Positions 1-62,824 of a DNA stretch of 62,824 nt are shown piece by piece. The position numbers were made by a program, and so were the translations under genes. The stretch spans positions 1-62,824 of the forward strand of contig JAYZQJ010000283.1 in assembly GCA_036149055.1 (NCBI GenBank), in the 5' to 3' direction. Position 1 is the stretch's first letter. Each line of letters opens with the position of its first letter. The stretch comes from Myxococcota bacterium. GTDB taxonomy: Bacteria; Myxococcota_A; Polyangia; Polyangiales; Sandaracinaceae. The notes beneath the pieces are model-generated. The model was given only the letters and a program-made list of their open reading frames with translations. It was not told where the DNA came from and made no database searches.

Positions 1-146
1 CGCGCCACTCGAGTCGTTCGATCCCGCGGCAGCGGGCGGCCAGCTCGCGCGCAGCGCGAGCGCGAGCCGCAGGGCCCCCAGCGCCCCGTCGCTGGGGTCG
101 CGGAGCGAGCGCGCAGCGCGAGGCGCCGGCGGAGTCAGGAGGGGGG

Positions 147-195
147 CCCTATTGGCGCTTTGCCCAATGGGGGGAGGGTTTGCACCAAACCCTCC
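147..195. repeat. Adjacent stem-loops in a palindrome-rich non-coding stretch (REP/MITE-like or terminator)
   Basis: GGAGGGTTTG-cac-CAAACCCTCC perfect 10-bp stem (173-195) and ccctattgg/ccaatgggg stem (147-172), just downstream of the 212..1561 gene. Confidence 0.45.
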
Positions 196-211
196 AAGAA
201 CTCTCAGTGAC

Positions 212-1561
212 TCACTCTTCTCGGGTCAGCTCGCGGAAGCGGCGGCCGCCGTACCAGGCGGCGAGGGCCCAGCCCGCGGTGACCACGATGGCGACCGCCG
301 ACAGCCAGCGCACGCTCTCGAAGTCGGCGAAGTAGATCGTGATCGCGAGGCTCACCCCGACCGCGAGCGCCTTCGCGAAGCGCTGCACGAACATGTCGAT
401 GAAGGCCTTCGCCTTGTACTTCTCGTCGCGGCTCGTCGGCGTGTAGAGCGCCTCGCGCGCCGACTGGTTGATCGAGTAGTTGAAGGCGTTGTCCCAGGTG
501 TTGAGCAGCGAGCCCGCCCAGAGCACCGGCAGCACCAGGAAGCCCACCGAGCCGCCGAGGATCACCAGCGGGGTCACCAGCAGGGCCACGACGAGGCGGA
601 AGCGGTTCATCAGCACCGTGGTGAGCAGCAGCTGCACGCAGAGGCTCACCACGTTGGTGATCGCGTAGACGTTCGCGAACTGCGCGTCGATCGCCTCGCC
701 ATCGAGGTAGTGCACGATGGTCGCGGTGAACTGGAAGTCGAGGATCGTGCTGACGATCTCGTAGAGCCCGACGATGGCCACGATCGACAGCAGGTACTTC
801 GAGCCGAAGACCAGCTTGGCGCCCTCGAGCGCGGGGTTGCCGGCCTCGGAGGGCTCGGGCTCGTCCTCGGCCGCCGCCGCCGCGCCGGCGCCCTGGTGCT
901 TCGCCACCCAGCGGCCGGCGAGCCACGCCTGCAGCGCGATGAGCACCACGCCGCCGGTGCAGATGTAGAGCCACACCGCGTAGGAGATCTCGTCGACCCA
1001 GACGCTGAGGAACGACGCGCCGAACGCGCCGCCCGCGACCCCGCCGAGCACGATGAGGCCGTAGAGCCGCTTGGCCGCCTCCGGAGTGACGCTGTCGTTG
1101 AGGAACGCGAAGAAGGTCGCGACCATCAGCGTCGTCCACAGGTCCCCGTAGAGATAGAAGCTCCACCCCATCCACTGGGAGCCGGAGCCCACGAAGAACG
1201 AGTAGGCGACGAGGCTGAGGGCGAAGAAGCCCGAGAACGCGAGCACCAGGCGCTCGCGCTGGAGGCGCCGGCTCAGGGCGCTGAAGACCACCACCGCGAC
1301 GGCGGCGACGACCATGTTCGCGACCTTGGCGATCAGCTCGGCCTGGGCGGCGTCGAGGCTGGCCCCGAAGAGGAGCAGCGGCTCCTCGTCGTAGAGGCGG
1401 ACGAAGATCGCCTTCTTGATCGGCTTGAGGATCCAGAAGGTCGCGATGACGAGGAAGAACGTGCCGAACATGAGGGCCGCGAGGGGCCACTCCTCGCGGC
1501 GGACGTCGAGGATCGCCTTGAGAGGGCTCTTGCCCCGCGACGAGTCCTCGTCTTCGCTCAT
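212..1561 (-). CDS. NTT/TLC (ATP/ADP translocase-like) MFS-fold transporter
   Basis: About 12 hydrophobic segments; ILKPIKKAIF, AKRLYGLI, NYSINQSAREALY and KYKAKAFIDMFVQR motifs typical of the NTT family. Confidence 0.8.
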   Translation of the reverse strand: MSEDEDSSRGKSPLKAILDVRREEWPLAALMFGTFFLVIATFWILKPIKKAIFVRLYDEEPLLLFGASLDAAQAELIAKVANMVVAAVAVVVFSALSRRLQRERLVLAFSGFFALSLVAYSFFVGSGSQWMGWSFYLYGDLWTTLMVATFFAFLNDSVTPEAAKRLYGLIVLGGVAGGAFGASFLSVWVDEISYAVWLYICTGGVVLIALQAWLAGRWVAKHQGAGAAAAAEDEPEPSEAGNPALEGAKLVFGSKYLLSIVAIVGLYEIVSTILDFQFTATIVHYLDGEAIDAQFANVYAITNVVSLCVQLLLTTVLMNRFRLVVALLVTPLVILGGSVGFLVLPVLWAGSLLNTWDNAFNYSINQSAREALYTPTSRDEKYKAKAFIDMFVQRFAKALAVGVSLAITIYFADFESVRWLSAVAIVVTAGWALAAWYGGRRFRELTREE

Positions 1562-2142
1562 TCGAGCTCCAGCAGGACGTCTCCGGCTTCGACGTCGTCC
1601 CCGTCACGCGGCGCGACGGCCTTCACGGTCGCCGGCTCGCCCGCGTACTGCACGCGGTTGAAGGTCTTCATCACCTCGATGAGCGCCACCGTCTCGCCGC
1701 CCTTCAGCGCGTCGCCGGGCTGCACGAACGGATCGGCGTCGGGGGAGGGGCGCGCGTAGAAGCGGCCGCCGAGCGGGGTGCGGAAGACGGGGCCGGTCGC
1801 GCCGTCCGCCGCCCGGGCCGCGACCTTGGCCGCCTCGGTGCCGCTCACGCCCTCCGGGTCGAGGGTCATCAGCGCGGTGCGCGCGTCGACCGGGCGCCGG
1901 CCGAGGCGCCGCCCGCCGGGCAGGCCGCCGACCACGCCGAACGCGTCCTGGGGCGCGCGCAGCACGTGCAGCACCCCGAGCACCTCGAGCTCGCCCACCA
2001 CGGCGCCGGGCCGGATGAGCGCGCCCTCGGGCGGCGCGTGGCGCCAGAGCCCGGGCTGAGGCGCGAAGAGCGTCAGCCGCCCCGCGTCGTCCCGCTCTCC
2101 GCGCACCTCGAGCGCGCTCGCGAACCGTCGCCCGTCGCTCAT
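1558..2142 (-). CDS. Biotin carboxyl carrier protein (C-terminal biotinyl domain plus degenerate N-terminal copy)
   Basis: EVMKT biotinylation motif and [12 protein letters not shown] at 2142 overlaps the upstream stop (ATGA); C-terminal part of ORF 1558..3534. Confidence 0.88.
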
Positions 2143-3872
2143 CGGATCCCCTCGTGCAGCTCGCGCAGATCGTGGAGGCTCCAGATCCGCGGGTTCTTGA
2201 TGCGGCGGTGGCCGGTCGACTGGTAGCTGGCCTCGACGAAGACCTCGAGCCAGTCGCGCAGCGCGCCGAGCTCCACGATCTCGTCGGTGTCCATCTGTCG
2301 CGCGGCCACGTACGGGTCCATGTCGGCCTCGATGCGCTTCTCGACCGCGCGCATGCCCTCGGCGATCTCCCGCCGCTCGTCCTCGTCCTGGGTGACGATC
2401 TCGAAGTCGTCGTCGAGCTTCGAGTTGTAGGTCGCGATCGCGAGGGTGCGGCCCTCCATCACGCTGAGGCGCGAGATGCTGGTCGAGAGCTGCACGACGG
2501 GATCGTAGGGGAGGCCGCTCATGGCGTAGTAGCCCGCCCCCGACGCCTTGCGCAGGAGGACGGTGAACATCGGCACGTCGTTGGTGCTGTTCGTGTAGAT
2601 GAGGCTCGAACCGTAGGCCAACAAGCCCTGACGTTCGGCTTCGGTGCCGATGTCGAAGCCGCTGATGTCCTGGAGCCAGATCAGCGGGATGCCGTCGTCG
2701 TTGCAGGCCCGCGAGAACGCGGCGACCTTGGCGATGCCGCCGCGGTAGAGGATCGCGGCCGGGCGGTGCTCGTCGGGGTGCTCGGGGTCCCCGACCAGGC
2801 CCTGCCGGTTGATGACGAAGCCGGCGTAGAGCCCGCCGACCTTGCCGACGCCGCAGACGATCTCCTCGCCGATGTGCGGCATGCACTCCCAGAAGAGGCT
2901 CTGATCGGTGAGGCGCGCCAGCACCTCCATCGCGTCGTAGCTCTCGCGGTGATCGACCGGGAGGATGCCGGCCAGCTCGCGCGGCGGGTGCGCGGGCTCG
3001 ATGGCCCCGGCGCCGCCCCGGTAGTAGTCGGCGGCCGAGCTCGGCAGGCGCGCCACCTCGCGGCGGATGGCGTCGATGGCCGTCTCGTCGTCCGGGACCC
3101 GCACGTCGGCGCAGCCGCTCTGGTGCACGTGCACCTCGGGGCCGCCGATGCCGAGCGAGGTGAGCTTCTGGCTCTTGGCGCCCTTGATGAGGGCCGCGCC
3201 GGCGATGACCATGTAGGCCTGCTCGGTCATGTAGACGCGGTCGCTGATGATCGGCATGTAGCCGCCGCCCGCGATGCAGTCGCCGAAGACGCCCGCGATC
3301 TGAGGCACGCCGCTCGCGCTGAGCAGCGAGTTCATCTTGAAGATGTGACCCGCGCCTTTGGCGCCGGGGAACGAGCGCGACTGCTCCGGCAGGAAGAGCC
3401 CCGAGCAGTCCACGAGGTAGACGGTCGGCAGCTTGAGCCGCAGGGCCATCATCTGGGCCCGCTCGATCTTCTCCGGGGTGCGCGGCCACCAGGAGCCGCT
3501 CGCCACGGTGTTGTCGTTCGCGATCACCATGCACCAGCGGCCCTCCACCCGCGCGAACGCGGTGACCACGCCGGCGGCGGGGCTGGTGAGCGGCTTGTCG
3601 CCGAAGGTGTCGCCGTAGTTGACGAAGGTGCCCACCTCGAACAGGTCGGTGCCCGGGTCGGCGAGGCGCGCGAGGCGCTCGCGGGTGGTGAGCTTGCCCT
3701 TCGCGTGGACGCGCTCGACGTACTTGTCGCCCCAGCCCGACTCGACCTCCGCGCGGCGGGCGCGGAGCTTCTCTTCGAGCGGGGCGAGCTTCTCCTGGTG
3801 CTCGCGCCAGGCGCGCTCGTCGAGGACGTCGGTGCGGGGGCGGCCGATGGGGGTCAGCGGGACGTGGGCCAT
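2139..3872 (-). CDS. Acyl-CoA carboxylase carboxyltransferase subunit
   Basis: [30 protein letters not shown] and SGAGYYAM motifs of the Carboxyl_trans family. Confidence 0.92.
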
Positions 3873-3885
3873 GGGTGCTCCTCTA

Positions 3886-5238
<1,353 letters not shown>

Positions 5239-5286
5239 GAGGGCCGGGACGTTAGCAGACCCGCCGCCCTCGGAAAGGGAGGATCC

Positions 5287-5970
5287 TCAGCGCCGGGGCG
5301 AGAGCGCGCGGGCGAGCGGCGCGAGCCAGGGCAGGAGCCCGAGGCCGAGCGCGAGGGCGGCGAGCTCCCCCGCGCGGTCGTGCGAGCTGGCCGCGCAGCC
5401 GAAGCCTTCGGGGATGGCGATCAGGGCCGGGATGGCGGCCATCGTCGCGAACAGGCCCCAGGTCTTGCCCCGGAAGACGCCGCTCAGGCCGGCCACCGCG
5501 AGCGCCGCCGCGCCGGTGCCGATGAGCAGGGTGCCGGTCGCGCCGGTCGGCATCAGCCCGGCGACCACGATCCAGGGCACGGCCACGCCGGCCATGAACC
5601 CCACGCCCGAGTGGCGCCAGCTGGCGACCGGGGCGCCCGCGTCGTGCGCGGCCACGCTCCGGACCGCGAGCGCGGTCAGCAAGATCACCTGCGCCCCGAG
5701 GAAGGCCATCACCGCCGGGTGGAGCCCGACGGGGAGCATCACCATCGCCGAGATGGCGGCGAGCCCGGCCGCGTAGCTCGGTCCCCACACCCGCTGGCGG
5801 CTCACCCCGATCGCGCCGACCAGCCAGGTCAGCGAGAGCCCCCCGAAGAACGGGAGCATGGCCGCCCAGCTCTGCCCGAGCGCGAGGCCGTACCACGCGA
5901 AGAAGGCGGCGGAGGCGAGGAGGGAGACGACCGCGACGGCGCGGGCGGAGCGTTCGATGTGGGCCGGCAT
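5287..5970 (-). CDS. Multi-pass membrane protein, function unknown
   Basis: Hydrophobic C-terminal part of ORF 5287..7020; ATG 5970 preceded by TACCTT at 6 nt. Confidence 0.7.
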   Translation of the reverse strand: MPAHIERSARAVAVVSLLASAAFFAWYGLALGQSWAAMLPFFGGLSLTWLVGAIGVSRQRVWGPSYAAGLAAISAMVMLPVGLHPAVMAFLGAQVILLTALAVRSVAAHDAGAPVASWRHSGVGFMAGVAVPWIVVAGLMPTGATGTLLIGTGAAALAVAGLSGVFRGKTWGLFATMAAIPALIAIPEGFGCAASSHDRAGELAALALGLGLLPWLAPLARALSPRR

Positions 5971-6011
5971 GCCTTCAAGGTAGGGCCGGCGCGGGTCCGA
6001 GCCAATTCGCG

Positions 6012-6929
6012 TCACGCCCCGGCGAAGCGGAGGAACGGCTCGATGAAGAGGGGCGCCGAGGTGAGCATGACCGTCCAGGTCCAGACCCGGGCCAGCGGGG
6101 GCGCCCACCGCTCCACCCCGAGCGCGCGCTCGGCGAGCACCGCCGCGCCCTGCACGAGGAAGAAGCCCCCCATGCACGCCGTCATCTCGAGGTCGAGGGC
6201 CACCGCCGCCAGCCACGCGTGCACCGCGGCGCTGACCACGAAGGCGAAGGCGAGGCCGAGCACCGGGCGACGGCGGCGGGCGAGCGGGGCGAAGCAGTGC
6301 CGGCGGAGCCAGACGTGCACGGTCCGGTTCCAGCGGCGCGACCAGAGCTCGCTGACGGTGCGCGAGAGCGCCGGCGCGTCGTGGATGCGCGGCAGCTCCA
6401 CCCCGAGCGCCCGGTAGGCCGCGACCAGGGCGTGCACCACCGCGTCGAAGAGCGCGTAGCCGAAGACGAGGCCGCCTCCCCACCGCGCCAGCCAGTGGGC
6501 CGGCCCCGTCAGCCCGGGCGCCACGGCGAACACCACCCAGGCCCCGGCCGCGGACGCGGCGCCGTAGCCGAGGACGGCGAGCGCCCCCGCGACGTCGAGG
6601 CGCGGCGGGACCCGGCGGGCGAGCCGCACGTCGGCGGGGGTGAGCGCCATCCACAGGCGGACGAGCGGGGGCGAGGTGCGCCGCTCCCGGGCCAGCTCCA
6701 CGAAGATGAGCGCCGCGAGCACCGACACCATCGCCATCCAGAAGCGCAGGCCCACGTGGTCGGGCGCGAGCCAGGGGAGGGTGAGCGCGGCGGCCAGCAC
6801 CCCGGCCCCGACCAGCGCCCGAGGGCCGCGGGTCGTCACCAGCCCGAGCGCCACCGACAGCCCGAGCTGTGCGGCGAGCCAGGCGGCGAAGGAGAGCGGC
6901 GGCACGCCGCAGGGTAACGCGGTTGCCAC
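6012..6929 (-). CDS. MBOAT-family (wax-synthase-like) membrane acyltransferase
   Basis: [16 protein letters not shown] and [11 protein letters not shown] motifs with catalytic His; many TM segments; start uncertain. Confidence 0.8.
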
Positions 6930-6985
6930 GAGGCCGGGCGCCGGGTAAGGCAGCGGCGATTCCCAACCGCAGCGAAGGAGCGACG

Positions 6986-8377
6986 ATGGCCACCCGCACC
7001 GAGTCCGACACCATGGGCAAGCTCGAGGTCCCCGCCGACGCCTACTACGGCGCCCAGACCGAGCGCTCGAAGATGAACTTCCCCATCGGGGAGGAGCGGA
7101 TGCCGAGCGAGATCGTGCGCGCCTTCGGCGTCCTCAAGAAGGCGGCGGCGCTGACCAACCACGAGCTCGGCAACCTCGAGGCGGAGGTGAAGGACCTCAT
7201 CGTGAGGGCGGCCGACGAGGTCATCGACGGCAAGCTCGACGCGCACTTCCCGCTCGTCGTCTGGCAGACCGGCTCCGGCACCCAGTCGAACATGAACGTC
7301 AACGAGGTCATCGCGAACCGCGCAATCCAGATCGCGGGCGGCGAGATGGGCAGCAAGAGCCCGGTGCACCCCAACGACCACGTCAACCGCAGCCAGAGCT
7401 CCAACGACACCTTCCCGACCGCGATGCACATCGCCGCGGTCACCCAGATCGAGGAGCGCCTGCTCCCGAGCGTGAAGCAGCTGCGGGACACCCTGCACGA
7501 CAAGGCCGAGGCCTACGCCGACATCGTCAAGATCGGCCGCACCCACCTGCAGGACGCGACGCCGCTCACCCTCGGCCAGGAGATCAGCGGCTGGGTCGCG
7601 CAGCTCGACCACGCCACCGCCGCCATCCGGATGAGCCTCACCCAGCTGCGCGAGCTCGCGCTCGGCGGCACCGCGGTCGGCACCGGGCTGAACACCCACC
7701 CCGACTACGCGCGCCACGTGGCCCAGAAGATCGCGGAGCTGACCGGCTTCGACTTCGTGACCGCGCCCAACAAGTTCGCCGGCCTCGCCGCGCACGACGC
7801 CTTCGTGCTCGCGAGCGGCGCGCTCAAGCAGCTCGCGTCCGCCTGCATGAAGATCGCCAACGACGTGCGCTGGCTCGCGTCGGGCCCGCGCTGCGGCATC
7901 GGCGAGCTGCTCATCCCGGCCAACGAGCCCGGCTCGTCGATCATGCCCGGCAAGGTGAACCCCACCCAGTCCGAGGCGATGACGATGGTGTGCGCCCAGG
8001 TGATGGGCAACGACGCGACCATCGGCTTCGCGTGCAGCCAGGGCAACTTCGAGCTCAACGTCTTCAAGCCGGTCATCGCCTACAACCTGCTGCAGTCGGT
8101 GCGGCTCCTCGCCGACGCCTGCGCGAGCTTCGAGGAGCGCTGCGCCCGCGGGCTCGAGCCGAACCGGCCGACGATCGAGAAGAACCTGAAGAACAGCCTG
8201 ATGCTCGTGACCGCGCTCAACCCGGTCATCGGCTACGACAAGGCGGCCAAGATCGCGAAGACCGCGTACGAGAAGGGCCAGACCCTGAAGGAGACCGCGG
8301 TCGAGCTCGGCTTCCTCACCGCCGAGGAGTTCGAGGCGGCGGTGAAGCCGGGCGAGATGGTCGGCCCGAAGCCGTGA
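6986..8377 (+). CDS. fumC: Class II fumarate hydratase
   Basis: [15 protein letters not shown] signature, [30 protein letters not shown] before ATG 6986. Confidence 0.97.
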
Positions 8378-8439
8378 CCATGTAGGTGTCGGCCTTCCCC
8401 TGACAGACGTCTGTCGCGCTGCAGGGCAAGCTCGTCCAG

Positions 8440-9177
8440 GTGGGCGGCATCAGGGTGATGGTGGTGGACGACTCCGAGCTCGTCTGCCGGGCACTTTCAC
8501 GGGCGCTGGGTGCGGAGGGGTTCGAGGTCGTCACGCGGCTGAACCCCATCGGCACCGGCGCCGCCATCGCCAGGGAGCGGCCCGACGTCGTCCTGCTCGA
8601 CGTGTCGATGCCGGCCCTCGACGGGGCGGAGGTGCTGCGGTCGCTGGCCCGCGCGGCGCGGCGACCGCGGATCTTCCTCCACTCCGATCGCGACCCGGCC
8701 GAGCTCGAGGCGCTCGCCCGGGCCCACGGGGCCGACGGGACCATCGCCAAGGGCACCCCGATCTCCGAGATCGCGGCGCGCCTGCGTCGGGCGGCGCGGG
8801 CGCCCTCGGGTCGCCGCCGCTCGCTCCTGGTGGTCGAGCCGGAGCCCATCCGCCGGGCCCGGGTCGCCGACGCGCTCGCCGCGGTGGCCCACGTGACCTC
8901 CTCCGACTCGGGGACCGAGGCGCTGCTGATGGTGATGGGCCCGCGGCCGCCCGAGGTGGTGGTGGCGAGCACCGAGCTCGAGGATCTGCCGCTCACGAAG
9001 CTCGCGCGCGAGGCGATCCGCGTGGACGCCGGCTTCCGGGATCGCTTCGTGGTGCTGCGCGGCCCCCGGGCGGCGGAGCTGGAGCGCCTCGAGGGCTTCC
9101 ACCCGCCGACCCTCGACCGCGACGCGCCCTCGAGCGCGCTCCGGGAGGTGGTCCTCGCGCTGGAGGGGCGCCCGTGA
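8440..9177 (+). CDS. Response regulator with one intact and one degenerate receiver domain
   Basis: VMVVDDS...LLDVSMP..DG; second REC-like half lacks the acceptor Asp (VVASTEL). Confidence 0.8.
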   Translation: MGGIRVMVVDDSELVCRALSRALGAEGFEVVTRLNPIGTGAAIARERPDVVLLDVSMPALDGAEVLRSLARAARRPRIFLHSDRDPAELEALARAHGADGTIAKGTPISEIAARLRRAARAPSGRRRSLLVVEPEPIRRARVADALAAVAHVTSSDSGTEALLMVMGPRPPEVVVASTELEDLPLTKLAREAIRVDAGFRDRFVVLRGPRAAELERLEGFHPPTLDRDAPSSALREVVLALEGRP

Positions 9178-9596
9178 GCGCCCTGCTCGCGATGTCGATC
9201 GACGCGCTGCGGCTCGGGCTGCCGGTGGAGGTGATCTCCGAGATCGCCGACCGCCCGCCGTCGAGGCCGCTGCCGCGCGCGCCCGCGCACCTCGCCGGGC
9301 TGGCGAGCCTCCGGGGCGCGCCGCTCCCGCTCGTCGAGCTGGGGGTGCTGCTCGGGGGACGCGCCCTGCCGCCGGGAGAGGGCCGCGCGGTGATCGCGGA
9401 GCTCGAGGACGGGCTGCGGGCCGGATTCCTGGTGGAGCGCGTGCACGGGGTCGCCTGGGGACGGCCGGCCGGGCCGGGGGCCACGCCGCTCGACGACGCG
9501 CTCCGTCGCGTCACCCGCGGCGAGGTCGAGGGGCCGGACGGGGTGCTGCTGGAGCTCGATCCGCGGGCGCTCTTCGAGGTGAGCCGTGCGCGCTGA
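9174..9596 (+). CDS. cheW: CheW coupling protein
   Basis: LPRAPAHLAGLASLRGAPLPLVEL and GFLVERV; located in the che cluster. Confidence 0.85.
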   Translation: MSALLAMSIDALRLGLPVEVISEIADRPPSRPLPRAPAHLAGLASLRGAPLPLVELGVLLGGRALPPGEGRAVIAELEDGLRAGFLVERVHGVAWGRPAGPGATPLDDALRRVTRGEVEGPDGVLLELDPRALFEVSRAR

Positions 9597-9945
9597 GCGG
9601 GCCGCGCTCATGCGGTTCGGAGAGGTCGAGGTCGCGCTCTCGACCGACGCGCTGCTCGCGTTCCTCGCGCACGACGGCGACCCCGAGGACGACGGCGCGC
9701 TCGACCTCGCGGCGTGCCTCGGCGAGGGCGCGATCGGGGAGCCGCGCGAGGTGCTCGTCCGCACCGCCGGCGCGCCGCTCCGGCTCCGGGTGGGCGCGAT
9801 CCGGGTCGAAGAGGTCCCGGCCGCCCAGCCGGTGCCCGCGCTGCTCACCGGGCTCTGCGCCCGGATCGCGGCCAAGGGGCTGATCCCCCGAGGCGAAGGC
9901 TTCGCCCTCCTGCTCGATCCCGACGGGCTCGTGCGGCTCCGATGA
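9586..9945 (+). CDS. Divergent CheW-like protein
   Basis: LDLAACLG and FALLLDPDGL; lies between cheW and cheA with overlapping ends. Confidence 0.6.
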   Translation: MRAERAALMRFGEVEVALSTDALLAFLAHDGDPEDDGALDLAACLGEGAIGEPREVLVRTAGAPLRLRVGAIRVEEVPAAQPVPALLTGLCARIAAKGLIPRGEGFALLLDPDGLVRLR

Positions 9946-11921
9946 GCGGGGCCGATCTCACCGCCGACCTCCGCGCGGTCGCCGCGGAGCGGCTCCAGAC
10001 GGTCGAGGCGCTGCTCGCGTCGCTGTCGCCGCACGCGCCCGACGACGACCTGCGCGCGCTCGCCCGGGAGCTGCACACCCTGAAGGGCGAGGCGCGGCTC
10101 GTCGGCATGATCGACGTGGCCGACCGGGTGCACGCCGCCGAAGGCGCGGCGGCCGCCTTCGCCGCCGACCTGGGCTCGGCCGAGGCGCGCGCCGCGCTCT
10201 ACGACGCGCTCGACGCCATCGCCGAGCGCCTCGCGGCCAGCGCCGCCCCGGTGGGCGAGGGCGGCCGCCCGAGCGAGGCCCGGATCGCGCGCCTCGCCGA
10301 TCTCGCGCTCGCGGCCCGGGGCGGTGACGCGGCCCTGCGCGGCATCGCGGCCGAGCTCGGGCAGCTGCGCGAGGAGCTGTCGCACCTGCGCGCGGCCTCG
10401 GGCCGGGACGCGGACCCGCACGCGCTCGGCCTCCGCCTGGACCGGGTCGAGCGGCACGCCGCCCACGCCGCCGCCGCCGCCCGCGCGGCCCTCGCCGACG
10501 CCCGGGAGCACGCAGATGCGCTCGACGCCGCCGCCCGCGCGCTCGCGCTCGTGCCCCTCGGCGGCCTGCTCGGGGCCCAGCGCGCGGCGGTGCGGCGCAT
10601 GTCGGCCGAGCAGGGCAAGGAGGTCGAGGTCGCGATCGAGGGCGCGGAGGTCGAGGTCGACGGCGAGGTGCTCGAGGCGCTGCGCGTGCCCCTCGTGCAC
10701 CTGGTGCGGAACGCGATCGACCACGGGCTCGAGACCCCCGCCGAGCGGGTCCGCGCCGGCAAGCCCGGGCGCGGCCTGCTGCGGCTGGAGGCGTGGGTGG
10801 ACGGCTCCGAGGTGGAGCTCCAGGTCTCGGATGACGGCCGCGGGATCGACGTGGCCGCGGTCCGGGCGCGCGCGCTCGAGATGGGCGCCATCGGGCCGGA
10901 CGCGGACGACTCCGAGGCCCTGCGCGCCGTGCTCTGGCCGGGGCTCAGCACCCGCGCCGCGCCGAGCGCCACCTCCGGCCGCGGCGTCGGCCTCGACGCG
11001 GTCGCCAGCGCGCTGGCCGCGGTCGGCGGCAAGGTGCACGTCGAGAGCGAGCCCGGGCGCGGCGCGACGGTGCGGCTCCGGGTGCCCGGCGCGCGGGTGG
11101 TCTCGCAGGGCGCGGTCCTCGAGGCGGCGGGCAGCGCCTGGGTCGTGCCGGCCCGGTCGGTGCGCGCGGTGCACGACCTCGCCGCGGCGCCGCCCGAGCG
11201 GGCGGGAGCCGGCTGGATCGTGCGGCTCGACGACGCGCGCCTCCGCTACGCCCCCCTCGCCGACGCGCTCGGGGCGCCGGCCCGCGCTCGCCCCCGCCGG
11301 GTGGTCGTGCTCACGGACGGCCGGGGCACGATCGCGCTCGGGGTCGATCGCTGCCGCGGCGTGCAGCGCATCACCGTGCGACGCGACGCGGGCCTGGTCG
11401 CCGATCTCGCGCTGCTGTCGGGCGCCGCGGTGCTCGACGACGGCGAGGTGGTCCCGCTGCTCGATGTGGGCGCGCTGGTCGAGGGGGCGCTGGCCGGAGT
11501 CGGGCTGGCCGATGCGACGCCCTCGCGCCCTCGTGAGATCCGGCGTCGCCGGGTGCTGGTGGTGGACGACTCCGAGCTCATGCGGGACGTCGCCGCCTCG
11601 GCGCTCCGCGACATGGGGCACGAGGTGCGCGAGGCGGTCGACGGAGAGGACGCCCTGCGGGTCGCGCGCGCCGCGCCGCCCGATCTGGTGGTGACCGACC
11701 TCGACATGCCGGTGATGGACGGCTTCGCGCTGCTCGAGGCGCTGCGGGCGGACCCGGACACCGCGCGCACGCCGGTGGTGGTCTTCACCAGCAGCGACGG
11801 CGACGCGGCGCTGCGGCGCGCGGGCGCCCTCGGCGCGGACGCCTACGTCGTGAAGTCGCGGCTCTCGCGGGTCGAGCTCGAGCGCGCCGTCCTCGGCTTG
11901 CTGTCGCGGGAGGCGGGATGA
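9942..11921 (+). CDS. cheA: Hybrid CheA (Hpt-HATPase-CheW-REC)
   Basis: LHTLKGEAR, HLVRNAIDHG, DDGRGID, SGRGVGLD, C-terminal VTDLDMPVMDG; ATG 9942 overlaps the upstream stop. Confidence 0.93.
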   Translation: MSGADLTADLRAVAAERLQTVEALLASLSPHAPDDDLRALARELHTLKGEARLVGMIDVADRVHAAEGAAAAFAADLGSAEARAALYDALDAIAERLAASAAPVGEGGRPSEARIARLADLALAARGGDAALRGIAAELGQLREELSHLRAASGRDADPHALGLRLDRVERHAAHAAAAARAALADAREHADALDAAARALALVPLGGLLGAQRAAVRRMSAEQGKEVEVAIEGAEVEVDGEVLEALRVPLVHLVRNAIDHGLETPAERVRAGKPGRGLLRLEAWVDGSEVELQVSDDGRGIDVAAVRARALEMGAIGPDADDSEALRAVLWPGLSTRAAPSATSGRGVGLDAVASALAAVGGKVHVESEPGRGATVRLRVPGARVVSQGAVLEAAGSAWVVPARSVRAVHDLAAAPPERAGAGWIVRLDDARLRYAPLADALGAPARARPRRVVVLTDGRGTIALGVDRCRGVQRITVRRDAGLVADLALLSGAAVLDDGEVVPLLDVGALVEGALAGVGLADATPSRPREIRRRRVLVVDDSELMRDVAASALRDMGHEVREAVDGEDALRVARAAPPDLVVTDLDMPVMDGFALLEALRADPDTARTPVVVFTSSDGDAALRRAGALGADAYVVKSRLSRVELERAVLGLLSREAG

Positions 11922-12931
11922 GGCCGCTGCGCGTGTTGCTCGCCGACGACTCGCCTCTCTTCTTTCGCTGGGTCGAGACCGAGCTGTCGCACGAGACGCT
12001 GACGATCGTGGGCCGGGCCCAGAACGGCGCCGACGCCTGCGCGATGGTGGAGCGGCTCGCGCCCGACCTGGTCCTGATGGACGTGCACATGCCGGTGATG
12101 GGCGGGCTCGACGCGGTCGCCGCGATCATGGCCCGGCGGCCCACGCCGATCGTGATGGTCACCGGCGACCCACGCGGGGAGGAGGGGGCGCTCGCGTTCG
12201 AGGCGCTGCGCCGCGGGGCCCGGGACCTGATCCCGAAGCCGTCGCGCTGGCGGCTCGGGCCGGCGGAGCGGGTGGCCTGGCGCCGAAAGCTCCACGCCCT
12301 GGCCGGCCGGGGAGGAGCGACCCGATCGGCTCCCCCGCCGGCGAGGCCGCCGCGCACCGACGCCGCCCGGCCGGCCGAGGTGATCGGGGTGGGCGCGTCG
12401 ACCGGCGGCCCGGCCGCGCTCGCCGCGTTCCTGGGCGGGCTGCCGTCGACGCTGTCGGTGCCGGTGCTCGTGGTGCAGCACCTCGCGCCCGGCTTCGTCG
12501 ACGGCCTCGCCCGCTGGCTCGCGCGGGACACCCGGCTGGCGGTGCGGGTCGCGGTCGACGGCGAGCGTCCGTCGGCGGGCGACGTCTTGATCGCGCCGGA
12601 CGGCGCGCACCTCTCGTGGCCGGGCGCGCGGGTCCGCATCGAGCCGGCGCGCGGCGGGCACGTCCCGTCGATCGACGTGCTCTTCGGGTCCCTCGCGCGC
12701 AGCCGGGGCGCCGCGGCGCTCGGGGTGCTGCTCACCGGGATGGGGACCGACGGGGTCGAGGGCATGGCCGCGCTGCACGAGGCCGGCGCGCTCACCCTCG
12801 CGCAGGACGCCGAGAGCAGCGTCGTCTGGGGCATCCCCGGCGCGGCCGCGGCCCGGGGCGTGGTCGCGGAGCTCGGCTCACCTGCGAGCCTCGCTCGCCT
12901 CGCCGCCCGGGCCACCCGGAGGGTCGCGTGA
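11918..12931 (+). CDS. cheB: CheB methylesterase (REC plus esterase)
   Basis: GASTGGP, VQH and LTGMGTDG catalytic triad motifs. Confidence 0.93.
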   Translation: MRPLRVLLADDSPLFFRWVETELSHETLTIVGRAQNGADACAMVERLAPDLVLMDVHMPVMGGLDAVAAIMARRPTPIVMVTGDPRGEEGALAFEALRRGARDLIPKPSRWRLGPAERVAWRRKLHALAGRGGATRSAPPPARPPRTDAARPAEVIGVGASTGGPAALAAFLGGLPSTLSVPVLVVQHLAPGFVDGLARWLARDTRLAVRVAVDGERPSAGDVLIAPDGAHLSWPGARVRIEPARGGHVPSIDVLFGSLARSRGAAALGVLLTGMGTDGVEGMAALHEAGALTLAQDAESSVVWGIPGAAAARGVVAELGSPASLARLAARATRRVA

Positions 12932-14124
12932 GCCTCGAGCGCCGCCTGTCCGAGCTCGCCGCGCGCTACGGCCTGCGGCCGCCCGAGTCCCCGCGGGTGC
13001 GGCGCGCCCTCGAGCGCGCCCTGGCCGCGCGCGGCGGCCTCGAGGACTGCCTCCCGCTCGTCACCAACCACCACACCTGGTTCCTCCGCGACCGGGCCCA
13101 GCTCGAGGGGCTCGTGAGCCGGGCGCGCCCGGGCGCGCGGGTCTGGAGCGCCGGCTGCGCGACCGGCGAGGAGCCGTACTCGATCGCGATGCTCGCCGCG
13201 CTCGCCGGCGCCCGCCTCGAGGTGCACGCGACCGACGTGGTGCCGCAGGTGGTGGAGCGCGCCCGGGCCGGTCGCTACGCGGAGCTCGCGCTCCGGGCGG
13301 TGGAGCCGGCGCTGCGCGCGCGCTTCTTCGTGCCCGACGGAGACGCGCACGCCGTCGCGCCCGGGCTGCGCGCGCGCGTGAGCTTCGGGGTGCACAACCT
13401 CTGCGAGCCGCCCCCGAACCCGGGCGGGTGGGACGCGATCGTTTGCCGCAACGTCCTGATCCACTTCGAGCCCGAGGCGGCCCGGAGCGTGGTGGCGCGC
13501 CTCTGCTCGGCCCTCGCCCCGGGCGGTCGCCTCGTGCTCGGCGCCGCCGACGCGCTCCTCGCGCCGCCCCCGAGCCGCGCGCCGCGGCCGCGTCCGGCCC
13601 CTCGCCCTTCGTCCAGCCCGCCTCCTCGGCCCACCACGCGTCCGCGGCGGACTTCGCGACCGCCTGTGGCGTCCGGGCTCGCCCACCTGAACGAGGGGAA
13701 CGACCGCGCCCGCGCGCGCGATCACGACGGAGCCCTCACCGCCTACGCGAACGCCTGGGAGGATCGAGATCCCCGGCTCGCGGCCGAGGCGCGGCTGCTG
13801 GCGGGGGTGGCGCTCCGGCGCCGGGGCGACCTCGACGTGGCGCTGCGCGCGCTCCGCGAGGCGACCTTCCTCGATCCCTCGCTCTGGCAGGCGTGGTGGA
13901 CCCTCGGCGCGGTCGCGGAGGCGCTGGGCGCCAGCGAGCGCGCGGCCGCCGCCCTCGAGGCCGCGCGGAACGCGCTCTCCGGCCCGCGCCCCCGCCGCCT
14001 CGTCTCCGACGTCGTCGGCCTCGCCGGCCTCGATCTCGCCCCCGAGCGCGCGCGCGTCCTGCTCGCGCGGCGCGCCTTTCCCGATCCCGGAGGAGCCTCA
14101 TGGACACCCACGACCCCCACGTGA
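12928..14124 (+). CDS. cheR: CheR methyltransferase with C-terminal TPR
   Basis: VWSAGCATGEEPYSIAM, ATD, CRNVLIHF; TPR-like C-terminus; GTG 12928 overlaps the cheB stop. Confidence 0.9.
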   Translation: MSLERRLSELAARYGLRPPESPRVRRALERALAARGGLEDCLPLVTNHHTWFLRDRAQLEGLVSRARPGARVWSAGCATGEEPYSIAMLAALAGARLEVHATDVVPQVVERARAGRYAELALRAVEPALRARFFVPDGDAHAVAPGLRARVSFGVHNLCEPPPNPGGWDAIVCRNVLIHFEPEAARSVVARLCSALAPGGRLVLGAADALLAPPPSRAPRPRPAPRPSSSPPPRPTTRPRRTSRPPVASGLAHLNEGNDRARARDHDGALTAYANAWEDRDPRLAAEARLLAGVALRRRGDLDVALRALREATFLDPSLWQAWWTLGAVAEALGASERAAAALEAARNALSGPRPRRLVSDVVGLAGLDLAPERARVLLARRAFPDPGGASWTPTTPT

Positions 14125-15509
14125 GCGCCAGCCTGGAGCGGCGCACGGAAGCCTTCCGCCGCCGCTTCGTCATGACCATCGCCGGCGTGCTCCTGCTGTT
14201 CGGCCTCACCGGCGTGCTCGTGTACGCGACGGTCGGCGCGGAGGGCGGCTCGATCGCCACCGTGGCCGTGACCACCGTGACCTGCCTCGTGACCCTGATG
14301 CTCTCGTTCGGCGGCCGCGCCGACCTCGGGGCGCGGGTGCTGCTGGCCGGCCTCGTGGGGAGCGCCGCGGTGACCCTCTTTCGCGGGGTCGGCGGCACCT
14401 TCGCGATCGGGACCCTGCAGACGCTCTTCCTGGTTGCGTTCCTCGCGCCGTTCCTCTTGCCGCGCGCCTACACCGTCGGCACGGTGGCCGGGGCGATGCT
14501 CGTGGTGCTCGGCGCGTACGGCAAGGCGCTGCTCGGCGGCGAGGTGACGTGGGCCGACGCGGGCCCGGTCGGCATGGGCAGCTCCATCCTGCTCGCCGCG
14601 GTCGCCGGCATGGGCTTCGTCTTCGTGCGCCACGCGGACGAGAACCTCGGCCTGCTCCGGGCGCGGCTCGACGACATCGAGGTGGTCATGGAGCGCGCCC
14701 GCCGGATCGCGGCCGGGGATCTGAGCGGCGACGTGGACGGAGACGGCGACGTGCCCCGCACCGTGCGTGCGATGCTCGGCAGCCTCCGCGAGATGGTCTC
14801 GCAGATCCAGGAGACCGCCGCCCAGCTCGCCTCGGCCACCCAGGAGATCGGCGCGATGGCCCGCCAGCAGGAGGAGAGCGCGGTCGAGCAGTCGAGCGCG
14901 GTCGAGGAGACGCGCCGGACCATCGAGGCGATGCTCGGCAGCTCTCGCGAGATCGCCGTCTCGGCCCGCGGGGTGGCCGAGAACGCCGAGGCCACCCTCG
15001 AGAACGCGCGCACCATCGACGAGAGCCTCGACGGCCTGCGCCGTCACACCGAGCGCATCGCGGAGATCCTCGACGTCATCAAGGACATCGCGAACAAGTC
15101 GGAGCTGCTCGCGCTCAACGCGGCGCTCGAGGGGGCGAAGGCCGAGGAGGCCGGCCGCGGCTTCTCGCTGGTGGCGGCGCGCATGCAGCGGCTGGCCGAG
15201 GACGTCATGGCGAGCGTGCGCGACGTCAAGACGCTCACCGACGACATCCGCGGGGCCACCCGCGCCACCACCGAGGCGACCGCCGGCGCGACCCGGATCG
15301 CGGCCGACACCACCGACGCCGCGCACCGGATCAGCGCGGTCACCCGCGACCAGGAGCGCAGCACCGAGGAGGTCACCCGGGCGATGAACGACATCGCGAG
15401 CGCGGCCACCCAGACGACGGCCGGCACCAACCAGACGCTGCAGGCGGCCCGGGATCTCTCGCAGCTGGCCGAGCGCCTCGGCGGGCTCGTCCAGCGCTTC
15501 CAGATCTGA
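14100..15509 (+). CDS. Methyl-accepting chemotaxis protein, multi-TM
   Basis: LLALNAALEGAKAEEAGRGFSLVA hairpin tip; about 6 TM segments; GGAG RBS. Confidence 0.93.
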   Translation: MDTHDPHVSASLERRTEAFRRRFVMTIAGVLLLFGLTGVLVYATVGAEGGSIATVAVTTVTCLVTLMLSFGGRADLGARVLLAGLVGSAAVTLFRGVGGTFAIGTLQTLFLVAFLAPFLLPRAYTVGTVAGAMLVVLGAYGKALLGGEVTWADAGPVGMGSSILLAAVAGMGFVFVRHADENLGLLRARLDDIEVVMERARRIAAGDLSGDVDGDGDVPRTVRAMLGSLREMVSQIQETAAQLASATQEIGAMARQQEESAVEQSSAVEETRRTIEAMLGSSREIAVSARGVAENAEATLENARTIDESLDGLRRHTERIAEILDVIKDIANKSELLALNAALEGAKAEEAGRGFSLVAARMQRLAEDVMASVRDVKTLTDDIRGATRATTEATAGATRIAADTTDAAHRISAVTRDQERSTEEVTRAMNDIASAATQTTAGTNQTLQAARDLSQLAERLGGLVQRFQI

Positions 15510-15515
15510 GGTCCT

Positions 15516-18101
15516 TCAGGGCTCGAGGAAGACCGGGTTGCTGACCGCGAACGGCCGGCGGCCCGGGTGCACCGGCGCGAGGTCGCCCTCGGCCGAGACG
15601 TGGAACACGACCCAGGAGCCGCTCGCCGCGACCGGGGCCTCGAGGCCGCTGGCCCGGAGCCGGACGACCGGGTTGGTCGGGTCGCGGTCCGCCTCGCGCA
15701 GCGCGATGGTCTCGGTCGTCACGCCGTCCACGATGACCTCGAGCGTCATCGCGCCCTCGATCCACGAGGCCGCCTGCACGACCAGCTCGAACGCGGCCGA
15801 CGCGCCCACGCCGGTGGCCGTCTCGCCGGGGCCGACGCCGCCCGGGCCCACGACGTCGAGGTAGATGCCGCCGCTGATCACGCTGTCGCCGGCCTCGGTC
15901 ACGTCCCGGACGATGTTCGGGTCGAGCGCGCGCGGGTCGTCGGTGCCGAGGTCGAGGCAGGTGCGCGGGTAGCCCACCGGCGAGCCGTAGATGTCGTGGC
16001 TGTCCGACGAGCCCACCGCGAACATCCGGCGGCCGCTCGAGAGGAGGGCGAACCAGTCGGCGACCTCGTCGGCCGCCTGCTCGAACGAGTCGTCGTTGAA
16101 GACCTCGACCAGCGAGAAGTCCTCGTCCCAGTGATCGGCGCGGGCCACGGTGCCGGTGTCCCGGTCGAAGCCGGCGGCGTTGAAGTAGCCGCCGAAGGTG
16201 CCGCCGCTCCGAGGATGATGGATGATCAGCGCCGGCTCCTCCGGCCGCGCGCGCACGTCGGCGAAGACCGCCGGCGGCAGCCGGCCGATCCAGGAGATCG
16301 CGCTCCCGCTCTGCTGCGCGCGATCCTCGACGAGCGGGAAGACCCCGAAGTGGCCCCACGCGAAGGTCGTCAGCTCCTCGCCGCCGATGCCGAACGCGTG
16401 GTCGGCGAGACCCATGTCCTCGATGACCGGCTGGAAGTCGTTGACCCACTCGTGGTCCGCGCGCACCGCGATCTCGAGGCCGTCGGCGATCAGCCCGGCG
16501 AGCTTGAGCCGCGGCGAGTCCGGCGAGTCGGGGCTGCGGTGGGTGTGGATGTGATAGTCGGCGCACATCACGCCGGTCGTGTCGACCACGCGCTCGAGGG
16601 CGGCGCCGACCACCAGCGTCTCGCCGCCGGTCGCGGTGACCCGCTGGCTGAAGAGCTCCCACTCGAAGCCGCGCGAGACGTAGACGTCGTGCTCCCCGGC
16701 CGCGACCGTCAGCTCGACCGCGCCGTCGGTGGAGAAGGCGACGTGCGCCCGCCCGTTCCTGGGGTCGCGCTCGCCGAAGTCGGCCGGCACCGCGGGCGCG
16801 CCGCCGACCGGGGCCACCTGCACGCGGGCCGGGATGCTCTCGCCGGTGGCCACGTCGGTCACCTCGACCCGCAGCGTCGCGAGCGCGGGGAGGGTGAGGT
16901 CGACCGCCTCGTCGGCGGTCGCCACCTCCACCGGGCCGAGCGGCGCCGCGCCGAGCACGTGGGCGAAGAGCTGCACGTCCTCCTCGGGCACGTCCACCGA
17001 GAACGCGCCGTCCGCCCCGACCAGGGTGCGCGCGAAGTGTCGGCCGTCGGCGCGCCGCACGTGGACCCGCGCCTCCGGGGCCGGTGAGCCGTCGGCGTGG
17101 CGCACGACCCCGGTGACCGTGCGGAGCGTCTCTCCGCGGTGGTCGGCGAGCGCGGTCTGCAGCCCGGAGAGCCCCGGGCCGCCCAGGACCATGGTCGCCA
17201 TCGGGATGGCGGCGACCGAGCAGCCCTCGACGATCTGCCGGCCGGTGTTGAACACCATCACCCCGCTCTGCTCGAGCAGGGGCGCGAGCTCCACGCCCTC
17301 GGGCGCGAGGTAGGCGTAGCTGGTGCCGGCGTCGTCGACGAAGGCGGCCATCGGCACCGCCGCGTCGGGCCGCACGAAGCCGCCGTCCTCGGTCCAGAGG
17401 GGCATGCGGTAGTGCTGGAAGAAGGCGTGCACCATGAAGGGGGCGCGCGCGCCACGGGGCGAGGGCTGGCCCACGTGCATCACGATCTCGACCGCGTTCG
17501 AGCCGGGCTGCATCACGTAGTCCATCGCGCCCGGCAGCCCCGAGTAGTCCTCTCCGGGCAGGAGGTCCTCGAGGAGGTCGCCGGCGAACTCGAGGCGACC
17601 GAGCGGCCCGATCGCGCGGATCACCGCCGCCTCGCCGTCGGAGCCGTCGTTCAGCACGGTGACCGACTCGGTCTCCACCAGGAAGGCGCCGAAGCCGAAG
17701 AGGATCTCGTTGAAGTCGCCCGCCTCGACCAGCCGTCCGTCCTCGACCCGCGCGATCCCCACCGGGCGCCCGCCGTGGCGGTCGTACATGTCCGAGAGGC
17801 CGGTGTCCTCGATGAGCAGCGCGACCTCGCCGTTGGTGATCACGAAGTCGTCCTCGGCCCACACCGCGAGCCCGAGCCGATCCTCGGGCAGCTGCGCCGC
17901 CGTGATCCGCCCCGCCCGCGACTGCCCCGCGGGCACGGTCAGCGGGTCGGCGGCGCCGTCGTCGCCCGCCTCGAAGTCGGGGAGGGCGTCGCAGCTGGGC
18001 GGCGGCCCGGTGTCCTCGGGCACCCGGGCGTCGTCGGGCGCCGGGTCACCGTCGCAGGCGAGGAGGACGAGCGTGGCGAGGAGGAGTCGAAGGCGTGACA
18101 C
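15516..18101 (-). CDS. Lipoprotein with C-terminal PHP-type (CehA/McbA-like) metallohydrolase
   Basis: Lipobox LLAC; DYHIHT, ADHEW, GEELT, HFG, HHPR and GSSDSH motifs. Confidence 0.82.
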   Translation of the reverse strand: MSRLRLLLATLVLLACDGDPAPDDARVPEDTGPPPSCDALPDFEAGDDGAADPLTVPAGQSRAGRITAAQLPEDRLGLAVWAEDDFVITNGEVALLIEDTGLSDMYDRHGGRPVGIARVEDGRLVEAGDFNEILFGFGAFLVETESVTVLNDGSDGEAAVIRAIGPLGRLEFAGDLLEDLLPGEDYSGLPGAMDYVMQPGSNAVEIVMHVGQPSPRGARAPFMVHAFFQHYRMPLWTEDGGFVRPDAAVPMAAFVDDAGTSYAYLAPEGVELAPLLEQSGVMVFNTGRQIVEGCSVAAIPMATMVLGGPGLSGLQTALADHRGETLRTVTGVVRHADGSPAPEARVHVRRADGRHFARTLVGADGAFSVDVPEEDVQLFAHVLGAAPLGPVEVATADEAVDLTLPALATLRVEVTDVATGESIPARVQVAPVGGAPAVPADFGERDPRNGRAHVAFSTDGAVELTVAAGEHDVYVSRGFEWELFSQRVTATGGETLVVGAALERVVDTTGVMCADYHIHTHRSPDSPDSPRLKLAGLIADGLEIAVRADHEWVNDFQPVIEDMGLADHAFGIGGEELTTFAWGHFGVFPLVEDRAQQSGSAISWIGRLPPAVFADVRARPEEPALIIHHPRSGGTFGGYFNAAGFDRDTGTVARADHWDEDFSLVEVFNDDSFEQAADEVADWFALLSSGRRMFAVGSSDSHDIYGSPVGYPRTCLDLGTDDPRALDPNIVRDVTEAGDSVISGGIYLDVVGPGGVGPGETATGVGASAAFELVVQAASWIEGAMTLEVIVDGVTTETIALREADRDPTNPVVRLRASGLEAPVAASGSWVVFHVSAEGDLAPVHPGRRPFAVSNPVFLEP

Positions 18102-18189
18102 GCGGACCAGCCTACCGCTGGTTCAACCAACCGAACAGGGCGCGGGGAGCGTTTGGAGGGCCTGGGACCGCGTGCTACTGCGGCGCGTC

Positions 18190-19326
18190 ATGACCATCGA
18201 GATCCGCGAGCACACGCCTGGCGCCGACATCGACGACTTCGTCCGCGCGGGGCGCGTGGTGTTCGAGGGCGATCCCGCGTGGGTGCCGCCCCTCGACTTC
18301 GACTTCCGGGCGCGGCTGACCCCGGCGAAGAACCCCTTCTTCCAGCGCGGCGAGGTCACGCTCTTCACCGCGTGGAAGGACGGTCGCCTGGTCGGGCGCA
18401 CCTCGGCCCAGATCGATCACGAGCACCTGCGGCTGCACGACGACGCGACCGGCTTCTTCGGCTTCTTCGACACCATCGACGACGACGAGGTGGGCGCGGC
18501 GCTGATCGACGCGGCGGCCGCGTGGCTCCAGCGTCGCGGCATGAAGAAGATGCGTGGGCCGCTCTCGCTCAACATGAACGAAGAGGTCGGCGTGCTCATC
18601 GAGGGCCACGAGCACCCGCCCGTGATCCTGATGGGCCACTCGCGGGTCTGGCAGGACCGCGTCGCCCAGTCCGCGGGGCTCGAGAAGGAAAAGGACTTCT
18701 TCGCCTGGCGGTTCGAGACCGGCAAGATCCCGAAGCGGGCCGAGCGCGCCTGGGAGAACGTGCAGGGCCTCCCCGAGGTGAAGCTCCGCACGGTGGAGCC
18801 GCGCAAGATGGATCGCGAGCTGGCGATCATCATGGAGATCTTCAACGACGCCTGGAAGGAGAACTGGGGCTGGGTCCCGGCGACGGAGACGGAGGTGAAG
18901 AAGATGGGCGAGGAGCTGCGCTTGATCCTCGACCGCGACCTCGCGTTCATCGCCGAGATCGACCACGAGCCGGTCGCGATGTGCATCGCGCTGCCCAACC
19001 TCAACGAGGTCATCCGTGACTTCGACGGCAAGCTCGGCCCGGTCCAGCTCGCCAAGATGCTCTGGCGCCTCAAGGTGAAGCGGCCCAAGAGCGCGCGCCT
19101 GATGATGCTCGGCATCCGCTCGAAGCTCCGGGGCAGCAAGAAGTACGGCGGCCTGAGCCACGCGCTCTACGTCGAGATCGCGCGCCGCGGCGAGGCGGCC
19201 GGCTACCAGTGGGGCGAGCTCAGCTGGACCCTCGAGGACAACGCCCCGGTCAACCTCGGCATCCGCTCGATGGGCGCGAAGATCTACAAGAAGTACCGGG
19301 TGTACGAGCGGGAGCTGGCCCAGTGA
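18190..19326 (+). CDS. GNAT-fold protein of the YghO-like family
   Basis: DPAWVPPL, NPFF, GFFGFF, FNDAWKENWG, ELSWTLEDN, KKYRVY. Confidence 0.8.
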   Translation: MTIEIREHTPGADIDDFVRAGRVVFEGDPAWVPPLDFDFRARLTPAKNPFFQRGEVTLFTAWKDGRLVGRTSAQIDHEHLRLHDDATGFFGFFDTIDDDEVGAALIDAAAAWLQRRGMKKMRGPLSLNMNEEVGVLIEGHEHPPVILMGHSRVWQDRVAQSAGLEKEKDFFAWRFETGKIPKRAERAWENVQGLPEVKLRTVEPRKMDRELAIIMEIFNDAWKENWGWVPATETEVKKMGEELRLILDRDLAFIAEIDHEPVAMCIALPNLNEVIRDFDGKLGPVQLAKMLWRLKVKRPKSARLMMLGIRSKLRGSKKYGGLSHALYVEIARRGEAAGYQWGELSWTLEDNAPVNLGIRSMGAKIYKKYRVYERELAQ

Positions 19327-19748
19327 TGGAGACGCGCGAGCTGGCGCTGGTGGCGCACTTCCTCGGGCTGATCTTCTGGATCGGCGGCAGCGTCGTGGCC
19401 GGCACCGTGGCCGCCTACGCCGCCCGCGACGACAACGGTCCCGGGATGGTGGCGGCCCGCAAGGCGATGGTGTTCTGGGCGACGCCGGGCATGCTGCTCG
19501 CCTGGGGCGGCGGCCTCAGCGTGCTCCTTCCGTCGTTCGGCGAGCTCTACGCGCGCGCCGGCTGGATGCACGCCAAGATCACCGTGCTCCTGGTCCTGAC
19601 CGCGCTCACCGGGGTGATGTCCGGGCGAGTGCGCAAGGCCGCGGCCGGCATCAAGCCCGCGCCGCCCAAGCTCCTCGACGGCGTGGCGATCGGCCTCGCG
19701 GTCGGCGCGCTCATCGTCCTGGTGCTGGCGAAGCTCAAGCCGTTCTGA
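19326..19748 (+). CDS. HemJ/CopD-like four-TM protein
   Basis: LVAHFLGLIFWIG, ATPGMLL, GWMHAKIT and terminal LKPF resemble HemJ; TGATG coupling to the upstream gene. Confidence 0.6.
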   Translation: METRELALVAHFLGLIFWIGGSVVAGTVAAYAARDDNGPGMVAARKAMVFWATPGMLLAWGGGLSVLLPSFGELYARAGWMHAKITVLLVLTALTGVMSGRVRKAAAGIKPAPPKLLDGVAIGLAVGALIVLVLAKLKPF

Positions 19749-19870
19749 AGCCGCGCGTTCACGCCCCGTCGGCTCGACCCTGTGAACCGTGGGGTCCAGC
19801 CGACGTGCTCCGGGCGTCGATCGCGCCTCTCGCGGGCTTGGCATGCATCTGGCTGCCCTGGAATGACGTG

Positions 19871-20377
19871 ATGATCCGACGAACCGCCTTCGTGTCCCTC
19901 CTCGGCTCGGTCCTTCTCCTCGTCGGCTGCGGCGGCGACCACGGGCTCACCGCCCGGGGATCCGTCACCGCCGAGGCGGACGGACGCACGACCGGGTTCA
20001 CCTTCCCCTCCGACACCCGCATCGACGTGGCCGGGGACGGGGCGGCGGGCCTGGTCACCGGGGAGTGCGAGATGGCCCAGGTCGGAGAGGACGCCTGGGG
20101 GCTCGTCGTGACGATCCGTCGCGGCGCCACCGTCGACGACCTCGGGCTCTCGAGCGTCACCCTCATGCAGCGCACCGACGCCGAGCCGAGCGCTGGCCGG
20201 GTCGAGGCCGAGCTCGGCACCACCAGCTACGGCGGCGCGTGCGAGATCGACGTCCCCTACGCGGTCGAGGACGGCGGCATGGTCGGCCTGACCGGCAGCT
20301 GCGAGGTCGCCGACGCGGACGGCCAGACCGCCCGCGTCGAGCTCGAGCTCGACCTCGTGGGCTGCACCGTCATCTGA
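19871..20377 (+). CDS. Hypothetical lipoprotein
   Basis: Lipobox LLVGC; GC3-biased codons. Confidence 0.7.
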   Translation: MIRRTAFVSLLGSVLLLVGCGGDHGLTARGSVTAEADGRTTGFTFPSDTRIDVAGDGAAGLVTGECEMAQVGEDAWGLVVTIRRGATVDDLGLSSVTLMQRTDAEPSAGRVEAELGTTSYGGACEIDVPYAVEDGGMVGLTGSCEVADADGQTARVELELDLVGCTVI

Positions 20378-22685
20378 CGCGCCCTCCTCGGGTGGTCTCG
20401 ACCTGGAGGCGGTGGCCGTCGCTGCGCACGGTGACCGCGCCGTCGCGATCGGTGCGGAGCGCGCGGGGCACGAGGGCGGTGAGCCGCGCCCACACCTCCG
20501 GGTGAGGGTGGCCGAAGCGGTTCTGGCGGCCGGCGCTGACCACCGCCACCCGGGGGCGGAGGCGTGAGAGCAGGGCCTCGCCCGACGACGTGCGCGAGCC
20601 GTGGTGGGCGACCTTCAGCACGTCGACCGGCCGCACCCGGCGGACGAGCCCCTCCTCTCCGTGCGCCTCGACGTCGCCGGTGAACAGGAACCGGTGGACG
20701 CCGAAGGAGATCTCGAGGACCAGCGAGTTGTCGTTCGGGCCCCAGCCGGCGTCGAAGTCGGGGCAGGGCCAGAGCACCCGCACGATCGCGCCCCCGAACG
20801 CCCGGGGCCCGGCGCAGAGCTCGGGCGGATGGCGCACCCGGCGGCCGGCGAGCAGGGCCGCCACCGCGCCCTCGGGCTGCTCGACCTCGGCCTGGCCGCT
20901 GTCCCAGATCTCCCCGACCTCGGCCACCCCGAGCAGGGCCGCCGCGCCGCCGTAGTGATCGGGGTGGGGGTGGGAGAGCGCGAAGACGTCGACCCGGTCC
21001 CGGCGGCGCGCCCGGAGCAAGGGCGCGAGGACCCGCTCGCCCGGGTCGGGGCCGCCCCCGGCTGCGCCGCCGGCGTCGATCACCATGAGCGAGCCGTCCG
21101 GGAGGTCGACGAGGGCCGCGTCCCCCTGGCCGACGTCGAGGAAGGTGACCCGCAGCGCGCCCGTCGGCTGCTCTCGGTGCCGGAGGTGCAGCTCCGCGCC
21201 GGCCAGGGTCAGGCAGAGCAGCGCGCAGATCCCGAGTCGCCGTGGCCAGGTGCGCGCCGCGAGCAGCGCGAGGCACGCCGCGCCGAGCAAGGTCCCCTGG
21301 GCCACGTCGAGGGGAGGGAGGTCGCGGCCGAGGGGCACGCTCGAGAACACCTCCGAGGTCGCGAAGAAGGCGCTCGCGCAGGCCTCGACCAGCGGCGCGG
21401 TGACGCCTCCCGCGCCGGGGGCGACGGCCGCGATCGCGCCGTGGGCGGCGATCGAGGGCAGGACGAGCACCGCGGCCACCGGGACCACCACGAGGTTCGC
21501 GAGCAGGCCGACCAGCGGCAGGTCGCCGAAGAGCCAGACGACGATCGGCGCGGTGGCGACCATCGTGCGCGCGGCGACGACGAGCCCGGCCCGCACGAAC
21601 CCGCGGGCGGCCGGCGCGCCGGTCACGAGCGCGGCGGTGGCCACGATCGAGAGGGCGAACCCGGGGCGCGCGAGATCGTCGGGCCTCGACACCCCCAGCG
21701 CGAGGGCCGCGGCCGCGGTGACGGCGACCGGCCGAGGGCGGCGACCCGAGGCGGTGAGGCCCCACGCGATCGACGCGGTCACGGCGGCCCGCCAGGCGCT
21801 CGGGGCGTCGCCGACGAGGGTGGCGTAGGCGAGTGCGACCGGGATGCCGAGCGCGTGGGCCAGGCGGCGGGTGTCGATCCGCGCGGCCAGCGGCTCGAGG
21901 CGCGCGAGCGTGAAGCCGAGGAGCAGCACCACCGCGCCCGCGAGCAGGGTCACGTGGAGCCCGCTCACCGCCAGGACGTGGGACAGCCCAGCCCCGCGGA
22001 CCGCGTCCCGGTGGTCCTCGTCGAGCGCGCGGGTCTCGCCGAGCAGCAGGGTGCGCCCGAGCCCGGCCGCGGTGCGCGAGAGGGTCGCCTCGAGCCCGTC
22101 GCGAATGCGCGAGCGCAGGGCGTGTCCGAGCCGATGCCAGGGAGGCGGAGCGCGCGAGATCCGCACCGGGCCGACGACCCGGCCGCCCCCGTCGGTCGCC
22201 CGCGCGCTCGGCCAGTCCGGGTGGGGGCTCGGGTTGAAGAAGCGCGCGCGCGGGCTGATCCGCGCGATCGCGGCGACGTGCGCGCCCTCCGGCGCGTCGA
22301 GCCCGGCGACCGCCAGCCGGATCCCGGCGAGCGGCTGCCCGGTCTCGAGCACCCGACCCTCGCGAACCCGCAGCACCGCCACCGGCCGGCGCCCGGTCCA
22401 CGCCCGCTCGACCACCCCCTCGACGCGCGCCGCGCCGGTCGGGACCTCGCGAGGCGCCGTCGGCGTCGCGGCGGTCGCCTGCCCCGCGAGCAGCGCCAGC
22501 GCGAAGAACACCCACCGCCCGGCCTTGCCCGGCCACGCCGCCGCGCCATGGGTGGAGCCCACGATCAGGAGCCCGCCGCCCAGCACCGCCGCGCACGCCA
22601 TCCACGCGAACGGCAGCCGCGCGCCGAGCGCCGCGCCCCAGGCGCCCACCAGGAACCCCACCGCCAGCCAGCTCAGCGCACCCAT
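20370..22685 (-). CDS. comEC: ComEC/Rec2 DNA uptake protein
   Basis: HVLAVSGLHV, LDVGQGDA, SHPHPDHYGG, NDNSLV, KVAHHGS, FGHPHPE. Confidence 0.93.
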   Translation of the reverse strand: MGALSWLAVGFLVGAWGAALGARLPFAWMACAAVLGGGLLIVGSTHGAAAWPGKAGRWVFFALALLAGQATAATPTAPREVPTGAARVEGVVERAWTGRRPVAVLRVREGRVLETGQPLAGIRLAVAGLDAPEGAHVAAIARISPRARFFNPSPHPDWPSARATDGGGRVVGPVRISRAPPPWHRLGHALRSRIRDGLEATLSRTAAGLGRTLLLGETRALDEDHRDAVRGAGLSHVLAVSGLHVTLLAGAVVLLLGFTLARLEPLAARIDTRRLAHALGIPVALAYATLVGDAPSAWRAAVTASIAWGLTASGRRPRPVAVTAAAALALGVSRPDDLARPGFALSIVATAALVTGAPAARGFVRAGLVVAARTMVATAPIVVWLFGDLPLVGLLANLVVVPVAAVLVLPSIAAHGAIAAVAPGAGGVTAPLVEACASAFFATSEVFSSVPLGRDLPPLDVAQGTLLGAACLALLAARTWPRRLGICALLCLTLAGAELHLRHREQPTGALRVTFLDVGQGDAALVDLPDGSLMVIDAGGAAGGGPDPGERVLAPLLRARRRDRVDVFALSHPHPDHYGGAAALLGVAEVGEIWDSGQAEVEQPEGAVAALLAGRRVRHPPELCAGPRAFGGAIVRVLWPCPDFDAGWGPNDNSLVLEISFGVHRFLFTGDVEAHGEEGLVRRVRPVDVLKVAHHGSRTSSGEALLSRLRPRVAVVSAGRQNRFGHPHPEVWARLTALVPRALRTDRDGAVTVRSDGHRLQVETTRGGRVR

Positions 22686-22807
22686 GCACCGAAGCAAAAC
22701 AAACTTCGTGCCGGGAGGCGCTCGACGGAATCACACGGCTTTTCACCGCTCCGGGGTGGCGGCCGCCACCCGCCCGCCGGCGGTCCGCCACCCTCCCGGG
22801 ATGGCGA

Positions 22808-24001
22808 CTACCAGTCGACCTCGACGCCGCGCTCGGCCAGGCGGTAGGCCGGGTTGAGCGCGCGGAGGCGCCGGACCTCGGCGATCACCCGCTCCGCCAC
22901 CGCGTCCACCTCTGCTTCGGTGTTGATCCGCCCGAGGCCGAAGCGGAGCGACGCGTGCGCCCGCTCCTCCTCGACGCCCATCGCCCGGAGCACGTAGCTC
23001 GGCTCGAGGCTGGCGCTGGTGCACGCGCTCCCGCTGCTCACCGCCACCGTCTCCTTGAGGGCGAGCATCAGCGCCTCGGCCTCGACGAAGGGGAAGCTCA
23101 CGTTGAGGTTGCCCGGGTGGCGGCCCGCGTCGAGCGGCGGCCCGTTGAGCTGCGCGTCGAGCGCGCCGGAGAGCGTCGCCCAGAGCCGGTCCCGGAGCGC
23201 GCGCGCGTGCGCGGCGTTCGCGTCGCGCTCCTCCATCGCGATCCGCGCCGCCTCGCCCATGCCGACGATCGCGGGGACGTTGAGCGTGCCCGAGCGCATG
23301 CCCCGCTCGTGCCCGCCGCCGTCGATCTGCCCGACCAGCCGCACCCGCGGGCCCCGTCGCCGGACCCACAGCGCGCCGACGCCCTTGGGCCCGTACATCT
23401 TGTGGGCGCTGAGGCTCACGAGGTCGACGCCCATCGCGTCCACGTCGAAGGGGAGGGTGGCGAGCCCCTGCACGGCGTCGCAGTGGAAGAGCACGCCGCG
23501 CGCCTTCGCGACCTGGCCGATCTCCGCGATGGGCTGCACGGCGCCGACCTCGTTGTTCACCCACATCACGCTGATCAGGGTGGTGTCCTCGCGGATCGCG
23601 CCGGCGACCGCCTCCGCCGAGACGCGCCCGTCCGCGTCGACGTCGAGGTAGGTGACCTCGGCTCCGCCTCGCTCGAGGCGCTTGCAGGTGTCGAGCACCG
23701 CCTTGTGCTCGATCCGCGTGGTGATCACGTGGCCGGGCGTCGCGTCGGCCACGCCCTTGATCGCGAGGTTGTCGCTCTCGGTCGCGCCGCTGGTCCACAC
23801 GACCTCGCGCGCGCTTCCGCCGATCAGCGCTGCCACCTGCTCGCGGGCGCGCTCGACCGCCTCCTCGGCCTCCCAGCCGAAGGCGTGGCTGCGGCTCGCG
23901 GCGTTGCCGAAGCGCTCGGTCAGCCACGGCATCATCGCCTCCAGCACCCTCGGCTCGAGCGGGGTGGTGGAGTGATGGTCCATGTAGACCGGCCGCGTCA
24001 C
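22808..24001 (-). CDS. iscS: IscS-type cysteine desulfurase
   Basis: [38 protein letters not shown] 24001 overlaps the sufT stop. Confidence 0.92.
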
Positions 24002-24480
24002 AGCAGGCCGAGCTCGAGCTTCGCCTCGTCGGTCATCCGGTCCTTGGTCCACGGGGGGCTCCAGGTGAGCTTCACGTGGGAGGTGCGCACGCCGCTCACG
24101 CCGCCCACCTTCTCCGCCACCTCGCGCACCAGCGTCCCGGCCACCGGGCAGCCCGGCGCGGTCAGGGTCATCTCGATCTCGACGTTCTTCTCGTCGTCGA
24201 TCTCCACCCCGTAGATGAGCCCGAGGTCGTAGAGGTTGAGCGGGATCTCCGGGTCGTAGACGGTCTTGAGCGCCTCGACGATCCGCTCCTCGAGCTCCGC
24301 GTTCGGGACCTCCTCCGAGACCTCGCCGCTGCCGGCCGAGAACTCGTCGACCCGCTCGCTCTCCGGGCGCTGCCCCACCACCCCGAGCGACACCTTGCCG
24401 TGCTCACGCCTGATGAGCTCCGGGTCGATGCGCTTGGTCTTGAGGTGCTCGATGTCGTCGGCCACGGTCACCGCCTTCAC
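23998..24480 (-). CDS. sufT: DUF59/SufT Fe-S assembly protein
   Basis: [34 protein letters not shown]; start uncertain (24480 or 24465). Confidence 0.85.
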
Positions 24481-24926
24481 TCGGTCGAGACCTCGTCCTG
24501 GCCCTCGAGCGCCGCGGTCAGCGTGTGCCAGGCGAGGGTCGCGCACTTCACGCGCATCGGGAACTCGGCCACGCCGGCGAACACGCTCAGCGTCTCGAGC
24601 TCCTCGTCGAGGAGGTCGGGCTCGGCCTCGCCCTTCACCATGGCGAGGAAGGTGTCGAAGTACTGCTTCGCCTCGGCGAGCGTCTTGCCCTTGACCGCCT
24701 CGGTCATCGTCGAGGCGCTCGCGGTGCTGATCGCGCAGCCCTGGCCCTGGAAGCCGACGTCGCGGATCACGTCGCCCTCGACCTCGATCTTCACGGTGAT
24801 CTTGTCGCCGCAGAGCGGGTTGTAGCCGTCGGCCTCGTGGGTGGCGCCGTCGGGGAACCGGAAGTTCCGCGGGTTCTTCCCGTGGTCCAGCACGTACTCC
24901 TGGTACAGCTCGCGCAGCTCGCTCAC
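24477..24926 (-). CDS. sufU: SufU (NifU-like) protein
   Basis: NPLCGD, GCAISTASAS, RVKCATLAW; GTG 24926 overlaps the sufS stop. Confidence 0.92.
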   Translation of the reverse strand: MSELRELYQEYVLDHGKNPRNFRFPDGATHEADGYNPLCGDKITVKIEVEGDVIRDVGFQGQGCAISTASASTMTEAVKGKTLAEAKQYFDTFLAMVKGEAEPDLLDEELETLSVFAGVAEFPMRVKCATLAWHTLTAALEGQDEVSTE

Positions 24927-26182
24927 GAGAACATCTCCTGAACCTTCACCAGCGCCTTCACCAGCGCGTCGAGGTCGGCCTCGGTGTTGTAGACGCCCAG
25001 CGAGGCGCGCGCGGTGGCGGGGATGCCGAAGCGCTCCATCACCGGCTGCGTGCAGTGGTGCCCGGTGCGGATGGCCACGCCCTCCGCGTCGACGATGGTG
25101 CCGATGTCGTGCGGGTGCGCGTCGTCCATCACGAACGAGAGCACGCCGATCTTCTCGGGCGCGGTGCCCACGAGCCGGAGGCCCTTCACCGTCTTCAGCG
25201 CCTCGGTGCCGTAGGCGAGCAGCTCCTGCTCGCGCCGGGCCACGTTCTCGCGGCCGAGCGCCTCGAGGTAGTCGATCGCCGCCCCGAGCCCGATCGCGCC
25301 CGCGATGTTCGGCGTGCCCGCCTCGAACTTCGTCGGCGTCGAGGCGTAGGTGGTCTTCTCGAAGGTGACCGAGCGGATCATGTCGCCGCCGCCCTGGTAG
25401 GGCTCCGCCTCGTTCAGCAGCTCCGCGCGGCCCCAGAGGGCGCCGACGCCGGTCGGCCCGTAGACCTTGTGACCGCTGAACACGTAGAAGTCGCAGCCGA
25501 TCGCCTGCACGTCGACCGGCACGTGCGGCGCCGCCTGCGCGCCGTCGAGCAGCACCTTGGCGCCCACCGCGTGGGCTCGCTCGGTGATCTCGCGGACCGG
25601 GAGCACCGTGCCGAGGCTGTTCGACACGTGGCTGCACGCGACGAGCTTCACGCGCTCGTCGAGCTTGGCCTCCACGTCCTCGAGCCGGACCTCGCCGGCG
25701 TCGGTGATCGGCACCACCGAGAGCTCCGCGCCGGTCTGCTGGCAGAGGATCTGCCAGGGCACGATGTTGCTGTGGTGCTCGAGCCCGGTGATCAGGATCC
25801 GGTCTCCGGCGCCGAGCCGCGGTCGCGCCCACGCCTGGGCGACGAGGTTGACGCCCTCGGTGCAGCCGCGGACGAAGACGACCTCCTTCTTCTGCGGCGC
25901 GTTGAGGAAGGCCTGCACCTTCCCCCGGGCCGCTTCGTAGGCGATCGTCGCGCGCTGGCTCAGCATGTGGACGGCGCGGTGGATGTTGGCGCAGTCCTCG
26001 GCGTAGACCTTGGTGACCGCGTCGATCACCGCCTGCGGCTTGAGCGCGGTCGCCGCGCTGTCGAGGTAGACGAGCGGCTTGCCGTGCACCTGCTGGTGCA
26101 GGGCCGGGAAGTCGCGCCGCACGCGCTCGGCGTCGACGGCGGGCGAGGTGGCCGCGGAGGGCTGCGTGGCGAGCTCGGTCAT
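24923..26182 (-). CDS. sufS: SufS cysteine desulfurase
   Basis: YLDSAATALKP, FSGHKVYGPTG, RTGHHCTQP. Confidence 0.95.
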   Translation of the reverse strand: MTELATQPSAATSPAVDAERVRRDFPALHQQVHGKPLVYLDSAATALKPQAVIDAVTKVYAEDCANIHRAVHMLSQRATIAYEAARGKVQAFLNAPQKKEVVFVRGCTEGVNLVAQAWARPRLGAGDRILITGLEHHSNIVPWQILCQQTGAELSVVPITDAGEVRLEDVEAKLDERVKLVACSHVSNSLGTVLPVREITERAHAVGAKVLLDGAQAAPHVPVDVQAIGCDFYVFSGHKVYGPTGVGALWGRAELLNEAEPYQGGGDMIRSVTFEKTTYASTPTKFEAGTPNIAGAIGLGAAIDYLEALGRENVARREQELLAYGTEALKTVKGLRLVGTAPEKIGVLSFVMDDAHPHDIGTIVDAEGVAIRTGHHCTQPVMERFGIPATARASLGVYNTEADLDALVKALVKVQEMFS

Positions 26183-27479
26183 TCGGTCAGCTCCCGGATG
26201 GCGTCCCCGTGGGGCAGCCGGTCGAGCACCCGATCGCTCGCGCGCTTCACGAGCGGCGCGTGCGCGATGCGGTCGATCAGCTCCCGCACGAAGGCGAACG
26301 TCAGGATGTCCCGCGCCTGGCTCTCGGGGACGCCGCGCGAGCGCATGTAGAAGAGCGAGCTCTCGTCGACGGTCCCGATGGTCGCGCCGTGGCTCGCCGA
26401 GATGTCGTCCGCGTCGATCTCGAGGTGCGGCTTGGTGTCGATGGTCGCGTCGTCGCTGAGCAGGAGGTTGCGGTTCTCCTGGTGCGCGGCCGACTGCTGC
26501 GCGTCGCGCTGTACGATGCCCATCGCGTTGAACACGGCGTGGCCGCGCCCGTCGAGCAGCCCGCGGTAGCGCACGTGGCTCGTGCAGTGACCGGCCGCGT
26601 GCTCGACCCGGACCTGGTGGTCCACGTGCTCGGATCCGTCGACGTGGTAGACGCCGTCGAGGTGGGCCTCGCTGCCGGGCCCGATGAAGCGGGTGGTCAG
26701 CTCGAGCCGCGTCAGCCCGCCGCCGAGGCTCACCACCCGCGAGCCGTAGAAGGCGTCGCGGTCGAGCGCCACGCTGAGGTAGGCGAGCTGCAGCGCCCGC
26801 GGCGTGCCGTCGGTGATCCGCGCGTGATCCAGCCGCGCGTTCGCGCCGACCTGCACCTCGCAGACCGTGTTGGTCAGGTGCTTGGCCTCGCCGTCGCGCG
26901 TCAGGAAGCTCTCCACCAGGGTCGCCTGGCTGCCCTCGCGAGCCAGCACGACGACCCGCGGATAGCTGGCCTTCGGCGCCGCGCCCGGGCTCGCCACGTG
27001 CACCAGGTGCACCGGCGTCTCGACCACGGCGTTCTTCTCGAACACCACCACGGCGCCGTCCTCGAAGAGCGCCGAGCTCAGGGCGGCGAAGTGCTCGGCC
27101 GGCGCGAGCTTGCCGAGCACCGGCTCCACCAGCGACGGCTCGTTCTCGAGCACCTCGGCGAGCGAGCGCACGCTGACGCCCGCGGGGGCGCCCGATACGG
27201 CGGCGAGCCGGCCCTCCGCCAGGACCAGGCGGAACGTGCCGTCATCGCCGAGCGCCTCGTCCACGAACGCCTGCGCGCCGTCGTCGGCCTCCGCGGTCTC
27301 GTAGGTCGTCCCGACCACGTCGCGGACCGACGTGAAGCGCCACGCCTCGTGCTTCTTGCCGGGGAAGCCCGTGCTGCGCAGCGTCGCCGTCGCCTCTCGG
27401 CGCAGCCCTTGGAGCCACTCCGGGCCCTCGCCCCGCGGCTCGGCGGGCACCGCCGCCATCAACCCTTCCACGCGATCCG

Positions 27480-27483
<4 letters not shown>
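26179..27483 (-). CDS. sufD: SufD
   Basis: EAWRFT, KPHLEIDADD..ASHGATIG, FYMRSRG. Confidence 0.93.
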
Positions 27484-28226
<743 letters not shown>

Positions 28227-28247
28227 TGTTCTCTCTCGTGATCGCGG

Positions 28248-29686
<1,439 letters not shown>

Positions 29687-29690
<4 letters not shown>

Positions 29691-30160
29691 GACTCGATGA
29701 CCTCTGGACGGGGCTCCGTCCGCTTGCGACCGAGGTTGACGAGGACCGGCGGCGCCGGCCTCGCCATCTCGGCGAGAGAGATCCCCTCGAGGGCCGAGAG
29801 GATCGCTTGGTTGATGAGCTGCCAGTTGCCGCGCACGTCGCACTGGCCGCTGAGGGAGCAGTCGTGGTGCTCCTCGATCCCGCACTCGGTGACGCCGATC
29901 GGCCCCTCGAGGGTGGCGATGATCTCGGCCACCGAGATCTCGCCCGGGGTCCGCGCGAGCCGGTAGCCGCCGTGCGCGCCCCGGACGCTGTCGACGAGCT
30001 CGGCCCGCCCGAGGACCTTGAGGATCTTGCTCACCGTGGGCTGGGGGATGCCGGTCTCGCTCGCCAGATCGCTCGCGCTCCGGAGGTGACCCTCCTCGAG
30101 CGCGGCCAGCCGCGTGCCGAGCACGACGCCGTAGTCTGCAATCCGGGAGATTCGAAGCAT
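29687..30160 (-). CDS. Rrf2-family SUF regulator
   Basis: [21 protein letters not shown], three Cys (EC..C..C); first gene of the suf operon. Confidence 0.9.
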
Positions 30161-30177
30161 TTCGGGGGCCTTCGCCG

Positions 30178-30250
30178 ATACCGTACCGTGTGGGTCCGGT
30201 ATAGGGCCCCGGGGGCCCCGCGTCCATCACGGACCGGCGTGGTCCCCTAT
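30178..30250. promoter_or_regulatory. Two 25-bp dyad operators upstream of rrf2-suf
   Basis: ATACCGTACC-N5-GGTCCGGTAT (30178-30202) and ATCACGGACC-N5-GGTCCCCTAT (30226-30250). Confidence 0.65.
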
Positions 30251-30269
30251 ACCGCTCCCCGGATGGGGG

Positions 30270-30644
30270 TCAAGCCTGGTCCTCGCGGGGCGTGAACGAG
30301 GTGCCGCAGCCGCAGTCCTTGGCCGCGTTGGGGTTCTTCCAGCGGAAGCCGTACTCGACGAGGCTGTCGTTCCAGTCGAGCACCGAGCCGGCGAGGTACT
30401 TGAGGCTGCGTCGGTCCACGAGCAGGGTCAGGCCGTCGATCTTGGCCACCAGATCGCGCTTCTCGCGCACGTCGTCGGCGAACTCGAAGTGGTAGAGCAG
30501 CCCCGAGCAGCCGCCGCCCTTCACGCCGACCCGGATTCCGAGGTGGCCGCCGCCGGCCTCCTCGAGCTTCTGCTTGCCCATCTCGATCGCGCGCGTGGTG
30601 ACCGAGATCGGGATCTCGTCGCTGACGGGGGAGAGCTCGCTCAT
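30270..30644 (-). CDS. iscA: IscA/HesB A-type Fe-S carrier
   Basis: GGGCSG and NPNAAKDCGCGTSF; TATGGT 6 nt before ATG 30644. Confidence 0.92.
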   Translation of the reverse strand: MSELSPVSDEIPISVTTRAIEMGKQKLEEAGGGHLGIRVGVKGGGCSGLLYHFEFADDVREKRDLVAKIDGLTLLVDRRSLKYLAGSVLDWNDSLVEYGFRWKNPNAAKDCGCGTSFTPREDQA

Positions 30645-30874
30645 GCCCAGACCATAGGTCGCGGGGACCTCAGCGTCACTAGGGAGGCCGACCCGACAGG
30701 CCGTCGGCTGACCCTCACAGATCCTGAACAAGGATTCTCGGGTTGTCAGACATTCGCAAGTCTGCAAGCGTCCGTCCCGCTGGACGTGAGGGAATCGCGG
30801 TGTTCGCGGAAACCTCGGGCCGCTCGTGACGATGGGGGTGGCGCTTTCCGAGACGGAGAGCGCTGGAGGGACGA

Positions 30875-33481
<2,607 letters not shown>

Positions 33482-33500
33482 GATAGCGGTTGCGTCGATG

Positions 33501-33530
33501 GGCCCGCTGGACTACACCAGCGGGCCTTTC
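33501..33530 (+). terminator. Stem-loop between the lipoprotein gene and the tRNA, overlapping a possible tRNA promoter
   Basis: GGCCCGCTGG-actaca-CCAGCGGGCC-TTTC; TTGCGT-17-TACACC (33490-33518) overlaps it. Confidence 0.55.
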
Positions 33531-33604
33531 GGGCTCTTAGCTCAGCTGGATAGAGCGTCGGCCTCCGGAGCCGAAGGTCACAGGTTCGAATCCTGTAGAG
33601 CCCG
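33531..33604 (+). tRNA. tRNA-Arg(CCG)
   Basis: Acceptor GGGCTCT/AGAGCCC, D-arm TAGCTCAGCTGGATAGAGC, anticodon stem TCGGC/GCCGA with loop CTCCGGA, T-loop GTTCGAATC; CCA not encoded. Confidence 0.97.
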
Positions 33605-35198
33605 CTTCCCCCGAATCCCCCGCAATCCCGGGGGGTTCACCCCCTCCGCCGGACCGCACAAGCGCGCCAATCGTTGCCCCCCTCGCGGGCAACCGTGGGC
33701 AACCGGCGTCGTCCTCGGCGCCGATCACTCGCTCGCGCTGGTCAGCGGGGACAAACTCCCGCTTTTCGGGGGCCCCGGGTGCGTTTGAGCCTGGTTTTTT
33801 CGGCACGAAACGGCGGGGACGAACTTCGCTCCGCGCAGCGCGCGCAAAGTCGCCCCCGACGGCACTCGCGGCGCCGCTTCGCTCGGGGTTTCCCGGGGAA
33901 TCCCAGCGCGCGCGAACGGTGCGCGCGAAGTCGCCCTCCGGAGCGCCCGGAGCGCCGCTTCGCCCTGCGTTTCCCGAGGCGTCACGGTGCGCGCGAACCT
34001 CGCCTCCCGGAGGGGCGTGCGTCGGGCCCGTGGGCGTCGCCGCGGCCGCGGCCGCCAGCGCGTCCAGCGCGCGCCGGACGTAGCGCTCCGTGTTGCGCTG
34101 GTCGGCGTGGGCGAGCATCTGTTGGATCTCGTGGAGCGACCACGCGCGGCCCCACGTGCCGATCGCCAGATGCGTCGCGCATGTCCCCCGCAAGTCGTGG
34201 AACCTGATCCGGCGGTCGACGCCGGCGAGCTCGAGCGCGCTCGGTCGGCGGGGCCGCCCCTTCTCGCGCTTCTCGCTCCATCGGAAGTCCTCGCGCTTCG
34301 ACGCGTAGCGGAGGCCATCGCGGTTCGGGAACAGCCACCGCGAGCCCGGGGGAAGGGCGGCGACGTGCGCCTCGAGCCAGGGGCGGAGCCAGGGCATGAC
34401 CGGTATACGGTGCCACCGCTCCGACTTCGACACCCACACGAGCACGTGGGGGCCTCGCTCCGGATCGTCGAGGCGCACGCGCTCGAGCTCGAGGGCCTTG
34501 AGGTCGTTCAACCGGAGGGCGAGGCCGATCGCCGCCGCGTACACGGTCCGGTTGCGCAGCGAGAGCGCCTCGCACGCGAGTAGCCGGTCGAGCTCCTCGG
34601 CCCGGAGCCAGTCGTCTTCGACATTCCGCGCGCGGACCTTCACCCGCACCAGGGCGGCGGGGTTCGGGCGGTCCGCGATGATCTCGGCCCTCACCGCTTC
34701 GTCGAGGACCTGTTTCACCAGGCGGAGCGCGTGGCGCTGCACCTGCGTCGAGATCGTGCCGACCCCGGGCCGTAGCTTCGTCCCGTCGCGGGTGCGGATC
34801 GCCTTCACCTTCGGCCGCTTCCGGAGCCACCGGACGAAGGCCTCGACGTCCGCGGTGCGGATCGCGTCGAGGGGTAGGGCGGCGAGCTCGCTGGGCGCGA
34901 CGTGACGCCGCCAAACCGAGCGCTCCGAGGCGATGGAACGCACGCGCTCCCGCTGGTCGGAGCCCTCGAGCTCGCGGCGGTCGAGCCAGTCGTCGCCGAA
35001 GGCCCGGAGCGTGACCGCGCTCGGCGCGAGGATGGCCGCGTCCCGGACTTCCGCGTTGAAGGCGGCGAGCATCCCCTCCGCGCGCTCGCGGTCATCGAAC
35101 GTCCCGAGGCTCTTGCGCTTGCCGTCGATCGTCACCCGGACGCGCCAGCGCCCGGACGCGGTCGGCTCGATCGTCCCGCTTCCGTTCGCCCGCTTCAC
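33537..35198 (-). CDS. int: Tyrosine integrase, integrated form; reads through attL and stops inside the tRNA gene
   Basis: N-terminal RANGSGTI..GRWRVRV arm-binding-like domain; catalytic R (ALRLNDL), K (SKS), HDLR, LAH and Y (TERY); GTGA-coupled start. Confidence 0.93.
   Translation of the reverse strand: MKRANGSGTIEPTASGRWRVRVTIDGKRKSLGTFDDRERAEGMLAAFNAEVRDAAILAPSAVTLRAFGDDWLDRRELEGSDQRERVRSIASERSVWRRHVAPSELAALPLDAIRTADVEAFVRWLRKRPKVKAIRTRDGTKLRPGVGTISTQVQRHALRLVKQVLDEAVRAEIIADRPNPAALVRVKVRARNVEDDWLRAEELDRLLACEALSLRNRTVYAAAIGLALRLNDLKALELERVRLDDPERGPHVLVWVSKSERWHRIPVMPWLRPWLEAHVAALPPGSRWLFPNRDGLRYASKREDFRWSEKREKGRPRRPSALELAGVDRRIRFHDLRGTCATHLAIGTWGRAWSLHEIQQMLAHADQRNTERYVRRALDALAAAAAATPTGPTHAPPGGEVRAHRDASGNAGRSGAPGAPEGDFARTVRARWDSPGNPERSGAASAVGGDFARAARSEVRPRRFVPKKPGSNAPGAPEKREFVPADQRERVIGAEDDAGCPRLPARGATIGALVRSGGGGEPPGIAGDSGEAGSTGFEPVTFGSGGRRSIQLS
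33560..33611 (+). repeat. attL core (3' part of tRNA-Arg)
   Basis: GGCCTCCGGAGCCGAAGGTCACAGGTTCGAATCCTGTAGAGCCCGCTTCCCC, identical to 49967-50018. Confidence 0.96.
33613..33638 (+). terminator. Element-supplied hairpin just after the tRNA
   Basis: GAATCCCCCG-caatcc-CGGGGGGTTC. Confidence 0.5.
33841..34002. repeat. Two imperfect 81-bp tandem units within the int 3' extension
   Basis: cgcgcRaagtcgccc...gcgccgcttcgc...gtttcccg..gcgcgcgaac starting at 33841 and 33922. Confidence 0.7.
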
Positions 35199-35473
35199 CG
35201 CTTCGGCTCCCTCACGATCAGGCCCATCTTACGGGCGAGCTTGCGGGCCGCGGCCCGGTCGGTGTCGGAGACCTCGACGGGACCGCGGCGGGGCGGCGCC
35301 TTCGCGCTCCTCGCCGGCGCCTTCTCGGGGTTGGCGTCGCGCCGGCCGAGGGCCTCGCGGAGCGCGCGGAGCTCCTCGCGCTGGGCGCGGATCTCCTCGC
35401 CCTGCTCTCGGACGGCGCCGAGCAGCTCGAGGAGCAGCCCGGCGCCGTCGAGGTCCTCGGCCGGCTCGCTCAT
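35195..35473 (-). CDS. Small coiled-coil/basic protein coupled to int (possible directionality factor)
   Basis: GGAGG RBS, ATG 35473, stop overlaps the int start. Confidence 0.7.
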   Translation of the reverse strand: MSEPAEDLDGAGLLLELLGAVREQGEEIRAQREELRALREALGRRDANPEKAPARSAKAPPRRGPVEVSDTDRAAARKLARKMGLIVREPKR

Positions 35474-36069
35474 CGGACCGCGTCCTCCCCCGCGTACCAG
35501 CGCGCCACCGCGCTCCGGAGCGCCTCCTCGCGATCCCACGCGGTGATCGTGACGGTCCGGGTGGAACCGCCGCGGCCCCGCCCGCGCGCCCTGGCGCCCC
35601 ACCGCCCCGCCTCGCGGCAGGGGTAGACGAGGACCTCCACGATGGCGCCGAGGGCGGCACCGCCGGTCGGCGGGGTGGTGTCCACCTTTCGCGCGGAGCC
35701 CGATCCGGTGTCGATTCTGAAGTTCGGGGACGGATCGGCGGTGGCTTGTGAAGTTTCGCGGCCCTCATCTGAGAGGGGCGAAAGTAAACCGGAGCTCCCC
35801 GCGAAGTCCTCGGCCTCCGCCAACCGGTCGCGCATCTCGCGCTCGGCTCGCCTCGAGGCTCCGAGGGCCCCGGCATCCCCGCGGAGCGCGTCGGCGATCC
35901 GGTGGGCAGAGACGGCGCCCGCGCGGAGAGCGAGGGCGACGGCGCCGGCGACGGGCATCAGCGCGGGGCCTCCGTGGCGCAGAAGCGCGAGGAGGCGAAC
36001 CAGCACGCCGCGCAGCGCGCCGAGCTCGCGCACGGCGAGAGAGGTTCCGCCGATCGGCGCCGCTCTCAC
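35470..36069 (-). CDS. Hypothetical protein of the left operon
   Basis: GTGA overlap with the upstream stop and ATGA overlap downstream; start uncertain. Confidence 0.5.
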   Translation of the reverse strand: MRAAPIGGTSLAVRELGALRGVLVRLLALLRHGGPALMPVAGAVALALRAGAVSAHRIADALRGDAGALGASRRAEREMRDRLAEAEDFAGSSGLLSPLSDEGRETSQATADPSPNFRIDTGSGSARKVDTTPPTGGAALGAIVEVLVYPCREAGRWGARARGRGRGGSTRTVTITAWDREEALRSAVARWYAGEDAVR

Positions 36070-36764
36070 GAGGCCCTCTTCATCGGCTGCACTTCGGCGA
36101 AGACTCCGAAGCCGGCGCGCGCGGAGGCCATGATCCGGCCGACGCGCTCGACGTAGGCACGCAGCTCCCCGGGCGGCAGAGGCGCGAGGGCCTCGGCCAG
36201 AACCTCGAGCGAGGTCCCGGCGCGGACGTGGGGCGGCGGGGCCGGGACGAACGCGTCCTCCCGGAACAGCTCGCCCACCGTCGAGAACCACACGTCGAGC
36301 GGACCGCCGTCCCCCACCCATGCGAAGTCGGGGAGGTCCGCGCCCCAGCCCCGATCCCGAAGGGTGTCGACGGCCCACCGGGCTTCACTCGACACGAACC
36401 GCCGAGCCACCTCGGACGCCCCGTCCGCCAGCTGCAGCCCCTCGAGCGCGTACACCAGCGCCTTGCCCACGTCGTCCGGCTCCGCATCGCGCGTCACGTC
36501 GGCGAGCACCCCATCGAGCCCGTCGAGCTCCGCGAGGCGCTCGAGCAGCGCCAGGGACACGCGCTCGAACGGGTCGGCCCGCAACACCTCGAGCAGCAGC
36601 GCGAGGCTCAGCACGTGTACCTCGCTGCGGGGGCTGGACGGGCGCTCAGTAGACACGCCCGGGGGCGGTGTTACGCTGGTCGCGTTCGAGTCTTCACGGA
36701 CCTCGTTCAGCATCGACGCCTCGGGAGTTGCAGCTCCCGGGGCGTTCTCTTTTGTGGTTTCCAT
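36066..36764 (-). CDS. Hypothetical protein, first gene after the repressor
   Basis: GGAGG RBS; 232-aa ORF with a phage-type KENAPGAATPEA N-terminus. Confidence 0.65.
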   Translation of the reverse strand: METTKENAPGAATPEASMLNEVREDSNATSVTPPPGVSTERPSSPRSEVHVLSLALLLEVLRADPFERVSLALLERLAELDGLDGVLADVTRDAEPDDVGKALVYALEGLQLADGASEVARRFVSSEARWAVDTLRDRGWGADLPDFAWVGDGGPLDVWFSTVGELFREDAFVPAPPPHVRAGTSLEVLAEALAPLPPGELRAYVERVGRIMASARAGFGVFAEVQPMKRAS

Positions 36765-36817
36765 ATCTGCCTCCGTTGTCCCCAGTTTTGGGGAGGTGGC
36801 GGCAGTATTTGGCGTAA

Positions 36818-37444
36818 CTACTTTTCAGTCAAGGAAAGCTCGTCGGTGAGGTCGGCCAGCACCGTAGCGATGCGGCCCGGCGACACAACGAAGCCCCCCG
36901 CGCGCCCGACTTCGAGGAGCATTACCTCCACCGTCGTTTGAATCTCCAGCTCACACCGGCGGATCTCGTCAGCGGAGAACTCCTCGGGCGCGCACCGAAT
37001 GCGAGCCCAGGTTGCGCTTGATTCCATCAGAGACGCGGACAGGCTCACCCACTGGGCAGACTGAATCTCCGTGGCGAGATCCACGAGGTCTTTGAGACGG
37101 ACCCGAGCTCCCCGACGAATGGTCTGGACAAGGAACAGCCCCGCGCGCTGCCCGATTCGCAGATCAAAGGCGCCGCTGCTTGGGGAAGTGTACGTCTCTC
37201 CCAATAGCTCTCCGACAGTCACCTCGAGCGCGTCAGCCAGATCGCAGAGCTTGTCGAGCGTCGGAGATGTCTCGCCGGACTCGTACCTCTGGATGCTGTT
37301 GTACGAAACTCCGCTTGCCTTCGCCAGCTGAGCCCGCGTGAAGCCGGCATCTTCGCAGAGGCGCTGCAGGCGGTCGCCGAACTCGGAGCGCAGCGCGGCT
37401 CGGTTCAGCTCACGAAGGGACTCCGGGGACTCGTCGGCGTGCAT
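36818..37444 (-). CDS. Xre/cI-like HTH repressor
   Basis: FGDRLQRL..AGFTRAQLAKASGVSYNSIQRYESGETSPTLDKLCDLADALEV; no S24 peptidase motif seen. Confidence 0.88.
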   Translation of the reverse strand: MHADESPESLRELNRAALRSEFGDRLQRLCEDAGFTRAQLAKASGVSYNSIQRYESGETSPTLDKLCDLADALEVTVGELLGETYTSPSSGAFDLRIGQRAGLFLVQTIRRGARVRLKDLVDLATEIQSAQWVSLSASLMESSATWARIRCAPEEFSADEIRRCELEIQTTVEVMLLEVGRAGGFVVSPGRIATVLADLTDELSLTEK

Positions 37445-37520
37445 GGCGTCACCCGTTCTAGCACACCAGCCCCCACCATCTTCTTTTCAGATGTGGTGGT
37501 CTGTGTTACAGATGTGGGCC
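37445..37520. promoter_or_regulatory. Divergent switch region with direct repeats
   Basis: AT-richer 76-bp gap; CAGATGTGG at 37488-37496 and 37509-37517 (21-bp period). Confidence 0.6.
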
Positions 37521-37727
37521 ATGGATTTCCGAACGTGGGTAGGTGCGCAGCGCCGGGGCACCCTGGCTCGCATTCGTCGGGAGACCGGCCTCGGGTGGTC
37601 GACGCTGTGGCGGGCTCAGCAGGGGCACAGCGTCTCGTACCGGACGGCACGCGCGCTGAGTCTCGCGACAGGCGGTGTGGTCTCCATCGTCAGCCTCTGT
37701 GAGGCCCACGAGGTCGAGGCCGCGTGA
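37521..37727 (+). CDS. Cro-like small HTH protein
   Basis: 68 aa, divergent from the repressor; LARIRRETGLGWSTLWR...ARALSLATGGVVSIVSL. Confidence 0.8.
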   Translation: MDFRTWVGAQRRGTLARIRRETGLGWSTLWRAQQGHSVSYRTARALSLATGGVVSIVSLCEAHEVEAA

Positions 37728-37865
37728 CCCCCGCCCCCCAAAGAGAAACCCCCGCACGCTGGCAGGCGGCGGGGGCTGATACGTCCGGAGACCTCAGGAC
37801 GCGGGAGCTGACTGCCCCGATCCTACCGGTCTCCATCACCGAGCGCAACCCGCTCGAGGAGACCG

Positions 37866-38138
37866 ATGCCGATCACCACCATCACTGACCGGGCCCCGGT
37901 GCTCGAGGTCGCGCCGATCGGCGCCGCCGGTGTGCTCGCGATCGTGAGCGAGGCCCTCCGCGCCCTCGGCGAGCGGCGCGACGCGGGAGCGCGCCCCGAG
38001 GCGCTCGCGGCGGAGACGGCGGCGGCGCGCGCGTGGGCGCGCCCCGAGCGCGAGGGCCGCCGCGGAGCCGCGGCCGAGGCCGCGCGCGTGCTCGTGGCCA
38101 CGGCCGGCGACGCGATCGCCGAGGAGGGCCGCAGATGA
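37866..38138 (+). CDS. Hypothetical Ala-rich protein
   Basis: GAGGAG RBS; ATGA-coupled to the next gene. Confidence 0.65.
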   Translation: MPITTITDRAPVLEVAPIGAAGVLAIVSEALRALGERRDAGARPEALAAETAAARAWARPEREGRRGAAAEAARVLVATAGDAIAEEGRR

Positions 38139-38662
38139 GCCCGGGCACCGAGCTCCCGCCGCTCCCGCCGCCGTGCGCGGCAACCGCCGAGGACGTGGCC
38201 ACGGTCGCGATGATGGTCGAGGTCCTCGACGTCGAGCTCGGCGTCCTCGAGGTCGGGGAGGGCATCCGCGCGCTGGGGGGCGACGCCGAGGGCGACTGCT
38301 ACGGCGCCTTCGTCGTCCGCCGCGACCGGCGGACCCTGCGGCGCTGGCTCTCCCGGACCGTGGCGCTCCGACGTTGCCCGCGGCCCCGCCCGACGACGAC
38401 TGCGACGGCGCCCCGCGCGACGCGGCGCGAGACGCGGTCGCAGCCCACCGCGACGGATCCGGGGGGCGGGGACGACGACAACGGCCCACCAGACGGGCCG
38501 CTCGAGGACCAGCGCCCGGCCGCGTGCCCGGTGTGCGGGTCCGGAGACCACTGGCGGCGCCCCCCGCGGAACGCGGGGCCGCTGCCCTACGAATGCCTGG
38601 CGTCGCTGTCGCGCGGGCTGGTGATGAGGCTCAGGGGGAGTGCTCGGAGGGACCACAGATGA
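38135..38662 (+). CDS. Hypothetical protein with a CPVC Zn-knuckle-like motif
   Basis: ATGA overlaps at both ends; CPVCGSGDHW. Confidence 0.6.
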   Translation: MSPGTELPPLPPPCAATAEDVATVAMMVEVLDVELGVLEVGEGIRALGGDAEGDCYGAFVVRRDRRTLRRWLSRTVALRRCPRPRPTTTATAPRATRRETRSQPTATDPGGGDDDNGPPDGPLEDQRPAACPVCGSGDHWRRPPRNAGPLPYECLASLSRGLVMRLRGSARRDHR

Positions 38663-39714
38663 CGACCGGCGGAGGCGCAGATGCGCCTGACGCGGACCGT
38701 GCCTCGGGGGAGGGGCGCGGAGACGAGTACTTCGGACGTGCGCCGGACTGGCTATTCGACCTGCTCACGCGGCCGAAGGCGGATCCGTGGAGGCTGACCC
38801 AGCTCGACGTCCTCCTGTGGATCCTGCTGAGCAGGTACGCGGGGCTGACGGGCGACGCCTACCCCAGCCATGCCCTGTTGGCGCGGCGACTCGGCTGCAC
38901 GGAGAGAGCGGTTCGGCGCTCGGCGGAGAAGCTCGTGAAGATGGGCCTGGTCGAGGTGCAACGTCGCGGTCACCGTGGAAGGTTCAACGTGTACAAGATG
39001 AGTAGGCCTCAGAGGACCCCAGGGTCCGGTGAGATCACGCCTGAGAGGACCCCAGGGTCCGGTGAGACCCCGCCTGAGAGGACCCCAGGGTCCGGTGAGA
39101 TCCCACCCGAGAGGACCCCAGGGTCCGGTGACACGCGTGTCACAGGACCCTGGGGTCCATCTGACAGGACCCCAGGGTCCTGGGGAAGGAGATCAGGAAG
39201 TTCGTTAAAAAGTAGTAGGACGCGCGAGACGCCCGAGACGGCGACGTCGGGGGGCTCCACCGGGCAAGAGAGCGAACCGACGACGACTACTCTCGATCAC
39301 TCTCGCCTCCGGGCCGACACCGCGTCGCTGCTCCGGCAGCACTGGAGCCGCGAGTGGGGGAGGCGCAGCGCTGGGCAGGCGACAGCCGCCCACCTCGCGG
39401 AGGTCGCGCAGCTCGCGTGGTGGTTCGATGAGCTCTCGCGCGAGCAGGCCAAGCCCGTGGCGGACCTCATCGAGGGCGCCGTCCGCGCCTTCTTCGAGGC
39501 GAAGCGGAAGTACCGGAGGCCGCCGGCGCGGTGGTTCTGCGAAGACCCTGGCCGGTGGCTCGAGGCGGAGGCTCTGGGCGAGGATGACACGCGCGCGCGG
39601 CTGCAGAAGGTCCTGGCCGAGATCGACGAAGCCGTGTGCGCCGATCCGGAGACGATCCACGAGCTCGAGCGGCAGCGCGACGCGCTGATCGAAGAGCTGC
39701 AGGGGGCCGCATGA
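38659..39714 (+). CDS. Replication initiator, N-terminal wHTH (lambda O-like organisation)
   Basis: AYPSHALLARRLGCTERAVRRSAEKLVKMGLV..NVY; internal iterons; directly upstream of dnaB. Confidence 0.82.
   Translation: MTTGGGADAPDADRASGEGRGDEYFGRAPDWLFDLLTRPKADPWRLTQLDVLLWILLSRYAGLTGDAYPSHALLARRLGCTERAVRRSAEKLVKMGLVEVQRRGHRGRFNVYKMSRPQRTPGSGEITPERTPGSGETPPERTPGSGEIPPERTPGSGDTRVTGPWGPSDRTPGSWGRRSGSSLKSSRTRETPETATSGGSTGQESEPTTTTLDHSRLRADTASLLRQHWSREWGRRSAGQATAAHLAEVAQLAWWFDELSREQAKPVADLIEGAVRAFFEAKRKYRRPPARWFCEDPGRWLEAEALGEDDTRARLQKVLAEIDEAVCADPETIHELERQRDALIEELQGAA
39014..39220. repeat. Iteron array / probable replication origin
   Basis: GGACCCCAGGGTCC at 39014, 39047, 39080, 39113 (33-bp period), inverted at 39145, direct at 39167; A-rich tract at 39195-39220. 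Confidence 0.85.
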
Positions 39715-41039
39715 CGGGCCGGGATCCTGAGCTGGCGCTGCTCGCCTGCGTCCTCCTCGAGCCGGCGGTCCTGGACGAGGTGGGCGACGTGGTCTCGCCT
39801 GCGGAGTTCGCCGTCCCGCTCCACGCCGCCGCCTTCGAGGCGATGCGCGCGCTTCGCGACCGTGGCGATCACGTGGACCTGGTGAGCCTGCGGGCGCACC
39901 TGCTGGCGATCGGCGCCGGAGACGGGCACGTGCTGGACCGACTCGTCCTCGCGGTGAGCGACCACATCCCGGACACCGCGGCGGCGGAGACCTACGCCCG
40001 GCTCGTCTCGGGGGCGGCGGCAGTGCGTGCGGTGACGCGCGAGGCCTCCGCGATCGTGGCTCGCTCCCGCGCTCCCCTCGCCGATGGCGGCGACGTGGAC
40101 GCCTTCCTGGACGCGGCCGAGGCAGGGATCCTCACCGCGACCGCGGGGCGCCGGTCCGACGCGCGGACCGTCGGGATGAGCGAGGCCCTCCACGAAGCCA
40201 CCCGGGCGCTCGTGGCCCGGGCGGAGTCGAAGGCCGAACTCGACGGCCTCAGCACAGGGATGGCGAACCTCGACCGGACCCTCGCCGGGCTGCGCGCGGG
40301 CGAGCTCGTGGTGCTTGCTGGACGCCCCGGGATGGGGAAGAGCGCGTTCGCGGGGCACATCGTGCGGACCGCGGCGGGAGACGGGCACACCTGCGCGGTC
40401 TACTCGCTCGAGATGGAGCATCGATCGTGGGCGGAGCGGTGGGCCTGCGCAGAGGGGGGCGTCGATGCCGGTGCGGTCCGCCGCGGGCGGTTGAGCCGCG
40501 ACCAGTGGGACAGGTGGTTGGACGCGAGCGCTCGCCTCGCCTCGCTACCGATCGTGGTCGATGACACGCCCTCTCTGTCGCTGCCGGCGCTGCGGTCGAA
40601 GGCCCGGCGCGTCCGCGCCCGCAACGGCCTGGGCCTGATCGTCGTGGACTATCTGCAGCTCATGACATCCGGCGAGGGCCACCGGGAGCGCAACGACGAG
40701 GTGGGGGCCGTGAGTCGCGGCTTGAAGGCCCTGGCGAAGGAACTCTCCGTCCCGGTGCTCGCGCTCGCCCAGCTGAACCGCGGCCTCGAAAGCCGAAAGG
40801 ACAAGCGCCCGAGCCTGTCTGACCTCCGCGAGAGTGGGCAGATCGAGCAAGACGCAGACGTGGTCATGTTCCTCTATCGACCCGGCATCTACGCGCCGGA
40901 GCTCGCGTCCCCCTCGGCGCTCGAGGTGATCATCGCCAAGCAGCGCGCGGGTCGTACCGGCACGGTGAAGGGCACATTCCACGGCGCGACCTACCGATTC
41001 GACGGGGCGCCCGATGAAGGGACGTACGACGATGCGTGA
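39711..41039 (+). CDS. dnaB: Replicative DNA helicase, element-encoded DnaB
   Basis: GRPGMGKS, YSLEM, VVDYLQLM, LAQLNR, DLRESGQIEQDAD, IAKQRAG. Confidence 0.93.
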   Translation: MTGRDPELALLACVLLEPAVLDEVGDVVSPAEFAVPLHAAAFEAMRALRDRGDHVDLVSLRAHLLAIGAGDGHVLDRLVLAVSDHIPDTAAAETYARLVSGAAAVRAVTREASAIVARSRAPLADGGDVDAFLDAAEAGILTATAGRRSDARTVGMSEALHEATRALVARAESKAELDGLSTGMANLDRTLAGLRAGELVVLAGRPGMGKSAFAGHIVRTAAGDGHTCAVYSLEMEHRSWAERWACAEGGVDAGAVRRGRLSRDQWDRWLDASARLASLPIVVDDTPSLSLPALRSKARRVRARNGLGLIVVDYLQLMTSGEGHRERNDEVGAVSRGLKALAKELSVPVLALAQLNRGLESRKDKRPSLSDLRESGQIEQDADVVMFLYRPGIYAPELASPSALEVIIAKQRAGRTGTVKGTFHGATYRFDGAPDEGTYDDA

Positions 41040-41856
41040 GGGCGATGGGTGTCAGGTGCGTCTCGGCTTCGGCGAGCTCGGCGAAGCCGTTGGCGAGCTC
41101 GCTCCGGGAAGCCTGGTCGTGGTCGGCGCGCGGCCCTCCACCGGCAAGAGCGCGCTGTGTCTGCGGATCGTGGCGACGGCCGCGCACGCTGGGACGCGCG
41201 CCGAGATCCTCTCGCTCTCGGATCCGCCGGAAACGTGGGCGACCCGGGAGCTGGCGCGCGCGTCGAACGCGAGCGCGACGAATCTCCGTCTCGGCGGCCC
41301 CCTCGGCGAGTCCGAGCTCAGCCGGATCGGCGCGGCGGCGAGCGGGGCGCACGACCTCTGGCGCGTGGCCGACTGCCGGAGCACCAGGGACCTCGCGACG
41401 ATCGTCGCCCACATGCGGCGCTCCGCGCTCCGCCACCGCCCCCGGGTGTTCGTCCTCGACTACATCCAGCTCGTCCGCGTGCGTGGCGCCCGGGAGCGGC
41501 GCCGCGAGCTCGAGCGCGCGGTGGCGACGCTCAAGAGCGCCGCGGCCGAGCTCGGCGCCGTGATGGTGATCGCGTCGCAGCTGCGACGACATGACGGCCA
41601 CCCCACGATCGAGGAAGCGGGCTCGATCGAGGCAGCGGCCGAGCTCGTCCTCCTGCTGCATCGGGTCCGAGACCCCGAGGCAGGGGACCGCGTCTACGCC
41701 GAGATCGCGAAGCACAATTCCGGCGCGGGCGGCCACGTGGGCGACGTGTACGAGCTCGGCTGGGATTCGCGGTCCGCGACGTTCCTCGGGGCGCGTCTGG
41801 TCGGCCCCTGGTGGAGGGTGCCGGGTGTTCAACGTCGGCCGAGGAGGGCGGGGTGA
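41032..41856 (+). CDS. Second, N-terminally truncated and degenerate DnaB-like protein
   Basis: GARPSTGKS, VLDYIQL, ASQLRR, GSIEAAAE; SLEM replaced by SLSD and KQR by KHN. Confidence 0.8.
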   Translation: MREGDGCQVRLGFGELGEAVGELAPGSLVVVGARPSTGKSALCLRIVATAAHAGTRAEILSLSDPPETWATRELARASNASATNLRLGGPLGESELSRIGAAASGAHDLWRVADCRSTRDLATIVAHMRRSALRHRPRVFVLDYIQLVRVRGARERRRELERAVATLKSAAAELGAVMVIASQLRRHDGHPTIEEAGSIEAAAELVLLLHRVRDPEAGDRVYAEIAKHNSGAGGHVGDVYELGWDSRSATFLGARLVGPWWRVPGVQRRPRRAG

Positions 41857-42548
41857 GCCACGCGAGGGGCGAGCGTCGCGACACCAGATGTAGCGGCCGT
41901 GGCCGATCGGCCACCGCTGAGCTGGGGGAGGGCGGCGGCGAGGCGCTCACCCTGCGGTGCTCGAGCGACGGGCGGCCGTGCGAGTTGCTCGCCGCCTCGT
42001 CGACGGAACCGCCGTGCTCGTTCTGCGGCCGCTGGCTCGCTTCGACGGCCGCAGAACTGACGGGGCTTCGCCTCGGACGGATCGAGCGAGAGATCCTGCT
42101 TGCGGCCTCGCCAGCTCGCGGGGTGCATTCCCCCATGCCGACGACCGCCGCCCGGTCGTCGGTGCGGCGAGCGGCGACCAAGCTCGAGCGCGCGGGCCTG
42201 GTGCACCTCCACCCGATCCGGGTCTGCCGGCCCGCTCGGCGGGTTGCGAGCCGGATCCGGAACCCCGAGGGAGGGAGCTTCCTGACGTTCACCGTCGACC
42301 AGCGCGCCCGGGTGTGGGAGCTCGGGGCGCGCCGCACGCTTCTCGGGGAGGGCGCTGTGGCCATCTACGGCGGAGAGCTCGCGGGCGGCGGGCGCATTCG
42401 ATGGGAGCGCCTCATCGAAGAAGCCCCGGGGCTGGGGGAGACGCCGGCGGAGCTGCGCTCCCGTCAGGCCCCGTCGGGCCCCCGCCCGCCCGGCCTTTGC
42501 GAGGCGTGGACGGAGTTCTCACGGCTGAGGACGGGGGCCGAAGAGTGA
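41853..42548 (+). CDS. Hypothetical protein with Cys cluster and possible winged helix
   Basis: GTGA coupling; CSFCG; SVRRAATKLERAGLV. Confidence 0.6.
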   Translation: MSHARGERRDTRCSGRGRSATAELGEGGGEALTLRCSSDGRPCELLAASSTEPPCSFCGRWLASTAAELTGLRLGRIEREILLAASPARGVHSPMPTTAARSSVRRAATKLERAGLVHLHPIRVCRPARRVASRIRNPEGGSFLTFTVDQRARVWELGARRTLLGEGAVAIYGGELAGGGRIRWERLIEEAPGLGETPAELRSRQAPSGPRPPGLCEAWTEFSRLRTGAEE

Positions 42549-42747
42549 GGCTCGCCCGTCCATCGGCGACCCTCCGGCGGGGGGGCACCACCGCTGCGTC
42601 TGCGCGTGAGCTGCGTGAGGCCGCCCCACACCCGCCTCGTGCCCGCTGCGCGGCCGCGGGCGGCCGTTGCACTCTGCGCGCGCGGCGAGTCTCTGAGGGG
42701 CCGTGGGGACCCGGCACGACGGCCTCGCGACGCCGTCTGAGCGGCGC

Positions 42748-42796
42748 GGGTCCTGTGGAGCACCCCCCCCGCACTGCGGTTTATTTTCACCACCGC
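42748..42796 (+). other. Candidate lambda-like cos site (cosQ plus dyad)
   Basis: GGGTCCT (42748-42754) then GCGGT-N11-ACCGC (42776-42796) in the element's largest intergenic gap. Confidence 0.45.
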
Positions 42797-42975
42797 TGGC
42801 CTCGCACAAACTCTGAGGTTCAGCCGGAGTTGAACCTCTTCGGACCGCTGGCACAGTGGCACACGTTATCTATGTGACTGGAATTGTTCGTAAAACTGCC
42901 AGTCGCTGCCCTGGCCCCGACCACCGAACACGTTCGGGTGATCAGGGGCGCGTCTGAACCGACCGGAGACCGACC

Positions 42976-43215
42976 ATGCCCCGACATCGCTCCTCGCTTC
43001 CGCCCCCCGAGGACCCGTCCGCCGAGCGACGATTCCGCGTCCTGTCGGCCCTGACCCGTGCGCTCGACGGCACGGACGGGATCCCGCGGACGGAGGCAAC
43101 CTCCGCCGCGCGCGCCGAGCTCCGGGAGGCGTACCGGCGGCTCACCCGTCCGGCGGATGGCCACCTGGATGAGCTCGAGGCCGCGCTCGAGCGCTACCGC
43201 GAGGCCGTCTCGTGA
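42976..43215 (+). CDS. Hypothetical helical protein
   Basis: GGAG RBS; coupled to the next ORF. Confidence 0.65.
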   Translation: MPRHRSSLPPPEDPSAERRFRVLSALTRALDGTDGIPRTEATSAARAELREAYRRLTRPADGHLDELEAALERYREAVS

Positions 43216-43706
43216 CGCCGATGGAGCTCGCAGAGGCCTCCGACGGCCTCGACGCTGGCGACCTGGTCGAGGCCGTCCGCGTGATGCTTCGGCGCCGGCG
43301 TCGAGGCCTCGGCGGCCCCTTCGAGCGTGCGGTGGTGCTCGCGATGATGGCCGCTCTCGACCTGCCGCTCTCGTCCGAGCTCGAGCGGCGCGCGGAGGGA
43401 CTCGGCGCGGTGAGCCGGGGCGTGCGGACGCGGGCCGGCTACGCGGACGCCGCGCCCGGTCTGCGCGAGATCGCCCGCGTCATCGAGGCCACACAGTCGT
43501 TGCCGTTGTCGGCCCGCGCGCTCGAGGTGCGGTGCTCGCTCGCGGAGATGGGGGCGAGTCTCGACCTCGACCACCTCGAGGCGCTGATCGGTGCTCGCCA
43601 AACCCTCCGGGCGAAGGTGGCGGCGATCGGAGTCGCTGCGCGTCTGCTACCCAGCGGTGACCCACGCCGCGCGCGCGACCACGTTCGGCGCGCTCTCGCT
43701 TCGTGA
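43212..43706 (+). CDS. Hypothetical helical protein
   Basis: GTGA coupling; GC3-biased. Confidence 0.6.
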   Translation: MTPMELAEASDGLDAGDLVEAVRVMLRRRRRGLGGPFERAVVLAMMAALDLPLSSELERRAEGLGAVSRGVRTRAGYADAAPGLREIARVIEATQSLPLSARALEVRCSLAEMGASLDLDHLEALIGARQTLRAKVAAIGVAARLLPSGDPRRARDHVRRALAS

Positions 43707-43767
43707 GGGTGAGGGTGGACAGTGAGACTCCACCTCACGGAACGTTCGAAGGCGCCATGCTGGCGCC

Positions 43768-43998
43768 ATGAGTTCTCGACGGGTCTCCGACACTCCGCTG
43801 TCCACACGAACGACGCGCCGTCTGGCTGTCGAAGCGGACTGCGACCCGCGGACCATCAGCCAGGTCATGCGCGGGGAGTCCGTCCGCGGTCCCGTGGCGG
43901 ACCGGATCCGAAAGGTGCTGGCCGCCAACGGCATCGAGCCGCCCCCCGTCACAACGCTCTACCGGCACCCGCCGGTGAACCTTCGCGGGGGGGAGTAG
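43768..43998 (+). CDS. Small HTH protein
   Basis: RRLAVEADCDPRTISQVMRGESVRGPVADRIRKVL. Confidence 0.7.
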   Translation: MSSRRVSDTPLSTRTTRRLAVEADCDPRTISQVMRGESVRGPVADRIRKVLAANGIEPPPVTTLYRHPPVNLRGGE

Positions 43999-44000
43999 CG

Positions 44001-44384
44001 GTGCCGATTCCGACCGCCGTGCTCCGCCGCCGCCTCGAGTACCGCGGCAAGGTGTGCGCACCGGACGGCGCGCACGCGTTCTGCGTCGTGCGAGACGTCT
44101 CGGACTTCGACGGGCTCCCGATCACCAGCGGTGTGACCTCCGATCCGGCCCTCGTCGCCCGGTTCGAGCAGTGGCGGGACGGGGTACAGCAGGTGGGGGG
44201 CGTCCTGATCCCGGTGCCGATCCTCTTTCTGACGATGGCGGGCCTCCCGAGCCATGGCCGCCGCGGCGAGGCGATGGTGCTGTCGGCTCGCGACGCGTCG
44301 ATCGACCTGATCCTCACGTACGAGGCCGAGGCCTCCTACCTCGCCTTCGTCGAAATGCTCAAGCGACGCCGCCTGGCGGCGTAG
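44001..44384 (+). CDS. Hypothetical protein
   Basis: GGGAG RBS before GTG 44001; C-terminal part of ORF 43722..44384. Confidence 0.6.
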   Translation: MPIPTAVLRRRLEYRGKVCAPDGAHAFCVVRDVSDFDGLPITSGVTSDPALVARFEQWRDGVQQVGGVLIPVPILFLTMAGLPSHGRRGEAMVLSARDASIDLILTYEAEASYLAFVEMLKRRRLAA

Positions 44385-44397
44385 GGACCAAACCCCA

Positions 44398-45051
44398 ATG
44401 GGACTCTTCACCTTCAAGATCAAGACGCCGGCGGCGTCGCTGGCCGACCTCGAGCACCAGCTCGACCAGGCGCGAGAGGCGCAGTCCGCCGCGGACACCC
44501 AGGTCAGCGACGCGGAGCGCGAGTTCGACGCCACCGGTGCGGCGAAGGCGCTGGGCGTTCTTCAGGCGGCGAGACTGACGGCCGCGGAGGCCGCGGAGCA
44601 CGTCGGGCGCGCCGAACGGCTGCTCTCGGCCGCCCGGGCCCGCGAGGAGGAGGCGCGACGCGAGGAGCTCCGCGCGGAAGCCGAGCGGCTCGACTCCGAG
44701 CTGACGCAGGAAGCGCTCGAGGAGGCCGCACGGCCCCTCGCGCGACGGGAGGCCGAGCTCGCCGTCGAGCTCGCGACGGTCCGTCAGCAGCGCGCAGCCC
44801 TCGCGGCCGACGTCGACGCGAAGTGCGAGCGCCGCAGTGCCATCGCGATCCAGCTCGACGAAGAGGGAGCCCACGGCGGCGTCTGGACCGACGAGCAGGG
44901 ACGAACGAGGACCGGGTCTCCGTTCGGCATCAAGCGCGGGAGCGTCGTTCTGCATCTGGACCGCGTCTGGAGCGAGCTCCAGCATCTCTCGAGGCAGTCG
45001 AAGACCGGCCAGCTCGTCCAGAGGATCATTGACTCGGGGACGGACCGGTGA
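44398..45051 (+). CDS. Long coiled-coil protein
   Basis: 217 aa; A/E/R/L-rich heptad-like sequence over most of its length. Confidence 0.75.
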   Translation: MGLFTFKIKTPAASLADLEHQLDQAREAQSAADTQVSDAEREFDATGAAKALGVLQAARLTAAEAAEHVGRAERLLSAARAREEEARREELRAEAERLDSELTQEALEEAARPLARREAELAVELATVRQQRAALAADVDAKCERRSAIAIQLDEEGAHGGVWTDEQGRTRTGSPFGIKRGSVVLHLDRVWSELQHLSRQSKTGQLVQRIIDSGTDR

Positions 45052-45106
45052 TGCGGCGTTCCCGCTCGACCAACGCGAAGGGGTCTGGGCCGGAGGCGTG
45101 CGACCG

Positions 45107-45517
45107 ATGAGCGTGAAGCAGCAGCACTCCGCAACCCTCGACGACCTCGACCCCGACCTCGCCGAGGTCACGGCCGCGATGAGGCGCGGGGAGATGACCG
45201 CCGAGGAGGCGCTCGAGGAGCTCGTCGCGCGCCGGTCCTCCGATCGCGGGCCCGCGGCGCTCGCCGCCCAGGTGGCCGACATCCTCGACGAACGCCGGGG
45301 GCACGCCCCGACCCCCGCGCGTGCCGAACGCGAGCCGACCGAGCCTCGGCCGCGGTCGGCGGGACCGACGCCGCCCCCCGCCGCGGCGGACCGCCCGATC
45401 ACGGCGGAAGAGGGGCTGCAGCTGCTCGAGGAGCTGCGCGCGTCCCGCACGCCGTCACCCGAGCAGCTCGCCTCACAGGTGGCCGACATCCTCGAACGTC
45501 GACGCCAGCACCGATGA
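45107..45517 (+). CDS. Protein with two copies of a helical motif joined by a Pro-rich linker
   Basis: TAEE..LA(A/S)QVADIL..RR twice; GGAGG RBS. Confidence 0.7.
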   Translation: MSVKQQHSATLDDLDPDLAEVTAAMRRGEMTAEEALEELVARRSSDRGPAALAAQVADILDERRGHAPTPARAEREPTEPRPRSAGPTPPPAAADRPITAEEGLQLLEELRASRTPSPEQLASQVADILERRRQHR

Positions 45518-45518
45518 C

Positions 45519-45658
45519 GCCCCCGCCCGGACTCTCCACCGGGCGAGGGCTGCGGCAAAGTCTCGCCGCCGCGCCGCCTCGGTTCGGGGCGCGCTCGAGC
45601 CGTCTCACCCCCCGAGGGCTCTTCAGTCCGGCTCTCGGGGGGTGCGGCGTTTCTTCTA
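45519..45658 (+). terminator. Multi-hairpin intergenic region ending in an intrinsic-terminator-like stem
   Basis: cacccccgagggc/gctctcggggggtg stem followed by TTTCTTCT; three further stems upstream. Confidence 0.55.
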
Positions 45659-45662
45659 ACCG

Positions 45663-46013
45663 ATGAACACGATCCCCGTCTCCGAGGCCGTCGAGCTCCT
45701 GCGCATCCAGCGCCCGAACGCGGCGCGGTGGCTCCGCCGGCATCTTCGCCGGCGCGAGGAGCAGACCGGCGCGCGGATCCTCGTGGACGTCTCGGCACCG
45801 GGCGCTCGCCGGCCGGCGTACGGCGTGGACATGGTCCGGCTGGCCGAGCAGTGCCCGGACCTCGTCCGCGAGGAGGCCGAGCTCGCTGAGGCCGTCCGGA
45901 CCGCCCTCGCGCCCGAGCGGCGGGCGCTCGCCAGGTTGGTCGAAGACCTGGGTGAGGTGCGGATGCAGCTCGCGATCCTCACCGAAGCAGTGCGCCAGCT
46001 TCGTCGTAGGTGA
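45663..46013 (+). CDS. Possible wHTH plus coiled-coil protein
   Basis: IPVSEAVELLRIQRPNAARWLRR N-terminus; Leu-heptad C-terminus. Confidence 0.65.
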   Translation: MNTIPVSEAVELLRIQRPNAARWLRRHLRRREEQTGARILVDVSAPGARRPAYGVDMVRLAEQCPDLVREEAELAEAVRTALAPERRALARLVEDLGEVRMQLAILTEAVRQLRRR

Positions 46014-46045
46014 AGCGCGGCGGACTGCGGCCCGGCGCGCGCACT

Positions 46046-46465
46046 TCAGTCGTGCGCGCGCATCACGGCTACCACCGTTTCAGCCAGGACCTGCAAAGGG
46101 GACTTGGTTGGAAGCGGTTCGCCGGGCGTCGGCGCGATCGCGGGATCGGCCTCGAGGCTGTATAGCCTCTTCTCCTTTCGCGAGAACAGCAGCTCGACCG
46201 CGACCGGTTTGCCCTCTTCAGGCCGGACATAGAGGCCCTCCTCGGCATCATAGGCTACCCTGACAGCTCTCCGCCGCTCGGTGCGGCCGACGCCGATGTG
46301 CAGAGCTCCGCCCTGCTCCTCGGCGTCGTAGCCCAGGAAGCGCGCCAGGGAGCCAAGCTGCCGCCTGAGGTCGTCGCACGCTGCGATCGCGTCGCTGTCC
46401 GCCCAGTCGAGCTTGACCTCGTCGCGAAAGACCTCAAGCGCGTGCCTTGCTCGCTCGTCATCCAT
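46046..46465 (-). CDS. Hypothetical cargo protein
   Basis: Globular-looking 139-aa ORF with lower GC3. Confidence 0.6.
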   Translation of the reverse strand: MDDERARHALEVFRDEVKLDWADSDAIAACDDLRRQLGSLARFLGYDAEEQGGALHIGVGRTERRRAVRVAYDAEEGLYVRPEEGKPVAVELLFSRKEKRLYSLEADPAIAPTPGEPLPTKSPLQVLAETVVAVMRAHD

Positions 46466-46535
46466 CGTTGCTCTTGCCCTTCGTCTTCCACCCTCTCTGC
46501 GAAAAGTGTACTGTGCAAGGCGCTGGGGGTGAAGG

Positions 46536-47021
46536 GTGGCGAGTCTTCTTCGGTCCTCGCTGAGCATCTGGGTGGTCGCGGGTCTCGTTCTCGGATCCGC
46601 CGCCTGCTTCGCACCCAAACACGGAGGCTCCCGCTCGAGCCGGGCGTCCCCCCAGTACGAGGAAGCGTGGGAGACGCGACCCGTGTTCGAGCGGCGCGTC
46701 GTCGCCCGTCCGCGCGAGCGCGTCGAGCCAGCCTGCTACGCCCCGTGCACCGACCTGTGGGTCTGCGATTGGGACGAGATTGCAGCGGACTGGCAGTGCG
46801 GTCGGATGAGCCGCGAGGAGTACACGCGGTCTCGGACCCGACGCGTCGAGGTTGGTAGAAGACAGGTGCGTGTGCGGCGGACTGTGACCGCCCCGCCTCG
46901 GCAAGCGCCGACCACACCTGCGTATCGGCCGAGCTCGAGCGGTCGCGTGCACGTGCGCGGATACTATCGGCGCGACGGGACGTACGTCCGCCCACACACG
47001 CGGCGACGGCCGCGGAGATGA
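46536..47021 (+). CDS. Lipoprotein-like protein with basic C-terminal VxGYxRxDGTYVxxHxR motif
   Basis: Signal peptide ending SAAC; VHVRGYYRRDGTYVRPHTR. Confidence 0.65.
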   Translation: MASLLRSSLSIWVVAGLVLGSAACFAPKHGGSRSSRASPQYEEAWETRPVFERRVVARPRERVEPACYAPCTDLWVCDWDEIAADWQCGRMSREEYTRSRTRRVEVGRRQVRVRRTVTAPPRQAPTTPAYRPSSSGRVHVRGYYRRDGTYVRPHTRRRPRR

Positions 47022-47076
47022 GGGCCCACACGGCACGTCAACGGTTCATGTACCGTCGCGTCTGGAGGTGCAGTCG

Positions 47077-47631
47077 ATGAGGACGAAGAAGACGAGGGCG
47101 GGGCTCCTTGCGGCGTTGGCCACCATCGGGGTGTGGGCCTGCGACGCGGCGCAGCCGCTCGGCGATGCGATGGTGGAAGCGGGCGCCGAGCTCATGGACG
47201 CCGGGCGTGGGCTCCGGGACGGCGCGAGTTCCGACGCCGCCGCCCAGCCGCCGGAGCCGGTCTCCGTGCCGTGTGTGCCGCGAACTTGGCGCATCGTACA
47301 GGCCGACGGGCCGGTGCGAGAGACCACGGTCTACTATGCCGAGATCGAGGCTGCTTCCATCACTCCGACGTCACGAATCCGCGCGGTGATGTGCGATGAG
47401 GAGACGCTGGGGGACCCGTCCGACCCGGAGATGTGCCCCGATGGGGCCACCTGCACTGGGGAGCACTACCAGGCACCGGCGCTTCGATGCAGGGTGGCGG
47501 TCGGGGGAGAGGTAGAGGAAGGGCGAGCGCGGTTCCGTTGCGGTAACCGCCAAATCGCCCAGGACGCGAGCGGGACCACGATCTACGACTTCGGGGCCCG
47601 CTGGCGCGACGTGCGCGTGTTCGTCGAGTAG
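47077..47631 (+). CDS. Cys-containing lipoprotein
   Basis: GGAGG RBS; lipobox VWAC; myxobacterial DAG-type linker. Confidence 0.75.
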   Translation: MRTKKTRAGLLAALATIGVWACDAAQPLGDAMVEAGAELMDAGRGLRDGASSDAAAQPPEPVSVPCVPRTWRIVQADGPVRETTVYYAEIEAASITPTSRIRAVMCDEETLGDPSDPEMCPDGATCTGEHYQAPALRCRVAVGGEVEEGRARFRCGNRQIAQDASGTTIYDFGARWRDVRVFVE

Positions 47632-47660
47632 CTCAAGGCGGCGTGGCCGGATGCGCCGTC

Positions 47661-48269
47661 TCAGCCTTTGCGCGGAGCGTTTGGGTCTGATGCGGCCACA
47701 CCAAGAGCGTGGCTGTGTGTGTACGGCCGATCTGCCTCGACGTGGAGCGCAAGCCCATACTGCTTGAATGCTGCCTGGGCATCACTCCAAGCGGAAACGG
47801 CCCGATTCACAGCTGCTCGGACCGCCTTCTGACTCTCTTCGCCAACCGGCCGCTCTGGCTGCCATACACGAACGAGCTCGAACAACGACTCTTGCATGAC
47901 AGAGTCGGCCGCCAGAATCGGCTGGGCGAAGGCAGGCGGTAGGTAGAAGCTGAGGCGGGGAGCGGGGCCCTGCTCGCCTTGTCTCTGCGACCACTTCGAC
48001 GTGCCATAGAGCAAGTCACCACCTAGCGTCATCACATCCGTACTCAGCCGGTCCAGCCGAGCCTTGGCATCCTCCATTGCACGCGTTTCCCGGTCGAAGA
48101 GGACAGTGTGGCGCTCCGACTTCCTCTGCGCCTCAGCCGTCGCTTGCACTTTGAAGTGCCCTGCCACGGCGGCCACGATGGCGACAAGGATGTTCACGCC
48201 GCCACCGACAAGGGCCCCCAAGAGGGCGGCGCCTGCTGCGACTAGCGCACTCTGAACCTGGGTGTCCAT
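47661..48269 (-). CDS. N-terminal TM plus helical domain protein, lower-GC cargo
   Basis: ALVAAGAALLGALVGGGVNILVAIV; visibly lower GC. Confidence 0.7.
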   Translation of the reverse strand: MDTQVQSALVAAGAALLGALVGGGVNILVAIVAAVAGHFKVQATAEAQRKSERHTVLFDRETRAMEDAKARLDRLSTDVMTLGGDLLYGTSKWSQRQGEQGPAPRLSFYLPPAFAQPILAADSVMQESLFELVRVWQPERPVGEESQKAVRAAVNRAVSAWSDAQAAFKQYGLALHVEADRPYTHSHALGVAASDPNAPRKG

Positions 48270-48318
48270 TTCTCACGAGCGTAGAACAGGTTTGCGTTCG
48301 GATACCACCGCGTCAGAG

Positions 48319-48594
48319 TCAAACGTCGCCGCCCTGAGGCCACGGCTCGTCGAAGAGCGCGGCGAAGCTGGGCTGCTGGTCGTAGCGGAACTCGCAGTAG
48401 AGGACCGCGTCGTGAGCCTGCGGCGAGCGATTCTCGCCCCGCGCCTCGTGCATCACACCGCGGACCCGGTAGACGTAGCTACCGCTGCGCACGACCTCGC
48501 CCACCCGAGGAACCTCGGCCAGCTGCATGGGATTCGTGATCTGCCCGCCCTCCAGGTTGAGGACCAGAACGCGCACCGAATTGCCTTCCGTCAT
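48319..48594 (-). CDS. Small beta-rich hypothetical protein
   Basis: VPRVGEVV..YRVRGVMH; TACCAT 7 nt before ATG 48594. Confidence 0.65.
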   Translation of the reverse strand: MTEGNSVRVLVLNLEGGQITNPMQLAEVPRVGEVVRSGSYVYRVRGVMHEARGENRSPQAHDAVLYCEFRYDQQPSFAALFDEPWPQGGDV

Positions 48595-48683
48595 GGCGAA
48601 CATGGTAGATCAACGCACGGCGCGATCCTACAGACATGAGCGGCGACTTCACCGGCAGACGTCGGTCGCGTAGGCTCACGTCC

Positions 48684-49283
48684 ATGAGCGCCCAGAATCC
48701 CAAGGGCAGCACCTACCTCGCGTGGCCGCCGTTCGGCGGAACGGATGCGAGAGTCGCGTACGCAACGCTATGGTTCGTTGAGAGTGCGATCGCCGAGGCT
48801 GAGCTCTCCGTCGGGGTCTTCGAGGAACTCCGCACAGGGCGCGCACTCGTCACTGGGATCTTGTCTGGAAATCCACGCGCTCCGTTCCTGGCGAAGGTGC
48901 GCCACACGCTGTCCGGTCGAAGCTTCCTGGAAGGCTTGGACCGTGCACAGCAGGGCTTGCGCTCGTTGGTGGAGAACACACGGCACGGCACCCCTGACGC
49001 ACGTGTCCGGATGGAGGCGCTGGCAGGGCTGTATCCGCACCTGCGGAGTATGCGCAACACGGGTCAGCACATAGACGAGCGGATTCGTCGCATCGGCGCG
49101 AAGGGAAAGCAGATGCCACCCGGCGTCATCGTGCTCGAGGCGATCGACGGGAGAGACTTCGTGAGCTGCGACGGGGAAGGCATCGCGAGGCGTCTTCCCG
49201 TCCGGGCGGAGACTCTGGGCGCGTTCGTCGCGAAGGCGCAGGCGGTCGTCGACGCTCTGGATGGGGATGGGGCACCAGAATAG
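48684..49283 (+). CDS. Putative HEPN-domain RNase
   Basis: Helical protein with an R-x4-H motif (LRSMRNTGQHIDER); TAGGCT 7 nt before ATG. Confidence 0.6.
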   Translation: MSAQNPKGSTYLAWPPFGGTDARVAYATLWFVESAIAEAELSVGVFEELRTGRALVTGILSGNPRAPFLAKVRHTLSGRSFLEGLDRAQQGLRSLVENTRHGTPDARVRMEALAGLYPHLRSMRNTGQHIDERIRRIGAKGKQMPPGVIVLEAIDGRDFVSCDGEGIARRLPVRAETLGAFVAKAQAVVDALDGDGAPE

Positions 49284-49286
49284 CCC

Positions 49287-49607
49287 TCACCGGCACACGT
49301 CCTGGCAGACCTCCGCCTCGAGCTCGGCGCAGGTCCCCGCCGCCTCGACGGCCCGGATGCACGCGCTCGCGCGCTCTCGGTGGCACTCCACCCGGAAGCA
49401 CTCGATCGAGCACAGCCGCGCGATGCGGAGGCAGAACGGGTACGCCGAGACCCACACCTCCCCGGCGTCGCGCGCCCCAGCCGTCGAGGCGTCGGGCTGG
49501 GTCGCGTCGTCGAGCTCGGCGCCGGCGTCGGGGCCCGTCCCGGGCACGCAGCCGGCCGCCAGGGCGAAGAGGGCGGCCAGCGCCGCCGTTCGGATCGTGT
49601 GTCGCAT
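49287..49607 (-). CDS. Small Cys-rich lipoprotein
   Basis: GGAGG RBS; lipobox AAGC; 8 Cys in the last ~50 aa. Confidence 0.75.
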   Translation of the reverse strand: MRHTIRTAALAALFALAAGCVPGTGPDAGAELDDATQPDASTAGARDAGEVWVSAYPFCLRIARLCSIECFRVECHRERASACIRAVEAAGTCAELEAEVCQDVCR

Positions 49608-49637
49608 CGGTTCCTCCCCTCGCGGCCGGAGCCGCGG

Positions 49638-49966
49638 TCAGTCCTCGCCCCGGCCGCGGCCGGCCGCGCCGTCGGCCGCGCCGGCGCCGTCGTCCTCGAG
49701 CACCAGCGCGGCGAGCTCGAGGGCCTTGCGGGCGACGTGGGGCCCGTCGGCGGCGAGCTCGAGGGCGAGCCGGACCTCCCGGCGCTCGAGCACGCTCGAC
49801 CGGAGGGCCTCGACCAGGCCGGCGGTGATAGGCTCCCCGGCGGCTGCCGCTTCGACCAGAGCGCGGGCCGCTTCGACGGCCTGACAATGAGGCTCGCGGG
49901 TGTTGCGGTTGCCCCCGCGTTGTCCTGCGATCGCGCTATGTGCGCGGGATCCTTCGGGTGCGCCGG
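49638..49966 (-). other. Detached integrase C-terminal coding segment (109 aa), joined in frame only at attP
   Basis: Same reading frame through the att core (GEAGSTGFEPVTFGSGG) as int at attL; open to TGA at 49638. Confidence 0.8.
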
Positions 49967-50018
49967 GGCCTCCGGAGCCGAAGGTCACAGGTTCGAATCC
50001 TGTAGAGCCCGCTTCCCC
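49967..50018 (+). repeat. attR core (tRNA 3' fragment)
   Basis: Identical to 33560-33611. Confidence 0.96.
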
Positions 50019-50055
50019 GCCCCCCCGCAGCGACACCTCAGGTAAGCTCCCGAGC

Positions 50056-50751
50056 GTGGACCTCGAGCAGCTGCTGGTGCAGGAGGGCGTGGCCGCGCCG
50101 CCCGAGGAGCTGCGCGGCGCGCTCGCGCACGCGTCGGCCCACGGGCTGGACCCGGTGGTCGCCCTGGTCGAGCGCCGGGTCGTGGTCGAGGACGTGCTCG
50201 CCGAGGTCCTGGCCCGGGCCTCGGGCACCGTCGTCGTCGACCTCGATCGGCCGATCGACGTCGACGCGCCTGGCGTCATCAGCTCGGCGCTCGCCCGCCG
50301 GCTCCTCGCGCTCCCGATCGCGCGCCCGTCCAGCGGCCGGATCCGGGTCGCGTTCGCGAACCCGCTCGACGAAGGCGCCCGACGCGCGGTGGAGGAGGCC
50401 AGCGGTCTGACCGTCCAGCCGCTCGTCGGCACGGTCAGCGCGCTCCGGGCCCGGATCGAGGAGGCCTACCCGGGGCGCACCACCCGGGTGATCGCGGGGC
50501 TGCGGGGCTCCGCCTCGTCCTCGTCGCGGAGCGAGATGCCGGCGGAGAACACCCGGCGGCTCGTCGTCCCGGCCTCCGAGCTGCCCAGCGCCGACACCGC
50601 GCCCCTCCACCGGCTGGAGCAGCGCGCGACCATCGAGCAGCGACACGAGGCGCTGCTCCTCGCGCTGATCGAGAAGGGCCTGCTCACCCGGTCCGACTAC
50701 GTCGAGTCGCTCTCGCGGCTGCTCTCCCGCAACGGCGAAGACGACAAGTAA
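50056..50751 (+). CDS. Stand-alone GspE/MshEN-like N-terminal domain protein
   Basis: LARRLLALPI..IRVAFANPLD..VQPLVG; no ATPase domain; TAAGCT 7 nt before GTG. Confidence 0.78.
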   Translation: MDLEQLLVQEGVAAPPEELRGALAHASAHGLDPVVALVERRVVVEDVLAEVLARASGTVVVDLDRPIDVDAPGVISSALARRLLALPIARPSSGRIRVAFANPLDEGARRAVEEASGLTVQPLVGTVSALRARIEEAYPGRTTRVIAGLRGSASSSSRSEMPAENTRRLVVPASELPSADTAPLHRLEQRATIEQRHEALLLALIEKGLLTRSDYVESLSRLLSRNGEDDK

Positions 50752-50835
50752 CGGTACGCACGCGTGGTTGTCGCGTGCGGCGACACGTGTCATTCTCGCG
50801 CGCGGCCGGCGGGGGGCGCCGGTGAGGGAGGGCTC

Positions 50836-52515
50836 ATGCGTGGGATCGGCTTTCTGTGCGTCGCCGTGATCTTGGCGACCGGGTGTGACGACGGAACGGG
50901 ACGGGGGGGCGATGGCGGCCGCGAAGACTCCCGGGTCGGTCCGATGGACGCGGGACCGCTCTGCGAGTCCAACGCGAGCTGCGACGACGGGCTGTTCTGC
51001 AACGGGATGGAGCGATGCGCGCCCGGCGCGGAAGAGGCGCTCCCGAACGGATGCGTGCCCGGCGAGTCGCCGTGCGCGGAGGACCAGATCTGCGATGACG
51101 AGGCGGACCGGTGCACCGACGCGGACTGCGCCGGGGGAGGGGACGGCGATCGTGATGGCGATCCGCGCCCCGAGTGCGGAGGCACGGACTGCGACGACAC
51201 GGATCCGACGCGTTTCCGACGCGGTGCCGTGGAGGTCTGTGATCCGGCCGGGGTCGACGAGGACTGTGACGTCGCGACGATCAGCGGTGAAGACGACGGC
51301 GATCGCGATGGGGACGGTTTCGTCGATGATGCTTGTTTCAACCGGCGCGAGGACGGCGGCGAGAACCGCGGGCGAGACTGCGACGATCGCCGCGGGGACG
51401 CGAACCCGGACGGGGCCGAGTCGTGCAACGGCTTCGACGACGACTGCGACGGGCGCATCGATGAAGGAGTTCAGCTCCGCTTCTACCGGGACATCGACGG
51501 CGATGGGTTCGGGTGCGAGGCGGACCCGATGCTGACCGGGTGCAGCGAGCCCTCCGTCGAGGCGTGCACCGCGCCGCTCGGCTACACGCTGCAGAACGGC
51601 GACTGCGACGACACGCGAGCGGCGCGCAATCCGGGCGCGGCCGAGATGTGCAACGGGGTCGACGACGACTGCAATGGCGAGGCCGATCCTGCGACCTGCG
51701 GCTGTATCGACGGCGTCTCCCAGGACTGCGGCCCGCCGACGACCACCGGCATCTGCACCCGGAGCTCGCGCACCTGCGTGGCCGGGATGTATCCGTCGTC
51801 GTGCCCGGGTGCGGTGTACCCCGAGGCGACCGATCCCTGCGGCGGCGGCGACGAGGACTGCGACGGCCGGATGGACGAGGATGGCGTGCAGGCCTTCTAC
51901 TTCGATGCCGACGGAGACGGTCACGGCGACGTGACGCGGCGCATGGAGTTCTGTCCCGGGCTCGAGACGACTGGCTACGTGTCTCTCTCCGACGACTGTG
52001 ACGACACGACCGCTACCGTCGCGCCGAGCCTCGACGAAGCTCGCTATCCCTGCGACACCCTGGATAACGACTGCGACGGGACGGTGGACGAGGCGGGGAC
52101 GGACGAGCTGACCTGCTACCGTGACGTAGACGGGGACGGCTACGGGAGCGGCGTGCCTGTGTCCGCCTGCTCCTGTCCCGGGGGCCACGTCGCACGCGGC
52201 GGTGACTGTGTGGACAACGCAAGCACCCTGAGTGACCGGATTCACCCCGGTGCTCGCTACGAGGCTGCGCCGCACTGCGGCGGCAGGGCTCCGCCCTGCG
52301 GGGCACCGTCCTGGGACTACGACTGCAGCGGAGCAGTCGAACCTCATCCGACCAGTTCGTGCCGTATGTCTGGCCCCTTCTGTGTGGGCAGCGGGACCCA
52401 GACCACCCACAAGCCGGCCGAGTGCGGCTCGGATGTAGCTTGGACCCGATGCGCTCTGCTTGCTGGTGGCTGCTCCCCTCGGCCCGACGGAACGCGACCG
52501 CTGACATGCCGTTGA
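50836..52515 (+). CDS. Cys/Asp-rich MopE-repeat surface lipoprotein, paralog of 30875..33481
   Basis: Lipobox ATGC; same CDDGxFCNGxERCAP start and WDYDCSG...LxCR end. Confidence 0.88.
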   Translation: MRGIGFLCVAVILATGCDDGTGRGGDGGREDSRVGPMDAGPLCESNASCDDGLFCNGMERCAPGAEEALPNGCVPGESPCAEDQICDDEADRCTDADCAGGGDGDRDGDPRPECGGTDCDDTDPTRFRRGAVEVCDPAGVDEDCDVATISGEDDGDRDGDGFVDDACFNRREDGGENRGRDCDDRRGDANPDGAESCNGFDDDCDGRIDEGVQLRFYRDIDGDGFGCEADPMLTGCSEPSVEACTAPLGYTLQNGDCDDTRAARNPGAAEMCNGVDDDCNGEADPATCGCIDGVSQDCGPPTTTGICTRSSRTCVAGMYPSSCPGAVYPEATDPCGGGDEDCDGRMDEDGVQAFYFDADGDGHGDVTRRMEFCPGLETTGYVSLSDDCDDTTATVAPSLDEARYPCDTLDNDCDGTVDEAGTDELTCYRDVDGDGYGSGVPVSACSCPGGHVARGGDCVDNASTLSDRIHPGARYEAAPHCGGRAPPCGAPSWDYDCSGAVEPHPTSSCRMSGPFCVGSGTQTTHKPAECGSDVAWTRCALLAGGCSPRPDGTRPLTCR

Positions 52516-52762
52516 CTCGGGGCGGTTCTCTACCCGACCGTTGATTTTCTTACGCCCCCCTGACGCCGGTGTCCGGGGTGGTCCCGTCCGCACGGTCGGG
52601 GAGGGCGGCTCGAGGGCCTGCTGGGCCGATAATCGGCCTGGCGCGCTCGCTGCATGAGCCCTCGGAGTCGATCCTCGTGGGTGGTGCGAGGTCGGCGGCT
52701 GGGCACGTGTCGGCACGGCGGAGGCGTGGTGTCTCCGGTGTGTCGGGGTGAGCCTGGTGACC

Positions 52763-52791
52763 TTGACACTGTCCGGGCGGACCGCTAGCGT
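52763..52791 (+). promoter_or_regulatory. Sigma70-type promoter
   Basis: TTGACA-17-TAGCGT upstream of 52884. Confidence 0.65.
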
Positions 52792-52883
52792 CCGCGCGTT
52801 TTCGCGCCGGGGCCACTGCTTCGGCGCTCGAGGCGAGACCGCTCCCCTTTTTCGGGTGGGGCGCGTTGGCGCGGAGGAGCGAG

Positions 52884-54419
52884 ATGAACGAGCGGTTGGT
52901 CTTTAATTCGATTATGGCGGCGCTGCTGATCGGCGGCGTGGCCACGGGCTGCGACGGTGACGGGGGCACGGATGGCGGCACCATCGTGCTCGACGACGCC
53001 GACATCGACACCGGCACCGGCGACGACGACTCGGGCACGGAGCCCGACACCGGCGTGAGCACCGGCATGTGCACCCTCCCGGCTCGGGTGGGCGCGCCCG
53101 GCGGCGCTTGCCGCTCGGGCACCGCGTGTCTGCCCGGCAACGACTGCATCGAGGAGTCGGCCGGCTCCGTGCCGAGCCGGACCCCGGAGGGCACCAACGG
53201 CCCGATGGTCATGGTCACCTTCAGCCCGGGCGGCGTCTGCTCGCCGCCCTGCGAGACCGACGACGACTGCGACGACTGCACCTCGTGCGTCGGCGCGAGC
53301 GCCGGTGACCCCGGCACCTGCGCCTCGAACTGCACCCCGACCGCCACCGACAACGGCATGTGCCGCGACGGCTACTCGTGCGGCTTCGGCGGCACCTGCG
53401 GTCTGGCCTGCCAGAACGACGACTTCTGCCGCATCCAGGACGTCATCGACTTCGACGGCGACGGCATGCTCGACGGCTACCTCGTCGACCCCGACAGCCC
53501 CCAGGCCTGCGACACGACCACCGGTCGCTGCGGGCACCCCGGCACCGCGGGCGCGGTCGCCGGCGACAACTGCGAGAATGACTGGGACTGCGAAGCCAAC
53601 GGCATCTGCATCACCGGTGAAGGCTGGCCGGGCGGCTACTGCGCCCGCCTCGGCTGCGAGTACCCCGGCTTCGAGTGTGACGGCGCGGGCGAGACCTGCG
53701 ACGTCGGCAACTTCGGCATCTCGATCTGCACCCAGGGCTGCCAGGTCGGCGCCGAGGACGCGTCGGCCCAGGCCGGCGTGGGCGGCGGCGGCGCGGGCTG
53801 CCCGACCGAGTTCGGCTGCTTCTGGAACGGCACCGGCGCGGCCGACGCCAACCCGAACGGCAGCTGCATCCCGGCCGAGTACAACGACATCGCTGCCCCG
53901 AACATCGGCACCCGCTGCGCGAACAGCGGCGACTGCTACAGCCCGCTGGGCCGTGGCCGCTGCCTCTTCGCCGACGAGGAAGAGGGCCTGGCCGGCTACT
54001 GCGTGGTCAGCGGCTGCGTTGGCATGGAGGTCCGCCAGGTCATGCCGGGCGTCGCGGTCGACGTCGACATCTGCCCCGAGACCGCGCTCTGCGTGAACTT
54101 CGGCAGCGCCGACGCGCCGAACCCGCTCTGCGTGCAGAACTGCGACACCGGCGACGACTGCCCGACCGGCTTCGCCTGCGCGAACCTCCTCTCGGGCGGC
54201 GGCGGCCTCTGCTGGCCGAACTGCTTCGAGGCCGACGACTGCCCCGGCAGCGAGATGTGTGTCACGCAGGGCACCACGCGCGCCTGCGACGCCGACGGCC
54301 CGGACAACATGCCGAACACCGACGACGACGAGATCTGTGAGTGCACCGAGCGCGGTGCCGCGCCGCCGGACAGCGGCGTCATGGACACCGACGCGGGCGC
54401 GGGCGACGCGGGCGTCTGA
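52884..54419 (+). CDS. Cys-rich surface lipoprotein
   Basis: GGAGG RBS; lipobox ATGC; PGGxC and CxxDDDC repeats. Confidence 0.85.
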   Translation: MNERLVFNSIMAALLIGGVATGCDGDGGTDGGTIVLDDADIDTGTGDDDSGTEPDTGVSTGMCTLPARVGAPGGACRSGTACLPGNDCIEESAGSVPSRTPEGTNGPMVMVTFSPGGVCSPPCETDDDCDDCTSCVGASAGDPGTCASNCTPTATDNGMCRDGYSCGFGGTCGLACQNDDFCRIQDVIDFDGDGMLDGYLVDPDSPQACDTTTGRCGHPGTAGAVAGDNCENDWDCEANGICITGEGWPGGYCARLGCEYPGFECDGAGETCDVGNFGISICTQGCQVGAEDASAQAGVGGGGAGCPTEFGCFWNGTGAADANPNGSCIPAEYNDIAAPNIGTRCANSGDCYSPLGRGRCLFADEEEGLAGYCVVSGCVGMEVRQVMPGVAVDVDICPETALCVNFGSADAPNPLCVQNCDTGDDCPTGFACANLLSGGGGLCWPNCFEADDCPGSEMCVTQGTTRACDADGPDNMPNTDDDEICECTERGAAPPDSGVMDTDAGAGDAGV

Positions 54420-54440
54420 GCCCCGACCCAGCCCACAACG

Positions 54441-54477
54441 GAGAGCCCCGGCGCGCATGTCGCGTCGGGGCTCTTTC
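54441..54477 (+). terminator. Intrinsic terminator
   Basis: gagagccccggcgcg-catgt-cgcgtcggggctctttc. Confidence 0.75.
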
Positions 54478-54491
54478 ACGTCCGTCGACCC

Positions 54492-54519
54492 TTGACCGGG
54501 GCCGACTTTCGTCTAGTCT
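54492..54519 (+). promoter_or_regulatory. Sigma70-type promoter
   Basis: TTGACC-16-TAGTCT upstream of the small ORF at 54550. Confidence 0.6.
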
Positions 54520-54549
54520 CCGGCTCCTTCGAAGAGGAACGATTCAGTC

Positions 54550-54696
54550 ATGTACCTGCCCATCTCCAAGCAGCCCCGGAAGAAGAACCGCGGCAAGACC
54601 AACCGTCGCAAGGCCAAGCTCAAGGCCAAGAACCGTCGTCGCGTCCAGCGCATGCGCCGCGCGAAGACCGGTCGTCGCCTCGCCAAGAAGTGGTGA
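54550..54696 (+). CDS. 48-aa extremely basic protein, absent from the ORF track
   Basis: MYLPISKQPRKKNRGKTNRRKAKLKAKNRRRVQRMRRAKTGRRLAKKW; promoter, GAGGA RBS, AAG/CGC/CGT codons. Confidence 0.8.
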   Translation: MYLPISKQPRKKNRGKTNRRKAKLKAKNRRRVQRMRRAKTGRRLAKKW

Positions 54697-54781
54697 CCCG
54701 GGGAGCCCCCCGGTCGTGGTAGGTTGAGGACGCGGCGTGACGCAATCGAGCGTCACGCCGCTCGCTTCACGGGAGGAGCGG

Positions 54782-55624
54782 ATGGAACGCCCGACGATCT
54801 TCGTGGTCAGCGACTCCACCGGCGAGACGGCCGAGCGGGTCGTGCGCGCCGCGCTCCTCCAGTTCCCCGACCAGCGGGTCCGGATTCGCCTCTTCACGCG
54901 CGTGCGTGACCCCGAGGCGGTCGCAGAGGTCCTCAAGAAGGCGAACGACGCCGGGGCGATGGTGGTCTTCACCCTCGTGTCGCCCGACCTGCGCGAGTAC
55001 TTCCACGAGGTCGCGGCGCAGGAGCACATCGAGAGCGTCGACGTCATCGGCCAGCTCATCCACAAGGTGGCCAACTACCTCGAGGCCACCCCGCTGAACC
55101 GCCCGACGGCGACGATGCCCTTGAGCGAGGAGTACTTCCGTCGCGTCGAGGCCATCGAGTTCGCGGTCAAGAGCGACGACGGCAAGGAGCCGCGCAACCT
55201 GCGCAAGGCGGACCTGGTGCTCACCGGCGTCAGCCGTACGAGCAAGACGCCGCTCTCCACCTACCTCGCCGGCCGCGGCCTGAAGGTCGCCAACGTGCCG
55301 CTGGTGCTCGGCGTCCCGCCGCCCCCGGAGCTCGAGGAGGTCGCGCCGGAGAAGGTCATCGGCCTGACCCTCGCGATCGAGAAGCTGCTCGAGATCCGCA
55401 AGGCGCGCCTCATCCAGCTCGGCATGCCGGCGGACGCCAACTACGGCCTGCGCGAGCACGTCGCGGCGGAGCTCGAGTACGCCGACGAGATCTTCAACAG
55501 CCACCCCGGCTGGATGGTGATCGACGTCAGCGGCCGCGCGATCGAGGAGACGGCGACGATCATCCTCGAGGCCCTGAAGGACCGGGAAGATCTCCCGACG
55601 ATGGCCTCCTCGATCGTGATCTGA
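54782..55624 (+). CDS. ppsR: PEP synthase/PPDK regulatory kinase-pyrophosphorylase (DUF299)
   Basis: VSDSTGETA, YFRRVEAIEF..DDG, GVSRTSKTPLS, AIEETA. Confidence 0.92.
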   Translation: MERPTIFVVSDSTGETAERVVRAALLQFPDQRVRIRLFTRVRDPEAVAEVLKKANDAGAMVVFTLVSPDLREYFHEVAAQEHIESVDVIGQLIHKVANYLEATPLNRPTATMPLSEEYFRRVEAIEFAVKSDDGKEPRNLRKADLVLTGVSRTSKTPLSTYLAGRGLKVANVPLVLGVPPPPELEEVAPEKVIGLTLAIEKLLEIRKARLIQLGMPADANYGLREHVAAELEYADEIFNSHPGWMVIDVSGRAIEETATIILEALKDREDLPTMASSIVI

Positions 55625-55670
55625 GCGTCTCGGACGGGGGAGGGCCGCTCGGCCCTCACCCCGTCAGCTC

Positions 55671-56192
55671 TCACTCGGTCGGGGGCTTCATGTACTGGTC
55701 GGTGACCGAGCCGACGAACTGGCTGAGGATGCCGTCGGCGACCCGGAGACGGCGCGACAGCTCGCGGGCGATGTTCATCACCAGCAGCGCGTAGGCCTTC
55801 AGGTCGCGACGGTAGAGCAGCTGGTCGACGTGCTCCGCGCTCATGCGGAGCAGGGTGCTCGGGGCGAGCGCGCGCACGGTGGCCGAGCGGGGCTGCACGT
55901 CGACGATCGCCATCTCCCCGAACCAGTCGCCGGGGCCGAGCATCGCGACGCGGACCTCGCTGCCGCCCGGGCTCTTCTTGAGCACCTCGAGCTCTCCGCC
56001 CACGACGACGTACATCTCGCGGGCCGGGTCGCCCTCGGCGACCACCCGGGTCCCGACGACCACCTGCTCGAGGGGCAGCTCCTTGGCGAGGAGGTCGAGG
56101 GTCGCCTCGTCGAGGCCACCGAAGAGCCCGATTTCACGCAAGATCGAGGTGTTGACCGGCTTCGGGGCCGGGGGCGACGCGTTCTCAGTCAT
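55671..56192 (-). CDS. Cyclic-nucleotide-binding domain protein without HTH
   Basis: EGDPAREMYVV..G, GDWFGEMAI..PRSATVRA. Confidence 0.88.
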   Translation of the reverse strand: MTENASPPAPKPVNTSILREIGLFGGLDEATLDLLAKELPLEQVVVGTRVVAEGDPAREMYVVVGGELEVLKKSPGGSEVRVAMLGPGDWFGEMAIVDVQPRSATVRALAPSTLLRMSAEHVDQLLYRRDLKAYALLVMNIARELSRRLRVADGILSQFVGSVTDQYMKPPTE

Positions 56193-56326
56193 GGCCTCTC
56201 GTCCCTCCGCTCGAAAGCGACGAACGGACGCGACGGACCATTCCATCAGCCGAGGCCCGGGAGCAAGGCTCATGTGCCTTTACCGGCCGCGAGCGCACCG
56301 GCTATGCTTTCGGCGCGTCGGTCGGA

Positions 56327-58780
56327 GTGGCCGACTGCGCGAATTTCGACACGAAATCGACCTCGACCCTGCTCAGCGACGCCCTCGATCTGCCGAAGCC
56401 CTTCGGCCCCTACACGCTGCTGAGGCGCCTCGCCGTCGGTGGCATGGCCGAGGTGTACGTCGCGAAGACCAAGGGCATCGGCGGCTTCGAGAAGCTCGTC
56501 GCCATCAAGGTCATCCACCCGCGGTTCAGCGAGGACGACCACTTCATCACGATGCTGGTGGAGGAGGCGAAGATCTCCGTGCAGCTGACGCACGTGAACA
56601 TCGCCCAGACCTTCGACCTCGGCTGCATCGACGACACCTATTACATCTCGATGGAGTACATCGAGGGCGCGGACACCTTCCGCGTGCAGAAGCGAGCTCG
56701 CGACAAGAAGCTCGCGCTCCCCCTCGACATCGCCTGCTTCATCGCGGTCGAGGTGCTCAACGGCCTCGCCTACGCGCACCGCAAGCGCGACCACACCGGC
56801 GAGCCGATGGGCATCGTGCACCGGGACATCTCGCCGCAGAACGTGCTGGTCAGCTACTCGGGCGAGGTGAAGCTGGTCGACTTCGGGATCGCCAAGGCCG
56901 CGCTGCGCGGCGGGCAGACCGAGGTCGGGGTCATCAAGGGCAAGTACTACTACATGTCGCCGGAGCAGGCGTGGGGCGACCCGGTCGATCCGCGCACCGA
57001 CATCTTCGCGACCGGGCTGCTGCTCCACGAGCTGCTGACCGGCGAGATGGTCTACCAGGAGGACAACGTCCCCGCGCTCCTCGATCGGGTGCGCAAGGCC
57101 GAGGTGCCCGACCCGCGCGAGAAGCGCCGCGACGTGCCCGAGGCGCTCTCGCGCATCGTCCTGAAGGCGTGCGCGAAGGAGCCCGACGATCGGTTCCAGA
57201 ACGCGATCGACATGAGCCAGGCGCTCTCGGAGCTCCTGTACCGCACCAACCCGACCTTCTCGTCCTCGCGGATGGCCCAGCTGATGGGCACGCTCTTCCC
57301 CGAGGAGGTCAAGCGGCACAGCCAGGTGCTGAAGCTGCCGACCGCCGAGGAGGAGGCGGCGCGCAAGGCGCCCGATCCGAGCGAGGAGCACTCGCTCCGG
57401 GCCATGTCGCGGGCGGAGTTCGGCCCGGCGGCGGAGGCCAGCGTCATCTTCGACCTCGACGACGTCGAGGACATGACCCGGAACGACATCCTCCCGTTCC
57501 GGAGGAAGCCCGCGCCGACGACCGGCCGGAAGGCCGAGGAGCCCACCCGCGAGGTCGACGACGGCCCGACCGTCACCGCCGGCCGCTCGTTCGACGACTG
57601 GGAGGAGGAGACGAAGCTCAAGCCCCCGGGGGCGTGGGATGAGTCCACGCTCGTCGACGACGACGGCGAGACGATGGCCCAGGTCCATCAGCTGATCGCG
57701 AAGAACCGGCAGGCGGCGGAGATGCAGCCGGAGAAGACGGTGGCGATGGCCTCGTTCCCCAAGCCCGCCGGGCTGCGGGCTCCGTCGGCCCGGCCGGCCG
57801 CGCCCCCCAAGCCGCCGTCGATGCCGCCGCCGGGGCGCCTGCCCCCGTCCAAGCTGCCGCCGCGCCCGCCCGCCGCGCCGCTGCCGGCCGAGAACACGGT
57901 CGCGATGGCGGACGGGCCCGAGACCTCGGACGTGACCCTCGACGACGAGCTGAAGCCCGAGAAGACGATGGCGTGGTCGGAGGACACGGCGACGTCGCGC
58001 CCGCGCACCGGCAGCCTCGCGAACCCGTCCAAGGGCGTGCGCCTCTCCGCCGACGCCGAGCGCTTCTTTGCCCCGCCCAGCGGGCAGCAGCCGCTCCCGC
58101 CCGAGCCCCCGGCGTCGCGGCCCGCGAGCGGATCGTTCGATCCCTTCGGTGGCGCCCCGGTGATCAGCGAGACGCCGCCGGCGCCGCTCGCCGATCCCTT
58201 CGCCGCGCAGCCGCCCCCGGTGGCCCGAGAGAGCGCGGAGGAGCTCGGCAAGCCGCAGCCGCGCCGGTGGATCCTCCCCATCGTGCTCGTGTCGATCATC
58301 GCCTTCCTGGTCGCCGGGCTCGGGACGTGGCTCGCGGCGCGCCCGAAGCCGACGAGCCTCGAGGTGATGACGGTGCCCGAGGGCGCGACCGTGGTGTACG
58401 GCGGCCGGGAGCTCGGGGCGGCGCCGGTGGTCGTCGAGACGGTGGAGCCGGAGCAGACGGTCACCGTCGAGGTGCGCCTCGCCGGCTACGAGCCGCGCTC
58501 GCAGGAGATCCGGATCACCGAGGGGTTGAACCGGACCGCGGTGATCCTCAACCCCATCCGGGTCACCCTGCACGTGACCTCCGACCCGGCGGGGGCGCAG
58601 ATCTACGTCGACGGGGTGCTGCGGGGCAGCGCGCCGCTCGATGTCCCCGGCCTCAGCGCCGGTCAGACGGTGCGAGTGCGGGCCGCCGCGCCCGGGCGGC
58701 AGGAGGCCAGCCAGGAGATCACCCTCGCCGCCGACGCGCGCGAGGCCTCCGTCGCCCTGGAGCTGCCGGCCGCGGAGTAG
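56327..58780 (+). CDS. Hanks-type Ser/Thr kinase with TM and PEGA domains
   Basis: GGMAEVY, VAIK, HRDISPQN, DFG, YMSPEQ; Pro-rich linker; SDPAGAQIYVDG; start uncertain. Confidence 0.93.
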   Translation: MADCANFDTKSTSTLLSDALDLPKPFGPYTLLRRLAVGGMAEVYVAKTKGIGGFEKLVAIKVIHPRFSEDDHFITMLVEEAKISVQLTHVNIAQTFDLGCIDDTYYISMEYIEGADTFRVQKRARDKKLALPLDIACFIAVEVLNGLAYAHRKRDHTGEPMGIVHRDISPQNVLVSYSGEVKLVDFGIAKAALRGGQTEVGVIKGKYYYMSPEQAWGDPVDPRTDIFATGLLLHELLTGEMVYQEDNVPALLDRVRKAEVPDPREKRRDVPEALSRIVLKACAKEPDDRFQNAIDMSQALSELLYRTNPTFSSSRMAQLMGTLFPEEVKRHSQVLKLPTAEEEAARKAPDPSEEHSLRAMSRAEFGPAAEASVIFDLDDVEDMTRNDILPFRRKPAPTTGRKAEEPTREVDDGPTVTAGRSFDDWEEETKLKPPGAWDESTLVDDDGETMAQVHQLIAKNRQAAEMQPEKTVAMASFPKPAGLRAPSARPAAPPKPPSMPPPGRLPPSKLPPRPPAAPLPAENTVAMADGPETSDVTLDDELKPEKTMAWSEDTATSRPRTGSLANPSKGVRLSADAERFFAPPSGQQPLPPEPPASRPASGSFDPFGGAPVISETPPAPLADPFAAQPPPVARESAEELGKPQPRRWILPIVLVSIIAFLVAGLGTWLAARPKPTSLEVMTVPEGATVVYGGRELGAAPVVVETVEPEQTVTVEVRLAGYEPRSQEIRITEGLNRTAVILNPIRVTLHVTSDPAGAQIYVDGVLRGSAPLDVPGLSAGQTVRVRAAAPGRQEASQEITLAADAREASVALELPAAE

Positions 58781-58865
58781 GGCGCCCCGGAACCTCCCCG
58801 GGCCGCCGTTGTCGGCCCCTTCGATGGGCGCTACCACACTCACCGAACCCAGCGTGACCGACCCC

Positions 58866-59546
58866 ATGGCGAGCACCGTGCAGTCCGATCCCGGGCAGTC
58901 CGATCCCGGCGACGGGCGCATCCTCTTCTGCCCCTTCTGCCGCGAGTGCTACGAGGGGGAGCGGGTGTGCCCGGTCCACGAGCTGGAGCTGGTCGAGTTC
59001 CAGGACCTGCCTCGCCAGGCCCACGAGACGAACCTCCCGGCGTGGGACGAGCCCGTCCTGCCCTGGGACGTGCGCTTCGGGCGCGGCCTGCTCGGGCTCG
59101 GCGCGGTGCTGCTCCTGGTCGCCTTCTTCATGCCGATGGTCGTCGGCACCTTCGACGACGAGGCCTTCCGCTGGACCGGCCTCGATCTCGCCACGGACCG
59201 GGCGAAGAACCTCTGGACGGTGCCCTTCGTCGCCGTCCTGTACTTCTGGATCCTGCTCCGGCGGCGCACCCCGGTGGAGATGCTCGGCACCCGCCTCGTC
59301 GCGGTGCTGCTCGCCATCATGCCGGCGTTCTCGACCGCCTACACGTGGCTCAACGTCCGCCGCGGCGTCGAGGCCGCCCACGGCGCCATCGCCGCCGACC
59401 TGGGCGCCGGCGTCTGGGTGGTGGCCGCGGGCACGGTGCTGCTCCTCGTCGGCGGCGTGCGCTTCGGCGTCATGCCCGGGATGAAGGACGAGCGCGAGCC
59501 CCCGGGCGCGGCCCCCGAAGAGGGCAGCCGGATCCGGCGCGAGTAG
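58866..59546 (+). CDS. Zn-ribbon plus four-TM membrane protein
   Basis: CPFC..CPVH followed by hydrophobic segments; start uncertain. Confidence 0.7.
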   Translation: MASTVQSDPGQSDPGDGRILFCPFCRECYEGERVCPVHELELVEFQDLPRQAHETNLPAWDEPVLPWDVRFGRGLLGLGAVLLLVAFFMPMVVGTFDDEAFRWTGLDLATDRAKNLWTVPFVAVLYFWILLRRRTPVEMLGTRLVAVLLAIMPAFSTAYTWLNVRRGVEAAHGAIAADLGAGVWVVAAGTVLLLVGGVRFGVMPGMKDEREPPGAAPEEGSRIRRE

Positions 59547-59549
59547 CCC

Positions 59550-60467
59550 CTACATCCCGGCGTCGGCGAGCGTCTTGAGGAACGCACGCTCGAGCGTCTG
59601 GACGAGGGGCGCGAGGTGGCGCAGCTGGTGGCCGCCGTCGAGGGCGAGCTTCAGCACGTAGGTCGCGTCTTTGCCCTTGGGCACCTTGACCTCGAGGGTC
59701 GAGCCCTCGCGCTCCACGATGCAGGAGCCGAGCTCCAGGGTCTTCTTCAGCTTCTTCAGGCTGCCCTTGGCGCGGACCTCGTAGACGTTCTGGTCCGGCC
59801 GGACCAGCGGCTCGATGTCGCCGGAGTAGAGCACCTCGCCGCCGGCGATCACGAGCACCTGATCGCAGGTCTTCTCGACGTCCGGCAGGATGTGGGTCGA
59901 GAGCAGCACGCTCGCCCCGGTGCGCTCGGGGATGTCGAGGATGAGCGCGAGCATCTCCTCGCGGCCGCGCGGGTCGAGGCCGCTCGTCGGCTCGTCGAGC
60001 AGCAGGAGCTTCGGGTCGCCCACCAGCGCCTGGGCGAGCCGCGCGCGCTGCCGCATGCCGGTGGAGAACGACCCCAGCCGCCGGTAGCGGGCCTCGCCGA
60101 GGCCGACGTAGTGCAGCACCTGGTGCGATCGCGCGATGGCCTCGGCCCGCGGCAGCCCGCAGAGCTCCGCCGCGAGCGTCGTGAACTGGAGCGCGGTCAG
60201 CTCCGGCAGCACCGAGTCGCCCTCCGGCATGTAGCCGACGAGGGCGCGGACGCCGAAGGGCTCGCGGGTGACGTCCTTGTCGAAGACCTTCACCGTGCCG
60301 CGGTCGTGCTGCACCAGGCCCAGCAAGGTCTTGAGCAGGGTGCTCTTGCCGGCGCCGTTCGGGCCGAGCAGGCCGATGCGGCCGGGCTCCACGCTCAGGT
60401 CGACGTCCTTGAGCGCCCGCAGCTCGCCGTAGCGTTTCTCGACCCCGGTCAGCTCGAACAGCGGCAC
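59550..60467 (-). CDS. ABC transporter ATP-binding protein
   Basis: GPNGAGKST, FSTGMRQR, LDEPTSGLD, STH. Confidence 0.92.
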   Translation of the reverse strand: MPLFELTGVEKRYGELRALKDVDLSVEPGRIGLLGPNGAGKSTLLKTLLGLVQHDRGTVKVFDKDVTREPFGVRALVGYMPEGDSVLPELTALQFTTLAAELCGLPRAEAIARSHQVLHYVGLGEARYRRLGSFSTGMRQRARLAQALVGDPKLLLLDEPTSGLDPRGREEMLALILDIPERTGASVLLSTHILPDVEKTCDQVLVIAGGEVLYSGDIEPLVRPDQNVYEVRAKGSLKKLKKTLELGSCIVEREGSTLEVKVPKGKDATYVLKLALDGGHQLRHLAPLVQTLERAFLKTLADAGM

Positions 60468-60512
60468 GGCGCGCACGCTACGATGCGCGCCGGATCCGAG
60501 CAAGCGGGGGCC

Positions 60513-61481
60513 TCAATCCGGCGTGTAGATGTAGGCGGGGTCCTGGAAGACGCAGATGCGGTTCCGACCCGCCTCTTTCGCCCGATAGAGGGCCCGGTCG
60601 GCGGCCTTCACGAGCCCGTCCCGGCTGGTGACCCCGCGGCTCGGGTAGAGCGCCACGCCCAGGGAGACGTGGATGGGCTCGGTGCGGCCCTCGGTGGTCT
60701 CGAAGGGGCGCGAGCCGATCGAGCGCCAGACCCGGTCGGCGACGGTGAGCGCGCCCGCGAGGTGGGTGCTGGGCAGCACGAGCAGGAACTCCTCGCCGCC
60801 GTAGCGGGCGACGACGTCGACCTCGCGCACCGCCTCGGTCAGGCGCATCGCCACCAGCTGGAGCACGCGGTCGCCGACGTCGTGGCCGAAGCGATCGTTG
60901 AAGCTCTTGAAGTGGTCGATGTCGAGCATCGCGCAGCTGAGCGGCTCCCGGTAGCGCTCGGCGCGCTTGAACTCCTCGTTCAGGCGCGACTGCAGGTAGC
61001 GGTAGTTGTAGAGGCCGGTCAGCTCGTCCCGGATCGCCAGCTTCTCGAGGCGGTCGCGGGCGTCGTTCACCTCGTCGTGCATCTGCTTGATGCGGACCAT
61101 GTTCGACACGCGGGCGAGCAGCTCGCGCTCGTCGAAGGGCTTGCAGATGTAGTCGTCGGCCCCGATGCGGAGGCCCTCGACCCGGCTGTCGGTGTCGGTG
61201 CGCGCGGTCAGGAGCATCACCGGCAGGAACCCGCCGTGCTTCTGCGGGTTGGCCTTGAGGGTGCGGCAGGCGTCGATGCCGCTCAGCCCGCCCTCCATCA
61301 CGACGTCGAGGAGCGCGAGCGTCACGCCCGGACGGCGGCACTCCTCGAGGGCGCGCTGGCCGCTGTCGACGGCGACGACGTCGAAGCCGTTGCCGCGCAG
61401 CAGCCCGGCCACGTACTCACGGGTCACGCGATCGTCGTCGGCCACGACGATCTTCGCGGCCTTGGGTACGTCGGACTGCAT
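60513..61481 (-). CDS. REC-GGDEF diguanylate cyclase
   Basis: VADDD, LLDVVM, DELTGLYN, DIDHFK, REVD I-site plus RYGGEEF. Confidence 0.93.
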   Translation of the reverse strand: MQSDVPKAAKIVVADDDRVTREYVAGLLRGNGFDVVAVDSGQRALEECRRPGVTLALLDVVMEGGLSGIDACRTLKANPQKHGGFLPVMLLTARTDTDSRVEGLRIGADDYICKPFDERELLARVSNMVRIKQMHDEVNDARDRLEKLAIRDELTGLYNYRYLQSRLNEEFKRAERYREPLSCAMLDIDHFKSFNDRFGHDVGDRVLQLVAMRLTEAVREVDVVARYGGEEFLLVLPSTHLAGALTVADRVWRSIGSRPFETTEGRTEPIHVSLGVALYPSRGVTSRDGLVKAADRALYRAKEAGRNRICVFQDPAYIYTPD

Positions 61482-61560
61482 TCCCGCCTCAGTGTACGAG
61501 GCGGCCGACGTGATGGCGAGTGCCGTCTCCGCTCGCCCCGTGTACCCTCCGCGAGACCGC

Positions 61561-62824
61561 ATGAGCTTGCTGGACCGCGCGGCGCGCTTCATCGACGACG
61601 TCCTCCTCCTGCCGGAGGACGTGCGGGAGATCATCGAGCGCGCGGAGGAGGCCCTCGAGGGCGGCGACGCCCGGCTGGCCGAGCGGCTGCTGCGCGACGT
61701 GCTCGCCGACCGACCGAGCCTGCTGCGCGCCCGCCAGGGCCTCGCGATGGCCCTCGCCGCCCAGGGCGAGCTCGAGGCGGCCCGCGCGGTGATCGCGGTC
61801 TCGCGACAGCTCGACCCCGACGAGCCGGAGGTCGCGCTGCTGAGCGCGCGCCTGGCGCTCGAGGCGGGGGACGTCCCGGCGGCGGTCGAGGAGTCGCGGG
61901 ACGCGGCCCGTCGGCTCGCGCGGGACGGCGGAGCGGCCTTCGCGGAGGCCTGCGTCGTGCGCGCCCGGGCCGAGCGCGCGCGCGGGCGTCCCGACCGGGC
62001 GGCCCGGGAGCTGCGCAAGGCCATCGCCGCCGATCCCGACGCCCCCGCGCTCCGGGTGGAGCTCGCCGAGGCCCTCGCGGCCGCCGATCGGGGCGCCGCC
62101 GCCGCCGCCGCGCTCCGGGGCTTCGACCCTTCGAGCGTGGAGCCGGAGGTCGCCGGGCGGCTCGGGCTCGCGCTCCACGCGGTGGGGGAGGGCGCGCGCG
62201 CTCGCCCGCTCCTCCAGCGCGCGGCCGACGCGGGCGACCCGGCGGCGTCCCGGGCGCTGGCCGAGCTGGCGCTCGCGAGCGGGGACGCCGAGGGCGCGGA
62301 GTCGCTCGCCCGCACCGCGGTGGCGCGGGGCGGCGGGAGCGCGGCGCTGGCGGTGCTCGCCGAGGTGCTGCGGGTGGAGGGCCGGCTCGGCGAGGCGTCC
62401 CGGGCCCTGTCCACCGCGGCCGAGGCCGAGGGCGGCGATCCCGAGCTGCTGCGGCGCGCGGTCCGGCTGACCCCGCTCGACGACGCGGCGGAGCTGTCCC
62501 GGCTCGCCGATCGGCTCGACGCGCTGGTCGAAGGCGACGAGGCGGCCCGCGCGGCTCGCGCGTGGGCGGAGCTGGGGCGCGGCCACCCGGGCGCGGTGGC
62601 CCCGCTCGCGCTCGAGGTGATCCGGGAGCCGCGGCTCGCGCTCGCCGCCGCCCGGCTCGCCATCGACACCGGGCGCGCGCAGGAGGCGCTGGAGCAGCTC
62701 GACCGGGGCTGGGTCTGGGCGGACGTGGATCTCCCCACCGCCCGCGCGCGGCGGCGAGACGCGCTCCGTCACCTGTGGCGGGGCCCGACCGGCGAGGTCG
62801 ATCTCGCGGCCGCGATCGACGAGG
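61561..62824 (+). CDS. TPR-repeat protein, truncated by the window end
   Basis: ATG 61561 MSLLDRAARFIDDVLLLPEDVRE...; frame open to the edge; Ala/Leu helical repeats. Confidence 0.75.
   Translation, partial: MSLLDRAARFIDDVLLLPEDVREIIERAEEALEGGDARLAERLLRDVLADRPSLLRARQGLAMALAAQGELEAARAVIAVSRQLDPDEPEVALLSARLALEAGDVPAAVEESRDAARRLARDGGAAFAEACVVRARAERARGRPDRAARELRKAIAADPDAPALRVELAEALAAADRGAAAAAALRGFDPSSVEPEVAGRLGLALHAVGEGARARPLLQRAADAGDPAASRALAELALASGDAEGAESLARTAVARGGGSAALAVLAEVLRVEGRLGEASRALSTAAEAEGGDPELLRRAVRLTPLDDAAELSRLADRLDALVEGDEAARAARAWAELGRGHPGAVAPLALEVIREPRLALAAARLAIDTGRAQEALEQLDRGWVWADVDLPTARARRRDALRHLWRGPTGEVDLAAAIDE

Follow-up and report, generated by a model that had tools for sequence, protein, structure and literature searches.

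A capsid-less element in a myxobacterial tRNA-Arg gene carries a lambda-type cos site in common with a resident prophage

Anatomy of the integrated element

The window (the whole 62,824-nucleotide stretch analysed) contains an element bounded by exact 52-bp direct repeats that mismatch on either side. Their spacing of 16,407 bp bears out the perfect att repeats and the excised circle of that size described in an earlier note. The tRNA gene that serves as target occurs without such an element adjoining it in a same-genus genome (G001), and no RNA family beyond this tRNA was found in the element. Its features, with identities and dN/dS values relative to a sister element described below, are as follows.

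33531..33605, + strand: tRNA-Arg(CCG), integration target, left intact (ARAGORN, Rfam)
33537..35198, − strand: tyrosine integrase, 553 aa in the integrated form (PF00589); the ORF crosses the att core
33560..33611: attL core, 52 bp, exact repeat overlapping the 3' part of tRNA-Arg(CCG)
33840..33998: two 81-bp repeats in the integrase linker, probable arm-type sites
35195..35473, − strand: small ORF upstream of int, from its position a probable recombination directionality factor
35470..36764, − strand: two leftward ORFs, 199 and 232 aa, with partial homologs in the sister
36818..37444, − strand: XRE repressor, 208 aa (HTH_31, 7e-15, N-terminal only)
37521..37727, + strand: Cro-like small HTH protein, 68 aa, divergent from the repressor (weak HTH matches, E 0.003–0.06)
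37866..38662, + strand: two early ORFs, 90 and 175 aa (73% and 78% to sister)
38659..39714, + strand: O-like replication initiator, 351 aa (HTH_36, 3e-8; phrog_270/391; 93% to sister)
39006..39219: probable origin inside the initiator gene, with four 33-bp dyad repeats (39006–39131), inverted copies and a short A/T-rich tract
39711..41039, + strand: DnaB helicase, 442 aa (PF00772 and PF03796, the latter at 2e-89; dN/dS 0.14)
41032..41856, + strand: second DnaB-like protein, 274 aa, C-terminal domain only (PF03796, 2e-30; dN/dS 0.24)
41853..42548, + strand: o12, 231 aa (83% to sister, dN/dS 0.30; two database matches, one the element itself)
42748..42836, + strand: cos, with cosQ-like GGGTCCT (42748–42754), 22-nt spacer, cosN-like 15 nt between two CG (42779–42793) and helper-type TTGAACC (42830–42836)
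42924..42937: sister-type repeats in inverted orientation (CCGAACA / GTTCGG), perhaps left over from a cosB like that of the sister
42976..44384, + strand: four small ORFs after cos, o13 (79 aa), o14 (164 aa), o15 (76 aa, HTH-like) and o16 (128 aa)
44398..45051, + strand: o17, long-helix protein, 217 aa, family marker (AF2 model)
45107..45517, + strand: o18, 136 aa, SHOCT-like repeats (PF22746, 6.5e-5, below cut-off; 65% to sister)
45663..46013, + strand: o19, 116 aa (39% to C57:35078-35401, in the resident prophage; dN/dS 0.15)
46046..49607: variable cargo, about seven ORFs, GC 66–69%, lower than the rest; some lipoprotein-like by eye
49638..49966, − strand: alternative C-terminus of the integrase, 109 aa, continuous with the int frame only when the element is excised as a circle
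49967..50018: attR core, 52 bp, exact repeat

The integrase has the PF00589 domain (5e-14, above cut-off) expected of PICIs under the SatelliteFinder core definition (PMC10085698). In addition to what the earlier note described, its ORF extends across attL into the tRNA, placing attP within int. The first 546 residues are shared by both forms and are followed by 7 host-encoded residues in the integrated form (553 aa) or 109 element-encoded residues in the excised form (655 aa). Tails homologous to the alternative C-terminus lie at attR of three related loci (L024, L032 and L026) and are fused in the attP-form integrase of the sister, and the C-terminal switch was seen in 3/3 related elements tested. 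Judged from sequence, integration appears to be of the Mx8 type, with attP in int and a C-terminus swapped on integration. The int linker is poorly codon-adapted (codon score −32). Homologs of the small upstream ORF precede related integrases in L021, L022, L024, L032 and the sister. An integrase scan of viral contigs confirmed nothing, and that of genome contigs gave one weak unrelated match.

Pfam and PHROGs searches agree with the gene order proposed earlier: int, leftward operon, repressor/cro, initiator with origin, DnaB, DnaB-like, gap, helical genes and cargo. The two leftward ORFs matched no family in Pfam, PHROGs or NCBIfam, and no S24 peptidase domain was detected in the repressor with Pfam. 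Where the PICI definition expects AlpA, MerR or Stl, the element has the XRE repressor and Cro-like HTH protein, with no AlpA or MerR match in Pfam or PHROGs. Likewise, no primase domain was found in these two databases; in place of a primase-replicase are the O-like initiator (phrog_270, 1e-12), DnaB and the DnaB-like protein. A metagenome scan with DnaB returned only generic matches (34–45%).

Profile searches also confirmed the reported absence of virion and conjugation genes. No capsid, portal, terminase, lysis, relaxase or T4SS family was found in 29 candidate ORFs with Pfam and PHROGs (E<=0.1), or in 25 ORFs with NCBIfam (E<=0.01), and the element is free of the tail, holin, portal and connector genes that PICIs lack. 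The sole structural-class match, a weak one to a tape-measure profile (E 0.013), falls in a hydrophobic part of a cargo ORF of 202 aa and was judged spurious. As for capsid morphogenesis, no ORF matched a capsid family in Pfam, PHROGs or NCBIfam, and o17 has no family assignment. The capsid, portal, large terminase and head-tail connector of cf-PICIs were not found in these three databases, and Pfam and PHROGs detected none of the P4-like set (Psu, Sid, delta, AlpA, epsilon, alpha).

The cos site and the candidate helper

Contig C57 of the same genome carries an apparently complete lambda-like tmRNA prophage of ~64 kb, encoding GpA TerL, lambda portal, capsid E, head decoration, tape measure and baseplate J. 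Directly before its terS lies a cos site (C57:36376-36466). The "cos-like gap" of the earlier note proves to be a lambda-type cos common to this prophage, 85% identical over 92 nt (96.9 bits, against 50.9 for the best of 200 shuffles). Lambda cosQ has the same word, with a spacer 1 nt shorter; the word was taken from the lambda record, and its literal form was not found in the literature searched. Phages of two other genomes (G061 and G035) have the same cos spacing before terS, and a 13-sequence alignment supports the motif. A related phage contig (G062, which may be a hybrid phage or an assembly chimera) stops precisely where the 15 nt flanked by the two CG end, and a 15-nt 5' overhang is the predicted cohesive end. 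Used as a 111-nt query against 31 further genomes of the family, cos gave one weak match. A loose cosQ pattern, searched over 301 genomes, matched at about control level, with only G035 a new real lead.

The putative cosQ and cosN are thus common to a lambda-like helper, as in cos-PICIs. The cosB repeats differ. The helper has TTGAACC at offsets 73, 83 and 106, the element has it at 83, and the sister has TGTTCGG at 70, 82, 90 and 106. Repeat type tracks terminase source, being helper-type in the element and of its own type in the sister, which has its own TerS-like gene. No small terminase gene matching the helper TerS or PHROG terS was found in the element. Since it has no TerS-like gene and retains one helper-type repeat, it should depend on the helper's terminase. 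That it keeps 1/3 of the helper's repeats, plus one inverted partial copy, counts against a functional satellite.

The element lies in a host tRNA gene on a different contig from the prophage, so it is not embedded in one of the helper's late genes. It is presumably repressed at this location. Assembled contigs contained no attP or attB junctions, and in the probable source run the depth of the element (28) equals that of the flanks (27–37) and helper (29); both results count against a functional satellite. Element and helper look quiescent in that run. Near-identical pieces of the element are present in sequencing runs from two other studies.

The sister element and related loci

The sister, a capsid-less element assembled in attP form, has 73–95% protein identity in core genes. 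The 11 shared genes have no stops, with dN/dS of 0.14–0.30 in 8/11. At the equivalent position, the sister has TerS-like, head-decoration and tape-measure genes with its own cos repeats, and all three genes are missing from the element. The earlier description of the element as intact is likely but unproven, as these genes are missing and neither excision nor packaging was observed. A TerS-like gene occurs in the sister and 8/15 related loci, and its absence here also counts against a functional satellite.

These losses would fit a genuine family of satellites with this element as a crippled member, its cosB incomplete and its packaging poor or nil. The sister-type repeats remaining at 42924–42937, the single helper-type repeat and the quiescence in reads all suit that account. 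However, both att sites are exact and the ORFs are open and under purifying selection, the retained repeat is of helper type at a position that matters in lambda (R3, bp 50–65; PMC9026076), another locus (L206) likewise has cos and o17 with no TerS-like gene detected, and the element occurs in the runs of other studies. We consider a crippled element unlikely, though a serious contender.

The family is best followed through o17, which has 73 homologous representatives at E<=1e-3. Relatives occur in 13/400 genomes of the order and 1/400 in a phylum-wide search; genome contigs gave nothing, and viral contigs a single locus, the sister contig. Of the 15 o17-family loci, 8 have the cos motif, where 0.04 would be expected in 17 kb; the pattern was fitted post hoc. 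The other seven, some short contigs and some another kind of element, count against a functional satellite; four weak o17 matches without the motif that look like other elements (G152, L216, L217 and L218) are counted among the 15. Relatives from several families have no capsid genes, and those whose length is assessable measure 15–19 kb. Their replicons vary, including primase-helicase, DnaG with DnaB, and O-like with DnaC-like types, so the lambdoid initiator/DnaB replicon proposed earlier is present here but does not define the family.

These comparisons bear on whether the element is what remains of a lambdoid prophage after deletion of the late genes, with early genes and cos kept. Its order of int, leftward genes, cI-cro, O-like gene, DnaB and cos does resemble a lambdoid early region, and the initiator weakly matches those of two helper-type phages (37–39% over 67–92 aa). 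The resident prophage, however, is matched by only o19 and cos, the sister and relatives are capsid-less at similar length, and the post-cos genes are under purifying selection. Of the close full-length prophages that the earlier note named as evidence for a remnant, none with o17 was found in viral contigs. A remnant is therefore quite improbable.

Helper-type TerL was found in only 1/10 genomes with o17 relatives, which counts against a functional satellite and would suit an integrative replicating element that moves by conjugative mobilisation, vesicles or generalised transduction, with cos as a passenger. We give such terminase-independent movement very little credence: no relaxase or T4SS family was matched, and cos is conserved across divergent members, adjoining terS-like, head-decoration, tail-tube and tape-measure genes.

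Among the genes after cos, o13 has a homolog behind the terS-like gene of L215, and o14 and o15 are 73% and 42% identical to the sister. For o14, there was no ESM Atlas match of at least 0.9 and a metagenome scan found nothing. The long-helix protein o17 is a candidate helper-interference or capsid-size factor. Its assignment to Psu/Sid was rejected: an ESM Atlas Psu cluster (0.88, 177 shared features) was a lead that BLASTP and hhalign did not support (hhalign probability 0.2% for Psu and 0.4% for Sid), nor did Pfam/PHROG scans of 71 family members or a PDB profile search. Fold searches returned generic coiled coils, and a predicted complex with the helper capsid protein scored 0.00, counted neither for nor against. 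Of the element's ORFs, only o19 is homologous to one of the resident prophage, a gene near the prophage cos. It also has homologs in three more related phages and is a candidate mimic of a late regulator; its fold searches were uninformative. The cargo is mostly missing from the sister. Defence families gave no match at E<=0.01. No interference gene could be named, which again counts against a functional satellite.

Proposed mode of spread and comparison with known satellites

We favor, with fair confidence, a functional phage satellite of cos type that acts in the manner of a cos-PICI. The earlier proposal of a helper-dependent satellite gains from the candidate helper in the genome, the common cos, the capsid-less sister under purifying selection and the capsid-less relatives. 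Most likely, the element spreads by hijacking the resident lambda-like prophage whose packaging signal it carries. The lineage is apparently undescribed; no myxobacterial phage satellite was found in the literature searched.

When the resident prophage or an infecting relative turns lytic, the element would be derepressed. Excision would restore the 655-aa integrase with its different C-terminus, a frame seen here with an activity suggested by Mx8. Replication may start from the iterons in the initiator gene with the element's own DnaB. Helper TerS/TerL would then recognize cosQ, cosN and the one TTGAACC at the R3-equivalent position, leaving the 15-nt 5' overhang. Helper heads could take up a 4-mer (65.6 kb, or 102.5% of the helper's length) or a 3-mer (77%); alternatively, capsid remodeling by o17 could give small heads that hold a monomer. 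o17, o19 and their neighbors probably tilt the contest with the helper.

A broader proposal, on which we are evenly divided, is that undescribed satellites of lambda-like cos phages occur order-wide, defined by the helical protein and 15-nt cos rather than the replicon. Their packaging module would be two-state: either a TerS-like gene with its own cosB, paralleling Rpp independently, or, as in the element, helper-mimic repeats and no TerS. Replicons and integrases would be swapped and helper tail and head genes captured, with o17 as a new capsid-size or interference factor.

The satellite, its candidate helper, the predicted cut site and the candidate terminase-binding repeats are each located to the base, so the claim is testable. 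The element and its sister form a natural experiment on how packaging is won: one copies the helper's signal, and the other brings a new signal together with a TerS-like redirector. Satellite models now in use look for primase, AlpA or TerS and exclude tail genes, and would miss this family. It could also serve as a gene-transfer route among bacteria that are hard to manipulate.

The long helical o17 and the helper-gene homolog o19 recall Sid/Psu and delta of P4-like satellites. P4-like satellites also have a cos common to their helper; in contrast, HMM searches of the element found no alpha primase-helicase, AlpA, Sid, Psu or delta, and neither Psu nor Sid of P4 could be aligned with o17. A close likeness is to the E. 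coli cos-PICIs (EcCICFT073 and Rpp relatives, with helpers lambda and phi80), which have cosQ/cosN common to the helper and need its terminase (PMC6092414; PMC9026076). Like them, the element is integrated and capsid-less, with its own replicon and cosQ and cosN common to a lambda-like helper. Unlike them, it has a CI/Cro-like switch and no AlpA, an O-like initiator and two DnaB genes rather than a primase-replicase, no Rpp/TerS-like gene, a retained helper-type cosB repeat and a predicted 15-nt rather than 12-nt end. It is also larger than the 9.5-kb PICI median (PMC10085698). The sister mirrors the cos-rpp layout, with a TerS-like HTH gene adjoining cos and a different cosB. The cos-SaPIs carry the helper's cos without terS and are packaged by its cos machinery (PMC6092414); the element resembles them in its proposed reliance on that machinery for packaging and in presumed repressor control, and differs in phylum, replicon and integrase type, with no homology detected. 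PLEs encode tape measures (PMC12987554) and some "elongated" PICIs capture late genes (PMC10111431). Relatives of the element are alike in carrying tape-measure, tail-tube or head-decoration genes, whereas the element itself has none of these and, with a temperate lambda-like helper, is not embedded in it. Finally, the myxophages Mx8 and Mx9 have attP inside int, so that integration alters the integrase C-terminus (PMC6070905). They are full phages while the element is capsid-less, and the comparison concerns integration mode.

Boundaries, integrase and replicon of the element

Genome G000 (9.9 Mb, 96% completeness), by its size and GC content probably that of a myxobacterium, carries the element on contig C283, the window. 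Its att repeat, the 3′ 52 bp of tRNA-Arg(CCG) with flank, lies at 33560–33611 and recurs exactly at 49967–50018, with mismatched sequence on both sides of the repeats and a spacing of 16,407 bp; comparing the two copies bore out the 52-bp repeats claimed in the earlier note. In G001, of the same genus, tRNA-Arg(CCG) has no such element. Paralogous genes for cysteine/aspartate-repeat surface proteins flank the element (window 30875–33481 and 50764–52515) and account for the majority of the repeats found in the window and of the spurious joints in the read comparison.

Family scans of 29 candidate ORFs likewise upheld the claimed gene order, identifying a tyrosine integrase, an XRE repressor, an O-like initiator, DnaB and a DnaB C-terminal domain, with only a weak match for a Cro-like HTH. 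No structural family was added by an NCBIfam scan of 25 element ORFs. A prophage remnant might present such a gene content, and we consider this origin very unlikely, given capsid-less relatives and purifying selection on genes 3′ of cos (below). The sole structural-class match among the element ORFs, to a tape measure (E 0.013, on a cargo ORF), was judged spurious. The interior of the initiator gene contains four 33-bp dyad repeats, followed by copies in inverted orientation and a short stretch rich in A/T, which we take to resemble the lambda origin. The second DnaB-like protein (window 41032–41856) is without the N-terminal domain and, by eye, without the arginine finger; it is under purifying selection and is a possible helicase partner or decoy.

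In the integrated form, the int frame crosses attL and stops inside the tRNA, giving 553 aa, whereas in the excised circle it extends into 49966–49638, giving a predicted 655 aa. The 546 residues common to both forms are followed by 109 element-encoded residues (excised) or 7 host-encoded ones (integrated), and GC3 is 100% over the last 62 codons of the alternative tail. All three related att-bounded elements tested (L024, L032 and L026) have a C-terminal switch, and their tails align with that of the element. Phage Mx8 has the same arrangement, with attP inside int (excerpt of PMC6070905). Close relatives of the integrase (50–63%) belong to elements of quite another make-up, inserted at tRNA-Arg(CCG) or at other tRNAs, and the integrase therefore does not define the satellite family.

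L024:2530–18401 (G019) is another small element type at tRNA-Arg(CCG). It is 15.8 kb long and encodes a related integrase, a helicase resembling DnaB, a 931-aa protein and a large terminase of its own (phrog_38, 3e-66); no capsid was recognised in the ORFs scanned. Further elements that carry related integrases and primase-like genes occupy tRNA-Arg loci: L026:1211–12209 (G012, 11 kb), L032:1483–7633 (G028, 6.1 kb) and L021 (G014, cut). L026 has a second integrase and, by eye, head-protein-like and tail-fibre-like ORFs. In X2, a read run of another study, the integrase region 34034–35465 has a divergent relative at depth 45 beside near-identical element pieces at 5–7; this sample contains more than one element with this integrase type.

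The cos site and a candidate helper

The order within the element's cos is GGGTCCT, 22 nt, CG, 15 nt, CG. The end of the lambda record has the same heptamer, 21 nt, CG and then the cohesive end; the heptamer is presumably cosQ. Lambda-like phages have a highly conserved cosQ of 7 bp, with CG pairs on either side of the nicks (excerpt of PMC4669245). Searched by BLAST in its own genome, the element had three matches outside itself: host DnaB DNA, 48 nt on C143 and a site on C57. The last aligns 42747–42837 with C57:36376–36466 (92 nt, 85% identity), directly upstream of and adjoining terS of a prophage; it scored 96.9 bits, against 50.9 for the best of 200 resampled controls searched against the whole genome. 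What the earlier note had called a cos-like gap thus proved to have lambda-like cos architecture and a match before the prophage terS. An integrative replicating element might also move without the helper's terminase; with cos conserved across divergent relatives, we regard that as highly improbable.

The prophage, our candidate helper, encodes a GpA-type TerL, a lambda-family portal, protease, head decoration, capsid E, tape measure and baseplate J. It begins at tmRNA; the att at its far end matches contig C5, and in a relative the two ends are joined. It measures at least 64.0 kb, and a relative is estimated at 64.0 kb. This lambda-like prophage of ~64 kb, which carries baseplate genes and sits at tmRNA, is apparently complete; it covers C57:12911–68389 and C5 (L035, L222–L224), with the right end divided between two contigs. 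Its integrase gene, too, seems to run across att: the product has 489 aa in the integrated state and 509 aa in G062, a relative in attP form. Of 27 element ORFs, the 116-aa o19 alone is homologous to a gene of this prophage (39%).

Downstream (3′) of cosN, three copies of TTGAACC are present in the helper, at offsets 73, 83 and 106, where 0.002 would be expected per 140 bp. The element retains the copy at offset 83, bp 52–58 from its predicted left end, and an inverted partial copy; in lambda, the critical R3 is at bp 50–65 (excerpt of PMC9026076). Scanning viral contigs for the cos pattern returned two stretches, G061, a close relative of the helper, and G062 (IMGVR_UViG_3300025109_000007, linear, 67,646 nt), whose end falls exactly after the 15 nt. 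A 5′ cohesive end, once filled in, would terminate at this very position; the alternative reading is an assembly break. The G035 prophage, of another family, has the same cos architecture before terS. At L051/L182 (G022:C1221:365–2500), a cos motif, helper-type TTGAACC repeats and a short TerS-like HTH ORF precede tail-like genes, with neither terminase nor capsid adjoining.

A sister element and the o17 family

The first part of G062 (1–17368) is syntenic with the element and constitutes a capsid-less sister (L046). Identity is 93% for the initiator, 95% for DnaB, 86% for the DnaB-like protein and, among the ORFs 3′ of the latter, 83% for o12, 73% for o14, 81% for o17, 65% for o18 and 90% for o19, but only 35% for the integrase. 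The 11 shared genes are stop-free, with dN/dS of 0.14–0.30 in eight and 0.48–0.70 in three short ones. The sister integrase is in attP form, with a tRNA-Val-like core, recognised by eye, within the ORF. A TerS-like gene 3′ of the sister's cos (L046:11426–12013, 195 aa) has an HTH matching that of helper TerS (41% over 64 aa), and head-decoration, tail-fibre-like and tape-measure genes are also present. Its repeats 3′ of cosN are TGTTCGG, at 70, 82, 90 and 106. The sister mirrors E. coli PICIs with Rpp, in which cosQ and cosN are shared, cosB is different and a TerS-like gene lies by cos (excerpt of PMC9026076). A short motif that follows the HTH in helper TerS is present twice in the sister's TerS-like protein, the second copy being C-terminal and perhaps imitating the TerS dimer helix. 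G062 crosses into helper DNA inside the tape measure; at this point its identity to the G000 prophage climbs from about 0.58 to 0.85; the contig is either an assembly chimera or a true hybrid.

The o17 protein, marker of a long-helix family, is predicted to fold as a long helical hairpin. Among 1.8 billion representatives, its profile matched 73 (E ≤ 1e-3), most of them 200–245 aa long, and 71 aligned members showed no consistent Pfam or PHROG family. Within the order, a wider profile matched in 13 of 400 other genomes (seven candidates scored per genome); across the phylum, in 1 of 400. In 15 fetched loci, all with a match, the cos motif occurred in eight, including six of the seven best-scoring (the one without is a 3.6-kb contig), against a background of 0.04 per 17 kb for a pattern fitted to these same sequences. 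A TerS-like gene was present in 8 of the 15; L206 has cos but no TerS-like gene, as in the element. The element may alternatively be a crippled member of a satellite family, which, next to L206 and the dN/dS values, we think rather unlikely.

Among 92 hand-picked ORFs from nine o17-family loci, none matched major capsid, portal or large terminase; the matches were to tape measure (two) and to head decoration, tail tube, tail fibre and head protease (one each), the last two in weak-scoring loci. Replicons of these relatives vary, comprising primase-helicase, DnaG plus DnaB, or O-like plus DnaC-like genes, and like the integrase they do not define the family; helper-type TerL was found in 1 of 10 genomes carrying such relatives. 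One member at tRNA-Ala has 57-bp repeats 16.7 kb apart; four others occupy most or all of 15–19 kb contigs. A related pair of small elements with weak o17 matches, L186+L187 (G152, tRNA-Pro; 47-bp repeats 15.2 kb apart) and L217 (45-bp repeats 14.3 kb apart), has terminase-like ORFs by eye, with a head-protease-like ORF in G152; these are possibly capsid-forming satellites.

Packaging model and comparison with known satellites

The element combines att sites, an integrase frame switch, replicon genes, a cos shared with a candidate helper and purifying selection, and it is probably a cos-type phage satellite using the resident helper's packaging. When the helper goes lytic, the element would be derepressed (no S24 domain was detected in its repressor), excise and then replicate. 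Helper terminase would cut its cos, and packaging could be as a 4-mer (102.5% of 64 kb), a 3-mer (77%) or a monomer in a small head, while o17 and o19 might interfere with the helper.

Four of 20 listed runs were compared at the level of contigs and unitigs. The probable source run has the element as a single 16,415-nt unitig of depth 28, with flanks at 27–37 and the helper unitig at 29, depth here not being a copy number; no amplification of the element was seen, nor an att junction among the unitig joints listed. Near-identical pieces at depth 4–7 occur in runs of two other studies, in one of which the right flank reaches 90, a disparity hinting that a minority of related cells carry the element.

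The literature searched, with most subscription journals outside it, yielded no described myxobacterial satellite, one preprint having the term only in its references; the excerpted main text on SatelliteFinder does not mention myxococci, its hosts being tabulated in supplements. The core items primase and TerS of its PICI model (excerpt of PMC10085698) were not found in the element, nor were the P4-like and cf-PICI cores, and it is therefore not filed in those families. It probably represents a new satellite lineage. Its proposed mode of working is that of cos-PICIs (excerpt of PMC6092414). Elongated PICIs capture late genes (excerpt of PMC10111431), and tape-measure genes, already known from the PLE satellites (excerpt of PMC12987554), likewise occur in relatives of the element.
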